This document shows positions 1 through 64,000 of a stretch of DNA of 64,000 nucleotides, piece after piece; the stretch's first letter is position 1, and each line of letters opens with the position of its first letter. A program made the position numbers and the translations under genes. The notes below the pieces were generated by a model. It made no database searches. It was not told the DNA's origin and saw nothing but the letters and a program-made list of their open reading frames with translations. Origin of the DNA: Octopus vulgaris (taxonomy: Eukaryota). Where the stretch lies: positions 18,848,001 through 18,912,000 of the forward strand of contig OX597825.1 of NCBI GenBank assembly GCA_951406725.2. The letters run 5' to 3'.

Positions 1-333
1 TTTCTATAATTTATTATGGTTATGAAATTTATCGAATATTTCAGCTTTCATAGTTTCTTGTTGCATTGAAACTTATTGAATTTTCATCATATAATTTTGC
101 TATGACACCAATAGAAAATTCAATTTTTTAGCATGTTTCATAGCTATGAAATATGTCCTTAAATGTTGTCTTTCGCTTATTTTTAATCGTATTTATTTAT
201 CTCTTATTTACCATTGTAACACGAATATTTTTTAAACCGGGAAGGTAGCCTATTGAATTTAAAAAATTAATGGTAAAACTAAAATTTGTTTTATCACCCA
301 AGTGCCTTTCCAAATCCCCAAACCAGCTTCGAT

Positions 334-448
<115 letters not shown>

Positions 449-449
449 A

Positions 450-625
450 TTGTGTCTGGGAAGAGTCATTCTCTTTTAGTGCCTTATAATTTAACACACT
501 CACGGTAAAATTTCCACTTTCTTTTCTTTGTACTTTTAAACTTTTCGTTGCGTCTTGCAACCTTTTCAAAACTATTGAAAATGTAGCAAGATGTAATGGA
601 AAGAATGACTCTCTCTAGACAAAAC
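450..625. mobile_element. Penelope-like terminal fragment in inverted arrangement with a variant hammerhead motif
   Basis: Minus strand ~541-570 reads TTGAAAA-G-GTTGC-aagac-GCAAC-GAAA. 574-625 is a decayed inverted copy of parts of 450-568. Flanked by TA/CA microsatellites. Confidence 0.5.
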
Positions 626-767
626 AGTATAAGCTTCGACACATGAACTCACATAAAGAATGTTACAAACCAAATATAGATATTACCATTATATAAAAAG
701 AGCACTTACTTTTGCACTTCTATAAACCCTTTTGTTTCCATAAAAGAGACAAATATTATTTCTTGTC

Positions 768-903
<136 letters not shown>

Positions 904-1049
904 GTATGTATCTATACATACATATGTGCACGGAATATTTGACTATCCCGAAACACGTCTAAACTATTCATGTCTGAAAAACACTTCATCAATTTTGTTG
1001 ATGAAGTCTACACCAGCACTTTTTTCTGTCTATGAAGCCAGATGCTTAA

Positions 1050-1373
1050 TGTATCGGTCGCTTTTGGCGAACCACCATGTTACAGGAAGGTAAACACACC
1101 AGTAATTATTGTCCAGCTGCGGAGGGGAACAAACACACACATACACATATACACACCCATACATACACACACACACATACATACATACATATATAAATAA
1201 AGGAAGGGAGAGAGTGAGATGTATATGCGACGAGCTTCTCTTACTTTCCATCTACCAAATTCAATCTCAAGGCTTTGGTCAGTCTGAGACCACAGTAAAA
1301 GACACTTGATGAAGGGGCCACGTAGTGGGAATGAACGCGAAACCTTATGACTGAGAAACAAGCTTCTTCCCAC
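1050..1373 (-). mobile_element. SINE family B, diverged
   Basis: Reverse complement of the 21703-22123 family, with internal CA/TA microsatellite. Confidence 0.8.
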
Positions 1374-1687
1374 AAAATTTTCTAAGCCTAAAATTTTCTC
1401 GAAAAGCGTATGTGATTTTCATTAGAATATTTCATATTTAGCGCACTTTTTTCTGAAAAGAACAGCAACTTCGTCTGTAGCACGACTTCGCTCTAATGGA
1501 ACTGTGTTCGCAACACAGAAGAAGCAGAAAGCCTTGAAAGTGTCAGCTGCAAGTGATGGGCAATGGATGGTAATTATGACGATTATAACGATTATGACGA
1601 TGACACAGCTAAACCAACGAGCTGCTAGATTCATACGACTACGGCTACCGTCACATCTAATCCCACATCTAATACAAAGTTTGAACT

Positions 1688-2072
1688 GTGGAGGCGCAAT
1701 GGCCCAGTGGTTAGGGCAGCGGACTCACGGTCATAGGATCGCGGTTTCGATTCCCAGACCGGGCGTTGTGAGTGTTTATTGAGCGAAAACACCTAAAGCT
1801 GCACGCGGCTCCGGCAGGGGATGGTGGTGATCCCTGCTGTACTCTTTCACCACAACTTTCTCTCACTCTTTCTTCCTGTTTCTGTTGTACCTGTATTTCA
1901 AAAGGGCCAGCCTTGTCACTCTCTGTGTCACGCTGAATATCCCCGAGAACTACGTTAAGGGTATACGTGTCTGTGGAGTGCTCAGCCACTTACACGTTAA
2001 TTTCACGAGCAGGCTGTTCCGTTGATTCGGATCAACCGGAACCCTCATCGTCGTAACCGACGGAGTGCTTCC
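1688..2072 (+). mobile_element. Full-length tRNA-derived SINE family C with 14-bp TSD
   Basis: A box TGGCCCAGTGG and B box GTTTCGATTCC; ACAAAGTTTGAACT at 1674-1687 and 2073-2086. Confidence 0.92.
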
Positions 2073-2235
2073 ACAAAGTTTGAACTATTTCTGTTGGCGG
2101 ACACATCTCTTATTTTGTAGTCAGTAAAGACAATTACGCACTTCCTTGACGATAGCAATACCCTTTTCAACATTCAAAACTCAACAGAGTTTCCGTTCTT
2201 TTCATCGATACCAACTCGACTAGATGGTCACACTG

Positions 2236-2502
2236 CTAAGTTACGGGGACGTAAACACACCAGCATCGGTTGTCAAGCAATGCTAGGGGGACAAACACAG
2301 ACACACAAACATACACGCACATACATATAAATATACATATATACGACGGGCTTCTTTCAGTTTCCGTCTACCAAATCCACTCACAAGGCTTTGGTCGGCC
2401 CGAGGCTATAGTAGAAGACACTTGCCCAAGGTGCCACACAGTGGGACTGAACCCGGAACCATGTGGTTGGTAAGCAAGCTACTTACCACACAGCCACTCC
2501 TG
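2236..2502 (-). mobile_element. SINE family B (5' part)
   Basis: Closely matches the reverse complement of 21703-21980. Confidence 0.9.
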
Positions 2503-2779
2503 TAACATATATCAATTCCTTTTTTTTTTAATAAATGTTCTTATGATGGTACTCAAGTCTTAGAAAATGGAATTGCGTGGATCCTACGGAACGTATTTGA
2601 ATACCTACAGACATGAAGATAATAGTTTCGATGTATTTTTCATTGACAGAAACGTAGAAGACAGACTGTGAGTAATTGACATACCATTGGCGTTTGACTA
2701 TAAGTTTACGCAAAACTTAGAACGAAAGAAGACGTTGATTTTTATTTTAATAGCTTATGACATTTAAGATTTTTGTTCG

Positions 2780-3195
<416 letters not shown>

Positions 3196-3687
3196 GGTTC
3201 TTCTACGCATTTGCATTTGTAAGCATGTGGATTGTTGCAGAATAATTTGTGTACCGTCATAGACAGAACACATGACAGTTACAGAATACAGTGATATAGG
3301 GACCCGATTAAGAACCATTTTAATCACGAATAACATTGCCCCCACCCATCTCCAATCAATACATAAAATGGGTTAATATCTTAGAAGGAATACCAAAATC
3401 CTAACGGCATTTCTTTATCGGCTCTACGGCATTAAACTGAAGGCGGTCTTTTTATCGTCGCCGTTGTTGTTGTATACATCAGAATATAAACAAACCTAAG
3501 AACACAGAGTGTCAGTCAATTCACACGCGGATGAATATCTACCACTTAGATTTTTTTCAGAGGAACGACAACCACGACCATATTTTACTAAATGTATTAC
3601 CATCGGACACTTCTAAAAATAGTCTTAATCTGTCCCGTCCCTTGTTGGTGCTACGCTGTATCCGGGCCACCTATTTTGTATGATTTA

Positions 3688-4087
3688 CTAGCAGTATCGC
3701 CCGGGAGTTGCTCGGATTTGTAAGGGAAATAACTATATAAGCATTTTTAGAGAGTTATAGCCAAAAAATAGCAAAAAAATGCATTATAAATGGAAAAAAA
3801 ATGATGGTAATTTTTTTTTTAAATCGTTGACTCATCGTAGACATTTTTAGAGAGTTACTTCCCTTATATAATAGCGAAAAAATGCATTAACATGGAAAAA
3901 AAATGACGGTAATTTCTTTTTTTTAATCGTAGACTCATCGTAGACGCGCGCTAAAACCTAGAAGGGCTCGATATGAATCACGACTATAAGATACCCGGTT
4001 TTGGTTAAACTGCACCGCAAAATGTGGGAGTAGTTAGGAATCTAAATCGTAGAGACAGACACACAACCTTACTTTTATATATAAAGA
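3688..4087 (-). mobile_element. Non-autonomous Helitron-like element, copy 1
   Basis: Minus strand starts TC and ends with a GC-rich imperfect hairpin + CTAG, inserted between A and T. Two internal ~95-bp subrepeats. Second copy at 45666-46051. Confidence 0.8.
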
Positions 4088-4685
4088 TAAGTATTTCTTG
4101 ATGGAATTCTGGTTTCATCTACACCATTAGCTCATTATTTGTTCCCGTTTTATTGTCATGCAGTGATCGTATAACAAACCCTCATTCAATTCGCTCAAAG
4201 AGATATGCAGCTCTTTGGGATATTACCAAATCGTGAATTTCACGATTCCACAAGGGGAATCTGGATTTTACTGCTAAGAAATTGCTCATACACAACGTAA
4301 ACATATCTTCTTTGTTTTTTTAGTATTTCACTGTTTGTGTCCTTTCACGTTAAACAACGCAAAACCTTGTGCGCTTATTTTATCTTCATTTTCTCTTAAT
4401 TACCACAAGATAATGGCGTGATTCTACGAAAATTTCCTGACAGTTATTGGCCTTCTGCTGCTGGAAATTAGGACACAAACAGAAGTACACTGAAAATTGC
4501 TGCTGCCGAAAGCTACCTGTTACTGATATTTCTGCTGCTTTTCACTGCTTTCTTTCTCCCAGTCCCCCCTCTCTCTCTATGCTCTCCACCTTTTATAGGT
4601 CCACACAGAGAGAACTCACGCATAGGGTTCTCGCACTTATAGCAAACAACGTATTTCATCTGTACCGCTAGTCCCATTGTTATTC

Positions 4686-4918
4686 CTATTTCTTTACTAC
4701 CCGCAAGGGGCTGAACACAGAGAGGACAAACAAGGACAGACAAACGGATTGAGTCTATTATATCGACCCCAGTGCGTAACTGGTACTTATTTAATCGACC
4801 CCGAAAGGATGAAAGGCAAAGTCGACCTCGGCGGAATTGGAACTCGCAACTTAACGACAGACGAAATACGGCTACGCAGGTCGCCCGGCGTGTTAACGTT
4901 TCTGCCAGCTCGCCGCCT
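4686..4918 (-). mobile_element. SINE family A, full length, young tail
   Basis: Head GGCGGCGAGCTGGCAGAA, central GTCGACTTTGCCTTTCATCCTTTCGGGGTCGAT domain, tail ...GTAAAGAAATA. Confidence 0.92.
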
Positions 4919-4974
4919 GCTCTATATATGTGCACGCACGCACGTCTGTTCTGTTATTCTGTTATTCTGCTAAC

Positions 4975-5191
4975 CGGTTCAGTCATTTGACTGCAGCCAT
5001 ACTGGGGCACCGTTTTAAAGGGTTCTTAGTCGAAAACATCGCCAACAGGACTTATTCTGTAGGTGTCTTTCGTCGAGCCGTTAAGCTACGATCACGTAAA
5101 CACAACATCGGTTGTCAAACGATGTTGAGGGATCAAACATAGACACAAAGAAACACGCTCAAACAAATGTACGCATACATACATACATACA

Positions 5192-5280
<89 letters not shown>

Positions 5281-5930
5281 GCATGTATGTATGTATGTAT
5301 GTATGTATGTATGTATGTATGTATGTATGTATGTATGTATGTACTGTTCAGTGATTAGAAAATTCAGCGAAAAACGTACTCCATCTGATGAGAGATAAAT
5401 AATAATTGGTGCAGGAGTGATACTGTGCTTCCCAACCACATGGTTCCGCGTTCAGTCCCACTACATGGCACCTTAGGCAATTGTCTTCTAATATAGCCTA
5501 CGGCCGACCAAAGCCTTCTGAGTGGATTTGGTAGATGGAAACTGAAAGAAACCCGTCGTATATATAAATATATATATATATAACATAGATTAACAACTAG
5601 GCTTACAAAGAAGTCCTGGTGTCGATTTGTTGTAAACGATTGAAAGAATATATATATATATGTATAAGTATGTATGTGTGTGTGCGTGTATATATATATA
5701 CTCACACATATATATATATATATATACATTGATAGATAGATAAATAAATAGAGAGAGAGAGAGAGAGAGACGATGGGCGTCCTATAGTTTCCGTCTGCCA
5801 AAATACACTCACAAGTATTTAGTCAGCCCGATGTTATAGCAGAAGACACTTACTTGCCCAAGGTGCTACGCAGTGGGACTGAAACCAGACCCATGTCTTT
5901 CGGAAAAAAATTTGTTACCACAAAATCACG
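4975..5930. mobile_element. Cluster of SINE family B pieces in both orientations with (TACA)n/(TA)n/(TATG)n tracts
   Basis: 4975-5140 (-), 5410-5640 (+) and 5770-5930 (-) match family B. Confidence 0.8.
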
Positions 5931-5934
5931 CGTA

Positions 5935-6334
<400 letters not shown>

Positions 6335-7009
6335 TAGGCAGAAAGATAAATAGATGTGAATGTGTGTGTTTGTGTGTGTGTGTGTGTAGTATGCGGGCGC
6401 ACGCTCGTATGTCTGTAATTGCACATACTTTGTGTGCACTTTTTTGAAGGGCATATTTAAGCTAGAGTGACAAAGTGACTGAGTGCCAAGGAGACAAGTG
6501 GAATCAATGCTCGTTCTCCAAGAACAACAAATGCAATTTTCTCAAATAACTGTCGGGAGAAAAATCGAGGTCAGCAAATGGACTGCGTGACATAGCTATA
6601 AGAAGGTCAGAAAGGATGTAACACGTATATTGCCGAAGAAAAATGCTTAACCTTTAACGGATAACTACTATAATTAAGGATAGTAAGGAAAAGGTCATGA
6701 CTTTGTTACTTTATAAATAAAATGAATCTTGGTGTGGATCGTTAATAAGTAGTTATTATGAATGTTCAATTTCCTCGCCATTATTGTTATATATTTTAAT
6801 GAGGTCTTCATAGTCAATCTCTCTCCCTCTCTCGGTCTTTTATTGTGCCGCAATAGCTGAATATAAAACGAGGAGAGAAACGAAGAGTGGTTCAGAGTAG
6901 TAGTTTGGTTAAGTGTTTTATTAAAGAACGTTTAAATCATAACTGTAAAGTGATCAACACACATTCATAAACGTGGATACATTTGCATATAAATATTTAG
7001 ACACACAAA

Positions 7010-8160
7010 CAAACTTACATACACACACTCACACACACAGACAGTCACACATATACACACACACGCACACACACACATGCACACACACACATGCACACAC
7101 TCACATCTATTCACGCACACGCACAAACATACACGTATTCACACACACAAATGCACAGACGCACGCGCGCGCACACACAAACTCAGAAACTCACTCATAT
7201 ACTTAGAAACACACACACGAACACATACACGCGAACACAGGCCCATTCACACACATACACACACACACACACACACACAAATACACACAAACGCGTACAC
7301 ACTGACACACTCACACACACACACCCAGTCACACACAAAAGCACACGTACACGTACATACACACACTCACATACATTCACACACACACGCACAAACATAA
7401 ACACGCATACATATTCACACACACAAAGGAGCGCACACACACACTCAGAAACACATAATTAGAAACACACATGCAAACACATACACGCGAACACAAATCC
7501 ATTCACACAGGCACACTCACATATATGCACACAAACACGCACAAACACGCACACACATGCACGCTCACACACACGCTCCTACACACACATACCAGGTCAC
7601 ACACATAAACACACACACACAAAAAACACGTGCACATCCACACATATTTCTTTTATTGTTTCTTTTACTTGTTTCAGTCATTGAACTGCGGCCATGCTAG
7701 GGCATCGCCCTGAAGTACTTCTTTGAACTCAACCCATTGATGTTTTTATACATACATGCGTACATACATACATATATACATACATTCACACACGTATATA
7801 TACATACACTCACTCACATCTATATATACATTCACACACGTATATACATACATATATATGCATATATCCATACAGTCATTCATACATACACTCATACATA
7901 TATACATACATTCACACACGTATGTATACATACACTCACACACATCTATATATACATTCACACACGTATATATATACATATATGCATATATCCATACAGT
8001 CATTCATACATACACTCATACATATATACATACATTCACACACGTATATATACATACACTCACACACATCTATATATACATTCACACACGTATATATATA
8101 CATATATGCATATATCCATACAGTCATTCATACATACACTCGTACATATATACATACACG
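7010..8160. repeat. CA-rich degenerate repeat followed by a ~118-bp minisatellite (about 3 units, 7770-8160)
   Basis: Marker ATATCCATACAGTCATTCATACATACACTC recurs at ~7864, ~7988 and ~8112. Confidence 0.85.
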
Positions 8161-9005
8161 ATGCGCTCATTAATACCTCCACACATATAAACACAAGCAC
8201 ATATACATAGATAGAAACATGCATTTATTTAGACATACATAAACATGCTTATATACACATATACACACAGGCATACATACGTACATACATACATACATAC
8301 ATACATACATACATACAATAAATGAATTGATATGATGGTACAATGATAACCAACGCTTGTAGCTCTAGTTCATGAAGAGGAAAATGTGTGTGTATATATG
8401 TTTCTGTGTGCGTGTGTACTTTTTGTGATGTGTGTGTGTCCCCAATATGTTTGTGGATAATGATTGTGTATGTATGCATGTGTGTGTATGTGTGTGTATG
8501 TGTAGTACGTTTGGTAATTTATTTCGTTACATTAATTTATCTTAACGAAAAAGAAACAAACAATACAAGTTTTGTTTTATTATTTTCACTTATTTCACTA
8601 TTTCTCGGCGAAAGGAATAATTTCACACCCCAGTCGTGAACTTCAATGGGTGAATGTATTTTCAAGAAAATATTGAGAGAATCTTGTTTGGTTTTCATTA
8701 TACGAAGAAACCAGATATAACAGACAGATACACATCTTTGAGACAGTGAAATACTACGAATACACACATACATACAGACAAACATGCACACGCCCATACA
8801 TGCATGTATATACATACATACATGTTTCTTTTTATTTCAGCGTCTATATGAAAGCAAGTAAGCATTAAACTGAAGAATTTCGCCCTACCTTTGCAGTAGA
8901 ATACATGCTTAGCAACACTATAAAAGTGCTGTGACTTCCAAATTTCGCGTGCTAGCCTTTGGCGAATTGACTAGCATTCCTTCCTTCTAAAAATAATGTT
9001 TGCGC

Positions 9006-9080
<75 letters not shown>

Positions 9081-9102
9081 ATGTTACGTTACTTGGTAGT
9101 CA

Positions 9103-9165
9103 AGATAAAACTCTGAGTTTCAGATGCCGAAGTGGAAATCCACAACACCATCTCTTCGGTTATCT
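9103..9165 (-). ncRNA. Type I hammerhead ribozyme motif, variant core CCGAAGA
   Basis: AGAUAA-CCGAAGA-GAUG..GUGGA/UCCAC..CAUC-U-GAAA-CUC-A-GA-GUU-UUAUCU. Stems I, II and III all pair. Confidence 0.6.
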
Positions 9166-9540
9166 GGCTATTTGAAAACGTTATGAAAAAATACCGTTAA
9201 AAATGAAGGGAAATTACTCTGTTATAACTCTGCTTTGCCTGCGTACTTATACATCGCTCGCATTTTTCGTCATAAAAATTATATAAAAATACATAAAAAT
9301 ATATAAAAATATATAAAAATATATAAAATCTTCTTGGGACATAACACAGAAAGCATGTTCTATCCGTTTTCTTTAGGGGACCAAAAACGTAACAGAAATT
9401 TAGTCACATGTGGGCATGATCCGAAAAGCTCTGTCCTTGTATTTAGACATGTGGTATAAGTACGCAGGCAAAGCAGAGTTATAACAGAGTAATTTCCCTT
9501 CATTTTTAACGGTATTTTTTCATAACGTTTTCAAATAGCC

Positions 9541-9603
9541 AGATAACCGAAGAGATGGTGTTGTGGATTTCCACTTCGGCATCTGAAACTCAGAATTTTA
9601 TCT
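9541..9603 (+). ncRNA. Type I hammerhead ribozyme motif, inverted copy with a stem III mutation
   Basis: Same fold as 9103-9165, with GAGUU changed to GAAUU. Confidence 0.5.
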
Positions 9604-9699
9604 TGACTACCGAGTAATGTAACATATTGTATAGATAAATTTCCTCTATTTACATAATATTGAGGTCTCTTTCTTTCTTTTGTTATCTTACCGTTTTAT

Positions 9700-9764
<65 letters not shown>

Positions 9765-9970
9765 GTAAAAAATAAATACAGACATGGACAAGAACATGAA
9801 ACACCAAAGAGACGACACAAGAACCACAGGACGGGACATTCGAAGCCCTCAGTCATCAGTCAAGAACCAGATCATCTTCGCAATTTCGGCTGATTAATCT
9901 TGAAATATATATATATATATTCATACACACACACACACACATATACATACATATATATATATATATATAT

Positions 9971-10066
9971 GGAGGCGCAATAGCCCAGTGGTTAGAGCAG
10001 CGGAATCGCGGTTGTAGGATCGCGGTTTCGATCCCTAGACTGGGCGTTGGGTGTGCGAAAACACCT
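9971..10066 (+). mobile_element. SINE family C head fragment
   Basis: Matches 1690-1795. Confidence 0.85.
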
Positions 10067-10902
10067 GACCAAATGAATAATCTAGAAAAATAATTTGTGG
10101 GTTAAACTTTCTTTAGGGGCATCAGGATGTATAAATAAGTGGATTCGCCAATGTATAAATAAGTGGATTCGCCAATTGGTCTAGAACAAGAATATTACTT
10201 AATTCTTCGTAAATAGAACTAATTAATATTAATCCAATAACATGCCCATCAAGTTGTTACATTTGTATACTTACTGATATATTTTAAAGACTAACCACCT
10301 GTTGTCCATAATGGGAATGACCAAAGTCCAGCGATCAATGTAATTGGTCAGTTAAATTGAAAACCAAGGACAAGCTTATAGGGGTAAATGTGAATAAAGA
10401 ATTAAAATAAAAGTGTGGAGAAGTAGGGTATGTCACAAGTGACCCAAGGCAGCATATAAACCAACCTAACATGAAACAAACACCGTACAACAGTAATTAA
10501 CTACAGTTAAGGGGGGCTACAGTTATGGGGAGGTAGTTGCTAGAGCATTACCTTTAAATTATAAAACTAAATCTATCATCTTAAAGAGCCACCATATTCC
10601 CAAGAGGTGGTTATACTAAACTAACAGTAATTGTCTAAACATTCATGAATATATACTGCCTAGTAGACCTATGAGGAGGCATGAGCATCAACCCCAAATT
10701 AATTAAACGATTACAAGTTATATAATTTGTTAATTAGTAATATGGTTACAAATACAGGGCCCTACTAGATTTAATAACTCCTATTTTATATATATTATTA
10801 ATATTATATTACTAAACTTGTTATATCAATCTTTGCTTGGGTGCAACCACATAGGGCCTACTACAAAATTTCACTTCCATTCATGCATATATATATATAT
10901 GT

Positions 10903-10936
<34 letters not shown>

Positions 10937-11104
10937 TGTATATAAGAAAAAGGGACAGGCAAACAGGTTGCTTGACCGCATACCGAAAAAATAGAAATAG
11001 AAATATATATAAATAGAGTGAGAGAGAGAAATAGATAGAGAGATAGGGAGAAAATAGATAAACAGATATAGAGAAAATACGCCTGGATGTGTGTATCATT
11101 CCAT

Positions 11105-11850
<746 letters not shown>

Positions 11851-12401
11851 ATATATGTATGGATGGATTTATGCACGAGTATATATGTGTGGGTGTGATT
11901 CTGCGTATGCCGTTGCCCGGGACGTTAGCACTGTCTACATATGTTTATCTTAATTAAACGCGTAGAAAAATATTTTGAAATTAAACGAAATCTGTGCGGT
12001 GCGTTGGTGGTCATACAACAAAGTAGCGAAATAACAGGAAATTGATATCTGTTTGAAACAAAGTGAAGATTGATATCACTAGGTGTAAATTGTGATGAAT
12101 ATCTGTCTTCGTTGTTTTTCTTTTTTTTTTCTAATAGTTATTAGTACATTACACACACTGAATGATACAACGTATTATGTTCTTACACCATATAATATCG
12201 GGCACACAGACAGTCATACACACACACACACACATACACACACAAACATACACTCATACAAATATATGTATGCGTGTATCTATATATTTATAGACGCAGG
12301 CATGGAGGTGCAGTGAAGAAGCTCGATTAACAACCCCGTAATACCACTGCCCAATTCCTGAAATAATGTTTTTGGGGAAATTTGGTAGACAAAAATTGTA
12401 A

Positions 12402-12596
12402 TTCCGTCACCGCGTGTGTACCGTTGGCGATTTTTTTTTTCTCCGTCTTCCCATCTTTGGATCTTTTCTTTTCCTATGTTCCTGACGAAGAGTTCCGCTT
12501 GAAATGTTAAATCCTTCTTTCCTTCTTTCCTGAGCGTCCAATAATACTACACGCGTTATGTTTTCTCTTTGTGTTTTAATGTTTGGATTAACTTAA
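12402..12596 (+). mobile_element. Short Penelope-like repeat carrying a minimal hammerhead (12478-12512)
   Basis: GTTC-CTGACGA-A-GAGT-TCC-GCTT-GAAA-TGTT-AAAT. Second copy at 25091-25204 reads GAGC-TCC-GCTC-GAAACGTT-AAAC. Confidence 0.65.
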
Positions 12597-12636
12597 CATG
12601 CATATACATAAATACATATATATAAATACATATATG

Positions 12637-12705
<69 letters not shown>

Positions 12706-12771
12706 TTTATATATATATATACATGTATGTCATATTTCCGTTTGTTGTGTTTTCATTTAGTCCTGAAAAAT

Positions 12772-12811
<40 letters not shown>

Positions 12812-13271
12812 TCACACATATGTGTGTGTGCGTGTGTGTGTGTGTGTGTGTGTGCACACAGAGAGAGACAGAGAGAGTGAGAGAAAGAAACAGACACTTG
12901 CATACATACATGTATAGATACAAGTACACGTGTGTGAATACGTGCACATACGCATATGTTCGTGGGTAGTTTGCTTGTGTCTGAAAAATTTAGCTGCGAT
13001 ATATTTCAGGTAAACACGAGTCACGGGATAATTACTGACATATCCCTAACCTCTAGAACCTGGTTTTGATAGGTTTGCCGAAGCCACCTTTTAGAAAATG
13101 AAATTGAAGACGTCATTGGAAATCACAAGAGGCGGAAATAAGCTTCATTCTATCTTGAAAGAAAGCAAGAAAAAGTGGCTTGTAATTTATTGTATGATAC
13201 CCAGGCCGAACAGTCGAAGCGAAGTGCGACAACTGTTGTTGCAAAGAATGTAAAATTAACGGCAAAAGAAA

Positions 13272-13505
13272 AATCGTTTCAAATTTTGCCACAAAGCCAG
13301 CAGATTTGGCGTGGTGGGGGCGCCATAATAATAATAACAATAATAATAATAATACGGGCACAAAAGGCTGACATTCTTCGCGAGCCATTTTGTTCGGCCT
13401 GCTTAGAACGATTCTGCTAGTTTGCCGTCTCATAAAATAATCCTTTATACTGAGAAGTGTAAATTCGTTCCGTTTTTAGATTCTATAATAATACATCTTC
13501 TTTTG
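13272..13505 (+). repeat. ~233-bp direct repeat, copy 1 (contains a deleted old SINE A on the minus strand)
   Basis: Nearly identical to 14481-14712. Confidence 0.95.
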
Positions 13506-14480
13506 GTAAGGGAAAGGGAATAGAAATTTCAGAAAGGTAAATATATGGTCCATAGCAAACAAGCTCTTGTTGACCAGAAGCATACATATCAGCGTCTATG
13601 AATCTCAGGACAAAATACAGAGAACGAAAGCTTTATCTTAGCTGCTCAGAATCAAAGCTTATAGACTCGGAACTTCCTAGTCAATGTAATGATATATCCA
13701 AACTGCTGATTTTGCAATGATGATTTGAAACAGTGGACCACTTAATCATTGGATGTAAATTTTTAGCCTCAGTAGAGAACAAATCAAAGGATGACTTAGT
13801 TGGCCAATATTTACACTGCTTTATATGTCGGTATTATGAAATCAAGACTCTTAACAAGTGGTAAAATCACCACCCTGAGACTTTAACTCAGAGGAAAATG
13901 CAACGATTATTTGAGAGTTTCCACTACATTCAGAGAGAACCATCAAATTTAATAAACCGGATATTGTTGGAAAAGACAAACATAATGAAGTCAGTTTATT
14001 GATCGACATGAGTATTCCTTGTGATTATAATATCTCGGCAAAAGAATTTGACAAGCTCAGAAAATATAGATTTACTCACTGAAATCGAAAAATATGTGTC
14101 ATCTGAAGATGCTTACAATATTTGGAAGAAGTGCAAAAGAATGTTTTAACTGGAACGTCGCACGTATAATAAGAGATTGTCGTTAATTGCTCTTTTCATT
14201 TTCGTCCCTATTTCCTTGTTAATTGCTATTTTCTTTTCTGTTTTTATCTTTTTTCTTTCTATTTTCTCTCTTTTCCTATTCCTTTTCTTTTTTTCTGTTG
14301 CTTAACTTGACGTACGTTGCAAATGAACAATCTGGTGTGTTTATTTTAATGGCCTACCAATGAATACAATGAGTTTCTTTCCGGAGATGTCAGGAAGACA
14401 CTCAGCAAGAAATGGAAACAAAATTGAAAGAGGAAAAATGCAACAACAAAAATAATAACAATGATAATGATAGTAATAAT
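13506..14480 (+). mobile_element. Decayed R4/Dong-clade non-LTR retrotransposon 3' fragment
   Basis: Remnant LAAQNQSL, zinc-knuckle region (TVDHLIIGC), KPDIV..LLIDMSIP restriction-like endonuclease motif, AAT-rich tail. Confidence 0.8.
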
Positions 14481-14712
14481 AATCGCTTCAAATTTTGCCA
14501 CAAAGCCAGCAGATTTGGCGTGGTGGGGGGCGCCATAATAATAATAACAATAATAATAATACGGGCACAAAAGGCTGGCATTCTTCGCGAGCCATTTTGT
14601 TCGGCCTGCTGAGAACGATTCTGCCAGTTTGCCGTCTCATAAAATAATCCTTTATACTGAGAAGTGTAAATTCGTTCCGTTTTTAGATTCTATAATAATA
14701 CATCTTCTTTTG
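14481..14712 (+). repeat. ~233-bp direct repeat, copy 2
   Basis: Nearly identical to 13272-13505. Confidence 0.95.
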
Positions 14713-15586
14713 TCACATACGTCTATCATGAAGAATTTAAGAATTTCATGTTCGCCAAGAAATTAATATCTTAGTAAAGAAGGCTGCAACTACGCTCCCT
14801 TCCGCAAAATTCAAACATACCCACTTATTCTTTTGCTAGGCTTATGTATAAGTGCAATAGTTGTTGTTGCTATCGTTAATGTTTCTTAATGTCCTTTAAA
14901 TTGTTCAAAATACTGTTATTTTCTGTCATAAAATCATTATTTTTTATTACTGTAAAGTATATATATTTTGCTTAAAAACTAAATGTTTGATTTTTTCCCT
15001 ATTTACTGTCCCTAAAAAAACGATTTTGTTTCTGTTCGTATCTCGTGTAGGTGGCTTTGCATTGCATAGCAACGATATTTATTTACGAGGAAAGGATTAT
15101 ATGTCTATATTTTTTGTTTTTCTTGCATTTTCTTCTTTGGGTTTTTTTTTTTTTTTGTCACTTTGCAAATAAATCTTTTATCGCCAAACTGAAAAGAAAA
15201 CACAAGTACTTAAATACTGTTATGTAGAAGTCCACGCAAAAGAATATTTCTCCGCACAGTTTCACCTCATAAAAATGAGAATGCTGAGAGGGGAGCAAAA
15301 TACGTAGGTCTGAGATAGTACAAGGAATAGCGATGATGCTGATGACAATGTTGTCGTTGTTGCTGGTGTTGTTGATGAAGAAGAAGAACTGGAGGGATCT
15401 TTCACGAAGATCGCCTCTTTCCCATTTTGTTTGTAACATTCGTGATCCCTGTCGATTATACGAAATGAATTTAAGAGAAAATACATGTCATCTCTTGTTT
15501 ATTTGAGGTAAATCCTTATGGCAAACACAAGAAGCAGCAGATTGCATAATGCAAATTGCAAGAATTATAACACTATTGGCAAGTTT

Positions 15587-15619
<33 letters not shown>

Positions 15620-15926
15620 GAGGGGGGGGGAACCTTTAAATAGAATTAGAAGAAATCTAGATAGTGATGGGAATATAGTTTCATTAAAAGTAGGCGAAAC
15701 GTACAATATATGAGAATACTCGAATGATACAAGATTAAAAGTATAAAAATGAAGGAAGCCCTCGGTAAAGAAATATTTTGGATGAATAAAAATATTTTTT
15801 TAAAATTCAAATTAAATGCATAAAACAACGGAGAATGATACATGAAGGTGTGTTTACAGAATATCTAGAACACAAAAGGAGAGAAGAATAAATGATGAAA
15901 TTATGAAAAACGTTAAAAGGGTGAAA

Positions 15927-16396
15927 TATTGGGTTGTCCGGAAAGTTCGTGCTGATTTATATCAGCTTACATTTCAACTTATTTTAGAACATGGTTGAGT
16001 TCGTAAATTAAGATTTGTCTACACCTCCACTTAGAGCACAGTTTAAGCTATCTTTTCGTGGAATAAGGTTTATGTTCCTATAACCTGTGTTAATTTTGTA
16101 AACATTTAAAATGGAAGATAAGAAAGTTCATTTTCGACGCTTGATGCTTTGGGAACCAGACAAAAATTGCTGCAAATTGGCTGGCATGTGTTACCCCACC
16201 CTCCATATTCACCGGATATTGCTCCTTCGGATTTCCACTCATTCAGGTCTCTGCAGAATAGTCTTAATTGTAAAAATTTCAATTCCTTGAATGTCACAAA
16301 AAGATACCTTGATGAATTCTTTGCCATGAATTATTCTGGGAAGAGAGTATTTTCAAGCTAATAGAAAGATGGATACTCATTGTGCAACAAAAGGGT
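15927..16396 (+). mobile_element. Internally deleted mariner transposon
   Basis: TA + TTGGGTTGTCCGG TIR-like start; MEDKKVHFR N-terminus fused to LPHPPYSPDIAPSDFH C-terminus. Confidence 0.9.
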
Positions 16397-16399
16397 ACA

Positions 16400-17080
16400 A
16401 CATAACAAGGGAGAATCTCCGCTCATGCTTTTTAAAATCACGAACAAACAACTGGCTTCGTTTAAAAAGGTGCTGATAAAAGACCCCGATGAAGTGATAT
16501 CGGCAGCAAAGGGACAGCCTATGCGGAGGAATTAAAATAAAAGGACGATAGATTTGTAGAATTTTTCACCCAAATGTAGAACGTCCAATGAATACGAAAC
16601 TGTTGAACACATTGTATTAGAATGCTGAAAGTTAGCTCAGCATTCATACAGAAAGTGTAAACATGCTGAAATTACAGCATTAAATCACCATAATTTTTGC
16701 AAGAAATTTGGTTTTGCATGCACTGAAAAAGCAACAACGACAGGGTTAAGTTGCATGGGACTTCCAAGCTGTAAATGAAATGTAGGACAAAAATCAGATA
16801 TTGTAGTCTTTGGCAAGAAGATGAAATAATGTATCGTAATCGACATGGCATGCTCATCTGAAAACCAGAGCAGAACGAAAAGGAAATGAAAAATAATTAT
16901 CCTTTTTGACAGCTTTTAAGTATGAAAATATTCAGGTGCAGGATGAATGGAGTTAACTAGGTCATGATATTAGCGATTATTATTGGAGACTTGGGAACTG
17001 TGTTAAGATATTCTGACAAGAATTCTTGTAAATTTGACATTAATCTGTTTCTAAGTAGGAGTAGTGCAGAAAGTATGTTT
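16400..17080 (+). mobile_element. Decayed R4/Dong LINE C-terminal fragment
   Basis: SPKCR..YETVEHIVLEC zinc-knuckle remnant and degenerate endonuclease region. Confidence 0.65.
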
Positions 17081-17136
17081 ACAATATACTAGTATTATTG
17101 TTTCTTAATGCCTTCCTTGTCCATAAGTATTGGATC

Positions 17137-17920
17137 AAGAAGAAGAAGAAGAAGAAGAAGAAGAAGAAGAAGAAGAAGAAGAAGAAGAAGAAGAAGAAGA
17201 AGAAGAAGAAGAAGAAGAAGAAGAAGAAGAAAATTAGGAAGAATCTTTTGATTTTTCTCTCCGACAGTTTAATTCCATGTCCGTAATACCGGAGCTGTAA
17301 CTTCGAATTGTGGCTTGACATAGAGACTATCTGATCTCCAATTTAGACATACTATCAAGTATACTTACTACAAATTATCCTTGAGAAGAATTCTCCTTAG
17401 GCCGCTTGTAATGGCGATCGTAATTGGTCATTACCATACATTCATGACCATAGAATGTGATAAGAGGGGACACCCAAATGAAGATGGCATGTTTGGCTCT
17501 TCTTAGTATATATCCGGTTCTGAAGATCAACTGCTGGGGCTGAAACGCTTCTTAGCATCTGGTCGAAATTCTAGCATTCAGTTCAGCCTCTTGTTTCCAT
17601 TCACTCCTGGATACAGTACCTCAGTACTTAAACTCTCCACTAGCTACGATGATGTTCCGCTGTCAGGCAAAGTACACCAAGAAAACTTCCTTTCGGCGAA
17701 AAATTTCTGTTTTCGCAACATCAAATTTCAACCCTGCCTTGCAAAACTAGGCTGCGGATTCATTCAGTGCATGCTGCAGATAACCTGCACGTTAACCAAG
17801 TAGCGTCATGTCGTCTGCATATAGTAAACGACCGATCCTACATCCAACGATTTTGATACCACTTTCAAACGGCTACGCATATCCATCCAGTTCATAACAG
17901 TCAAGATAAGAACATTATGA
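17137..17920 (-). mobile_element. Decayed LINE (RTE-like) RT fragment with adjacent (GAA)n tract
   Basis: Minus strand ~17830-17800 encodes GRLLYADDMTLL; (GAA)n at 17137-17231. Confidence 0.65.
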
Positions 17921-18812
17921 TAACAAAAAGTACATCATACTAATTCTAATAACAAAATCATTTAAATACTAAAACCTAAATGGTTAAAGTCGTTCTATTG
18001 GAATTTATCCGTCACGTGTTGCATTGTCTGAGACAGAAGTCTCAGTAAGATTTCCATTGAATGTTCTTAGTCGGTTTAGTTTGTAATTTATCTCTTTTGT
18101 TAAAGGAATACTTTATAAGCCAGAGGCTGTATTATACATTCTTTTCTGTTGTATGCATTTGAAAATTCCCCTATATAAATTCAAAGATGGTTTATTTATA
18201 TATAGTACATAAATGTATCATACGTAGACAAGTCGTCTCGTAATTTTAAGTTTCCAGAAATGAATATCAATGCTTATTGTTAGATGTGTAAGTAAATGAA
18301 ATGTGCTATCCAGAAATACAAAAGGGGTACAGACTTATATCACAACGGTAGATTTATCATATTTTATATTGTTTTACTTATTAGAATTAATTTATATTAA
18401 GCTAATATTTTTAAAAAATCCTTAAAAATATAAACGAAGATAGAAGACAGTTGGCAGGTGGATCTTATACTTTAGGTAAAATATTAATAATAATGTTTAC
18501 GTGAAGTTGTTTTATTGAGAAATCGAGTAGACATACGAACATACATTTGTGTATTTCTCTGGGTATACAGGTGACATACAAATACGCATAAAGCACACAG
18601 ACACAGTCAAAGACATTCGCACACACAGACACACATACACACACAGATAAGCACATACATCAGGTACGTGTACATGCATACGGTACCCTACAATCATGTT
18701 AATCACTGTACTTTTTTATGTAATCTCATTTTCGGATTTATCTGCCGGTGTAACTATCTATATATCTATTTATCTATCTATTTATATATCTGTCTGTCTA
18801 TCTATCTATCTA

Positions 18813-18885
<73 letters not shown>

Positions 18886-18965
18886 ATATCTATCTATCTA
18901 TCTATCTATCTATCTGTCTGTCGGTCTCTCTGTCTGTCTATTTATCTATCTATCTCTCTATCTAT

Positions 18966-19563
18966 CGTTTGTCTGTCCGTGTTTGTCCTCTCTGCGTTTA
19001 GCCCCTTGTGGGTAGTAAAGAAATAGGTAGTTCGTCTGCCGTTACGTTCTGAGTTCAAATTCCGCCGAGGTCGACTTTGCCTTTCATCCTTTCGGGGTTG
19101 ATTTAAAAAGTACCAGTTAATCACTGGGGTCGATATAATCGTATTAATCCGTTTGTCTGTCCTTGTTTGTCCCCTCTGCGTGTAGCCCCTTGTGGGTAGT
19201 AAAGACTTTGGTATTTCGTCTGCCGTTACGTTCTGAGTTCAAATTTCGCCGAGGTCGACTTTGCCTTTCATCCTTTCGGGGTCGATTAAATAAGTACCAG
19301 TTACGCACTGGGGTCGATATAATCGACTTAATTCCTTTGTCTGTCTTTGTTTGTCCCCTATATGTTTAGCCCCCCGTGGGCAATAACGAAATAAATATTC
19401 GTCTACCGTTAAGTTCTGAATTCAAATTCCGCCGAGGTCCACTTTGCCTTTAATCCTTTCGGGGTCGACAAATTAAATACCAGTTGCGTACTGAGGTCGA
19501 TCTAATCGACTGGTGCCACCTCAGCAAAACATTTGGGGCCTTGTGCGTAGAGTAGAAATGAAT
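18966..19563 (+). mobile_element. Tandem array of SINE A bodies (184-bp units) ending in an old-type tail
   Basis: Tail/body junctions at ~19025, ~19209 and ~19393; preceded by (TCTA)n at 18755-18965. Confidence 0.92.
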
Positions 19564-20154
19564 GTCTATCAATCTATCTATGTATGCTCGTGTGCATGTA
19601 TAACTGTTTTTCTGCTAGTAGCATTGTGACTAAGATGATATTTGCTTTACTAAACCGACAGATCACGAATGAAAACCTCGGGGAATCCAACTCTACTTAT
19701 AATCAATTATAGCACTCGAAAAGTTTAGAGGCCAGCCGAAATATTCCCACAATGAAGACGATAAGATCCAGAATTGATAGTAATGAAAGAATTAAAAGTA
19801 TCAATGACATCATTGATCGTATTGCTGTAGATTTTTGGCAGTTTCTATCCGTCCCTGATGAATATTGCGCAATAATTCTAGTGCCACAGCTGACGCTGCT
19901 ACTACTGCTGCTCTGCCGCTGCTACTGCTGCTGCTACTCCTACTGTTCCTATTGCTTTGAAGTTGAATTTTCGAATAATATCTTTATGATTCCTTTACTG
20001 ATAAATAAATATCGAAATATATCCACTGGTAGCCGATTTAGTATTTTTCTAGCAAAGAATCAAAGCAACAATGTTTCGCATAATACCACAGAGTAATCAT
20101 TTTATTTAAGGTCTGTACCCTTACTGCTCTGCTACATTAACAGAATACTTAGAT

Positions 20155-20914
20155 TTCTTTATTTTGGTCATAAGATCTAATATAGGACAGTACAGGACAA
20201 TACAAAACATTAGTAAAGAAATACTCAGCGAGCTTTTTTCAGTTGATTTTTCTTTTCACAAAAATATATTAAGTTAAAAATAGAGAATTTATATGAATAA
20301 AAATTTTGATTTCCTTACATTTTTTCTTGTTGATCTACTGTCCAACGGCTTTTTTTCCTTCTGGTAGATTAAGTAGGGACAGTCACTCCCAACTTCCTTA
20401 CCACATCCTTCCATCTTTTCTCATATATACTTCTAGACAGGTGTCTACTTTCCAGTCCTATCTTGCTTTTCAGGTGATACCTGAAGTAGTAAAGCATTCC
20501 AGGGCCAGAGATGAAGACCCCTAACTTCTTACCTTGTATTCTGGTTCTCCATGCACACTCTTTCATAACAGTGACTGTACACAGAAAACAGGCCTCACCT
20601 TCTTTGGGCAGTCCGGTGAGCGGTACATTCTTAATCACAGACTCAGCCGATATTCTTCCCAGATGTGACAACACGTGTTCTACGTAAATTGCCATCTCCG
20701 AAAGATGTTTACACTGTACAAGAGCATGCAGGATAGTTTCCTTCTCCTGTCCACCTCTTGGACATTCGGGTGGTACTGCAATTCCATGCCTAGACAACCT
20801 ATCGTGAACGGGTAATGCTTTCCTGAAACGCCGCCAGGTCAGGGAACTTCGGTAATTATCGAAATATCCCCACCGGAAAGTGTTCTGAAACATGTTGGAT
20901 AGCTGTTTCCCATG
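20155..20914 (-). mobile_element. 5'-truncated Tx1/L1-clade LINE with 17-bp TSD
   Basis: ORF 20369-20893 has the zf-RVT/CCHC C-terminus (ALPVHDRL..CPR..ETILHALVQC); TAACAGAATACTTAGAT at 20138-20154 and 20915-20931. Confidence 0.88.
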
Positions 20915-20960
20915 TAACAGAATACTTAGATAGCACAGATAATATCAATCTCTAATACAA

Positions 20961-21623
20961 TTAGTATATTTCATTGTTTACCTGTAAAAAGGTTTACATA
21001 ATGGGGACGTTACAAGGGCAGACAAGGGACATATAGGGTACAAACACGCTTCTTATATACAAGATGAAAAGACAGATGGATTTACATCTGGGTTGGGAGA
21101 TAAAAATATACGTGATGATTGGAAGGAATTTGGGTTCCGGTTCGTTATCCCTTTTGGTAATCTTTTTCATTTCTTTTATGTTCCGACCGACCGTGCAAGC
21201 ACAGACTGGAGCATTCTCATCTTTCTTACCACTGCCATCCAACTTTTTGCAAACGCTCTTTGCGGCAGGCTCCTCCTCTCCAGACGGATCTTGCTGGACA
21301 GATGGGCGGCAAAGTTATTCACCAGCCCACGTCCGGAGATGAATTGACCTGTCGCAATCCCTTTCGCTCGCGTCTTCCATACCACATCTTTCAGTATGGT
21401 TACTACGCAGAGAAAAGCTACCTTCTTTTCTTTGGTGAAAGAGGAAAGTCGTACAATATTTATCAGGGACTCGGACGAGAGCCGTACTCTTTCCGCATCC
21501 GACAACAGCTGTTCTGCAAAGGCCAAAGACTCCCTCAATTCCTCACAGTGTACGAAGGCGTGCGTAACCTTTTCTCTGGCACGCCCGCACCTCGGAACGT
21601 GGGGGAGGTGTTAATACCATGCC
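20961..21623 (-). mobile_element. Second 5'-truncated Tx1/L1-clade LINE
   Basis: ORF 21176-21538 is homologous to the neighbouring copy (SSESLIN, KDVVWKTR); possible TSD TCTCTAATACAA at 20949-20960 and 21624-21635. Confidence 0.82.
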
Positions 21624-21702
21624 TCTCTAATACAAGAAATAGAAGCCATTGTGGTAGTGAAATTCTAAACAGCATACCTTTTATCAATTGAAATGAAACA
21701 TA

Positions 21703-22123
21703 GGCGCAGGAGTGGCTGTGTGGTAAGTAAGTTGCTTACCAACCACATGGTACCGGGTTCAGTCCCACTGCGTGGCACCTTGGGCAATTGTCTTCTACTC
21801 TAGCCTCGGGCCGACCAAAGCCTTGTGAGTGGATTTGGTACACGGAAACTGAAAGAAGCCCGTCGTAAGAAAGAATATATATATGTGTGTGTGTGTGTGT
21901 GTTTGTGTGTCTGTGTTTGTCCACCCCAACATCGCTTGACAACCGATGCTGGTGTGTTTACGTCCCCGTAACGTAGCGGTTCGGCAAAAGAAACCGATAG
22001 AATAAGTACTGGGCTTACAAAGAATAAGTCCTGGGGTCGATTTGCTCGACTAAAAGGCGGTGCTTCAGCATGGCCAGAGTCAAATGACTAAAACAAGTAA
22101 AAGAGTAAAAGAGAGTAAAGAGT
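21703..22123 (+). mobile_element. Full-length SINE family B (tRNA head, CORE-like CCTTGGGCAA motif, internal microsatellite)
   Basis: A box TGGCTGTGTGG, B box GTTCAGTCCC, tail GAGTAAAA repeats; more than 10 copies in window. Confidence 0.92.
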
Positions 22124-22549
22124 ATATCCCCAATTACCAAGGCTGGCGCTGTTCAGGGAGATGAGGTAATAAGTATTAAATAAGTATTAAAGTATTTTTT
22201 TCTTTTTTGTATAGATAAACAACGTAACATTTCCCGGATGTGATAAATTGTTGCTACACGTGAAAGTATATTAATGTACGCCTCATACGGTCATTACAGC
22301 CATTTATCGAGTGCAATTTGAATATTTTTAGCGTATTGAACATCTCAATTACGCAACCAATAAAAACTTATAATTACAATTTATAAAACATAGAATCTAC
22401 AAATTTAAATGCTCAACCGTTTATCTATTTCTTGTTGAACTAGAAAGTACACATCCAAATTACCCACTAACTTGTTAGAGATATCGGATATGAGCGTTGT
22501 TATATCAACTATATTTTGTAGTTTCAGTCTCCCAGAATATCTAGAGGAA

Positions 22550-22624
<75 letters not shown>

Positions 22625-22636
22625 TATATTAAATAA

Positions 22637-23033
22637 GGCGGTAAGCTGGCAGAATCGTTAGCACGCCGTGCGAAATGCGTAGCCGTATTTCGTCTGCCGT
22701 TACGTTCTGAGTTCAAATTTCGCCGAGGTCGACTTTGCCTTTCATCCTTTCGGGGTCGATTAAATAAGTACCAGTTACGTACTGAGATCGATATAATCAA
22801 CTTAATCCCCTTGCCTGTCCTTGTTTATCCTCTCTGTGTTTAGCCTCTTGTGGGTAGGAAAGAAATAGGTATTTTGTCTGCCGCTACGTTCTGAGTTCAA
22901 ATTCCGCCGACGTCGACTGTGCGTATCAGCCTTTCGGGGTCGAAAAATTAAGTACCAGTCAAGTATTGGGATGCATGTGAGCGATTGTCTCCCTCTCCAC
23001 AAATATTCAGGCCTTGTTTCTGTAGTTCAAACG
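22637..23033 (+). mobile_element. SINE A dimer (head + young unit + old-tailed unit) between (ATT)n tracts
   Basis: Junction AAGAAATA|GGTATTTTG at 22867/22868. Confidence 0.9.
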
Positions 23034-23125
<92 letters not shown>

Positions 23126-23162
23126 TAGTAGTAGTAGTAGTAGCAGTAGTAGTAGTAGTAGC

Positions 23163-23199
<37 letters not shown>

Positions 23200-23489
23200 T
23201 TTTGTTTGACTGTTGCTTTACATTTGTACAGGTTGGCTCCAAGTCTTATACAGAGACCTCAAGACACAGCAAGTTAGATTTTCATGTTGGTGTTATGCCT
23301 AGGGTGCCATATATTTGGTTTTGTACAAAGAGGAAAATCAACCCACAAGGCCTTGGTTGGCCCGAGGCTATAGTAGGAGACACCTGCGCAAAGTGACACG
23401 CAGTGGGACTAAACCCGGAGCCATGTGGTTTGGAAGCAAGCTTCTTACCACACAGTCACGCATGCGCCTAGCCATACATACACAGACAT

Positions 23490-24240
23490 GCAGGAAATAG
23501 ACACCTCTAATTTTCAAAATCTTTTATTTACTACACAAAGCGAACAATTGAAATGTAATCGATAGGTAGGACTACTTACTTTAGTATTTAGTTGACATTC
23601 CCTTTGCTGTTTTTAATTCAGAAACTCTTTTTGGCATTGAACTGATGAGCTTTGTGATTGTCTCCTGTGGAATTTCTGCCCACTTTGCACGCAACAATCG
23701 AAACAATTCATCTTTTGATTTAGGTTTCTGTCGAGATTTTCTGATAGCTCTATCTAGTATGCTCCAAAGATTTCCAATTGGTTTCATGTCAGGAGATTGG
23801 CTCGGCCAAGTGCTTTTTTTTATCCCATTTTCAGCCAACCATGTAAGGAAATCAAAATTTCCTTTTTGATGTGTCGCATGGAACCCCATCTTCCATGAAT
23901 AAAAGCTCATTTTTCGTTATATTATCGTGTGAATATATGGGAAGTAGTCCTTGCTTAAGTATTTCGATGTATTTTTCAGAGTTTATGGTTCCAACACATT
24001 CGATCATCTCAGAACGACCATTGCTGGTGACAGCTCCCCATACCATTATAGAGATACCGCCATGTTTCACAGTTGGTTGCAATCGTTTCAAATCAAATTC
24101 TTAATTGGGAAGCCTCCAGACCCAAACACGTCCACTGGCTGAAAATAATGGAAGTCTGGATTCATCTGAGAAAATCACTCTATCCCAAAATGAACTGGAT
24201 TTCACTGACATCTCCTTAACCCTTTCACAATATCGTTAGC
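23490..24240 (-). pseudogene. Tc1-family transposase relic
   Basis: VIFSDES, PTVKHGGISIMVWG and WPSQSPDMKPIGNLW motifs; frameshifted. Confidence 0.92.
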
Positions 24241-24775
24241 ATGCAAATAGACGGATAGTGTTTATAACAGAGATTTCTACTGACGATAAAAGTAGCGATT
24301 AACTATTAATGTCGGTTCACCGTATTTTTCACGTTGTTTAAAATTTCTTTCTTAAATTAGCTGTACTCCACTGAAGTATTATACATTAATACGTATCTAA
24401 ATTAGACTGAGTTTCTCCGAAAGATTTACATTGTAAGACGACAGTATACATTATTAAGGCTCTATTATCTATTATATTAATCTAATTAACTGATAACATG
24501 TTAGTCTCCATTCGAGTACTGTTGAATTATACAAAATGTCTCAAGAATAATATAAGGAAACACACCGAAATGGTTAGAGACTATATAATTATGTTGTGAA
24601 GACCAACAGTCTGGTTATTAAAATGCTTGAACATATCCACGTATAAATGAGAGTCTTATAAACAGGGATTTATTTTTATTGGCCATTAGAGAATTACAAT
24701 TGCTATCATATGCTTAGATATGGTGGAAATTCGTCCTTGCTTTGGGAGAGCTTTTGAAATGGAGTATAGAGATTA

Positions 24776-25398
<623 letters not shown>

Positions 25399-25435
25399 CA
25401 TGTATAAGATGAGTAAGATATTTTAATATGTAAGC

Positions 25436-25640
25436 GTGAGGGTGACGTGCTGGCACACTCGTTAGCACGCCGGACAAAATGCTGAGCAGTGTTTTGTCCG
25501 ACTTCACTTTCTGGCTTCGAATTCCGCCGAGATCAACTTTGCCTTTTATGCTACAGGGTCTATAAAATAAGCACCAGCTGAACGCTGGGGTCGATGTTAT
25601 CGACTTACCTCCTTCCCCAAAGTGAAAATTTGGAACCTGT
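25436..25640 (+). mobile_element. Old SINE A monomer
   Basis: Diverged head and central domain. Confidence 0.8.
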
Positions 25641-26369
25641 TTTAAAAGATTATCAGTAATTTTACAACATAATACCTACTATATAAAATGCTGTAACTAG
25701 GAATAAAAGCTCGCGCTGGTTAGGATTACGGCTAGTGTTTATATATGTTTAGAAATACTTCATGCTACTAATCCCCTAATCCATGATTAAGACATTTTGT
25801 CATAGTGATAATACTGCTAGAATATCAGATTTGTTGGTTCTAGCTGCCACGTACAATTTGATTAAGTACTGGTAAATTTTACAATTTGGTTAACTGTGAT
25901 AAAGAAATTTCTATGTTATATCCTATAATCGATTTTAAAAAGACATATTATTAACTCGCCGCCTTAAGTTGTAAAGGATATTACGACATATATTGTTAAG
26001 CAATGCGCACTTTTATCATAACTTTTTCTGACTGCTAGCTCGGGGGCTAGCAATTTTGTGGGAACGGGAAAATATTTTACATCCACCCAGTAATCGACTG
26101 GTACTTTTTATTGACCCCAAATGTTGAAAGGATCTATTAGAATTCGGACTGTAAAACCGGAAGAAATGCTGCTAAAGCGTTTTCTCCAGCCTTCTAATTC
26201 TCCTGCTGGCTGACCGCCCAACGCTGTTTTTCATTATAATATTATGGTAAAATGCCACGTCGCATTGCGGTTTTGGATCCAACTTTACTTGAGAATGGGG
26301 CTTAGTTCTTTTCTAAATTCACACAGAATGTCGAATTTTCGCCTCTGTTATGTTAGTATATTGGATATT

Positions 26370-27346
26370 GGATCTTTTCAATTGTGTGGCCAGGAGCCCA
26401 GATCTTTCTACTTAACTAAATAATTTGAAACTTCGTATGCTGGTACAGTGTTTCAAAACAAGACACAGGTTGGAACTAGTTTATTTGAGAAAAATCTGTT
26501 TTATGACTTTAATCGTAGATTAAAACTGCGAATTTTAACCAATGAGATTGCTTGTTTTCATATTTAATACGTTACTGCATTCTGTTAGTGTGACGTAGAA
26601 AGCAGTTTTGTGACGTAGGCAACTGTGCACATTTGAGGCTAACATACATAGATACATACACACACACACACACACATACATACAGATACACATACACCGA
26701 GTATTCACTCGAAAAAACTAAACACTGAATCGGCCATACATACATACATACATACACACACACACATACATACACACACATACACACACACATACATAGA
26801 TACATACACACACACACATGCACACACATACATACATACAGATACACATACACCGAGTATTCACTCGAAAAAACTAAACACCGAATCGGCCATACATACA
26901 TACATACATACATACACACACATACATACACACACATACACACACACACACACATACATAGATACATACACACATACATACATACATACATACATACATA
27001 CATACATACATACATACATACATACATACATCATACATATACACATACACCGAGTAAAAAATTTCATCGTTATTGTTTTGTTTACATTTGTTTACATACC
27101 ATATGTTTACTACGTCACCAAATTGGTGGTCGAGACGGAGTAAATAATATGAAGCCGAAAGACGGAATACCATTGGTTAAAATTCTAATTATTAAACAAT
27201 GTTAAACTTAGAAGTTACAATTCCGTTTTCATTCTGGTTTACAATTAAGTTTACTTTTGACACATTCTACCAGTATACGAAGTTTCAAATTGTTTGGTTC
27301 AGTAGGAAAAATTTGAAAAAAACTGGCTTCACAAATGAAAAGATCC
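26370..27346. mobile_element. Foldback/MITE-type non-autonomous DNA transposon with an internal CA-rich minisatellite
   Basis: GGATCTTTTCA...TGAAAAGATCC ends; TTTGAAACTTCGTAT and AATTTTAACCAATG each mirrored on the opposite arm; ~137-bp repeat at 26640-27055. Confidence 0.7.
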
Positions 27347-28774
27347 TGGATATTTACTAGGAAATGCTGACAAGTTCTTGGCTTTGGGTAAAAGAAAATA
27401 CAGGAAGATCAGTTAATTATGATTTTATTGAACACATTCCTCTCTCCATTAGGAACACTTCTCGCAGAAGATCTTCAATTTTTTTAAGCTCTGTAAAACA
27501 GGGATAGGTGAATAGGGGTAAGTTACTTCAAGTGGAGTAAAAATGAAATTCTTGTGGGTAATGAAGACCTTAAAAAATGTGTTCATTCTTATGACAGAAT
27601 TTTTTCTTGTGACAACACTGCATTTGTCCTATGTAATGGACATGTAAAGAAATTACTATAAATAGGTTCGATAAAAAAGATTCAATAAAACTTTTGAATT
27701 CAAAGAATTTATGATTTTCTTCCTTTCAAATCAAAGTGGTAACGTCGGTCTAAATAAATATATTTGGGGACAATTGGTTAAAAAAGTTCCCCGACCCCTG
27801 TTGTAAAAGAACTCGGAATGTTGGGCCTCGAACCAGTACTTTAGCGATAGGTTTAAAGCTAGGAAGCTCTCTAAACTCCGGCCCCAATGCATATTGTGTA
27901 TGCTGTATATGTGTATATATAGTGGTGAGTGTTGAAGTGTCCACTCATAAATATACTATTATTTGCCTGATTTTTCTGTGTGTATGTGCGCGTGTAATTG
28001 CGTGTGTGCATGTGTGCATGTGTGCGTGCGTATATTAGTGTAAGTATGAGAGCATGTATCCATTGTTTAGTACAACTGACCAAATAATAAAGACAATCTC
28101 AATTTAAAATAGACTTCAGCACCTAAATATCTTTGCTATGGTCAGTTACTTTCACGCCCGCTTCTTCCTCCGGTTACTGCTGTCCCTTCACTTAATCTGA
28201 TTCTGTTTCGTCTTTGCTCATGAACTTTGTTCTTTTTTGCACCGTTTGCCATCCTCAACCATCCGCTCCCGCCACGTTCACATCACTTTCCAGTCTTCTT
28301 ACCATTTAACCTCACCTTCTCTGAACGTATCTTCTTCATTCCCGATAACACTGAGGCCAGTGTCCGCACTGATAATCTACAAGAGCATTAATTTATTTCG
28401 AAGAGGTTTCTTGGTGCAGTCGATCTTTAAGTCCCGCACACTCTAATTAAATTAGTATTTTCCTCCCCCTTGCCTCACTTTGACTTGATCCATTCATCGG
28501 TTGTCTCCTATGCCAGACGAATAGACATTTCATACTTCCCCTTCCTTTCCTCTCTCTTTCTCTCTTTCTTTCACTCTCCCCTTCCTCTTCCCCTGCCTTC
28601 TTCCTTTCTCTCTGTAAATGTATTCACACAGACACACACACACAAACACACACATAGATACATATTTGTATGTATGTGTGTGTCTATGGATAAGTACCAA
28701 TTGAACTCTGGGATCGATCTTACCGCCTCCCCTGAAATTGCTGTCCTGGTGCCAAAATTGTCATTGTTATTATA

Positions 28775-28816
<42 letters not shown>

Positions 28817-28819
<3 letters not shown>

Positions 28820-29130
28820 TAGTTTTATTTTTTTTATAGCGTGCTTTCACTTTACTACCGAGCGCAGCTCTGTGTGCCTTGGGTATGTGCTGAGATTTGT
28901 TGTGATGCTCTGATGGTTATTGTATGGAAAGTGTTCTGCGTAGGATGTGTGCAGTGCCTAGAAGTGCAATTTTATGTATGTTATATGTGTTTGTAAGTCC
29001 TGGTGTTTTTGTTCTGTATTTGTCTGAATATTTTTTTATCATGCCTAATGCACCTACTATGATAGGAATTGTTTCTGTTTTCAGATTCCACATTCTAGTT
29101 ACCTCTATTTCCAGGTCTTTGTATTTTGAG

Positions 29131-29134
<4 letters not shown>
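28817..29134 (-). mobile_element. R4/Dong LINE 3' end embedded in (TAA)n
   Basis: KYKDLEIEVTRMWNLKTETIPIIVGALG...LGTAHILRRTL* with 3' UTR; TAA repeats on both sides, the known Dong target. Confidence 0.9.
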
Positions 29135-29202
<68 letters not shown>

Positions 29203-29289
29203 TCATTATTATTATCATTATTATTATTATTATTATTATTATATTCATTATTATTATTATTATTATTATTATTAATATTATTATTATTA

Positions 29290-29353
<64 letters not shown>

Positions 29354-29503
29354 CATTATTATTATTATTATTATTGAGTGAGCGAGCAGAGCATGCCATC
29401 AAAGTGACACTGGGGTAAAATATACGAAGCCCAGTATACCCATCATGACTACCCGTCTGATAAGGGTACACCAGGCACATGCATCACAACCATATGTGCG
29501 CGA

Positions 29504-29564
<61 letters not shown>

Positions 29565-29811
29565 ATTATTATTATCATCATTATTATTATATTCATTATT
29601 ATTATTATCATTATTATTATTATTAATATTATAATTATTATTATTATATTCATTATTATTATTATCATTATTATTATTATATTCATTATTATTATTATTA
29701 TTATCATTATTATTATTATCATTATTATCATCATCATCATCATCATCATCATCATTATTATTATTATTATTATTATTAATATTATATTCAATATTATTAT
29801 TATTATTATTA

Positions 29812-29848
<37 letters not shown>

Positions 29849-29884
29849 CATTATATTCATTATTATTATTATTATTATTATTAT

Positions 29885-29934
<50 letters not shown>

Positions 29935-29940
29935 TTACTA
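29135..29940. repeat. Long (ATT/ATC/AGT)n tract interrupted by a 130-bp unclassified repeat (29375-29505)
   Basis: Direct reading. Confidence 0.9.
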
Positions 29941-29972
29941 TTATCATTAGCCTGCCGTGCAAAATGTTTAGC

Positions 29973-30970
29973 GGTATTTCGCCCGTGTTTATGTTCGGAG
30001 TTCTGATTCCGAGGAGGCCAAATTTGCCTTTCATCTTCTCGGAATATCAATTAATTTAGTAACAGTGGAACTTTCAGGACAATGTAATCGACTAGTCTTC
30101 GCGCCTAAAATTTCAGGCCTTGTGTCTATAGTAGAAGGGATTGTTATTATTACTACGTCATAACACAGTCTTTAACCGGAGTCTTTAGTCATCTGTCAAG
30201 TCACAATAAGGAACCCAGACAGATAATACTTTCCTTAAGATGTGCGCTGTTATTATTATTATTTTTATTGAGGCGGCGAGCTGGCAGAAACGTTAGCAGG
30301 CCGGGCGAAATGCTTAGCGGTATTTCGTCTGCGTTACGTTGTGAGTTCAAATTCCGCCGAGGTCAACTTTGCCTTTCATCCTTTCGGGGTCGATAAATTA
30401 AGTACCAGTTACGCACTGGGGTCGATGTAATCGACTTAATACCTATGTCTGTCCTTGTTTATCCCCTCTGTGTTTAGCTCCTTGTGGGTAATAAAGAAAT
30501 AGGTATTTCGCCCGTGTTTACGTCAAATTTGCCTTTCATCTTCTCGGAATATCAATAAATTTAGTAATAGTGGAACTTTCAGGACAATGTAATCGACTAG
30601 TCCTCTCCCCTAAAATGTCAGGCCTTGTGTTTATAGTAGAAGGGATTGTTATTATTACTACATCATAACACAGTATTTAACCGGAGTCTTTAGTCATCTG
30701 TCAAGTCACAATAAGGAAGCCAGACAGATAATACTTTCCGTAAGATATGCACTGTTATTATTATTATTTTTATTGAGGCGGCGAGCTGGCAGAATCGTTA
30801 GCACGCTGGGAGAAATGCGTAGCCGCATTTCGTCTGCCGTTACGTTCTGAGTTCAAATTCCGCCAAGGTCGACTTTGTCTTTCATCCTTTCGCGGTCGAT
30901 AAATTAAGTACCAGTTATCTGTCCTTGTTTGTCCCCTCTGTGTTTAGCCCCTTGTGGATAGTAAAGAAAT
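29973..30970 (+). repeat. Tandem duplication of [old SINE A body + Dong 3' fragment + young SINE A]
   Basis: 29973-30501 is repeated as 30502-30970; the junction is again AAGAAATA|GGTATTTCG. Confidence 0.9.
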
Positions 30971-31014
30971 AATAATAATAATAATAATAATAATTATCAT
31001 TATTATTATTAATC

Positions 31015-32505
31015 TGGATGTTTCTTACAATCACGGATCTTTTCCATCTTAAACACAGATAATTTAATTAATTTCTTTTCTTTTTCTTTTTTTTGGGGGG
31101 ATTAAACTCTTTGAAATTTCGGATAGTGTTTGAATGTGTCAGTTATTTCGTGTTAAAGTTGTCGTACTTGGGTAATTTTAACCAATCAATGACGTGTAAT
31201 CAGCTGAAGAAAGTTACTGCTGCTGTTTGCGAACAGCAACTTCCGGGTCCATTGACAAAACGATGAATCTTACACAACAAGAATTTAAATTGAAAATCTC
31301 TCCTAACAAAAAACAGAGATGTTTCTAAAGCAATATATATGAGAAAATAGCAGCCAAAGTATCCCCTACCTAAATCACACGCCCATTCTACGTAATGTTC
31401 TATATCATCCCTAAAAAGACGGTTTGTTGAAGGCTGGAATGGCCTTGATGATAGGTTTGTTGTATCAGGGTTGATTTGATGCTAAATAACAACAAAATTA
31501 TTACTGAGACAGACCAACGACGAAGCTTGTGGGTCGTTGCATGACCTGCTTGAAAAGTAGCCAAACTTTCTAATATACAGAACAGAAAAACCTCTATTCT
31601 GTGATATACACATTATGTCTGGGAAGAAAGACGGAATGTTCACAGTTGGGACGTCTTTGATCATATCTGTTCGATCAGATCCAACTCGGGACTAAAAAAT
31701 CAGGTGACGAAGGGAACGAGACGAAGCAACCATAGAGCCTTTACCTGGTCGCTCGAGTTACTAGAAAGAGCAACTAAATCTTCTTGACAAAAACAAAAAT
31801 GAAATTTCCGTCTTCAAAAAAAAAGGAATAAATAAAGCAAATTTATAGTATTTTATAATGTTCACATAGGAATTCAATACGTCTAGAAAATAATAAGACA
31901 AAATGGTCATGGCTGGAACGCCTTTTTTCATAGTTCCATATTCCAAATATTGGGATTCCCTTGACTGGCGAAATTTATTCAGATTTTCGTATGAAATAAA
32001 TAGAAAATGTTATGGGAACTCGGTACATATTATGCCTAATATCCAGTATTGTACGGACGTAGCTTCACGATTCTTGTCAATCTCAGCACAGATTTATTAA
32101 TTAATTTTTTTTTAACTAAAGAGTTTGAAACTTCGGATACTGGTTGAATGTATCAGAGGTTTTTCTATTCAGTATATAAAAAAAGTTTGGCTACTTTTTC
32201 TAGTAGGACATGCAACCACATACAGGCTCCATCGATGGTCTGTCTCATTAATAATTTTGTAAAAATCATCAGCCGGTAGTTGTTGTTCGCAAACAGCAGC
32301 AGTAACACGTCATTGATTGGTTAACATTACCCAAATAGGACAACTTTAGCACGAAATAACTTCTAAAATACAAAATTTTGTCAAAAACGTTAAGAGTAAA
32401 CCCTGTTCTACGTGATACATTCAACCAGTATCCTAAGTTTCAAAGTGTTTATTTTTTAAAAAAATAATTAAAAAATCCGTGCTTGAGATGGAAAGACACA
32501 CCCAG
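31015..32505. mobile_element. Foldback element(s) related to 26370-27346, enclosing about 3 old SINE-like fragments
   Basis: 31141-31250 is the reverse complement of 32270-32362; extra left-arm copy at 32040-32155. Confidence 0.7.
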
Positions 32506-32730
32506 CTTCGTAGGGTAGTGAAGGACAGGAGATGTTACTGAAAGTTTGGGAGGGCAAGTGGCAGGCGCAGTAGCGAAATATTTTCATGTAATACAACACA
32601 GATATTTAAATTGCTAGGGTGTTTCTAAGGTTGAGGGCAGTATTTGTCAGCACAATCTCTGAGATATGGTTCTGAGATGTTATCTAGATGTTTTTTACAT
32701 TCCTTCCTTATCATTCCTAGAGGAGCTACA

Positions 32731-32765
<35 letters not shown>

Positions 32766-32769
32766 GAAA

Positions 32770-33257
32770 GCCTCAGAGATAGTTCTTAATTGCCGGGTGT
32801 TCTTTACTTGAAAGCAGGCAACAACAAATCACCAAAGGTGTTAGGTATTACCTCCTCCAGTCACTTAAAGAGACAATCTCTCCTTAGAATGTGAGATGTA
32901 CCCAACAATACTGGCTTCTGGATCACTTCGAGAAGGTTTTTCAAAACCCTTAGAAACTGCTCCGAATGCTCCAATTACCACAGGTATCACCATTTCTTTC
33001 CTCATGCCTCATAACTTTCCTACCTAATGCCGCAGTGGTTGGTATTTCTTAATCTTTTCTGTTTCCTTACATTTCAACCTCAAATCGCCTGGTATTGCAG
33101 CATGTATTATCTCTACTTCGTTTTCATCTTTATGGGATGAGCAAGATATCTGGTTATCTCGCCTTAATGGTCGCACTGCATGTTAAAATCCCAGAGTATT
33201 TTGTAATGTTCGTTTCCATTACTCCCTCTGGATTGTTTATATCATTGTTCGGCTCTC
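32770..33257 (-). mobile_element. Decayed R4/Dong LINE 3' fragment
   Basis: VIPVVIGAFGAVSK motif; (TAA)n at the 3' side (32731-32764). Confidence 0.75.
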
Positions 33258-34464
33258 TCTAGGTTTGTTTTACCGCACAACAGCCAGTGGACATATCTGG
33301 CCACAGTGTTGTGTCGCCCTTTATATTCGTGTTGTGCGATCTTGCGGCACTCACTAACAATACGGTTTCTACTTTCTCCCTTCTCAGAACACATCCTACA
33401 TTGTTGCGAGTCACTGCTTTACTCCCCTTGACATTTCGTCTGTCTTTATGTTCTGAGTTCAAATTCCACCGCTGTTGACTTTGCCTTGGCTCGTGTCACT
33501 AACATTTCTTAATCATTTATTTGCTTTCAACCCAAGCATTATAATGTGCTTTTTCGCTCTTCCTTAGTGCTGTACAATGGTTCATGAATGTTCACGATCA
33601 CACGGGAATTTATAAAAGTCCACGAGAATCTATAAACGTTCACATTGATCTATAAATATCTATATGAATAATAATATCATTCCTTCATATTTCTGATTTT
33701 AGCGCTAAATAAATATTAGTTTTATCTCAGCTTCTGGGAAAGAACCTATTTTTATATAAATATAATGAAACAAGTATCTACGACTTTCACATGGACATTA
33801 TAGTAACTGAAGTATTTGATCTGTACTGGCTGTAATGGAGATTGCGCAGTATTTCGATTTGTAGCAAATTAGCATTTGCTAATGTTATCTTATAATTTAC
33901 CAATGTTAATTTTATAAAGCGAGTGCTTTAAATAATCAAAGATTTCGAAGGTAAGTGTGAATATAATTGGAGCTTTTACGACAGAATTTGAAGAGTTCAT
34001 GTTAATACTATTGATGAGGGAATGTGTGGGATGGAGAGATAAGACGAGAAAATGTAGACAGACAGAAATAACCAGATATAGACAGACAGATTTGGGAGAT
34101 TGTAAAGCAACAGTTGCACTCAAGACGTAATTACGTTTGAACAAATTCATGCCGTGTTTAAATAAATATATAAATAAAATCAACATTAGCTTTGGAGGGA
34201 AACACAATAATTGAGAAACGAGGCTACCAGATACCAGCAATAATTATAAACTATAAATAATAAATATATTGATGATTGCATATATGTGGTATGTGAGACG
34301 GGGAGTATAAGTGTAAAATGTTCTGCTGAATTCCGTGTCAACTTGTGTATCTAATGTCAGTCACATGGTTTACATTTCTGTGAGCATATACTTTAAGTGT
34401 GTTTGCAGAACGTGGCCAACAGATTGGTCTATGCTGAATATATTTGTAATCCTTTCATTTCACT

Positions 34465-34920
34465 GTAAGCAAAGGGCCTGAAATTTTCCGGAAAGGTGAT
34501 AGTGACTACATTAGCCCCAATACTTTGTATGGCACTTATTTTGTCGACTCCAAAATCATGAAACGCAAAGATGAACCCGGAGGACATGGAAATCTGAAAG
34601 TAAGGACAAAACGAATACCTATTTCTTTAATACTCACAAGAGGCTAAACACAGAGAGGACAAACAAGGACAGAGAAACGGATTAAGTCGATTACATCGAC
34701 ACCAGTGCGTAACTGGTACTTATTAAATCGACCACGAAAAGATGGAAGGCATAGTCGACCTCGGCGGAATTTGAACTCAGAACGTAGCCGCTGACGAAAT
34801 ACTACTATGTATTACGCCCGGCGTGCTAACGATTCTGGCAGCTTGCCGCCTTATAAGGGCAAAACGAATACCGGTAAATATTTTTCCTGCCGTGCTAACT
34901 ATTCTACCAACACGCTCCTT
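34465..34920 (-). mobile_element. Young full-length SINE A (34620-34853) nested in an old SINE A, with 19-bp TSD
   Basis: TAAGG(A/G)CAAAACGAATACC at 34601-34619 and 34854-34872; old head at 34873-34920, old body and tail at 34465-34600. Confidence 0.9.
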
Positions 34921-36629
34921 TAATACATTTATAATATAATTTCTTCACTGCCTCTCACTGAGAGTCCTTGAATCAAAACGAAATAGATTTTTTTTTTAAT
35001 GGGATAAAATAAGAAATGTCAAAGGTAGTGGAGTGCGTAGGCATTGAAAATTTTCCCGAATGGTAGCCATTAATTTTGACGCCTGAGCAGATGCTTTTGT
35101 AATTTTCTTAATCTTGCACGTAATTCTAGTTCTAAAGACTAATTCCAAATCGATTCCAAAGAGTTAATCCAGTCTGAATATTTAGACAGATCACCCAACC
35201 CAAACTCAAGCCAGCTCTCTGCTAATCCATTCACGATGTATCAGAAGAGGTCGTTATTATTGGAGACGAATTTGCTGCGGATTGTATTAGTGTGTGATTC
35301 TCTGTTGAAACCATTGATGACAAAAACACATTTTTTTTTGTATTTTTTCGTTATCAGGTTAGAATTCATTATATTACATCTATGGCTTTTATATTCTTTG
35401 GAATGGATTTCGCCTTTTGAAAAGATAAAATTACAGCATGTTATCGAAAACAAATAGCTTTTTCGGGTACTTTGGAAATTTGGGTAAGTAGAAAATTTGT
35501 CGCAGTTATTGTGATTCTTCTTTTATAACTTCGCAAACGAAATAAAGTTTTAATACTTTTTTGAGGGTCGGCCAAAAAATACGTTTTCAAGGTTTTGTAA
35601 ACAAAAGCATATGACAGTAAAACTTCTGAAGAATGGAGAATGCAATTAGAATATACCCCCATAATAAAAACACTAAATTTGTTTCCAATTTTTAATCATC
35701 CTTATAGTTTTATTTCTAGAAATAGCCTGGAAATTTCGTAGCTTGACAGAAGATACTTCGTCTAAAGAATTTCGATAGGCATTTAAAGAGTATTTGAAAT
35801 ATGATGTGAAAGTGTGTACTGTTACAAGAATAATAACTATTAAAATGTTCTGCAATTTATCCTGTATTTCTATCGTCATCATTAATAAATTAGAAGATGA
35901 ATTTGGTTTTAATTTCTATTTAGAGTTTTTTGTTTGATACTTCACTCATTATATATGATTATATTTGGAAAAATTGGATTGTGTAATACTTTTGTTCAGC
36001 ATTTCACTTATTTATTCATACGTCGATTGTATGATTCAGTATTTGTTTTTATATATATTCAACTTTTGACTCACTGGAATACCAGTCATCCGCTCTTCAA
36101 TAAGAGTTAAATCTAATTTTTTTCTAAGAAGATAAAACTCCATTTCACAGCCACAATTCTTTTCTATGTTTATATATTCAGCCTAGCCGTGATTGAAGAT
36201 TTTAGACGATTATTTTATATTTGTAATAGTTGAGAAGAAAATCTCTGATCTATTTACATTAGCATTATAATTAATTATAATTATAATTATAGCTGAGTCA
36301 TACTTATTTCAGCGAGTTTCAGTTGTGTTTGTTCAGAATCATTACAGAGTGATATGTCTTACTTTTAATCAATTTAATAGTTTAATAAGACAAGTAAAAA
36401 AGAAACAAGCCAAATGAAACATTTAAAAAATAACCCCTTGTAGTGAAGGAGACGATCAAAAAAAAAAAATGTCGTTGATAAGAATGGTGATTTTTATCAG
36501 ACAATTCAACTGAAAACTTATTTTGTGACGTAGGTTATTGTATATTAGCGTCAAAAAAACACACTGCTATCAATTTCGCTTTGTGCTTTGAAACAAACTG
36601 ATAAATATTTATACATCATTCCCTTTTTC

Positions 36630-37360
36630 ACGGGAAGAACAATTTACACTGCATAGACACATGTGATGAAGATCTATACTGCAGATCCTTAAGAATCAAT
36701 TTTGCTGCATGTAGAAAATATAGACCGCCATGTTCTTTCGATGTCTGATTCAGTGTACAGCTGCTATATTCATCTGAGAATTTGTCCGGTTTATTTCCCG
36801 CCTTTCGTCGCATAAACACTTTTTCCCTTTTTAGGCACAGTAATTGCTATTACTGTATTGTCTCAGTTTGTTCCTCATTGTCGCAATCTGATTGTATGAC
36901 GATACAGGGAAAGGTTTCAAGGTCATCTGGTCCATGAACTGAGATTGGGGTGTGTTTTCGATTATTCTGAGATCTACAATCAATCACAAACTAGAGACAG
37001 TCGTCTCTAGCGTCTGCTATCATTATTACCCCCGTTTTTACAGATATTCTGAAGAGAAAGCTCTCATGTATTTCTTGCAGTACATACATAGCAAATGGGT
37101 TTTCTGCCTTGTTATATCAGTCTAAATCTATCCTTTCTTTGTTAATAATGACAAACAGATACAGAATAGGTCTGTGGTTTTCGTCAGCATCAGGAGTTGT
37201 ATTTCAGTGTAGAAATTATATCCATATCACTTTTCAATTAACCTTCACACTCAGTACATATCAAGTGTGTGCAGTAAGTATCTACATCACTTCTAATGTA
37301 TCCTGCCGTAATATTCGCATTCCGTCTCCCCATATATTGAACCAACATCACGTGGACGTA
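36630..37360 (-). pseudogene. Highly decayed coding-like relic, possibly an Academ-like DNA transposase
   Basis: Fragments SDMDIISTLKYNS and LHAAKLILKDL resemble motifs I recall from such transposases; many stops; recognition from memory only. Confidence 0.3.
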
Positions 37361-38149
37361 TAGATGTGACAGTAACCACACTTTTACTTCTTCTGATCCT
37401 CCAGTTTAAAGGCAAGGAACACGTTTTCGTAAGCCGCGCCATGGTTGATGGAAGTTAGATCTTAGTACACGTCGGCCAGTACTTTATCCAACAGTTCTTT
37501 GTACGCATATTAAAGCACTCTTCTTTTGGTAATGCAGAAGGCAATTTCACTTTTTGTTCTTATTTTTCAAATTATTTGTCGGAAAAAATGCTCTGCTCTT
37601 TACAACGTACCTCACCCACGGACTTTACTTTTTTCCTGGAGTCTACCTACGCACATTCTTTATTTCTGGTTATTTAGTTATGGTTACATGTTTGTGTCAA
37701 CGTGCAAATGTTTGTTTTGGTATGATGTTTGTGTAGTAGCTACTTTTGAAGTTTCTGTTTAAATTTTATAAGCCGTAAATTTCTTTTGATTGCATGAATG
37801 TTGTTTCAGCTTTCACGGTATACGTCTTCGGATAATATTTCAATAAATGGCACATTTACAAATATTTGCTGAAATTAGCTGACTGCAAACATATTCAATA
37901 TATAAATTCATTTTCTTGCTGAAAAAGTTTACGCAAAAACGCAAAATAAAATGAATCTACTCTGAAAACTAAAACAATCTTTTTTAGAAACACATGGACA
38001 GGATACAGCTAGTTCCGACAAATTAATCAGTATATGAGAGACATGAGTTGACACTGAAACGGTAATGATAAGAGCGTAAATGAGGCGGGACCTTTACAGA
38101 AAAGGCCTCTCGCTCGGTAGTAGTTGAGTTCAGTTGTAGACTGACCTTA

Positions 38150-41135
38150 GTCGTTATTCTAAGACAGCATCAGTACATACCAAAGTAATGAGAAGGGATA
38201 GCACTACAAATCAGGAAGGTAAAAGGTGATACCAGCAGTTTAGCGGAGAAATATCAGATTTTAGATGAGTTGAAAGAAGTAATGTGTAACAAAGAAAGAA
38301 ATTATTAACAGCATTAAAGGGTGCCAATAGAGGGAAATTGCTATACATTACAAGGGAAGAAGATTTTGTTATCAGTAGGATAGATACTAAAAATATAAAT
38401 GACGCTAGCTTATTACTTTCAGTAGAGGTAGTAGTTAGTAGCAGATATTAATTCACCAAGGAAATAATAGGAAGGAACAGATGTAGAAAATGAACGTAGA
38501 AAATAAAGTGAAGACTTTAAGCCAATATCTGAATGTAATGGAAATCTGGATACAGAACAAGTTAGAAAACATAGGATTTAAATCTACTCTTAAGAAAACA
38601 ATTCTTAATCAAAGAGAAAGGATTTGGAATACTCATGAAAGAGCTGAAACATCGCATTATAGTAATAGCAGGCAAGCTTTCCAGCTATCAGAAATAAATA
38701 GATCAGTATCAACAGACGATATTGTTTGAGACAAAAGAGGAGATTTTATCACCAAATAAATAGTGTATAAGAAACTACTAAAAATGAGAAGACTAATGCA
38801 GAAGAAGCTAGAACAGTTCTGTGGTGATAAGCTGGTTAATCATAAAGGAGATTCAGCATGGTTAGAGAAAGTGAGTTACGAAGTAGTTAGTGAAATGCAC
38901 CCAGATCTACAACCAAGTAGTGCATTAAGGAGTAGTATTAGAAAGGATGCCGAATCGTAAGGGCCCAGAAGCAGATTCGGTGTAAGGGTAATGGTTAAGC
39001 AAATTTAGTAGCTTGCATGGGCGACTGAGGGAAAAATTTCGGGATTACTTGAATCGAGGAGTCGTACCAAATTGGATGACTAGAGGGAGAAGGGTGCTAC
39101 TTATGAAAGACAAAATCAAGAGCAATATAGCTAGTAATTATCGACCAATTACTTGTTTACAATTAGTGTGAAAGCTGTTAACAGGAATACTCTCAGGAAA
39201 CATTTATAAGCACCATGGCAGCCATAAGGTATTGCCAGAATAACAGAAAGGTTGCAGGAAAAAGACTAGAAGAACGTATGACTTATTATACATTGATTCA
39301 GTAGTTCTAAAAGAAGTGAAATCTGGAAAGCAAAACCTAACAATGGCGTGGTAGATTTTAAGAAATCCTATGACATGAGTCCACACTCATAGATAGGTGA
39401 ATGCTTGAGAATATTTCGTATTGCAGACAACGTACGAGTGTTAATTACAAATAGCATGAAGAAATAGAAGGTAGATATTTACTAAGGTGATCCAGACTTA
39501 GGGAAAGTTAGTATCAAGAGATGAGTTCGCCAGGGAGACTCGTTATCCCCTTTATTATCTGTGTTACGCTTAATCTCACTCAGTTTAGTTTTTAGGAATG
39601 TAAATGCAGGGTATAAGTTTAATAATTGTGATGGAAAATTAAGTATTTGCTCTACATTGATGATCGGAAATTTTTTGTAAGAAGAAGAAAACAATTGGTA
39701 GATTCTTTAATACAGACTGTAAGACTTCAGCAAAGATGTATTGCGAAGTATTGGTCATAAAAAAGTGACAGATAGTCAGCAGAGAGGGCATTCAATTACC
39801 AGATCGCCAGACATTGAAATCACTGAAAGAAGGAGTAAGTTATAAGTATCTAGAAATATTAGAATCTGACAGAGTACTATCTATAGAAAATTGAGGAGTA
39901 CATCAGGAGGGAGAGGAAGTTGATGAAGTCAAAGCTAAACTGTTAGAATCTAGTAAAGGCTGTAAATACTTGAGCAGAACCGTTACTCAGAGGATCAGCA
40001 GGTTTTGTAGACTTGAGAAAATCTAAATTAGCTAAACTAGACAGAAGAACTAGGAAAGAGTTCAACATAAATGAAGAATTTCATAAAAAGTGCAGGAGGA
40101 GCAAGAAGGTATTTACCTACAAAGAAGGTGATAGAGGTTTAATATCAGTAGAAATCCGTGTCGAGTTAGCTAGATTTGATATAGCCTCCTTTATAGGTAA
40201 TAGTGAGTAAATTTTATGAAGAGCCTCTAGCGTAACAGTAGCAGATAGGGAAACCATGAAGGCAATTGTAGTTAAAAAGCAGAAAAAAAAAACAAGATTA
40301 TCTGACTGGCAAGTGATGACTTTGCATGGTAGATTTCCAAAGAAAGTGGCAGAAAATAGAAACAATGAAACATGGTTACGGTTGCAGGAATGAAGGCTGG
40401 AAATGGAGAGAAGTTTGTTAGTAGCAGCACATGATCAGATACTAAGGAGTACCTGGATAATACTCAAGATAGACAAAATCCAGGTAGATTCCGATTGTAG
40501 GTTATGTAAATGAAAGGAGGAATGTGTTACTCATATACTTAATAAATGTAGTGTGCAGGCACAGAAATAATGCAAGAAAAGATATGTCAACCTAGGGAAA
40601 ATAATCCATTAGGAGTTATGTAGAAATCTCAGATTTGAACATACTGATAAGAGGCATGAACATGAACCTAGTAAATTGCTAGAAAGTAAGGAAGATAAGA
40701 TATTTGGGGGTTTTAACAGTCAAACTGACAGAGTAATAAAACCTAGAAGGTTGATTTAAGTAGTAGTAGTTGTAGACAAAGAGAGCAAAATGTGCTATGT
40801 AATTGACTTGACAGTCCCAAATGACGAGAAAGTCAATATAAGAAGTATAGAAAAGGCAGGAGATTACCAGGACTTAACCATTGAAGTACAGATACTATGG
40901 AAAGTTCGGGTAAAATGTATCCCAGTAGTTATAGGTGCATTACGAACTATTTCTAAAGATTTGAACAGGTGAATAGGGGAAATACATATGTAAAGCCTAG
41001 TTTAGTGCAGCTTCAGAAAAACGGATGAAGGTCCTTGGCAGTTAATGTTACGTGTTGTAATCCGATATTAGGAATTTTTCAACAGTCTATTCTGTTGTGC
41101 GTAAATGAGATAATAATAATGATGATGATGATGAT
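38150..41135 (+). mobile_element. Long, decayed R4/Dong-clade LINE (RT + CCHC + restriction-like endonuclease)
   Basis: SNYRPITCL, QGDSLSPLL, SYKYL, CRLC..HIL..C, IDLTVPND and IPVVIGAL; ends in TAA/TGA repeats; numerous stops. Confidence 0.92.
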
Positions 41136-41557
41136 GACAACGACGACGAGGTGGGGAGCAGGAGGTGCAGGATTGTTCTTGTTTCTTTGCATCGAGAGAA
41201 TATTAGGATAATGAGAGTCTACCAATACACGGTACCAATGAACAAATTAATGTATGCTGCCCTTTAGCTATATCATATATTATAGTGAATGCTATATATA
41301 ACAGACAGATGGAAATATCTCCTCTCTATATACAGTATCTTAGTGGAGAAATTAGAGACGTTAGCTGGTGAACTTTCAGTCCTGTAATGGGATTTCCTCA
41401 GATGTAGTGTAGACGCTTTATGCTTCTTCACAAAGACACTGCTTATAATCGTAATATTATGATTTGCTTACGTATTTCATAGGTTGATATGCATGTTTAA
41501 CACATTTTCTTAACTGCATGCGTATTAATCCTGTTTTTCTCTTTCAAATTCTATAAC

Positions 41558-41719
41558 TACTAAAGAATATATTCATAAATTTTAACTACTATTGCTTGGA
41601 GTAAACAATGGTAAACTCCTCATCTTTACATACTAAAACGAAGGAAACAGTAACAGTCGCACTAAATTAAATCCCGTATTGGGAATAGTAGTTAAAATTT
41701 ATGTATATATTCTCTAGTA
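41558..41719. mobile_element. 162-bp MITE with ~36-bp terminal inverted repeats
   Basis: TACTAAAGAATATATTCATAAATTTTAACTACTATT versus AATAGTAGTTAAAATTTATGTATATATTCTCTAGTA; TA at both ends. Confidence 0.75.
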
Positions 41720-42702
41720 TATACAGTCCATCAATATATTGTACATAAAAACATATTTATATACATATATTACATAGTGTTGGCTAAAACCTATAGCTAT
41801 ACTCTTTTGCACAGTATGGAAGTGAAACAAAACATTAATATAGTAGTAAATTATTAACCGTGCGAATTGTCAAAATTGTGTCATATGTGAATTGATTCAT
41901 TCGAGTTACTTAAGCCTGTAGTATTAATAATTATTATAAGCTGTGTATCAGTGGACGTTTCAAGAGATACTCAATTGCCAATGAAAATTTAAAAGAGGAT
42001 AGATAAATATCTCAATGACAGCACGATTTCTATTCACAGATGTATATTATGTAAAGACATTTTAGATCTCTGTAAACAAGGGTCAGTATTCCTGTTATTT
42101 AAGTACATTGATCCAGTGGTCACTTTGACCATAAAGACGCAAGCAAGGCAAAACATCGGTGCTTCGAACACACAGAGTCTGAGAGAAGTTGTTCTACAAC
42201 GATGAAATATAACGACAGTTTGCATATTGAGCTTCAAATATTAACAACGAAGTCTTAAATCATTATTTTGTCTCCCGTTCTTCTTCGTGAAAACTGTAAT
42301 TTATTATCCAGACACTGTTTTACATTTAATTCTGCTTTATTATTTACGGTTTCACAGAAAAGACCATTGTTCCCCTCCTCCATTGAAATTCTCCTTCACA
42401 ATGTGATTCGTTTAGCAATGTGTATTTTGCATATTTTCATTACGAAGTATATGTTGAATTTCTTTACCCTATTTTAAAGTAATCAGAAACCGAAACTGAA
42501 TCATATTTAGTATATAACTTTAGGCTATCCATGAAGAAGAGATGGTTGATGAGCCTGCTTAACCCTTCATGAAATGTAAGAAATTGGGGGTCAAAGAAAA
42601 CAACAGAGAACTATATTTGCTATCGATAGAGAGCACCGATAGATTTTACAGCAATACATAGTAAACCAGATCAGACAAAATTAAGTGAACTTATATAATT
42701 GG

Positions 42703-43012
42703 TGGAGGCGCAATGGCCCAGTGGTTAGTGCAGCGGACTCGCGGTCGGAGGATCGCAGTTTCGATTTCCAGACCGGGCGTTGTGTGTGTTTATTGAGCGA
42801 AAACACCTAAAGCTCCACGAGTCTCCGGTAGGGGGTGGTGGTGACCCCTGCTGTGCTCTTTCGCTCCAAACTTTCTCTCGGTCTTTCTTCCTGTTTCTTG
42901 GGTAACGCTGCGATGGACCTTGACACGTCCAGCTGAGGAGGGGGCGCGTATATGCCACAGAAACCGGGGAAACGGACCTATGGGCCTGGCTAGGCTTGAA
43001 AAGGGCGCAAAA
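42703..43012 (+). mobile_element. SINE family C head with an alternative 3' module
   Basis: Matches 1690-1883 up to TTCTTCCTGTTTCT, then an unrelated tail. Confidence 0.85.
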
Positions 43013-43354
43013 ATAAGAAATATATATATATAGTTGGTAGTACCAATTATGTATAATTTTGAATCTGATGGAAGGTGAAATGCTGTTCAATGAAAATATC
43101 ATTGATATTTAAAATTATATCAGTACATCTATTTTTAATTACTGCAAATGAAATGACACAAAACAGCTTCTGTAACGAAAGTAACACTTTAATTATGAAG
43201 ACATAGACACGTTGAACAGAATTAATTCTATTGCGTCTCAAAATATTGGGTTAGACATTTAGAATGTGTTAACGTTGAATATGCTTATGCGTATTTTCCA
43301 TTGTGTACCAAAACGTTAACACATTAAAGACCAAATGATATTTAACTCTTTAAT

Positions 43355-43573
43355 ACTTTTACTCTTTTAATTGTTTCAGTCATTTGACTGTGGCCATGCT
43401 GGAGCACCGCCTTTAGTGGAGCAAATCGACCCCAGGACTTATTCTTTGTAAGCTTATTACTTATTTTATCGGTCTCTTCTGCCGAACCGCTAAGGTACAG
43501 TGACTTAAACACACCAGCATCGAATGTCAAGCGATGTTGGGGGGGACAAACCCAGACACAGAAATATATACAT

Positions 43574-43641
<68 letters not shown>

Positions 43642-43864
43642 AACGGTGGTGCATCAGCATGGCCGCAGCTCTGAGCTGAAACTAGAAAAGAAAAATATAT
43701 ATATATATACGACGGGCTTCTTTCAGTTTCCGTCTACCAAATCCACTCACAAGGCTTTGGGTGGCCCGAGGCTATAGTAGAAGACACTTACCCAAGGTGC
43801 CACGCAGTGGAACTGAACCCGGAACCATGTGGTTGATAAACAAGCTCCTTACCACACGGCCACT
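43355..43864 (-). mobile_element. SINE family B, near full length
   Basis: Family match; opposite-strand tail-like piece inside its microsatellite (~43645-43692). Confidence 0.9.
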
Positions 43865-44964
43865 GTGGATTTAAATTTCATGGTTATTACAATAACGATG
43901 TTGAATATCTACCAATATACGACAACTCGAGGAAAATAGATTAATATTTGAGATAGATTGTATATAAAACTGCTTCCTGCAGTTAAGGACCAGGTGGATA
44001 TATCTGCTTTCCAAAGGAAATAGAGTTAACATGTGCACAACACAACAAAAAATATACGTCAGCAAAGGTTAAAATTTATTCCAGGCAACAAATTTTATCG
44101 GTAACTCCACAGAAAGATGTAAATTACAGTTGCCCTAGTGAGGTTGAAAATTACAACGCGAAAGGATGTAACTAAATAATGATATACCTGTTGTCTTCAG
44201 CGATGTTTACTCATCACTCCCGTGTAAATGTACCAAAAAAGTACAGTACTCTATATATAACGATTTCTAACATTGACTGAAGGCTACAAAATATGTGGGA
44301 GATAATATATGTTGATTTAAATGTTCTGTCTGTAGATTATATACGAATGACATTATTAATAATGTCTCTCAAACAACAAACACCGTAAATTATGAAAATA
44401 TCAGTACAAAATATGGTCTCTTTTAATGTGTAATTTATTTTTAGTCTACATCTGTCTAGAAGTACGAAGCATTGATGTCATTACTTTAGCAACTTGTCTT
44501 GTAGTTTCTTATTTATCATTCTTAAAAATTTACGTATGTATATATTTCAGATATTTATCATAATTACCTATAATTAAAAAATGAAATGTAAGATTCTGTT
44601 CTTCTAATATCCTGAGGACAATGTATTTAACTTCGGCGTCAAGTCTGTTGAAATGAAATGATATATGTGACAAACACAACAATTCGCTTAGTTTATATTA
44701 TTTTCAGCTGACTTGAATGATCTATCATATTTTCCACCTGCTACCTATGCGGTTTTGCTGTTATTAAAATGTCTGCTGTTATAAGAACGTAGTCTGAAGT
44801 TAGTTATGTAGTGTTAAGTTAGTTATGTCAAATGCCAGATACCCAGACACCATACACCATACACAAATACACATCCGCCCATAAACACGTACATATATAT
44901 TCAGATAATGTGGCTATCACTGTCTTTGATTGGACAAACTACACGTTTTCAAGCACTCACAGAA

Positions 44965-45027
<63 letters not shown>

Positions 45028-45107
45028 GAGGCAGGCACATGAAAATGAATATATATAAATTCATATATATTTATATATATGAATATATAGACATGAATAT
45101 ATGAACA

Positions 45108-45153
<46 letters not shown>

Positions 45154-45195
45154 CTTACATCTCCGTGTGTGCATGCGTGTATATACACACATATA

Positions 45196-45329
<134 letters not shown>

Positions 45330-45665
45330 AAGAAAAAGGAATACTTCATTCTAAAAAGAACAGTAGATCTTTATATTCGCTGAGATGCTACAATTCAAAT
45401 ACCTGACAAATAGAGTCATCTATACATAGGTCAGAATCCACAAATATATTGTCACCTGTAAAACTGCTTTTTTCTATTTTTTTTTTTTCAGGCCATAACT
45501 AGATTCGCAAATTTTTCACAAATTTACTGTAAGTTATACGATGTGTTCTCATGAGCATACACTACACAACATGTTTGACCTCGTCGTCTCACTGGCGACG
45601 AGACATATACGACCACAACGATCGTTGGCCAAATTGATCCAGTCCACTACATATATATATATATA

Positions 45666-46051
45666 CTAGCAGTATCGCCCGGCGATGCTCGGTTTTGTAA
45701 GGGAAATAACTATATAAGCATTTTTAGAGAGTTATAGCAAAAAAAATGCATTAAAAATGGAATAAAAAATGATGGTAATTTTTTTTTTAATCGTTGACTC
45801 ATCGTAGACATTTTTAGAGAGTTACTTCCCTTATATAATAGCGAAAAATGCATTAAAATGGAAAAAATGATTGTAAATTATTTTCAAAATGATAGACTCA
45901 TCGTAGACGCGCGCTAATACCCAGAAGGGCTCGATATGAATCACGACTATAAGATACCCGGTTTTCGTTAAACTGCACCGCAAAATGTGGGAGTAGTTCG
46001 GAATCTAAATCATTGGAGACAGACACACAACTTCACTTTTATATATAAAGA
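45666..46051 (-). mobile_element. Non-autonomous Helitron-like element, copy 2
   Basis: Same TC...CTAG ends and A|T insertion site as 3688-4087. Confidence 0.8.
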
Positions 46052-46137
46052 TATTGTACAGTATTTTTTTTTCATTTCATCTAGTTTCAGCTCACGAGCT
46101 GTGGCCATGCTGGGGTACCGCCATTCTTTCATTTTTC

Positions 46138-46492
46138 TTTAAGTCTATTACATCGACCCCAGTGCGTACCCGGTGCTTATTTAATCGACCCCGAAAGAAT
46201 GAAAGGCAAAGTCGGCCTTGGCGGAATTTGAACTCAGAACGTAACGGCAGACGAAATACCTATTTCTTTACTACCCACAAGGGGCTACACGCAGAGGGGG
46301 CAAACAAGGACAGACAAACGGATTAAGTCGATTATATTGACCCCAGTGCGTAACTGGTACTTATTTAATCGACCCCGAAAGAATGAAAGGCAAAGTTGAC
46401 CTCGGCGGAATTTGAACTCAGGACGTAACGGCAGACGAAATACCGCTAAGCATTTCGCCCAGCGTGCTAACGATTCTGCCAGCTCGCCGCCT
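46138..46492 (-). mobile_element. SINE A dimer
   Basis: Junction at 46260/46261. Confidence 0.9.
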
Positions 46493-46739
46493 TATCGTTC
46501 AGCTTGCTTAAATTCGTTATGGGAAATGAGCTTCTTAAAACAAAACAAAACATAAAAAGATATCCACTTTCGCTATTGATGACGGTCAAGTAGACCTATT
46601 TCATAGATTAACTCACTATTGCTGGACGTGTTCAGAAACAATGTGTATATATGTGTACGTGCAGGGGAATTATACAGAAAAACCGTACACTTTCTCTGTA
46701 TATTTTATCATATCAAATTCTTTTTTTTTTTTTTTGGTG

Positions 46740-47040
46740 ACAGCACTTTATGCGTAGTGGCACTCTGCACCGTTCCTTGCAAAGGATCTTCTGATAGCAC
46801 TGAACAACAAAGACTTTGCTATTGGAGTAAAAACATGTGTTTTAGACTAAATCGGGGATGGGATCTTCAGGAGAGAATGTGCGTCCTGGGGTAGGCCCCA
46901 AAACGACACGGATTCTCTCCTGAAGACCTCATACATTAGCTGTCTTCCGGTATGCGGAGTTCTCCACAGGAAGCACTTGCATGTGCAAGTTGCTTGCAAG
47001 ACATTTGATGGAAAGAAACCAAAGGTGACTGTGTAAACCT
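46740..47040 (-). mobile_element. Possible decayed LINE ORF1/gag zinc-knuckle fragment
   Basis: Degenerate TCFYSNSK and GAECHYA CCHC-like remnants. Confidence 0.3.
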
Positions 47041-47044
47041 TAAT

Positions 47045-47268
47045 ACCGGTTTCAAATTTAGGAACAGCATCAAGGCCAGCAATTTCGGGGACCAGTCGAT
47101 TAAATCGACTCCAGAACTCAACAGGTACTTGACATATCAATTCCACTCCCCAAAATGGTGCGGGAGCAAAGTCGACCTCGGTGTAATTTGAACTCAGAAC
47201 GGAAGGACGTACGAAATGCCGCTAAGCATTTCACCCGGCGTGCTAACGATTCTGTCAGCTTGCCACCT
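47045..47268 (-). mobile_element. Old SINE A monomer
   Basis: Head plus old-type tail. Confidence 0.8.
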
Positions 47269-47370
47269 AGTGTGTAAACGCTAAAATATACGACTTGTAT
47301 TCTTTCCTGTTTATGTACGTGCTGAAGAACCATTATGTTCTCTCTTTCATATCTTATACGTTTCGTTTTA

Positions 47371-47410
<40 letters not shown>

Positions 47411-47482
47411 GAAATTTCTCCATATGATTTTTGATATGCCTTTCTAATTATTCTCTTTAGCTACTCTATTAAAATTTCCATA

Positions 47483-47645
47483 GGCGTAGGAGTGGCCGTG
47501 TGGTAAATAGCTTGCTTACGAACCACATGGTTCCGGGTTCAGTCTCACTGCGTGCCACCTTGGACAAGTATCTTCTACTATAGCCTCTGGCCGACGAAAT
47601 CCTTGTGAGTGGATTTGTTAGACGGAAACTGAAAGAAGCCTGTCG

Positions 47646-47733
<88 letters not shown>

Positions 47734-47922
47734 GTCCCCCCAACATCGCTTGACGACCGATACTGGTGTGTTTACGTCCCCGTGACTTAGCGGTTCGGCA
47801 AAAGAGACAAAGAAAAATTACTATGCTTACAAAGAATAAGTCCTGGGGTCGATTTGCTCGACTAAAGGCGGTGCTCCAGTATGGCCACAGTCAAATGACT
47901 GAAACAAGTAAAAGAGTAAAAG
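47483..47922 (+). mobile_element. SINE family B, full length
   Basis: Family match. Confidence 0.9.
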
Positions 47923-48072
47923 TGATATTTGCAAGTAATTGTAAAATATTTCACTTTCTTAGTTTAACCTTCATTCTTTTTGACTATTCGTGTATTATAT
48001 TTCCCTCATTCTATTCCACAAATTATATTTAACAATTTCCATGCGATTTTATTCTTATTTTTAGAATGTTGC

Positions 48073-48113
<41 letters not shown>

Positions 48114-48132
48114 ATCATTATTATTATTATTA

Positions 48133-48163
<31 letters not shown>

Positions 48164-48186
48164 CATTTATTATTATTATTATTATA

Positions 48187-48268
<82 letters not shown>

Positions 48269-48281
48269 TTTATTATTGTTA

Positions 48282-48343
<62 letters not shown>

Positions 48344-48365
48344 GTAATTATTGTTATTGTTATTA

Positions 48366-48429
<64 letters not shown>

Positions 48430-48430
48430 C
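48073..48430. repeat. (ATT)n microsatellite
   Basis: Direct reading. Confidence 0.95.
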
Positions 48431-49270
48431 TTTGTCTTTGTTCCCCCATGTCATTATTAATAAATGGTTACACCTTATCCTTAGCAATTTTTACAATAGA
48501 TGATATGCCAGTTTAATAAACTTTAGAAATTAATATTTTGATTACGTTTTTTTTTTCTTTCTCGCATTTATGACTTCTAAAATAAGTTTTCGCCTCTTTA
48601 ATTAAGAACTTAAAATCCACGCTTCCATATTACGCTTTCTTTTCCTTTTCCTCTTCCTGTCAACTTACGATTTTTCTTCTGATTTAATTATTTGTTAATT
48701 ACTAATATCCCTATGCTTTTCCTCCACTTAGTCAAGAACGTTGTTCCTTATTTACTTGTCGTATTATTAATATTTATTAACTTAGTGATATCAACTTAAA
48801 ACTTATTGAGTTATTCTTCATTTAATGGTTCAGTAGTTATTTACTAAATAACAATAATAGCAATTATAATTATTCACTTAGAACGCACTGGTAGTTTTAT
48901 TTTCTATTAATTTATGCATATAATAATTTTATTTGCATTCCTGATTTAATTACTCTATCATTTAATTGTTTATTTGCTCTATTATCATTCAATTAAGAAA
49001 ATTATCTGTTTTATTGCATAATAATAATTTATCTATTCATTAACTGAGAAATCTAAAGAGTCTTTCCTGATTCAACAGTTGAATAATTTTTCACTAAATA
49101 ACAATAAATACATATTTATATATATTTGCATTCACTTAAAACTCTATTACAAAAACATCTATTCTGTAAGAACCTCCTAATTAATTAATTAATCTGTTTT
49201 TAACAAGATTCAGTATAATTTCAATATAGTATTCGGTGAAGGTATGCAGATATTTTGAAAATATTTTGAG

Positions 49271-49519
49271 TTTTTTTCGTATTTAAAAAGGTGAAACAAA
49301 GTGAAATTTTAAGGTTTTTCAAAGCTTTATATGTGCCTTTGATACATAAATAACCTATTCAAAATCTATCATACCCAATAATGCACAACTCAAAGACATA
49401 GAAATATTTTAGATATACGCTTTCATCTCTTAAGTGAAAGGGATACGGGTATAGGTGATAAAAACATCAAAATGTTTATCCATTAATACCGAGATATGGG
49501 GAAGATATATAAACAAATA
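49271..49519 (+). repeat. ~250-bp direct repeat, copy 1
   Basis: Nearly identical to 51801-52051. Confidence 0.95.
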
Positions 49520-49984
49520 GTTTGGGGTTACATTTTGGTAAGGCATATCACCTGTTCAGCCACCCTACCAAGGATACCGCGACCTCATGGGACTGCAGCA
49601 AGGCAGATTGTGAAGGGGAGGCAGTAGAGCTCAGCTGAGCCAACTGTGCTTTCTTACATTGACGCTGAGTGGAGAATCCAAGGCCAACAGTCAGGATTAT
49701 GCCGCTCTATCGAAAGAGCAACTGCAATTCGTCTACAGGGGTGGTGTCCAGGTTTGCGTATGAAGCTAACGAAAGGCTCACCACGATGCAAGCTGTCACT
49801 TCAAATAGAATTGGGTGATGACAGTGTCACAGGAATCGGTGTGCATCTTACACAATGATGATATACTGTAAAAAATCCCACCACTTCGGTATTAGACTCG
49901 AGAAAGCATCTTATATAGAGGTATAGCACCGTAAAGCAGAGAAGAATGCCATTAGGAAACGAAAATCATTCATATATACAGGGA

Positions 49985-50280
49985 ACACTCCGTCGGTTAC
50001 GACGACGAGGGTCCCAGCTGATGTGCTCAACAGAACAGCTTGCTCGTGAAATTAACGTTCAAGTGGCTGAGCACTCCACAGACACGTGTGTCCTTAACGT
50101 AGGTCTCAATGAAATTCAGTGTGACACAGAGTGGGACTAGGTTGGCCGTTTGAAATACAGGTACGACTGAAGCAATGTGAAATGAAGTTTCTTGCTCAAG
50201 GACACAACACATCACCGGGAATTGAAGTCATAACCTTACGATCATGACCCGATTTCCCTATCCATTAAGCCATATACCTG
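49985..50280 (-). mobile_element. SINE sharing the 3' module of the 1688-2072 element but with a different tRNA head
   Basis: CACTCCGTCGGTTACGACGA matches the reverse complement of 2048-2067; head has a TCCTTGAGCAAG CORE-like motif. Confidence 0.8.
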
Positions 50281-50305
50281 CGTATATACACATACACACA
50301 CACGT

Positions 50306-50337
<32 letters not shown>

Positions 50338-50339
<2 letters not shown>

Positions 50340-50997
50340 TTCTTTACTACCCACAAGGGGCTAAACACACAGGGGACAAACAAGGACAGACAAAGGGATC
50401 AAGTCGACTACATCGACCCCAGTGCGTAACTGGTACTTAATTTATCGAAAGGATGAAAGGCAAAGTCGACCTCGGCGGAATTTGAACTCGGAACGTAACA
50501 ACAGACGAAATACGGCTACGAATTTCGCCCGGCGTGCTAACGTTTCTACCAGCTCGCCGCCTTCACACACACATATATCGGGACAGGCGTGGCTGTGTGG
50601 TAAGAAGCTTCCTTCCCAACCACATGATTACGTGTTCAGTCCCACTGCGTAGCACCTTGCACAAGTATCTTCCACTATAGCCTCGGGTCGGCCAAAGCCT
50701 TGTGAGTGGATGTGGTACACGGAAACTGAAGGAAGTCATAGCAACGTATATATATATGTATACATATATATTTTTTCTTTTATATATGTATATATTTGTG
50801 TGTCTGTGTCTACCCACCACCATTTGATAACCGATGTTGGTGTGTTTACATCCCCGTAACTTAGTGGCTCGACAAAAGTAATCGATAGAATTACAAAGGT
50901 TTACAAAGTATATAAATCCTGGGGTCGATTTGTTCGTGTAAAGGTGGTGTTCCAGCATGGCAGCAGACAAATAACTGAAACCAATAAAAGAACAAAA

Positions 50998-51000
<3 letters not shown>
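50338..51000. mobile_element. SINE A (50338-50562, -) and SINE B (50586-51000, +), head to head
   Basis: Family matches. Confidence 0.88.
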
Positions 51001-51034
<34 letters not shown>

Positions 51035-51083
51035 CATATATATGTGTGTGTGTGTGTAATTGCGTGTGTGATTGTGTGTGTGT

Positions 51084-51159
<76 letters not shown>

Positions 51160-51800
51160 AAATATATGCATCTATACACTGGGAAATAAAAATTCAGCTG
51201 AGTTCCATATATACATTACTATGACTTGCATAATACAAAATAGTTGAGTGTTATAAGTATTGAGAAGTATTGTTTAGTAAAAGCTGAGATGAACAAAGTT
51301 CGTTGGAAAAGTACAGCTGCCTTTCAGTAACATAATAGTGTATGCTACTTTCTTATTTTTTCACGTATTCATTGTCATGACCTTCACAATGAAATCACAA
51401 ACGGCTCAGTCTAACCACACTAACATCACTCTGTTTACATAGCTGTACGTATCTCTTCTTGAATGTATGTATTTTGTTTTATATCTTGAAAGCGAAATTA
51501 TATATCGATATGCATGTTCATATATTCGTAGATACAAGGAAAATATTATAACTTCAGTCAATATATTTTCTTGAAGTGTAGAAACTGTGTTTGCGTATGT
51601 TGTAGGAAACATGAGAATGTTGATAAACCTTGAAGTTGTTTACAAATGTTCTGCAATGCCATCACCTGCTATACGTGAAAAATCAAAACGAATATATCTG
51701 TAGCGCTGCAGAATAGAAATTCAGTTCGTATTCCCACCGAGTAATTTCTAAATACATAATCTCGGATTGTCGATAAATATTTCTCGGCTAAAATATCAGA

Positions 51801-52051
51801 TTTTTTTCGTATATAAAAAGGTGAAACAAAGTGAAATTTTAAGGTTTTTCAAAGCTTTATATGTACCTTTGATACATAAATAACCTATTCAAAATCTATC
51901 ATACCCAATAATGCAAAACTCAGAGACATAGAAATATTTTAGATATACGCTTTCATCTCTTAAGTGAAAGGGATACGGGTATAGGTGATAAAAACATCAA
52001 AATGTTTATCCATTAATACCGAGATATGGGGAAGATATATATAAACAAATA
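51801..52051 (+). repeat. ~250-bp direct repeat, copy 2
   Basis: Nearly identical to 49271-49519. Confidence 0.95.
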
Positions 52052-52399
52052 ATAAATATTACCCAAAATATATATGGGCCTGCTTAGATATGGTGAATAT
52101 CAACACAAATATGTATAATATATAAATCACCTCTGAGATAAGTCTCTGAATAGCTTTTTTTTTTCCTTAAAAGAAACATATACATGCCTGTGCAATATAA
52201 CACTGAATAAATATCTCCGAGCAACTGCACAAATTTTAATGTGATAAGATCAACATACAGAAATAGACACAAATGAAATAATATTAACGAAACTAACTAG
52301 ATGTAAAATTCTCATAATTTTAATGAATACGAATATATTGTTTATATTGGCTTATATCGGTTATGCAAGCTACTCGGGATGTTCAAAGTATAATGCTTC

Positions 52400-52990
52400 C
52401 ACTGTGGCTTCATACCCAGACTATAGTGGCCATTTTTGCATTGCGGTTTTGCCATGAGACAACGGAGAAGCCGTGCAGCAAGTTCTTGCTATCCTGTCAT
52501 GCAAAAACAAATCTTCGTGGTCGAACTCCTGTTCCCTGAGAGAAAATATTCTCAAATTCCCACCAGGTAAAGAAAACGAAGTCAGAGCTTAGTCGATGAG
52601 GCACTTGCCAAGGGATGTCTTGCGGCCTCCGTCCCCATTGAAGTCGGCAGTCTCGGCCTTCTAGCTAGATAAGTGTGGCTTCCTCCTGGAGATAGGTCTG
52701 GACTGCTGAAGAAAGCCATCAAAAAGAAAGGCACGGCAGCTGAAACTAGCTCAAGGTGGTTATGGTTGTTGAGAGACCGCAAGTAGGTGAAGACTAGTTA
52801 AGTCTACACTGCTCCAGTTAGGTGCTATGTACAGGATAGGATACCCTGAGACACCTGCAGACATACGGAAGGGTTTCCAGCATAGCCATGGATTCAACTT
52901 ATTGGTTACTGAAGGGAAGGTTCGTTCTTGGAATAATTTGATTTAGTATTTCTTATTGAATTTTCCCTGTAAGTTTGGAATAATATTCCC
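52400..52990 (+). mobile_element. Decayed HERO/R2-group LINE 3' fragment ending at (ATT)n
   Basis: FVVEL..VP, VPIEVGSLG and AAETSSRWLWL restriction-like endonuclease C-terminal motifs. Confidence 0.7.
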
Positions 52991-52993
52991 TCA

Positions 52994-53096
<103 letters not shown>

Positions 53097-53654
53097 ATGA
53101 CAGAGGTAGTATTGATATCGAGAGGTAGTATTTACCCCCACTGAAAAAAAGTTATTACATATTCTTTGCACCTTCTTTGATTAAAAACTCAAACAACCAA
53201 TCGCTTAACTTCTTCTGGAAAGAATTGCAGCAGACCACAAAGAGCACACCACATGTATTGCAGGAACACAGGGGCTTCTTATTAGGAATTGTATGACACA
53301 ATAAATTCTGAACTTAGCATAAAGTAGAAATATGGACTAACGGAGGAGTATCATGGACTACTTCGAAAAGAAATGCAAAATGTGAGAATGCAATTATTTT
53401 CCTTTCCTGGTGGTCTTCAAACTATGAAAGAAAATAGTGTAGTTTGTAATAAAATCATGAGAGATATAGGATGTAAATTACCAGAATCCAAAATACGTAT
53501 ATAAATGGTTTCTTTTACAGGATGCATTTCTTTTACTTCATTTATATCGCTTATAAGATAAACTAAGCAATGTTCATCACACAATATCATCGTTTGTTTT
53601 ATTTATTTATAAAGAATCAATATATTTTAAAATGTCCTATATATGTATCATACT

Positions 53655-54076
53655 CTTCTACTCTTTTACTTGTTTCAGTCATTTGACTGTGGCCATGTTT
53701 GAGCACCGCCTTTAGTCGAGCAAATCGATCCCAGAACTTATTCTTTGGAAGCCTAGTACTTATTATATCGGTGTCTTTTGCCGAAACGCTAAGTGACGAG
53801 GACGTAAACACACCAGCATCGGTTGTCAAGCGATGTTGGGGGCGGGGACAAATACGGAAACACAGACACATAAGCACACATACACACACACACATATATA
53901 TATACATATATACGACGGGCTTCTTTCAGCTTCCGTCTACCAAATCCACTCACAAGGCTTTGGTCGGCCCGAGGTCATAGTAGAAGACATCAGCCCAAGG
54001 TGCCATGCAGTGGGACTGAACCCGGAACAATGTGATTTGTAAGCAAGCTACTTACCACACAGCCACTCCTACGCCT
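53655..54076 (-). mobile_element. SINE family B, full length
   Basis: Family match. Confidence 0.92.
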
Positions 54077-54299
54077 ATTATACTGTTAATTATTCTAACT
54101 CAAATTTTACCTTGTTTTTTTCTTTTTGAAGTTTTTATTTGTGACAGGAGACAAATCGTAAATTTACTGAATTCCAATTTTTTTTTATACACATCGACCC
54201 ACTTTAATTTGTTTTACATGTAAGATTTCTCTGATTATTTTAAATGAAACACTTTCACATTTCAGTTCCTGGAATATTTTCTAAAACCAATGCGGCTCC

Positions 54300-54505
54300 C
54301 CGGAAGGATCGCAAACACACTGGGCAAAATACTTAGCGGCATTTCGTTCGTCCTTTCGAATTCAGTTCAGATTCCGCAGAGATCCACTTTGCCTTCCATT
54401 CTTTAGGGATCGATAAAATAAGTACAAGTTGAACACTGAGATCGATGCAATCCACTCATCACTTCCACCAAAATTGCTGGCATTGTGCCAAAACTTGCAA
54501 GCAAT
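54300..54505 (+). mobile_element. Old SINE A monomer
   Basis: Diverged family match, old tail. Confidence 0.75.
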
Positions 54506-55559
54506 ATTTTTTAAAACCCGAATCTTGAATATATAATTTCGCGAAAGTTAGTCATAAAGCCAGAAGCCTCATATTTATTAAGGATGATGAATGTGATTCT
54601 GTGACGTTCATGCCTTTATCTGATATCGATTACAAACGTCCTTTCTAATTTTTGACAATTCCCGTATTTAAAATATTCTTTTAGTATTTGCATGCGCATT
54701 GCTCATTGAGCATAACTTTTGTGAAATATAATTCACACGTTAAACAGTGATAGATTTTGTTTCCGTAAGCAATTATTTCAGAGTAAAAAATGACACCCGT
54801 AAACGCTATCTGAATAACACAGATTTTTTTCATCGACTAAAATAATGAATTTTAAAATTTTAACGAAAGCTCATTTATACGTTGACAGTCGCAGATCGGT
54901 TTAAAAATATTAATGTATTTTGAACACGGAAAGGAAGTTTATAGTTTTCGTAGAAATTATAGTTATTAATGTTAATTAACTTTAAAATAATTACTCGTTG
55001 ATATACCACTTAGGATTTTCTGAAGAAAAAAACCAATTAATTTCCTTGTAAAAATCATCGATTTCTAGAGTGTTCAATAATAAACAGCCCCAAAAGTTGA
55101 ACTGATAAATGTCAAGACTAACATACAAATGTCGACACACACTCGTGATTCATCGTGTCCTTGGTCAATTAATTCACCTTTGAACACTCGTGTGAACAGA
55201 GTTTAAAAGGAGGAAGAAGTGATCGCTACAGATTTAGCAGATTCACTTTCATATTTGTGTTTTGTTAAATTTAAGAGTGAAGAATTGAAATTCTATACAA
55301 TGCAATAAATTGTAGCAGCTATATCCCTCACAAACAATTGCTGACCGTCAAAAGTCGCTCACATTTTGCGGTTGCATAAATCGCTATTAACGAACAACCA
55401 GCGATATCACAATCACGAAGTTGCTACACACTTAGTTTCATATTCCATTGGCGAAGAATTCGAAGAATATCGTATACTATTATTCTATTTGTAAATGGAT
55501 CTAGACCAGGTAAATGTGATTTCCAAGGAATGGCCAGCGTATGAGAAATATCAATATAT

Positions 55560-55775
55560 TGGCTTCAGATTTTTTCACAAGGCCAGAAAGTTTGGGGGCA
55601 GGGCTAAGTCGATTACATCGACCACATTATTCAACTGGTACTTATTTTATCGATCTCGAAATGATGAAAGGCCAAGTCAACTTCCACGGAATTTGAACAC
55701 AGAACGTAAAGACGGACAAAATGCTACTAAACATTTAGCCAAGCGGGCTAAAGATTCCGTTAACTGGCCGTCTTA
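55560..55775 (-). mobile_element. Old SINE A monomer
   Basis: Diverged family match, old tail. Confidence 0.8.
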
Positions 55776-57295
55776 GATATATTAAAATATCAACTAAAAT
55801 CACTATTTCACATCCGACCCGTTTCAAGAAACGCTCTGTGAAATTTAATTCTGGATGTAGAAAACTTTAAGATCTAGGTTGGAACACAGATTTCTCTGAT
55901 AAAAAATTATCCGTGGAGCAAAACAACAGCAAAATCCATATCTTTAGATCTACGGTTGATATGTAAATGAAAGTTAAGCTATACTACTGAGACTACGACG
56001 GGATTTTGAATCAGTTCAGTATTTATACACATTTCACGCTGGGACATAACTTGCTACCGTTTATTTTATCATTCTGGATACAAAGAAATATTTATTTATG
56101 CATATATATTATCGTTGTAGTCACGATTGAATTTCAATGTATGCATGGCATCGTTTCCATATACACGATGCAGTAATATTTGCTTTGATCTCAATTTTCT
56201 TCACCTTTTCGGGTCCAAAGTAATATTTCATAGTAAAATATTTCACGTCAACGCTTAACGCATCGCATAATTTCCTAAACTGCAAATGCATCCCTAAAAT
56301 GATGCACTGAGATACTTTACTGATTTTAGTTTCATCACTGTAGTAATAATATTCTTACCAATTTTACACCTGAACATACTCTCTAAGCCTTTTAACTCGG
56401 TACTTCCACACTTAACAGGAGATATTAACACATTTTATTCTGAGATTTGCATTCTATCCACTCAATACAACGAAATATTAATATTAGATTTGAAGAGAAA
56501 TATTTTATGATTGCTAGTATCGAAATGTTCTTTCTTCCACACAGCGAAGACGTGTGTATCAATAATTCCCCTGTATATCTGATTCCTCTATGTGCTGCAT
56601 CAATCATCGATACATATTTTAAGTTTTGACTTGATATTTTATTGTGCAGTAAGATGATACACTATCACATTTTCCCATTGAAATCCTTTCAATTCACAAT
56701 ATGCAGTAACATATGTACATATATTATAAGACTATGTACGAAACTTGACACTAATTTCATTCAAAACGGTATAATTTGTGTTGATGTAAGATAGAAAATA
56801 CAAACAGCATTTCTGAACAAAATCTACATTATTTATGTAAACACATGATGATTGTAGATTTTTATTGAATAACGTTTCAGCGTTACACTTCCGATGTTCT
56901 AGACATAATAGCTTTCATTTATGCATCTATTACATTTTGCTTTCTCATTTCTTTTTACTCCGATACATGCTGGAATATTTCATATGATATCTTGATTTCC
57001 ATACACTAATAGTTAAGAAATATTTCAACTCAGTTTATCCTTACAGATTGATTCAATGGATAGATCGGACGTTTGTTTTCGATGCAATTCAATGCAACCC
57101 GTATACCAAGAACACGATGATCGTCCGATTAATTTGAAATAATTATAAATATAATTTTCAGTGAACTATATTTACAGTACAGCTGGTAAGCCCAACAATA
57201 ACTGCATTGTTTTACCTGACAAAATGCATAATCAGATAGATGGGAGGAGAAAGATCGTCCTGTTCATTAGAAAACCGGCACATAAGCGCCCCATA

Positions 57296-57731
57296 AGCGG
57301 TATTTCGTCTGCCGTTACGTTCTGAGTTCAAATTCCGCCGAGGTCGACTTCGCCTTTCATACTTTCGGGGTCGATAAATTAAGTACCAGTTACGCACTGG
57401 GGTCGATGTAATCGACTTAATCCATTTGTGTGTCCTTGTTTGTCCTCTCTGTGTTTAGCCTCTTGTGGGTAGTAAAGAAATAGGTATTTCGTCTGCCGTT
57501 ACGTTCTGAGTTCAAATTCCACCGAGGTCGACTTTGCTTTTCATCCTTTCGGGGTCGATAAATTAAGTACCAGTTACGCACTGGGGTCGATATAATCGAC
57601 TTAATCCGTTTGTCTGTCCTTGTTTGTCCTCTCTGTATTTAGCGCCCTGTGGTTAGTAAAGAAATAGGTATTTCGTCTGCCGTTATGTTCTGAGTTCAAA
57701 TTCCGCCGAGGTCGACTTTGCCTTTCATCCT
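57296..57731 (+). mobile_element. Headless SINE A tandem array (~2.3 x 184 bp)
   Basis: Unit starts at 57299, 57483 and 57667. Confidence 0.92.
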
Positions 57732-58292
57732 TATCGAAGAAATGGCATATGAATGGATGTTGAACGTGCACAGGTTGGATGGGATATTTGTGAGCAAGAC
57801 GTGTTTGTGTTGATGGCAACGGCTGCAAAATACTTAAAGCAATTAAAGTGACACAGGAAAATACAATTTCAGCAGGATTGACTTTAAGAAAGTAATACGG
57901 GAGGTTATTCTCGAAAGAAAAAAGATTCAATGTCTTGTTGAATGTTTTTGTTAATGGTTATTTCTCTTGCGTTTGAGGTATTGCAAGAGGATCCAATGAT
58001 TAGTTATCTGGCAGAATCTATTCGGAATGAGACTCACGGTAGCATGACTTGGACGTCAAACGTCACGAAACATCCCTGAGAGAGAGAAAGGGAAAGGAAG
58101 AAAACAGGATAAGAAAGAACGAAAGAGTGGGAGAGCGAGGGAGAGAAGGAAAAATAGAAAGAAATAAAGAGAGAAAAAACAAAGAAAGAAAGGGATTCGT
58201 GAAAATACGATTAAAATCCTGAGAATGTAAGGAATGGAAAAGGTAAAACACGGACTACAATCGTTTCATAAGAAAGCAATGCTTGTATGCGA

Positions 58293-58348
<56 letters not shown>

Positions 58349-58349
58349 T

Positions 58350-58545
58350 CATCATCATCATCATCATCATTGTTCGACCGTGGTCGAGACAATGGAATTT
58401 ACTATGTTACGCCAGACTTCACGGTCCATCATAGCATTACGGAGGTCCTGTTGCTGGATGCCTGTATCCCTGGAGATTACATCAGGGTAGGAGAGTGTGC
58501 GCCCTCTGGTATTGCGAGTAGATGGCTTCCAGAGGAGAAGAGTAG
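58350..58545 (-). mobile_element. RTE-clade LINE 3' end with (TGA)n tail
   Basis: [31 protein letters not shown]-terminus. Confidence 0.8.
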
Positions 58546-58604
58546 AAATTACTTCTTTTTCACACACACACAAGAACACACACATACACAGACAATTAGA
58601 CATA

Positions 58605-58605
58605 C

Positions 58606-58697
<92 letters not shown>

Positions 58698-58714
58698 AGT
58701 GGGGAGAGATATAA

Positions 58715-58747
<33 letters not shown>

Positions 58748-58750
58748 TAA

Positions 58751-58801
<51 letters not shown>

Positions 58802-58859
58802 TAGGTAGATAGATAGATCGATGGATGGATAGATAGAGAGAGAGAGAGAGAGAGATAGG

Positions 58860-58923
<64 letters not shown>

Positions 58924-60184
58924 CAAACAGACAGACACAGAACGATAGATACATACATATAACTACATAAGCACGAATGTAGTTATGCTTGCATAAATAC
59001 TTATGCAGAGATCTATGCGCACGTACACACTGACACACAACTAGATATAGATATAAATACACAAATATATACGTATGGTTGTGTGTGAGTGAGTGCGTGA
59101 GTGAGCGACTGGGTGAGTGAGTGAGTGAGCGAATGAGTGAGTGAGTTAGTGAGTGAGTGAGTGAGTGAGTGAGTGAGTGAGTGTGTGAGTGAGTGAGTGT
59201 AGGGCATGTACCTGCCTTAAGTTTTGTATTATTTATCGTTCATTAGATGTGTATTTTTTTTTTGCTTTGTGACTTGACTCAAATATTTTTACAAACTTCA
59301 TATAAATAATAATCCGAGAGTATCAACAACAAAATGTAACACAAGCAAAGACTGAACTCACAATGTTTCCATATATATACATAGAGAAAGAGGGAGAGAA
59401 GACCATAATGAAATGCTAGTTGTTGCCAAGTCTTCGAATCCACCACAGTTCTAGCATGGTTAACGTATACATTCGGATCGATAGGAATGTATAAAGTATA
59501 TCAGTTGCTCGTTAGACATTTAAATTAATCTCTTACACACCATCTGTTCGCAATGGTCGGAATTTGGAGGAGGAAAAAAGCCTACAGATCTTATACGACG
59601 TTGTTAGAATGACTGTTTTAACTTTCTTTACTGAATTACTAAACAGATCATTAAGTTAATCTCAGAAATGCTATCACTTCCGACAATCGAACAGCTGAAA
59701 TGAAGCGGCTAGTACAACTTCAGTGAAACCGTTCATTTTCGCGGCGAAATTCTTTGAACATCTTCGAATGTATATACAATCGCAAGACACTTTGATGTTC
59801 GGATTGTTTGTCTGCTACACAGAGAAAATTATATCTTTCTGAAATTCATTGATTCATCGTGATATTTAGAAAAGTACCGGTATCATAGCTGCGTACACAA
59901 ACATTACATATACGTTCGGTTAACAAATATACGCGTGCGGTTTTCACAGTTAACGTTTCTGTACCTATTTCTGTATACATAAGACTATTTGGACACCCAC
60001 GTATTTTACACATAGACAAGAATATGTGTGTGTGTTGTGAGGGCGTGCGTGTGTGAGTGTGTGAATACGTACGGGTATGTGTGTGTTTGTAAAAAGAGAA
60101 ACAGCGGGGAAGGTACATGGTCAAATAGAGAGGTAGACAGATAAATAGATGGATTAATAGTTCGTTAGACAGATAGGTTGATAG

Positions 60185-60215
<31 letters not shown>

Positions 60216-60289
60216 GATAGATAGATTGATAGAACGGTAGATAGATAGACAGATAGATAGACATATAGATAGGTAGATAGATATATAGA

Positions 60290-60323
<34 letters not shown>

Positions 60324-60338
60324 TACAGACAGATATAT

Positions 60339-60381
<43 letters not shown>

Positions 60382-60424
60382 GATAGATAGATATATAGAT
60401 AGACAGACAGACAGGCAGACAGAC

Positions 60425-60506
<82 letters not shown>

Positions 60507-60545
60507 ACAGTCAGGCAGATAAACAGGCAGACATTCAGACAGACA
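58605..60545. repeat. (GATA)n, (GTGA)n and (GATA/GACA)n microsatellite blocks
   Basis: 58605-58925, 59085-59200 and 60170-60545, separated by unique sequence. Confidence 0.9.
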
Positions 60546-60956
60546 CACAAATACATACATACATATACATATGTTTTACTAGTAAACATTCTCTCTTTCT
60601 AGAACGAATCCGAAAATAGCTCGGCCACTTTCGATAGGTTATTGCCGATATATTAAGCCTATCAAATCAATTCGTCCCTGTGAAGGAGGAAGCACTCTAG
60701 AGCTAACTGTGAAAATACTAAAAGTAACAGACGTCCATTTTAACTCACTTGGATATCAGCATATCCACTGTCATTTTCCATTATATAGCCGAAGTACAGA
60801 CACAGCGTTTGCTTGAATAAATTATAATTTCATAAGCATACGTCCAGTCACTATTAAGCTCCTTAATGGATATTTGTACGACCACACACACATGCACACA
60901 CACACGCATACACACACACACACATGAACGCACACACATACACACAGAGAGACAAA

Positions 60957-61450
60957 GGCGTGGCTGTGAGGTAAGAGGTTTGCTTCTCAACCTCATGGCT
61001 CCGTGTTCAGGCCCACGATGTGGCACATGAGCAAGTGTTTCTACTGTTGCTTCGGAATGACCACATCCTTGTCCGTGGATTTGTTAGATGGAAACTAAAA
61101 GAAGCCTATCTTATATAAATACACACACACACACACACACACACATATAGTTACATGTGTGGGTCTGTATTTGTATGTGTGTGTGCATGTGTGTAGGTGT
61201 GTGTATGTCAGTGTTTGTGTGTATGTGTGTGTGTGTGTACATGCGCGTGTATGTGTGTGTCATCACGTCTATGTTTGCCCACTCCACCGCCCGCTTGATT
61301 TGTTTATATCTTGGTTTGTTTATATTGTAATCAAAAGAGACAGATAGGATAATTACTAGGCTTTAAAACATCAAGTACTGCGGTCAATTTTTCGAATAAA
61401 CCTTTTAATGTGGTACCCCAGCATGGCCGCCGTCCAATGACTGAAACAAA
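60957..61450 (+). mobile_element. SINE family B, diverged
   Basis: Family match. Confidence 0.8.
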
Positions 61451-61508
61451 AAATATATGTATATGTGTGTGTGTGTGTGTGTGTGTATGTGTGCGTGTGT
61501 GTGTATGT

Positions 61509-62737
61509 TAGGTCCTCCCATAAATAATACGCTTTTTATATACATCTTTTATTTCTCAAAAATTAAGATAAACAAAGTTCTTTTTAATCTAAAATATATT
61601 CACCTTCATTATGTACAGTGCTCTTCTATCTAGTAGACTTGCAAGGAACCTCTTCCAAAATTCACTTGGCCGCGAGGAAAAATTCTTCTCTTGTACTGTT
61701 CTGACCTCGTCTATAGAATTCATGTTTTCTCGGTCCAAATTATCTTGAAAACTGCGGAATAAATGATAATCAAATGGGACAATGTCCGGCGAATATTGTG
61801 GGTGGGACATCGTTTACCATTCAAACTGCTCCGGCCTTACGAATGTCATACTCTCTGTATGTGGTTGAGCATTATCCTGATGGAAGAACACTTTTCGTCT
61901 CAAAAACAAAGATTGTCATTTTCTTGTAGTGCTGACTTAAGCTTCTAAAGCTGCTCGCAGTAGATTTCCTTTCTTATCTCTTGATTTGTGTTTAAAATTT
62001 CAAAGTGGACGAAACCTTTCCTATCCCACCAAACAGATAACAACTTACGTGGGTGAAGACCTTCTTTGGCCTGGGGTGCCAATGTTTCTCCTTTCTCTAC
62101 CCATTTTCTTCTGCGCTTGACATTGTTAGAGAGAACCCGTCTCTCATCACCAGTCACTATTCGGCCCCCAAAATGTTCATTTGTGAGATGTAACAGCAAA
62201 GGATCGCACGGTTAGACTCGCTAAGTTTGTAAGAAACACAATGACCCAATTTGCTGGCTTTTCCGATGGCATGCAGTGTTCGAGGATTGGTTGAATGACT
62301 AGATCCAAGCTTCTCTGCTAGTTCCTCAGCCGTTACAGTGGGATTTTGGTCCACCAGGATTTGCAGAACGTCCTCATCGAGCTTTGCAGATTTTCCACGA
62401 CGAGGTCCGTAGTTCCGGCTCAGAATTTTTGGAACCACCGTTGAGACTGGCTTATGTCTATTGTCCGATCCCCATTTATTGCATTCACATTCCTTACGCT
62501 TGCCTTTGTGTTGCCTTTATTGAACTCACACAGCAAAATATGCCGAATATGTTCCCTTGTCATTTCCATTATAGCTTTGAAAAATAACTGTTAAACTCGA
62601 ACTGCACTCTTCAAAACTTGCACTAAGAATAAGTCAAGGTAAAATTACTTCTTGCTTTTGTAGTAAGTTGATGCAGGTAGAGTATCCCGTCCCCCTCCGA
62701 TTTTTACTTCATGCATTGAAAACATCGCATTATATAT
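61509..62737 (-). mobile_element. Near full-length decayed mariner transposon
   Basis: HTH (TAEELAEKLG), RIVTGDE, LSVWWD and HPQYSPDIVPFDYHLF; frameshifts; TIR at 61509, other TIR partial. Confidence 0.92.
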
Positions 62738-62749
62738 AATACATATTCA

Positions 62750-63150
62750 GGGCAGGGAACTGGCAGAATCGTTAGCACGCCGGGCGAAATACTTACCGGT
62801 ATTTCGTCTGCCGTTACGTTCTGAGTTCAAATTCCGCCGAGGTCGACTTTGCCTTTCGTCCTTTCGGGGTCGAGTAAATAAGTACCAGTTACGCATTGGG
62901 ATCGATATAATCGACTTAATCCGTTTGTCTGTCCTTGTTTGTCCCCTCTGTGTTTAGCCCCTTGTGGGTAGTAAAGAAATAGGTATTTCGTCTGCCGTTA
63001 CGTTCTGAGTTCAAATTTCACCGAGGTCGACTTTGCCCTTCATCCTCTCGGATTCAATAAAGTTAGTACCAGTTACGCACTGGGATCGATGTAATCGACT
63101 TAATCTCTTACCTTAAATTTGAGGCCTTGTGCTTCCACTAGTGAGGATTA
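62750..63150 (+). mobile_element. SINE A dimer (head + young unit + old-tailed unit)
   Basis: Junction at 62981/62982. Confidence 0.9.
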
Positions 63151-64000
63151 TTTATGGAATATACAATATATATGTATGCATACATTCACACGCATCATAA
63201 ACCGGTACGCTGATTTCTATATCACTTGCATAAACGTGCACAAGGACACTTACACACAAACACAACACACACACATATACATATATACACATGTGTATGT
63301 GAGAGAGAGTGTGTGGGTGAGGGGATGTGTGTATATTGAAGAGCAAGCATTTTCAAATCACCCTCATTTTTAAAGATCAAATATAATTCCTTTGAACTAT
63401 CTCAGTACATGCAGAATATATGTTAATCTTGAATGCAACCGAAGCAGCGGCCATCTTCATCAATGGATGAATAGAAGATGCTTGTTCTGTGAGAGACAGT
63501 AAAATATACAACCCACATGCAACTGATTCAGATACAGAACAAAAAAATAAAATGACAAACGACACAAGGAAATACCATAGCAAGCAAGCATCGCTTAAAA
63601 AGCAACATTCTAATTAGAGATACGATAATAATCCACGACATGTAACGGGATAAGAAAGGATACTGAAAACGATTATAATAGTATCATGCGTCATATGGTC
63701 ACTGTCAAATTGAATTGATTAAAGCAGTAGGTAACCAGTGAGGTAATCTACGTCAAGGTGATAACTATCCTCAGAGCAACTACCGTCTGTTGACAAGAGA
63801 ATAGAAAAACGGACGAAAGATTACGACATTAGAAACCTAGAATTTCTAAGAGATGCCTTGAAAAGCGCCCTAGAGAGGGAAAATTCGGTGAACGGATGTA
63901 AAGCCTTTGATTAGTAGAAACATGTGCGCATTTGTAGCATATATATAAATATTTATATATGCATGTATTTGCTATTGTGTGTATGAGACAAACACACAGA

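Follow-up and report, generated by a model that had tools for sequence, protein, structure and literature searches.

A young octopus SINE inserts preferentially at a fixed position within older members of its own family, probably with the aid of Tx1-type LINE enzymes

Young copies of an octopus SINE, family A, insert site-specifically into resident copies of the same family. Junctions of the young tail with position 48 of another family-A copy occur far beyond chance. The explanation that we favor, with moderate confidence, is that the young SINE has repeatedly inserted at position 48 of its older kin, likely by way of the enzymes of Tx1-type LINEs.

The element and its landing site

The young family-A SINE has a length of ~231 bp, and the unit repeated in its arrays is 184 bp. 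It is short, non-coding and highly repeated, as SINE2 elements are, with 59,934 exact matches to the young tail genome-wide. The head carries box-like Pol III A and B motifs, recognized by eye against a consensus, and position 48 lies between these putative promoter boxes. ARAGORN found no tRNA within the window, which is the whole stretch of 64,000 nucleotides that was analysed, and the single SINE copy queried in Rfam had no tRNA match.

All 13 young tails claimed for the window in the original prediction were recovered. As had been proposed, ten continue into position 48 (19025, 19209, 19393, where the site is decayed, 22867, 30501, 34620(-), 46261(-), 57482, 57666 and 62981). The remaining tails, at 4687(-), 30971 and 50337(-), stop outside this site, and their ends differ by one base from those first given (4686, 30970 and 50338). 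The older tail type assigned to distal units is present, with tail ends near 19563, 23033, 34465 and 63150, and the 184-bp period was found at 18968-19511 and 57299-57732. The features of the window are as follows.

4687-4917, minus strand: solo young element; non-family target starting with GG
18967-19025, plus strand: tail-only young unit, 5′-truncated, abutting a (CTAT)n tract, with no resident head upstream
19026-19393, plus strand: pair of young 184-bp units, both starting at position 48
19394-19563, plus strand: distal unit with the old tail type
22637-22867, plus strand: complete young element, its head a variant of the young type
22868-23033, plus strand: distal old unit starting at position 48
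29973-30271, plus strand: old resident body and unique flank, the first copy of a ~300 bp duplication
30272-30501, plus strand: element of the youngest sub-lineage, carrying a 9-base reverse complement of the junction
30502-30776, plus strand: old body and flank, second copy, starting exactly at position 48
30777-30971, plus strand: neighbouring young element of a different sub-lineage, with an internal deletion and an (AAT)n end
34450-34619, minus strand: 3′ duplication copy and what remains of the old resident, which differs from the young consensus by 26%
34620-34850, minus strand: full-length young element with its own head, inside the resident at position 48
34854-34872, minus strand: 5′ copy of a 19-bp target-site duplication, 18/19 identical to 34601-34619
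34873-34919, minus strand: head of the strongly diverged resident copy
46139-46491, minus strand: young element (46261-46491), then a 3′-truncated unit from position 48
50337-50561, minus strand: solo young element of a sub-lineage preferring TATAT targets
57299-57732, plus strand: 2.4 units of 184 bp, headless and cut at the 3′ end
62751-63150, plus strand: young element (62751-62981), then an old-tail unit from position 48

At the locus 29973-30971 the 5′ end was resolved on a neighbouring head.

The rate in the window (10/13) overstates the preference, because in an even genome sample 26 of 80 tails, and overall 76 of 202 sampled young tails, lie at position 48; the latter sample still contains one LINE tail (L260). 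A second landing site, position 15 of the family copy, received 12 of the 202, five of these 12 in one array. Genome-wide, GGTATT stands directly 3′ of 28,214 of the 59,934 exact tails and CGTATT of 270. Genome samples taken at even spacing, 1.2 Mb in total, contained 28 tails followed by GGTATT, 24 of them at position 48, whereas 57 of the 624 free GGTATT hexamers lay there (binomial p 2e-17, the expectation including the sites that the junctions themselves make).

Insertion into resident copies

The tail was back on the site in 20 of 24 independent loci in which a new head follows it. Bases specific to the resident are repeated on both sides in 11 of these 20 loci, and this was also seen at window 34620. 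Target-site duplications are ~14-16 bp, with a peak at 14-15 bp, and their variable length is that of SINE2 elements. Duplications scoring at least 9 flank 35 of 61 solo young copies, compared with 1% of shuffled pairs. The insert at 34620 appears to be shared with related organisms, because their contigs run into it; in three of four runs they do so on both sides, and in the other run on one side. At L114 contigs of related organisms break within the repeat. The proposal of site-specific integration into residents thus stands as a preference and not as a strict rule, and it has been amended: sub-lineages differ, position 48 is not the only site, and local duplication has contributed to the growth of some arrays.

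The homology-based resolution of the 5′ end that had been suggested is supported in an altered form, in which the young strand overwrites positions 49-62, and often the head. Resident variants at positions 49-62 were kept in one of 32 cases, which indicates that young sequence usually overwrites the front end of the resident. One-headed dimers retaining these resident positions were rejected for old distal units on the same count (1/32).

It had been recognized that all dimers might descend from one dimeric master. When proximal and distal units were compared, the distal ones were more diverged (median 0.097 vs. 0.038, n = 20, p = 0.001), and the 34 distal old units examined have several tail types and include no near-identical pairs, the best pairwise identity being 0.947. 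The diversity and greater age of the distal units argue against a single master dimer. They also bear on a broader alternative, that after a few founding insertions most dimers and arrays arose from multimeric donors transcribed and retrotransposed whole, although 34 units are too small a sample against thousands of small donor families. Such donors would account for the single head and the lack of a 5′ duplication at 42 of 46 head-bearing junctions, for duplications around whole multimers (4/11 old ends and 5/12 young ends), and for headless truncated arrays such as window 18967-19563 within its (CTAT)n tract. Four 5′-truncated tails at position 48 without an upstream resident head (window 19025, L342, L353 and L364) fit re-mobilised multimers or deletion better than insertion into a resident. 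Two-headed insertions with resident-specific duplications, however, represent independent events, and solo copies in unique DNA show the GGTA preference as well (25/108, 89-fold over background). Neither the age of heads (p 0.29 and 0.40) nor that of flanking duplications separated the resident from the whole-dimer model. We regard whole-multimer copying as the main source to be very unlikely.

Still less probable is an origin of the junctions in DNA-level events, in which neighbouring copies undergo unequal crossover or slippage. Adjacent young units do share variants more often than in permutations (17/108 over positions 101-160, against a permutation maximum of 12), there are long homogeneous arrays, for example 10 units near C1:4.677 Mb, and SINE-derived satellites of reptiles have been ascribed to this route (PMC10702118). 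These processes can account for the growth of arrays, but not for their birth. Neither process can explain why the junction is fixed at the last base of the tail and position 48, where homology is absent, or how full-length inserts came to be flanked by duplications and young units fused with old subfamilies unrelated to them. As a main cause they are contradicted because two-headed insertions carry duplications.

Tx1-like LINEs

Sequence comparison shows homology between the young tail and Tx1-like LINE 3′ ends; with one of these it has in common a 26-base identical stretch and the last six bases. No LINE with the whole SINE tail identical was present among the matches listed in genome searches. 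A LINE family whose tail is closely related occurs almost exclusively at one base in the head of a second SINE family, family B: 35 of 36 ends that bear the tail lie there, 34 of the 35 being clear by eye. The same site was found in at least 14 of 20 LINE ends chosen by protein similarity, which include intact frames of 1140-1150 aa. A zf-RVT domain was detected in the LINE L273, and RVT_1 and zf-RVT domains in the homologues P0001 and P0002. The C-terminus of the family-B-targeting LINE is 40% identical to P0001 over 63 aa, and the best solved relatives of related LINE proteins are human L1 ORF2p. The partner LINE is likely to be Tx1-like, a label given on the basis of domains and targets. 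Other Tx1-like families with related tails end in (TATC)n, (ATT)n and (TC)n tracts. An RTE partner, the first guess, was dropped because the tail matches zf-RVT LINE ends.

Among the matches listed in genome searches, whose patterns could miss one, no LINE lay at position 48 or 15. There were none at family-A sites among the 20 LINE ends and none before position-48 sites at 538 such sites (~2 Mb of loci). The family-B site of the LINE with the closest tail received only 1 of 202 SINE tails. The L087 LINE family has the last part of the tail in common, and its four ends had no common target.

Sub-lineages and target choice

Sub-lineages of the young SINE differ in the fraction of targets that start with GG: 19/21, 53/80 and 3/27 (Fisher p 3e-8 for the extremes), with median divergences of 0.032, 0.038 and 0.051, respectively. 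With non-family targets alone the extreme sub-lineages gave 10/11 vs. 1/22. In the scoring of non-family GG targets, window 30501 and L324 were counted by mistake and are really family sites; an earlier non-family set of 134 tails included ~21 LINE tails, which were excluded from the later sample of 202. A replicate of the third sub-lineage, scored by eye in the first 100 of 16,239 matches, a few of which overlap the earlier sample, had 18 GG and 51 TAT. That sub-lineages prefer different sites is a hint of a possible part played by the RNA of the element itself in aiming.

Before the tail, both the youngest SINE lineage (shuffle p 0.002) and the LINE (shuffle p 0.001) have nine bases that form a perfect reverse complement of the target or junction, a match that was searched for only after the junction had been seen. 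Four stretches, one of which missed the LINE tail, were folded, and none was significantly stable (z 0.65 to -1.15). We tentatively entertain a heritable aiming tag in the SINE RNA, in which read-through flank and the complementary segment would pair with nicked DNA. If this is true, each sub-lineage passes its own target to its descendants, and a self-aimed lineage makes its own landing sites, an RNA-guided, self-reinforcing system that works through an unmodified LINE enzyme.

Pairing has also been considered in a stronger form, with no dedicated enzyme, in which a loosely specific Tx1 nuclease nicks widely and the SINE RNA selects among the nicks. Read-through flank from the donor locus and the short complementary segment before the tail would match the target, and copies at position 48 would send daughters to position 48 in a self-reinforcing loop. 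The young consensus is without a four-T run, and Pol III is therefore predicted to read into the flank. The target classes are discrete (GGTA, TATA, AGAA and GATA) and mirror abundant donor contexts; the differences between sub-lineages and the 9-base complement in both LINE and SINE are in keeping with this, as is the repetition of one target G at some slipped junctions. On the other hand, the commonest lineage has GG in 53/80 without a perfect complement, the complement was sought post hoc, and the link to lineage is also explicable by different enzymes or ages. Non-family targets match the position-48 site for six bases and then the likeness fades. Aiming by the element's own position 48 was rejected, since the base there had no effect on the target (12/878 vs. 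22/1,430). The duplications hold the bases of the resident, and overwriting of the 3′ duplication from RNA was not supported: GGC-type residents keep their own base in 7 of 9 informative loci, and at unique targets the mismatches that approach the class motif were about as many as those that depart from it (9 vs. 7), both scored by eye. Selection by RNA without a dedicated enzyme is possible, and we consider it rather unlikely.

Proposed mechanism and significance

In the explanation that we favor, insertion at position 48 would occur by target-primed reverse transcription with enzymes supplied by a Tx1-type LINE whose targets are SINE heads. A sister enzyme of the LINE at the family-B site may nick the family-A site. 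The finished cDNA would usually pair with the homologous head of the resident and overwrite it, so that a single promoter and a unit of 184 bp remain; in approximately 1 in 10 cases it would join without homology, leaving two heads. Repeated insertion, together with local tandem duplication, would build the arrays. Pairing between SINE RNA and target probably sharpens the choice of site, and it is probable that the enzymes that mobilised the sub-lineages, or the periods in which they moved, were not the same.

By landing in its kin, a SINE stays clear of genes and retains a single promoter in each cluster. It also gives rise to satellite-like arrays, and dispersed and tandem repeats are in this way linked by a defined route. 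Since such arrays are nested insertions, they should not be annotated as separate SINE families. Whether the target is set by the LINE endonuclease or by the RNA is a standing question for site-specific non-LTR elements and the tools derived from them, and insertions in the tens of thousands, when grouped according to sub-lineage, offer a natural experiment on it.

Comparison with known systems

Ohshima and Okada reportedly described the tRNA-derived octopus SINEs OK, OR1 and OR2 in 1994, and family A may be one of these. OR2 is named in PMC4758252.

The closest known case is that of the crocodilian SINEU-1, -2 and -3, which Tx1-Mar LINEs probably mobilise into two spots of another transposon (PMC4494074). 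As in the octopus, the SINE is likely mobilised by Tx1 and prefers fixed positions in a repeat, with two hot spots; tandem copies sandwich a target-site duplication, and SINE families differ in the spot that they use (PMC4494074). SINEU, however, inserts into a Mariner transposon unrelated to it, and has heads derived from snRNA and poly(A) tails (PMC4494074), whereas the octopus SINE targets its own family, has a LINE-derived tail, and overwrites the resident with its 5′ end.

Among sequence-specific Tx1 LINEs, Tx1L inserts in Tx1D, Keno in U2, and Kibi and Koshi in microsatellites (PMC4494074). The octopus Tx1-like families at simple-repeat tracts are similar, and one is at a SINE head, which is not among the Tx1 targets named in that source. 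For R2, R1 and SART1, short annealing of RNA to target has been proposed to aid accurate priming (PMC7265360), and co-transcribed target sequence strengthens specific integration of R2 (as cited in PMC4494074). These differ in being autonomous LINEs of rDNA or telomeres (PMC7265360), and lineage-specific target choice by SINEs does not appear in the available text of PMC7265360 and PMC4494074. The SINE-derived satellites of squamates are also tandem arrays formed from parts of SINEs; they are attributed mainly to unequal recombination (PMC10702118), whereas in the octopus the boundary of the repeat unit is the insertion site itself.

Young tails and their landing sites

The window has a GC content of 35% and many microsatellites, and it contains all of the 13 young tails and 10 junctions originally noted. 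The 24-base young tail occurs without mismatch 59,934 times in the whole genome (2.8 Gb, 227 contigs), followed by GGTATT in 28,214 cases and by CGTATT in 270. Positions refer to a computed 231-base young element of SINE family A, which has a tRNA-like head (head, 1–47; unit, 48–231). An even sample of 120 evenly spaced 10-kb stretches had 26/80 tails at position 48, the main landing site, and 10/80 at position 15, the second. Among all loci picked independently of the junction, 76/202 tails were at position 48, 12/202 at position 15 and 6/202 elsewhere in the family. Position 48 holds 24 of the 28 tails preceding GGTATT in the even sample, vs. 57 of 624 free GGTATT hexamers. The site preference is real and its effect large, but the genome rates at position 48 place the window's 10/13 above what is general.

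Arrays also occur. In one, position 15 is the junction between successive 217-bp units, five in all (L180:730-2031); two others, which repeat every 264 and 235 bp, contain the young tail (G000:C1:7184617-7186009 and C1:14455771-14456548). The array at window 57299-57732, without head or final tail and cut at both ends, may be a DNA-repair capture.

Insertion into resident copies

A search for the site with a new head no more than 30 bases beyond it returned 103 matches, the first 30 listed representing 24 loci. The tail returns to the site in 20 of these 24, and in 11 of those 20 bases unlike the young consensus lie on both sides of the insert. At window 34620 a full young element lies inside a 26% diverged resident copy, with a 19-bp duplication containing one mismatch; in solo young copies duplication lengths peak at 14–15 bp. 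These loci bear out site-specific integration of young copies into residents. No empty allele was recovered. Distal units, beyond the junction, were more diverged than the proximal units bearing the tail: 0.097 vs. 0.038 for old distal units (n = 20) and 0.048 vs. 0.034 for young ones (n = 22). A single dimeric master element was not seen. Distal units carry several old tail types, and among 34 distal old units, a small sample that many small donor families would fit, none had a partner above 0.947 identity. This diversity of the distal units also argues against the copying of whole multimers as the main origin, which is improbable; it is a secondary route, and four headless truncated cases at the site, including window 18967-19563, may be re-mobilised multimers.

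Old-tail copies at eight loci (L068, L082, L087, L090, L100, L156, L160, L164) have 14–17 bp duplications, frequently starting with AATAT, a pattern that points to a similar enzyme aimed at a different target.

Resolution of the 5′ end

The resident head is retained ahead of the new head at only 4/46 head-bearing junctions. Where it is not retained, the proximal unit shares 1/32 resident variants in positions 49–62, which indicates that the duplicated bases were overwritten by the young strand. Heads at junctions are mixed, some resident-like (divergence 0.20–0.27) and others with young variants. At window 29973-30971 the duplication of an old body and its flank runs from position 48 as far as a neighbouring head, and each of the two young elements comes from a different sub-lineage. 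This is most simply explained by a cDNA whose synthesis was primed at position 48 and completed on the neighbour's head. The proposed resolution of the 5′ end by homology is supported in modified form: the young strand overwrites resident bases 49–62 and often the head, and this locus shows resolution on a neighbouring head. Neighbouring young units in arrays have extra variants in common, indicating that local duplication also extends arrays. DNA recombination is thus a secondary route; as the main cause of the junctions it is very improbable.

The SINE head plus 11–29 bases is repeated in tandem at the 5′ end of some insertions (L036, L048, L056-L060, L228-L230), with at least seven copies at C5:87.87 Mb.

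Candidate partner LINEs

Several LINE families with zf-RVT and a likeness to L1 have ends homologous to the young SINE tail. Their domains and targets mark them as probable Tx1 elements. The nearest named relative of a LINE protein from this genome is from Argonauta hians, so the animal is probably an octopus. Tracts at the family ends are (TATC)n, (ATT)n and (TC)n. In one family a 26-base stretch and the final six bases are the same as in the SINE tail, and 35/36 of its tail-bearing ends lie at a single base within the head of a second SINE family, B. A young sister LINE with intact frames uses the same site in no fewer than 14 of the 20 ends inspected; of the others, two sequence stretches began inside the site, two lacked the tail and one had it cut. 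Only 1/202 family-A tails lies there. In weak searches, no LINE was found at family-A positions 48 or 15 among the genome matches listed or in the LINE ends and loci examined.

Loci of the family-B-targeting lineage, young intact copies included, are L331, L380-L415 and L420-L439. A very abundant young Tx1-like family lies in (TATC)n tracts (L250-L309, e.g., G000:C1:51619-52068); it has 27,455 candidates, and intact frames of 1149 aa are numerous. The (ATT)n-targeting family forms head-to-tail full-length arrays with a period of ~5.87 kb.

Tx1-like features
G000:C4:93.80-93.83 Mb, contigs C47 and C50; L370-L379: (ATT)n Tx1-like arrays
Window 20411-20905 and 21194-21595, minus strand: two Tx1-like LINE 3′ fragments nested side by side, one with an apparent 15-bp duplication

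Target choice and mechanism

The most likely mechanism, held with somewhat better than even confidence, is that a Tx1-type enzyme from the lineage that targets SINE heads would nick position 48 and copy SINE RNA starting from the tail, after which the 5′ end would be resolved through homology; pairing between RNA and target probably contributes. In most of the first 100 matches listed of 1,041, the junction carries a second copy of the tail's final six or seven bases, as expected from slippage at priming.

That the RNA sets the target and the enzyme itself is loose is a possible but doubtful account. Three variants just 5′ of the tail differ in landing on GG, the first target bases (19/21, 53/80 and 3/27); with non-family targets only, the first gave 10/11 and the third 1/22. 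The third has 16,239 matches, and among the first 100 listed, counted by eye, TAT followed 51 and GG 18. Non-family target starts were enriched over background 89-fold for GGTA, 6-fold for TATA, 16-fold for AGAA and 18-fold for GATA (n = 108). The first variant, the youngest, is reverse-complementary to the junction over 9 bases (shuffle p 0.002, sought post hoc), and the family-B-targeting LINE has in its 3′ UTR, ~80 bases before the end, a 9-base segment reverse-complementary to its own target (shuffle p 0.001, also post hoc). As the young element lacks a run of four Ts, its transcripts would include the donor's flank. However, the complement is missing from the commonest variant, the base at the element's own position 48 does not influence the target, and different enzymes or ages could yield the same link between lineage and target. 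In one sub-variant the complement is lengthened to 12 bases, giving an inverted repeat around the tail.

Comparison with known systems

The open-access literature searched yielded no account of octopus SINEs targeting their own family. The accessible text of a study of an octopus counts 13 L1-Tx1 families and 900 SINE families as active and does not mention targets (PMC13282606). Within the family-A system, the lineage-specific choice of target and the complementary segment most merit testing. SINEU and Tx1-Mar have Mariner as their target, where two hot spots are used and tandem copies occur (PMC4494074). The family-A system is real: it is probably Tx1-driven, target-specific SINE mobility, new in that the target is not Mariner but the SINE's own family.

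What the first reader, a model, noticed from the sequence alone, without database searches (positions are those of the whole stretch)
20138..21635. Candidate partner LINE: Tx1-like 3' ends resemble the young SINE A tail
Seen on the minus strand: LINE 2 ends TCCCTTGTCTGCCCTTGTAACGTCCCCATTATGT-AA-ACCT-ttttac-AGGT-AAACAATGAAATA. LINE 1 ends TTGTATTGTCCTGTACTGTCCTATATTA-GATC-ttat-GACC-AAAATAAAGAAA. The SINE tail is TTGTCTGTCCTTGTTTGTCCCCTCTGTGTTTAG-CCCC-ttgt-GGG-TAGTAAAGAAATA. All share a TGTCC-rich tract, a small hairpin and an A-rich GAAA end. Both LINE TSDs also contain GTATT, as does the SINE target. Established: SINEs often borrow the 3' end of their mobilising LINE, and the Tx1 clade includes sequence-specific members. 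Inference: a Tx1 family supplies the target specificity.
Basis: partly seen in the sequence, partly recalled or inferred. Interest (0 to 1): 0.7.

Follow-up and report, generated by a model that had tools for sequence, protein, structure and literature searches.

The report
Self-nesting SINE with Tx1-like LINE tail
Two broken-off ends of Tx1-like jumping genes lie side by side in what is likely an octopus genome, and one ends in a sequence resembling the tail of a young short repeat that sits inside older copies of itself, so a relative of this jumping gene likely copies and aims that repeat, although neither copy here sits at the repeat's preferred site.

Summary
Both inserts are real: 5'-truncated ends of two families (43% protein identity) of an octopod Tx1-like LINE lineage, with 17-bp and 12-bp target-site duplications (TSDs). 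LINE 2's 3' end resembles the young SINE A tail beyond chance (z 4.5, 0 of 1500 shuffles; best of 12,394 non-tail 80-mers; 23/30 identical in the core, at the same distance from the end). LINE 1's resemblance is marginal (78 of 1500). The hairpins are weak evidence. SINE self-targeting is shown in this window: 10 of 13 tails abut the body start of another SINE A copy, and one full-length copy sits in an old copy with a 19-bp TSD. But both LINEs lie in single-copy DNA, not in SINE A, and their GTATT is out of register, so the claim that a Tx1 endonuclease supplies the specificity is untested. Whole-tail identity is only 38/63, so LINE 2 is more likely a sister of the partner than the partner. 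Best reading: a SINE took its tail from a Tx1-like lineage and is steered into its own family, by a sister family's endonuclease or by read-through RNA pairing. New variant of a known kind; one window, no genome.

The parts
20155..20914 (-). LINE 1: 760-bp 5'-truncated Tx1-like LINE end (ORF2 C-terminus with zf-RVT, stop near 20369, then 3' UTR)
   Evidence: (PF13966 E 4.5e-9)
20138..20154 (-). LINE 1 TSD, 3' copy (17 bp)
   Evidence: D7
20915..20931 (-). LINE 1 TSD, 5' copy (17 bp)
   Evidence: D7
20961..21623 (-). LINE 2: about 663-bp 5'-truncated Tx1-like LINE end (ORF2 C-terminus, frameshift near 21596, stop near 21176, then 3' UTR)
   Evidence: other copies carry one more base at 21596 (table 4)
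20967..21025 (-). LINE 2 3'-terminal stretch homologous to the young SINE A tail (core 23/30 identical)
20949..20960 (-). LINE 2 TSD, 3' copy (12 bp)
   Evidence: D2
21624..21635 (-). LINE 2 TSD, 5' copy (12 bp)
   Evidence: D2
34620..34850 (-). Full-length young SINE A (head, body, 62-nt tail) inserted in an old SINE A copy at the head/body boundary
34854..34872 (-). 19-bp TSD, 5' copy, starting GGTATT, directly behind the old SINE head (about 34920-34873)
   Evidence: 18 of 19 identical to the 3' copy
34601..34619 (-). 19-bp TSD, 3' copy, running on into the old body (72.6% to the young majority) and old 3' end
18966..19560 (+). SINE A array: tail, two 184-bp body+tail units, older body and old 3' end
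22637..23030 (+). SINE A head, body, tail, then older body (80.3%) and old 3' end
29973..30971 (+). 529-bp tandem duplication whose joint is SINE tail | GGTATT of an old SINE A body
46139..46491 (-). SINE A head, body, tail, second body
57299..57732 (+). Headless SINE A array, 2.4 units of 184 bp
62751..63150 (+). SINE A head, body, tail, then second body (90.2%) and old 3' end
4687..4917 (-). Tail-bearing SINE A not followed by a SINE body
50337..50561 (-). Tail-bearing SINE A ending in a (TA)n/(TG)n microsatellite

Best explanation
The stretch holds two 5'-truncated copies, with their own target-site duplications, of two families of a Tx1-like LINE lineage, and the young SINE A likely took its 62-nt tail from the 3' end of a family close to LINE 2, whose proteins would recognise that tail and copy the SINE into the GGTATT site of older SINE A copies. 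Shown: the two inserts and TSDs; their lineage; the LINE 2/tail similarity; that 10 of 13 tails abut a SINE A body start; one 19-bp TSD. Inferred: the young subfamily arose when the Tx1-like 3' end replaced the old 3' end; the partner is a sister family of LINE 2, not yet seen, whose endonuclease nicks at C|GGTATT and again about 19 bp further; because the overhang is the same sequence as the start of the SINE body, cDNA can pair with it and give the exact headless 184-bp units, while full-length copying gives head plus TSD. Read-through RNA (most copies have no run of four T) would help priming at that site.
For: TSDs. zf-RVT in LINE 1; 43% identity LINE 1/LINE 2. Full-length relatives have APE+RT+zf-RVT and include Argonauta hians proteins; they score 287-334 bits to 5 proteins named Tx1/YTX2 and 175-185 bits to human L1 ORF2p, while a named Tx1 scores 170 bits to L1. 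LINE 2 end vs 13 tails z 4.46, 0 of 1500; top of 12,394 non-tail 80-mers; z 5.30 with the base that nearly all other copies carry at 21002 (1522 of 1577 depth in X1, 7247 of 7342 in X2). Core 23/30, 57 vs 59 nt from the end, shared GAAATA end. SINE ends at GAAATA in 3 of 13 copies with other flanks and abuts a SINE body in 10 of 13, 7 of 9 loci. Downstream bodies range 72.6-98.5% to the young majority, so targets of different ages were hit. None of the 30 GGTATT sites outside the SINE body start is preceded by a tail. Among copies with the old 3' end, 4 of 4 with intact GGTATT are hit against 1 of 5 without (read by eye, one-sided Fisher p 0.04 by hand). Precedent: SINEU shares a target with Tx1-Mar and forms tandems sandwiching a TSD (PMC4494074, passages and section 15).
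Against: Neither LINE copy is in SINE A: the modelled empty site scores 144 against SINE A, shuffles 133 +/- 16, and the right flank has single-copy depth. GTATT lies at different offsets. Whole-tail identity to LINE 2 is 38/63 and only 14/29 in the last 29 columns. LINE 1 is marginal and its read-supported variant does not improve it (81 of 1500). The runner-up 80-mer, a TG/TCTA-rich repeat, scores 112 against LINE 2's 116, and 1 of 12 control pairings (old tail at 63104 vs LINE 2) reached p 0.01, so low-complexity chance is not excluded. The comparison was picked by eye before testing. The lineage forms its own branch apart from the named vertebrate Tx1 proteins, so their target specificity cannot be assumed. 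One window only; no flanks of other LINE copies were seen.
Confidence: 0.45

Rival explanations
1. The tail does come from the Tx1-like lineage, but the endonuclease is unspecific; the SINE finds its own family because read-through RNA carries GGTATT-body sequence behind the tail and pairs with nicked SINE A copies.
For: Both LINE copies lie in single-copy DNA. No run of four or more T in 3 of 7 SINE loci scanned, and none inside the young unit before the tail's end in 5 of 7, so Pol III could read through. Pairing of the RNA 3' end with the target is proposed for SART1Bm, and R1Bm is said to need downstream target sequence (PMC7265360, passages). 3 of 13 tails lie outside SINE A.
Against: Copies only 73% like the young body were hit at the same base, with a clean 19-bp TSD at 34.6-34.9 kb; random nicks would seldom fall on exactly that bond. 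The first nested copy needs another origin.
Confidence: 0.25
2. The tail resemblance is chance between T/C-rich then A-rich ends; SINE A is moved by another LINE clade.
For: LINE 1 not significant; runner-up repeat scores 112 vs 116; one control at p 0.01; hairpins common by chance; RTE, Dong-R4 and CR1 are also active in Octopus vulgaris (PMC13282606, Table 1 passage).
Against: z 4.46-5.30 against shuffles, top rank in the window, matching distance from the 3' end, and the family-majority base moving toward the SINE. SINE TSD of 19 bp fits the 12-17 bp of these LINEs.
Confidence: 0.18
3. LINE 2's own family is the direct partner and the copy here is a diverged, off-target insertion.
For: LINE 2's 3' UTR is multi-copy (depth about 65-110 times single-copy flank in X1 and X2; depth is a rough guide only), and the family base at 21002 matches the SINE. 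Its junction C|TTGTATT is within one base of C|GGTATT.
Against: Only 14/29 identity in the last 29 columns; of the 40 variants displayed only one lies in this tail (450 were not shown).
Confidence: 0.12
4. The head-body-tail-body arrays are mainly DNA-level products (a dimeric master or unequal crossing-over), not repeated targeted insertion.
For: SINE-derived tandem arrays are attributed to unequal recombination in reptiles and bivalves (PMC10702118, PMC11481361, passages); the 29973-30971 duplication includes unique flank; some second bodies are 93-98% like the young majority.
Against: The 34.6-34.9 kb copy has two heads and a TSD; second bodies span 73-98% identity; three copies end at the tail. 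Recombination may lengthen arrays but does not explain these.
Confidence: 0.1

Closest known systems
SINEU and Tx1-Mar of crocodilians (PMC4494074; passages and section 15 seen)
   Same: A SINE with a repeat as preferred target, tandem insertions sandwiching a TSD, and a Tx1-group LINE as the inferred mover.
   Different: SINEU has snRNA heads and a poly(A) tail, targets a Mariner element, and no LINE sharing the SINEU-1 3' end was found; here the head is tRNA-type, the tail resembles the LINE 3' end, the target is the SINE's own family, and the shared target with the LINE is not shown.
Tx1 clade LINEs (Tx1, Keno, Kibi, Koshi; as summarised in PMC4494074)
   Same: APE-RT-zinc-knuckle ORF2; relatives score far higher to proteins named Tx1/YTX2 than to human L1.
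   Different: The octopod lineage is a separate long branch from the named vertebrate Tx1 proteins; the two copies here lie in single-copy DNA.
SINE/LINE pairs with a common 3' tail (PMC3747384 passages; bivalve pairs in PMC11481361 passages)
   Same: A roughly 60-nt shared 3' end with a possible small stem-loop; tail exchange on a constant head and body.
   Different: Bivalve partners reported are CR1, CR1-Zenon, L2 and Nimb; 'Tx1' occurs 0 times in PMC11481361 and its 5 occurrences in PMC3747384 are outside the SINE/LINE pair table. Identity here (38/63) is lower than the near-identity described for the tobacco TS pair.
Octopus tRNA-derived SINEs of Ohshima and Okada 1994 (seen only as a citation; the name OK is recalled)
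   Same: Abundant tRNA-type SINE with A- and B-box-like motifs (by eye) in a genome whose LINE relatives include an octopod.
   Different: No sequence comparison was possible; which named family SINE A belongs to is not established.

Membership tests
L1/Tx1 group of non-LTR retrotransposons | ORF2 with APE endonuclease, RT and C-terminal zinc knuckle | tested here: met
   zf-RVT in LINE 1 itself; LINE 2 has no Pfam hit of its own but is 43% identical to LINE 1; APE and RT seen only in full-length relatives
L1/Tx1 group of non-LTR retrotransposons | 5' truncation and TSDs of variable length | tested here: met
   17-bp and 12-bp TSDs; both inserts begin inside ORF2
Tx1 clade | RT phylogeny groups with Tx1 rather than other L1 lineages | tested here: inconclusive
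   Relatives 287-334 bits to named Tx1 vs 175-185 to human L1; quick tree of 43 RT rows had no L1 outgroup and put the octopod group on its own branch. The window's fragments have no RT.
Tx1 clade | Target-sequence preference (many, not all, members) | tested here: inconclusive
   The two copies are in single-copy DNA unlike SINE A; both TSDs contain GTATT out of register; they lie 17 bp apart; flanks of other copies were not visible
SINE/LINE partner pair (LINE 2 family with SINE A) | SINE 3' tail homologous to the LINE 3' end | tested here: met
   z 4.46, 0 of 1500; core 23/30; whole tail only 38/63
SINE/LINE partner pair (LINE 1 family with SINE A) | SINE 3' tail homologous to the LINE 3' end | tested here: inconclusive
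   78 of 1500 shuffles reach the score; 30/63 identity
SINE/LINE partner pair | Shared insertion signature (same nick site) | tested here: not met
   SINE at C|GGTATT in SINE A; the two LINE copies elsewhere, motif at offsets 1, 2 and 6; only 2 LINE copies examined
SINE/LINE partner pair | Conserved 3' stem-loop | tested here: inconclusive
   SINE stem paired in 12-13 of 13 copies with one double change; LINE stems have low pair probability; chance 22-52%
SINE/LINE partner pair | Concurrent activity and trans-mobilisation | not testable with these tools
   No genome held; no assay possible
tRNA-derived SINE (SINE A) | [quoted passage not shown] | tested here: inconclusive
   Box-like motifs seen by eye (consensus recalled); ARAGORN found 0 genes and Rfam gave no tRNA match at 62700-63200

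The most novel reading that the evidence does not exclude
An octopod SINE subfamily swapped its 3' end for that of a Tx1-like LINE and thereby became a parasite of its own family: the LINE machinery cuts at the head/body boundary of SINE A, between the Pol III boxes, so each new copy lands in an older one, building 184-bp arrays. This would be a SINE with both a Tx1-derived tail and itself as target, and would imply a Tx1-like LINE that targets a SINE.
Probability: 0.4. Interest if true: 0.68.

Novelty: new variant of a known kind. Interest (0 to 1): 0.5.

Why it matters
SINEs are about 11.6% of the Octopus vulgaris assembly and L1-Tx1 has 80 families, 13 recently active (PMC13282606, passages and supplement row); the passages and supplement rows I saw name no partner or target. 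A SINE that is aimed at its own copies would explain short SINE arrays by repeated insertion, would limit damage to genes, and gives a testable case of how insertion specificity passes from LINE to SINE (endonuclease versus RNA pairing). It is transposon natural history, not a new enzyme class.

Tried and rejected
No genome is held, so no genome-wide tail search or flank count. Word-based protein search with LINE 1 found nothing; the HMM search did. Read laying included the edge of a very abundant second SINE, which filled the loose-end table (1365 rows not shown), so flanks of other LINE copies were not seen. No RNA holder listed. Organism E shows no cover of the LINE 2 3' UTR at 82% likeness and one contig stops at 20152 with 35 unmatched letters; a hole proves nothing and no joint across the insert was listed, so an empty site is not claimed. 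Pattern scans: 0 loci in viral contigs; 13 in metagenome contigs, matching only over 18-26 bases, taken as chance. Protein-to-locus scans of viral and genome contigs found no relative. ESM Atlas gave only unnamed RT/zf-RVT clusters. The careful RT tree did not finish; the quick one is cited. C-terminal tree used 33 of 55 rows (those aligning over 105 residues or more). TSD search found a clear TSD in 1 of 8 head-to-tail SINE copies. The empty-site model held one extra base (21623), which does not affect the result. Earlier-findings look-ups were empty. Literature searches listed no paper describing an octopus SINE with a Tx1 tail or self-targeting; Repbase, Dfam and the 1994 octopus SINE paper could not be seen, so it may be recorded there. 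Rejected: hairpins as evidence; GTATT as a shared cut site; LINE 1 as partner.

Full report
Setting. The window is AT-rich, full of microsatellites and SINE copies. No genome is held. The nearest named relatives of the LINE proteins are from Argonauta hians, so an octopod is likely; the species was not determined.

The two inserts. On the minus strand LINE 2 spans 21623-20961 between exact 12-bp repeats and LINE 1 spans 20914-20155 between exact 17-bp repeats; 17 bp separate the two TSDs. Both start inside ORF2 and keep its C-terminus and 3' UTR. LINE 1 has a zf-RVT domain (E 4.5e-9); LINE 2 has no relevant Pfam hit but is 43% identical to LINE 1. A profile of the two found 325 proteins, 86 at 1e-10. 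Full-length relatives carry APE, RT and zf-RVT. P0153 and the argonaut P0162 score 287-334 bits to five proteins named Tx1/YTX2 and 175-185 bits to human L1 ORF2p; a named Tx1 scores 170 to L1. In a quick RT tree without an L1 outgroup the octopod group lies on its own branch with an unnamed sister group, apart from the named Tx1 proteins. LINE 1 and LINE 2 fall in a radiation of related families (33 of 55 rows). 'Tx1-like' is fair; strict membership is not shown. Contigs of four public runs show both are multi-copy: LINE 2's 3' UTR about 65-110 times and LINE 1's about 7-17 times the single-copy flank in X1 and X2 (a rough guide only).

Tail resemblance. Mean local-alignment score of the last 80 nt against all 13 SINE tails: LINE 2 104.7 vs 66.5 +/- 8.6 (0 of 1500 dinucleotide shuffles), LINE 1 75.5 vs 60.6 +/- 8.2 (78 of 1500). 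LINE 2's end is the best of 12,394 sampled non-tail 80-mers, though a simple-repeat stretch scores 112 against 116. The core matches at 23/30 and lies 59 vs 57 nt from a shared GAAATA end; the whole tail matches at 38/63 and the last 29 columns at 14/29. At 21002 nearly all other copies carry the base that the SINE has (23 contigs in X1, 26 in X2), raising z to 5.30; a minority insertion in LINE 1 does not help it (81 of 1500). Of 12 control pairings with other SINE 3' ends, one reached p 0.01. The hairpins add little: the SINE stem is kept in 12-13 of 13 copies with one double change, but the LINE stems have pair probabilities of 0.04 or less in 60 nt, and 22-52% of random 60-mers have such a stem. 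Conclusion: LINE 2's end is probably homologous to the tail; LINE 1's is marginal; the low identity points to a sister family as donor and mover.

SINE target. SINE A is head (47 nt), body (122 nt) and either an old 3' end or the young 62-nt tail. Of 13 tails, 10 (7 of 9 loci) are followed at once by a body start; 3 end in other sequence, which fixes the element's end at GAAATA. At 34920-34460 an old head is followed by a 19-bp stretch beginning GGTATT, a full young SINE, the same 19 bp (one mismatch), and the old body and 3' end: a nested insertion with TSD. It is the only clear TSD among 8 head-to-tail copies. Bodies behind tails are 72.6-98.5% like the majority of tail-bearing bodies, which are 91-99% (the majority was built from these 11, so they are biased high; one body with a deletion was left out). 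Of 44 GGTATT sites, the 30 outside a body start have no tail before them, so the hexamer alone is not enough. Among copies with the old 3' end, all 4 with intact GGTATT are hit against 1 of 5 without (by eye; p 0.04 by hand, small numbers).

Do the LINEs share it? Not visibly. The modelled empty site does not resemble SINE A (144 vs 133 +/- 16) and the right flank is single-copy. Both TSDs contain GTATT, which is uncommon by chance (about 0.003-0.004 allowing any 5-mer of the target), but at offsets 2 and 6 from the junction against 1 for the SINE, and the two sites are neighbours, not independent. Two insertions 17 bp apart may mark a favoured site, unexplained. The test that matters, flanks of other LINE copies, failed because a second SINE filled the loose-end table.

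Mechanism. Established (own knowledge and PMC3747384, PMC4494074 passages): SINEs borrow LINE proteins through a shared 3' end, insertion is by target-primed reverse transcription, and many Tx1 families prefer a repeat as target. Inferred here: a Tx1-like sister of LINE 2 gave the tail and nicks at C|GGTATT and about 19 bp on. Because that overhang equals the start of the SINE body, cDNA can pair with it and yield exact headless 184-bp units; full-length copying yields head plus TSD. The main rival is an unspecific endonuclease with targeting by read-through RNA, since most copies lack a four-T stop and RNA-target pairing is proposed for SART1Bm and R1Bm (PMC7265360, passages). Chance similarity, LINE 2 as direct partner, and recombination are weaker rivals.

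Comparison and novelty. Closest is SINEU/Tx1-Mar (PMC4494074, passages and section 15), where the target is a Mariner element and no shared tail was found for SINEU-1. Bivalve SINE partners are CR1, CR1-Zenon, L2 and Nimb (PMC11481361, passages). Octopus repeat papers list L1-Tx1 and SINE amounts; the passages seen name no pairing (PMC13282606 passages and supplement search; PMC8967140 passages). PMC4758252, PMC4824008 and PMC3531059 (passages) cite the 1994 octopus SINE paper, which I did not see; PMC10702118 (passages) treats SINE-derived arrays. Eight searches listed no description of this pairing; Repbase and Dfam were not available.

Verdict. Observation partly confirmed; interpretation partly supported. 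Tail origin from this LINE lineage about 0.8 (best, first and third rivals together); endonuclease-driven self-targeting by a sister family 0.45. New variant of a known kind, interest 0.5.

Noticed in passing
window 29973-30971: A 529-bp tandem duplication including unique flank has its joint exactly at SINE tail | GGTATT of an old SINE A; it may be an insertion-linked duplication rather than plain unequal crossing-over.
   Followed up: partly
window 20932-20948: Two different LINE families inserted with only 17 bp between their TSDs in single-copy DNA; unexplained hot spot or chance.
   Followed up: partly
window 20394-20827: In organism E (run X14) the LINE 1 coding part has several hundred times single-copy depth while its 3' UTR is low, suggesting a related family with another 3' UTR expanded there.
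   Followed up: no
window 39025-39324: Weak reverse-transcriptase match (E 0.001-0.008), likely a remnant of another LINE.
   Followed up: no
window 21700-21880: A second SINE-like repeat with depth in the millions in all four runs.
   Followed up: no
window 21900-22100: A third repeat that shares the GGGGTCGAT...TCGACT block with the SINE A body and has a TGTCTGTGTTTGTCC stretch like the tail (by eye).
   Followed up: no
window 23580-24000 (minus): Looks by eye like the broken end of a Tc1/mariner transposase gene; not tested.
   Followed up: no
window 20210-20223: The last 14 bases of the SINE tail occur in the opposite orientation inside the LINE 1 3' UTR (E 1.0); probably chance.
   Followed up: no

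Follow-up and report, generated by a model that had tools for sequence, protein, structure and literature searches.

The new analysis of a 64-kb window of Octopus vulgaris DNA (64,000 nucleotides of contig OX597825.1, whose positions are used throughout) indicates that a SINE lineage with a distinctive 3' end, here called the B tail, very probably prefers one fixed insertion site, and that this site is position 52 of its own family. Specifically, a target-site duplication (TSD), a fixed 3' junction at 7 of 10 loci and hosts of many ages together point to target-primed insertion at a preferred nick. The reading that we favor, with a probability of roughly 0.6, is that the B-tailed SINE is inserted by target-primed reverse transcription from a nick made by a site-preferring LINE endonuclease, probably of the L1/Tx1 type, at the family's GGTATT.

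The SINE family

A search with nhmmer gives 29 head/body matches in the window. Family members share a head and body of ~172 bp, which are followed by one of three tails, B (ending AAAGAAATA), A2 or A1; tail types were assigned by alignment, with one copy ambiguous. The B units are dispersed, short and non-coding, and 12 of them align to a majority 235 bp in length; all 13 tail ends coincide. Family positions 15-25 match an A-box pattern, and inspection by eye suggests a B-box-like motif at 79-89 (the strict B-box pattern has no match); position 52 falls between the two. ARAGORN and Rfam scans of the window returned 0 hits, and the fold of the B tail is no better than that of shuffled sequences (-4.9 vs -8.5 +/- 2.7). 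The repeat looks like what we take to be the dominant Octopus SINE; tRNA-derived SINEs of Octopus, in families named OK, OR1 and OR2, were reportedly described by Ohshima and Okada in 1994.

A TSD-flanked SINE inside an older relative

The insert at 34.6 kb is confirmed as a genuine TSD-flanked SINE inside an older relative. Read on the minus strand, 34922-34447 is an old SINE interrupted, after its head, by a full SINE that has a 19-mer on either side (Table 1). The two 19-mers, TAAGG(A/G)CAAAACGAATACC, are identical at 18 of 19 letters, stand 253 apart, adjoin the insert at both ends (offsets 0 and 0) and form the longest of three direct-repeat families in a scan of 34300-35100. Relative to the family majority they show 5 and 6 differences, against a single one between the two, and their next-best match in the window has 5 mismatches. 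Since they share letters private to the host, they represent a true duplication of host sequence, and mere SINE-SINE likeness was rejected as their source. Once the insert and one TSD copy are removed, the rejoined host aligns without gaps to the family head and body over its first 140 bases, with a score of 173 against a maximum of 72 in 300 shuffles. Over 117 columns the insert shows 11 differences and the host 33 (p=0.0004), which makes the insert the younger of the two.

These results bear out two claims of an earlier note on this DNA, namely that a 19-bp TSD surrounds the insert and that its boundary is the junction seen in the SINE arrays of the window: the TSD starts at family position 52, the very base of the array junctions. 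The note had also spoken of a young complete copy in an old SINE, which is accurate as to completeness and relative age and not as to absolute youth, the insert being the most diverged of the 12 B units (9.4% from the local majority, against 3.2-7.1% for the others). The nested structure that it placed at 34465..34920 is likewise present, with the tail of the host continuing to ~34447.

The locus was compared with four (X4, X15, X17 and X20) of 24 listed sequencing runs, all four of which contain the SINE family and the B tail. In the distant runs X15, X17 and X20 the orthologous piece covers only 34000-34266 and not the insertion site. Contigs from X4 enter the insert by 24 and 28 letters, relative to a bar of 31 letters, and the comparison suggests that X4 shares the insertion. 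No contig joint that skips the insert occurs among the 15 joints listed of 414, and no empty orthologous site was seen in the four runs. Searches for two tail patterns and for one body pattern gave 0 loci in collections of genome, viral and metagenome contigs. Separately, the depth of the B tail relative to the body (34612-34662) is higher in X4 than in X15, X17 and X20, which is a weak hint of lineage-specific B expansion and not a measure of copy number.

Table 1 SINE copies, arrays and LINE fragments described in the text
Feature	Position	Strand	Remarks
Old host SINE, 5' head (34.6 kb)	34873..34922	-	family positions 2-51; alignment to family head
Upstream TSD copy	34854..34872	-	19 bp; begins GGTATT at family position 52
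Inserted full-length SINE with B tail	34620..34853	-	234 bp; 9.4% from local majority
B tail of insert	34620..34682	-	ends AAAGAAATA; resembles 3' UTR of L1/Tx1-type LINE in window
Downstream TSD copy	34601..34619	-	
Rest of old host	34447..34600	-	body and A2-type tail; ~28% from B majority
Duplication, first copy (30 kb)	29973..30270	+	298 bp, beginning at position 52 of another old host; 5.1% from twin
Full-length B copy	30271..30501	+	tail meets host at position 52; 5' junction same as in next B copy (30776)
Duplication, second copy	30502..30775	+	24-bp deletion
Off-site B copy	30776..30971	+	ends in (ATA)n; internal 36-bp deletion
Array	18966..19570	+	B tail, two 184-bp B units, older A2-tailed host (join within 1 bp of position 52)
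Headed B unit	22633..23040	+	joined at position 52 to older A2-tailed host, without short TSD
Headed B unit	46139..46495	-	joined at position 52 to second body
Array	57299..57732	+	2.4 units of 184 bp
Headed B unit	62750..63158	+	joined at position 52 to A2-tailed host
Off-site full-length B copy	50337..50563	-	15-bp TSD, in (TA)n/(TG)n microsatellite
Off-site full-length B copy	4687..4918	-	followed by GGAATAAC; no TSD found
L1a, 5'-truncated L1/Tx1-type LINE	20961..21623	-	12-bp exact TSD; 3' UTR is best non-SINE match to B tail
L1b, 5'-truncated L1/Tx1-type LINE	20155..20914	-	zf-RVT domain; 17-bp exact TSD; ends AATAAAGAA like B tail

One preferred site

Across the window, 10 of 13 B-tail ends (7 of 10 loci) run into a SINE body at position 52, one of them within 1 bp, and the remaining three lie off-site, followed by GGAATAAC, (ATA)n and (TA)n. 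The chance that a single insertion hits that base is ~2.1e-4 (~27/128000), itself an overestimate because the insertions add family copies of their own, which gives 2e-3 for an exact hit at one or more of 10 loci and ~2e-6 for two. A chance nested insertion, for which one could cite the density of the family (the 29 nhmmer hits in 64 kb) and the fact that the locus was picked by eye once arrays had been noticed, is by these figures rejected and deemed extremely improbable. The window contains 44 GGTATT sites, of which 14 are in SINE register; all 8 B-tail/GGTATT junctions fall among these, whereas none of the other 30 GGTATT sites carries a B tail.

The site is preferred rather than obligatory. 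Two full-length B copies in the window have a clear short TSD, the one on-site at 34.6 kb and the other off-site (50563-50337), and the latter, with its own 15-bp TSD, makes targeting a preference and not a rule. TATT at positions ~54-57 is found in 5/5 interrupted A-tailed hosts vs 0/6 uninterrupted A copies (p=0.002), a split that also separates the tail subfamilies, A2 being hit and A1 not, and that could reflect age or subfamily. In the listed joints of the sequencing runs, three tail-to-body joints appear among 12 of 445 rows, one exactly in register, one 1 short and one 12 short, and the first of these, from X4, connects the B tail with body position 68 by way of exactly 16 host letters, which start with TA and not GG. 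With 7 of 10 loci, the window exceeds the level of more than 20% of copies beside one target that serves as criterion in PMC4494074. As a separate observation, four headed B copies (4870, 22684, 30824 and 50514), including all three off-site ones, have C in place of G at position 52, possibly a target-escape variant, with n being small.

Could the junction have been spread ready-made by a dimeric element? Divergence is 15.1-42.2% among the six bodies that follow B tails and 4.2-13.4% among the six B units that precede these bodies (15 pairs each; the 57-kb array was omitted because its last unit is 66 bp long), which rejects a single dimeric master. Of nine adjacent pairs, the downstream half is significantly older than the upstream one in four, borderline in one (p=0.07), no different in three and reversed in one (19026 vs 19210, p=0.04). 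A looser version, in which one or a few dimeric or multimeric masters of the form head-body-B tail-body spread the junction and the TSD locus is a chance or separate hit, appears improbable. It can point to the halves at 46 kb and 57 kb, which are equally young (p=0.38 and 1.0), and to one private letter that 46495 and 46260 have in common, and that minority of loci may indeed be dimer-derived. The downstream halves are, however, 15-42% apart with few variants in common, and the two loci with a host twin are separate insertions that struck the same base as the founder (p ~2e-6 for two of 10). Independence from one hitchhiking master is thereby indicated by hosts 15-42% apart together with the two loci at which a host twin proves it, 34.6 kb and 30.5 kb. 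As such, the earlier claim of a fixed site, over chance, a dimeric master or unequal crossover, finds support in the in-register junctions and the divergence of the bodies.

Near the 57-kb array, a decayed SINE head is visible upstream at 57264-57298 (+), ~6 bp out of register and with a short ATAAGCG repeat; the last unit of the array ends at about position 117-125.

Endonuclease or RNA

A preferred site might be chosen by the enzyme that nicks the DNA or by the RNA that is copied there. Where an independent copy of the host exists, letters of host type appear by position 58 (34.6 kb) and 61 (30.5 kb), which places the junctions within 52-57 and 52-60, respectively. The simplest reading is a site-specific nick, with help from read-through RNA also possible, and we consider it reasonably likely that an endonuclease defines the site at position 52.

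Alternatively, B copies in arrays might be read through into GGTATTT and beyond, with the 3' extension of the RNA pairing with nicked family DNA and priming in register, so that the endonuclease would need little specificity. This explanation is unlikely, if not without substance: exact GGTATT comes directly after 8 of 13 B tails, the lack of a TTTT run in the B majority makes Pol III read-through plausible, and co-transcription with the target can strengthen targeting, according to the available text of PMC4494074. Against it stands the closeness of the host-type letters, which are reached after no more than 6 and 9 bases at the two loci open to this test (p ~0.004 for a junction free to fall anywhere in the body). 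Furthermore, the hexamer alone predicts that about two-thirds of hits lie out of SINE register, and 0 of 8 do, with p ~0.1 if only the 2 proven-independent loci are counted, 0.01 for 4 and 3e-4 for 7; and two junctions, at 19393 and in the X4 joint, lack GG altogether. The endonuclease target put forward in the earlier note holds up in so far as the site is fixed, and less fully in making the endonuclease the sole chooser, since the 3' end of the RNA could supply up to six matching letters (GGTATT).

Joining of the 5' end

At 30 kb, a 298-bp duplication brackets a full B copy and ends at the start of the next B copy (30776). The stretch 29973-30775 looks like a TSD whose geometry has been stretched to 298 bp, as if the 5' end had been joined at the neighboring B head. 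The available portion of bioRxiv 2024.08.27.596794 cites L1 cDNA as pairing with homologous DNA close by. The two B copies differ by 8.2% and the duplicated flank by 5.1% (p=0.19), and by divergence a DNA-level duplication may also account for the locus; it would need breakpoints at the tail end and at position 52 without shared letters.

The broader explanation of this kind, in which unequal crossover or local duplication built the arrays and the 30-kb duplication while retrotransposition had no site preference, is highly unlikely. Unequal recombination is the usual model of SINE arrays in the available texts of PMC11481361 and PMC10702118, the divergence at 30 kb agrees with it, and the units at 57 kb are only 6.5% apart. 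Crossover between SINE copies, however, joins homologous positions and makes no fresh junction between a tail and position 52; the 30-kb junction has no shared letters, the 19-kb units are 13% apart, like unrelated copies, and the full-length TSD-flanked copy is left unexplained.

Both hosts that lie ~28% from the majority carry visible duplications, whereas hosts at 7-17% carry none and are joined in register. That duplications are confined to ~28%-diverged hosts fits the idea that the 5' end is resolved by homology with the host. The same end product would arise if a normal TSD insertion left a ~70-bp direct repeat (host head and TSD, then new head) that can collapse later: collapse between host head and new head also depends on host similarity and gives the same sequence as resolution at insertion. 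A test for hidden TSDs, seen as private letters common to adjacent units, was positive in only 1 of 9 pairs and gives no support to homologous resolution. The earlier proposal that a diverged host leaves a normal TSD through failed homologous 5' resolution holds as a pattern by host divergence; as a process at work during insertion it is one of two routes that yield the same sequence, later collapse being the other.

Under the favored reading of target-primed insertion at the preferred nick, the partner LINE would bind the B tail and make a bottom-strand nick at family position 52-57, a stretch with the A-box-like motif on one side and the B-box-like motif on the other. In a very diverged host, joining of the 5' end would leave a plain TSD, as at 34.6 kb; joining at a homologous copy nearby would duplicate the intervening DNA (298 bp at 30 kb); and a 5' end that comes to lie in register with the head of the host, whether during insertion or through a subsequent collapse, would add exactly one 184-bp unit. 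Repeated insertion at the regenerated GGTATT junction could then build arrays, with read-through RNA that matches the target as a possible help rather than a requirement. A bolder extension, which we put forward as tentative and short of an even chance, is a SINE that homes to itself: the Tx1-type endonuclease of the partner would recognize the family's own head between the promoter boxes, and the B lineage would have taken over nearly all older GGTATT-bearing copies (5/5 A2-tailed ones here), keeping their A box, giving them the B tail and building 184-bp arrays by repeated insertion, while C52 variants, among them all three off-site copies, would be immune to their own machinery.

A candidate partner LINE

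Judged from sequence comparison, the partner is probably an L1/Tx1-type LINE. The B tail and the 3' UTR of L1a are nearly co-terminal, with a match score of 37 that was reached in 0/1000 shuffles and lies only 1 point above the next match in the window (36), both being TGTC-rich; the match ends ~6 bases before the TSD of L1a. The two LINE fragments have 43% protein identity, and those in the window contain no RT. For L1b, a word-based search gives no homologues and HMMER finds 137, among which full-length cluster members carry zf-RVT along with an APE endonuclease and RT; the cluster names point to no clade or host. We take this domain set to be the L1/Tx1 layout, a clade label based on the domain order of the relatives. 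Neither fragment lies inside a SINE, and both TSDs contain GTATT at offsets other than that of the SINE site; as neither sits in a SINE, they are at most relatives of the partner. L1a and L1b stand ~30 bp apart in the same orientation (20138-21635, (-)), a possible hot spot.

Another LINE shares a shorter word with the B tail, namely the presumably R4/Dong-like 3' UTR at 28917 (score 21, 1/1000 shuffles). It belongs to the 3' end of an RLE-type LINE at 28905-29500 (-), the frame of which is broken by a long (AAT)n tract. The fragment 28917-29135 has 175 homologues, and no cephalopod name appears among the 120 of them listed.

Relation to known elements

The closest parallel is the SINEU-3/Tx1-Mar system of crocodilians, in which SINEU-3, according to the available text of PMC4494074, inserts at a fixed place in a Mariner transposon with a 16-bp TSD, forms tandem copies by sequential insertion, is flanked by its target in 313 of 347 copies and is mobilized, as that source infers, by Tx1-clade LINEs. 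The Octopus SINE, likewise, is aimed at a fixed place in an abundant repeat, makes a TSD and forms tandem copies. As far as the same text goes, SINEU-3 targets an unrelated DNA transposon, whereas the Octopus SINE targets its own family in the same orientation; tandem SINEU-3 copies sandwich the TSD, whereas in the Octopus arrays the head is lost and the repeated unit is exactly 184 bp; and a LINE with the same target is demonstrated for SINEU-3, whereas the Octopus partner is only a candidate. No U1- or U2-derived head, the mark of SINEU proper, was found, with no Rfam match reaching the gathering score in the window. The Octopus repeat works like SINEU-3 but is no SINEU.

Other elements share parts of this behavior. 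Tx1 of Xenopus, Keno, Kibi and Koshi belong to the Tx1 clade and have an endonuclease with a preference for a repeated target (a DNA transposon, U2 genes or microsatellites); they are autonomous LINEs, however, and none is described as targeting a SINE in the available text of PMC4494074. The R2 and R1 SIDEs are likewise non-autonomous and bound to a fixed site, with a 14-bp TSD in R1-site copies, but differ in that their target is rDNA and that they derive from the LINE itself, as the accessible part of PMC3414825 describes. Squamate SINE-derived satellites and bivalve SINE arrays also consist of tandemly arrayed SINE parts; what is available of PMC10702118 and PMC11481361 explains them mainly by unequal recombination and reports no fixed insertion site. 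In O. vulgaris itself, L1-Tx1 (13 families) and Dong-R4 (5) LINEs have been recently active, and one annotation lists 893 unclassified SINE families among recent insertions, according to the available text of PMC13282606.

No description of SINE self-targeting of this kind was found in the literature searched, the scope of which ended short of subscription papers and Repbase/Dfam. The comparison suggests that target-specific SINEs and SINE arrays are known and that the use of a SINE's own family as the target may be new. Should this reading hold, a highly abundant animal SINE would be landing safely in older copies of itself, and dispersed SINEs would have a route into tandem arrays through repeated retrotransposition, in contrast to the usual unequal crossover. 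A SINE would join the known targets of sequence-specific non-LTR elements, and the system would point to a natural endonuclease whose target can be defined. Libraries of repeats and estimates of their age would also be distorted, since chimeric copies of head, body and tail could be split into many "families".

Other repeats in the window

A second abundant SINE-like family is present at 2200-2500, 5400-5900, 21700-22100, 24800-25400, 43300-43800, 47400-48000 and 53600-54000, and one of its copies seems to interrupt the 46-kb unit near position 173. The stretch 58367-58600 (-) resembles by eye a C-terminal piece of an RTE-type LINE and has no Pfam hit, while 23581-23916 (-) and 62157-62516 (-) hold Tc1/mariner transposase fragments with weak DDE_3 and HTH hits under curated cut-offs. 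Near-identical local duplicates lie in direct orientation at ~13300-13500/14500-14700 and 49490/52020, and a near-identical pair on opposite strands, at 9195/9511, is perhaps an inverted-repeat element.
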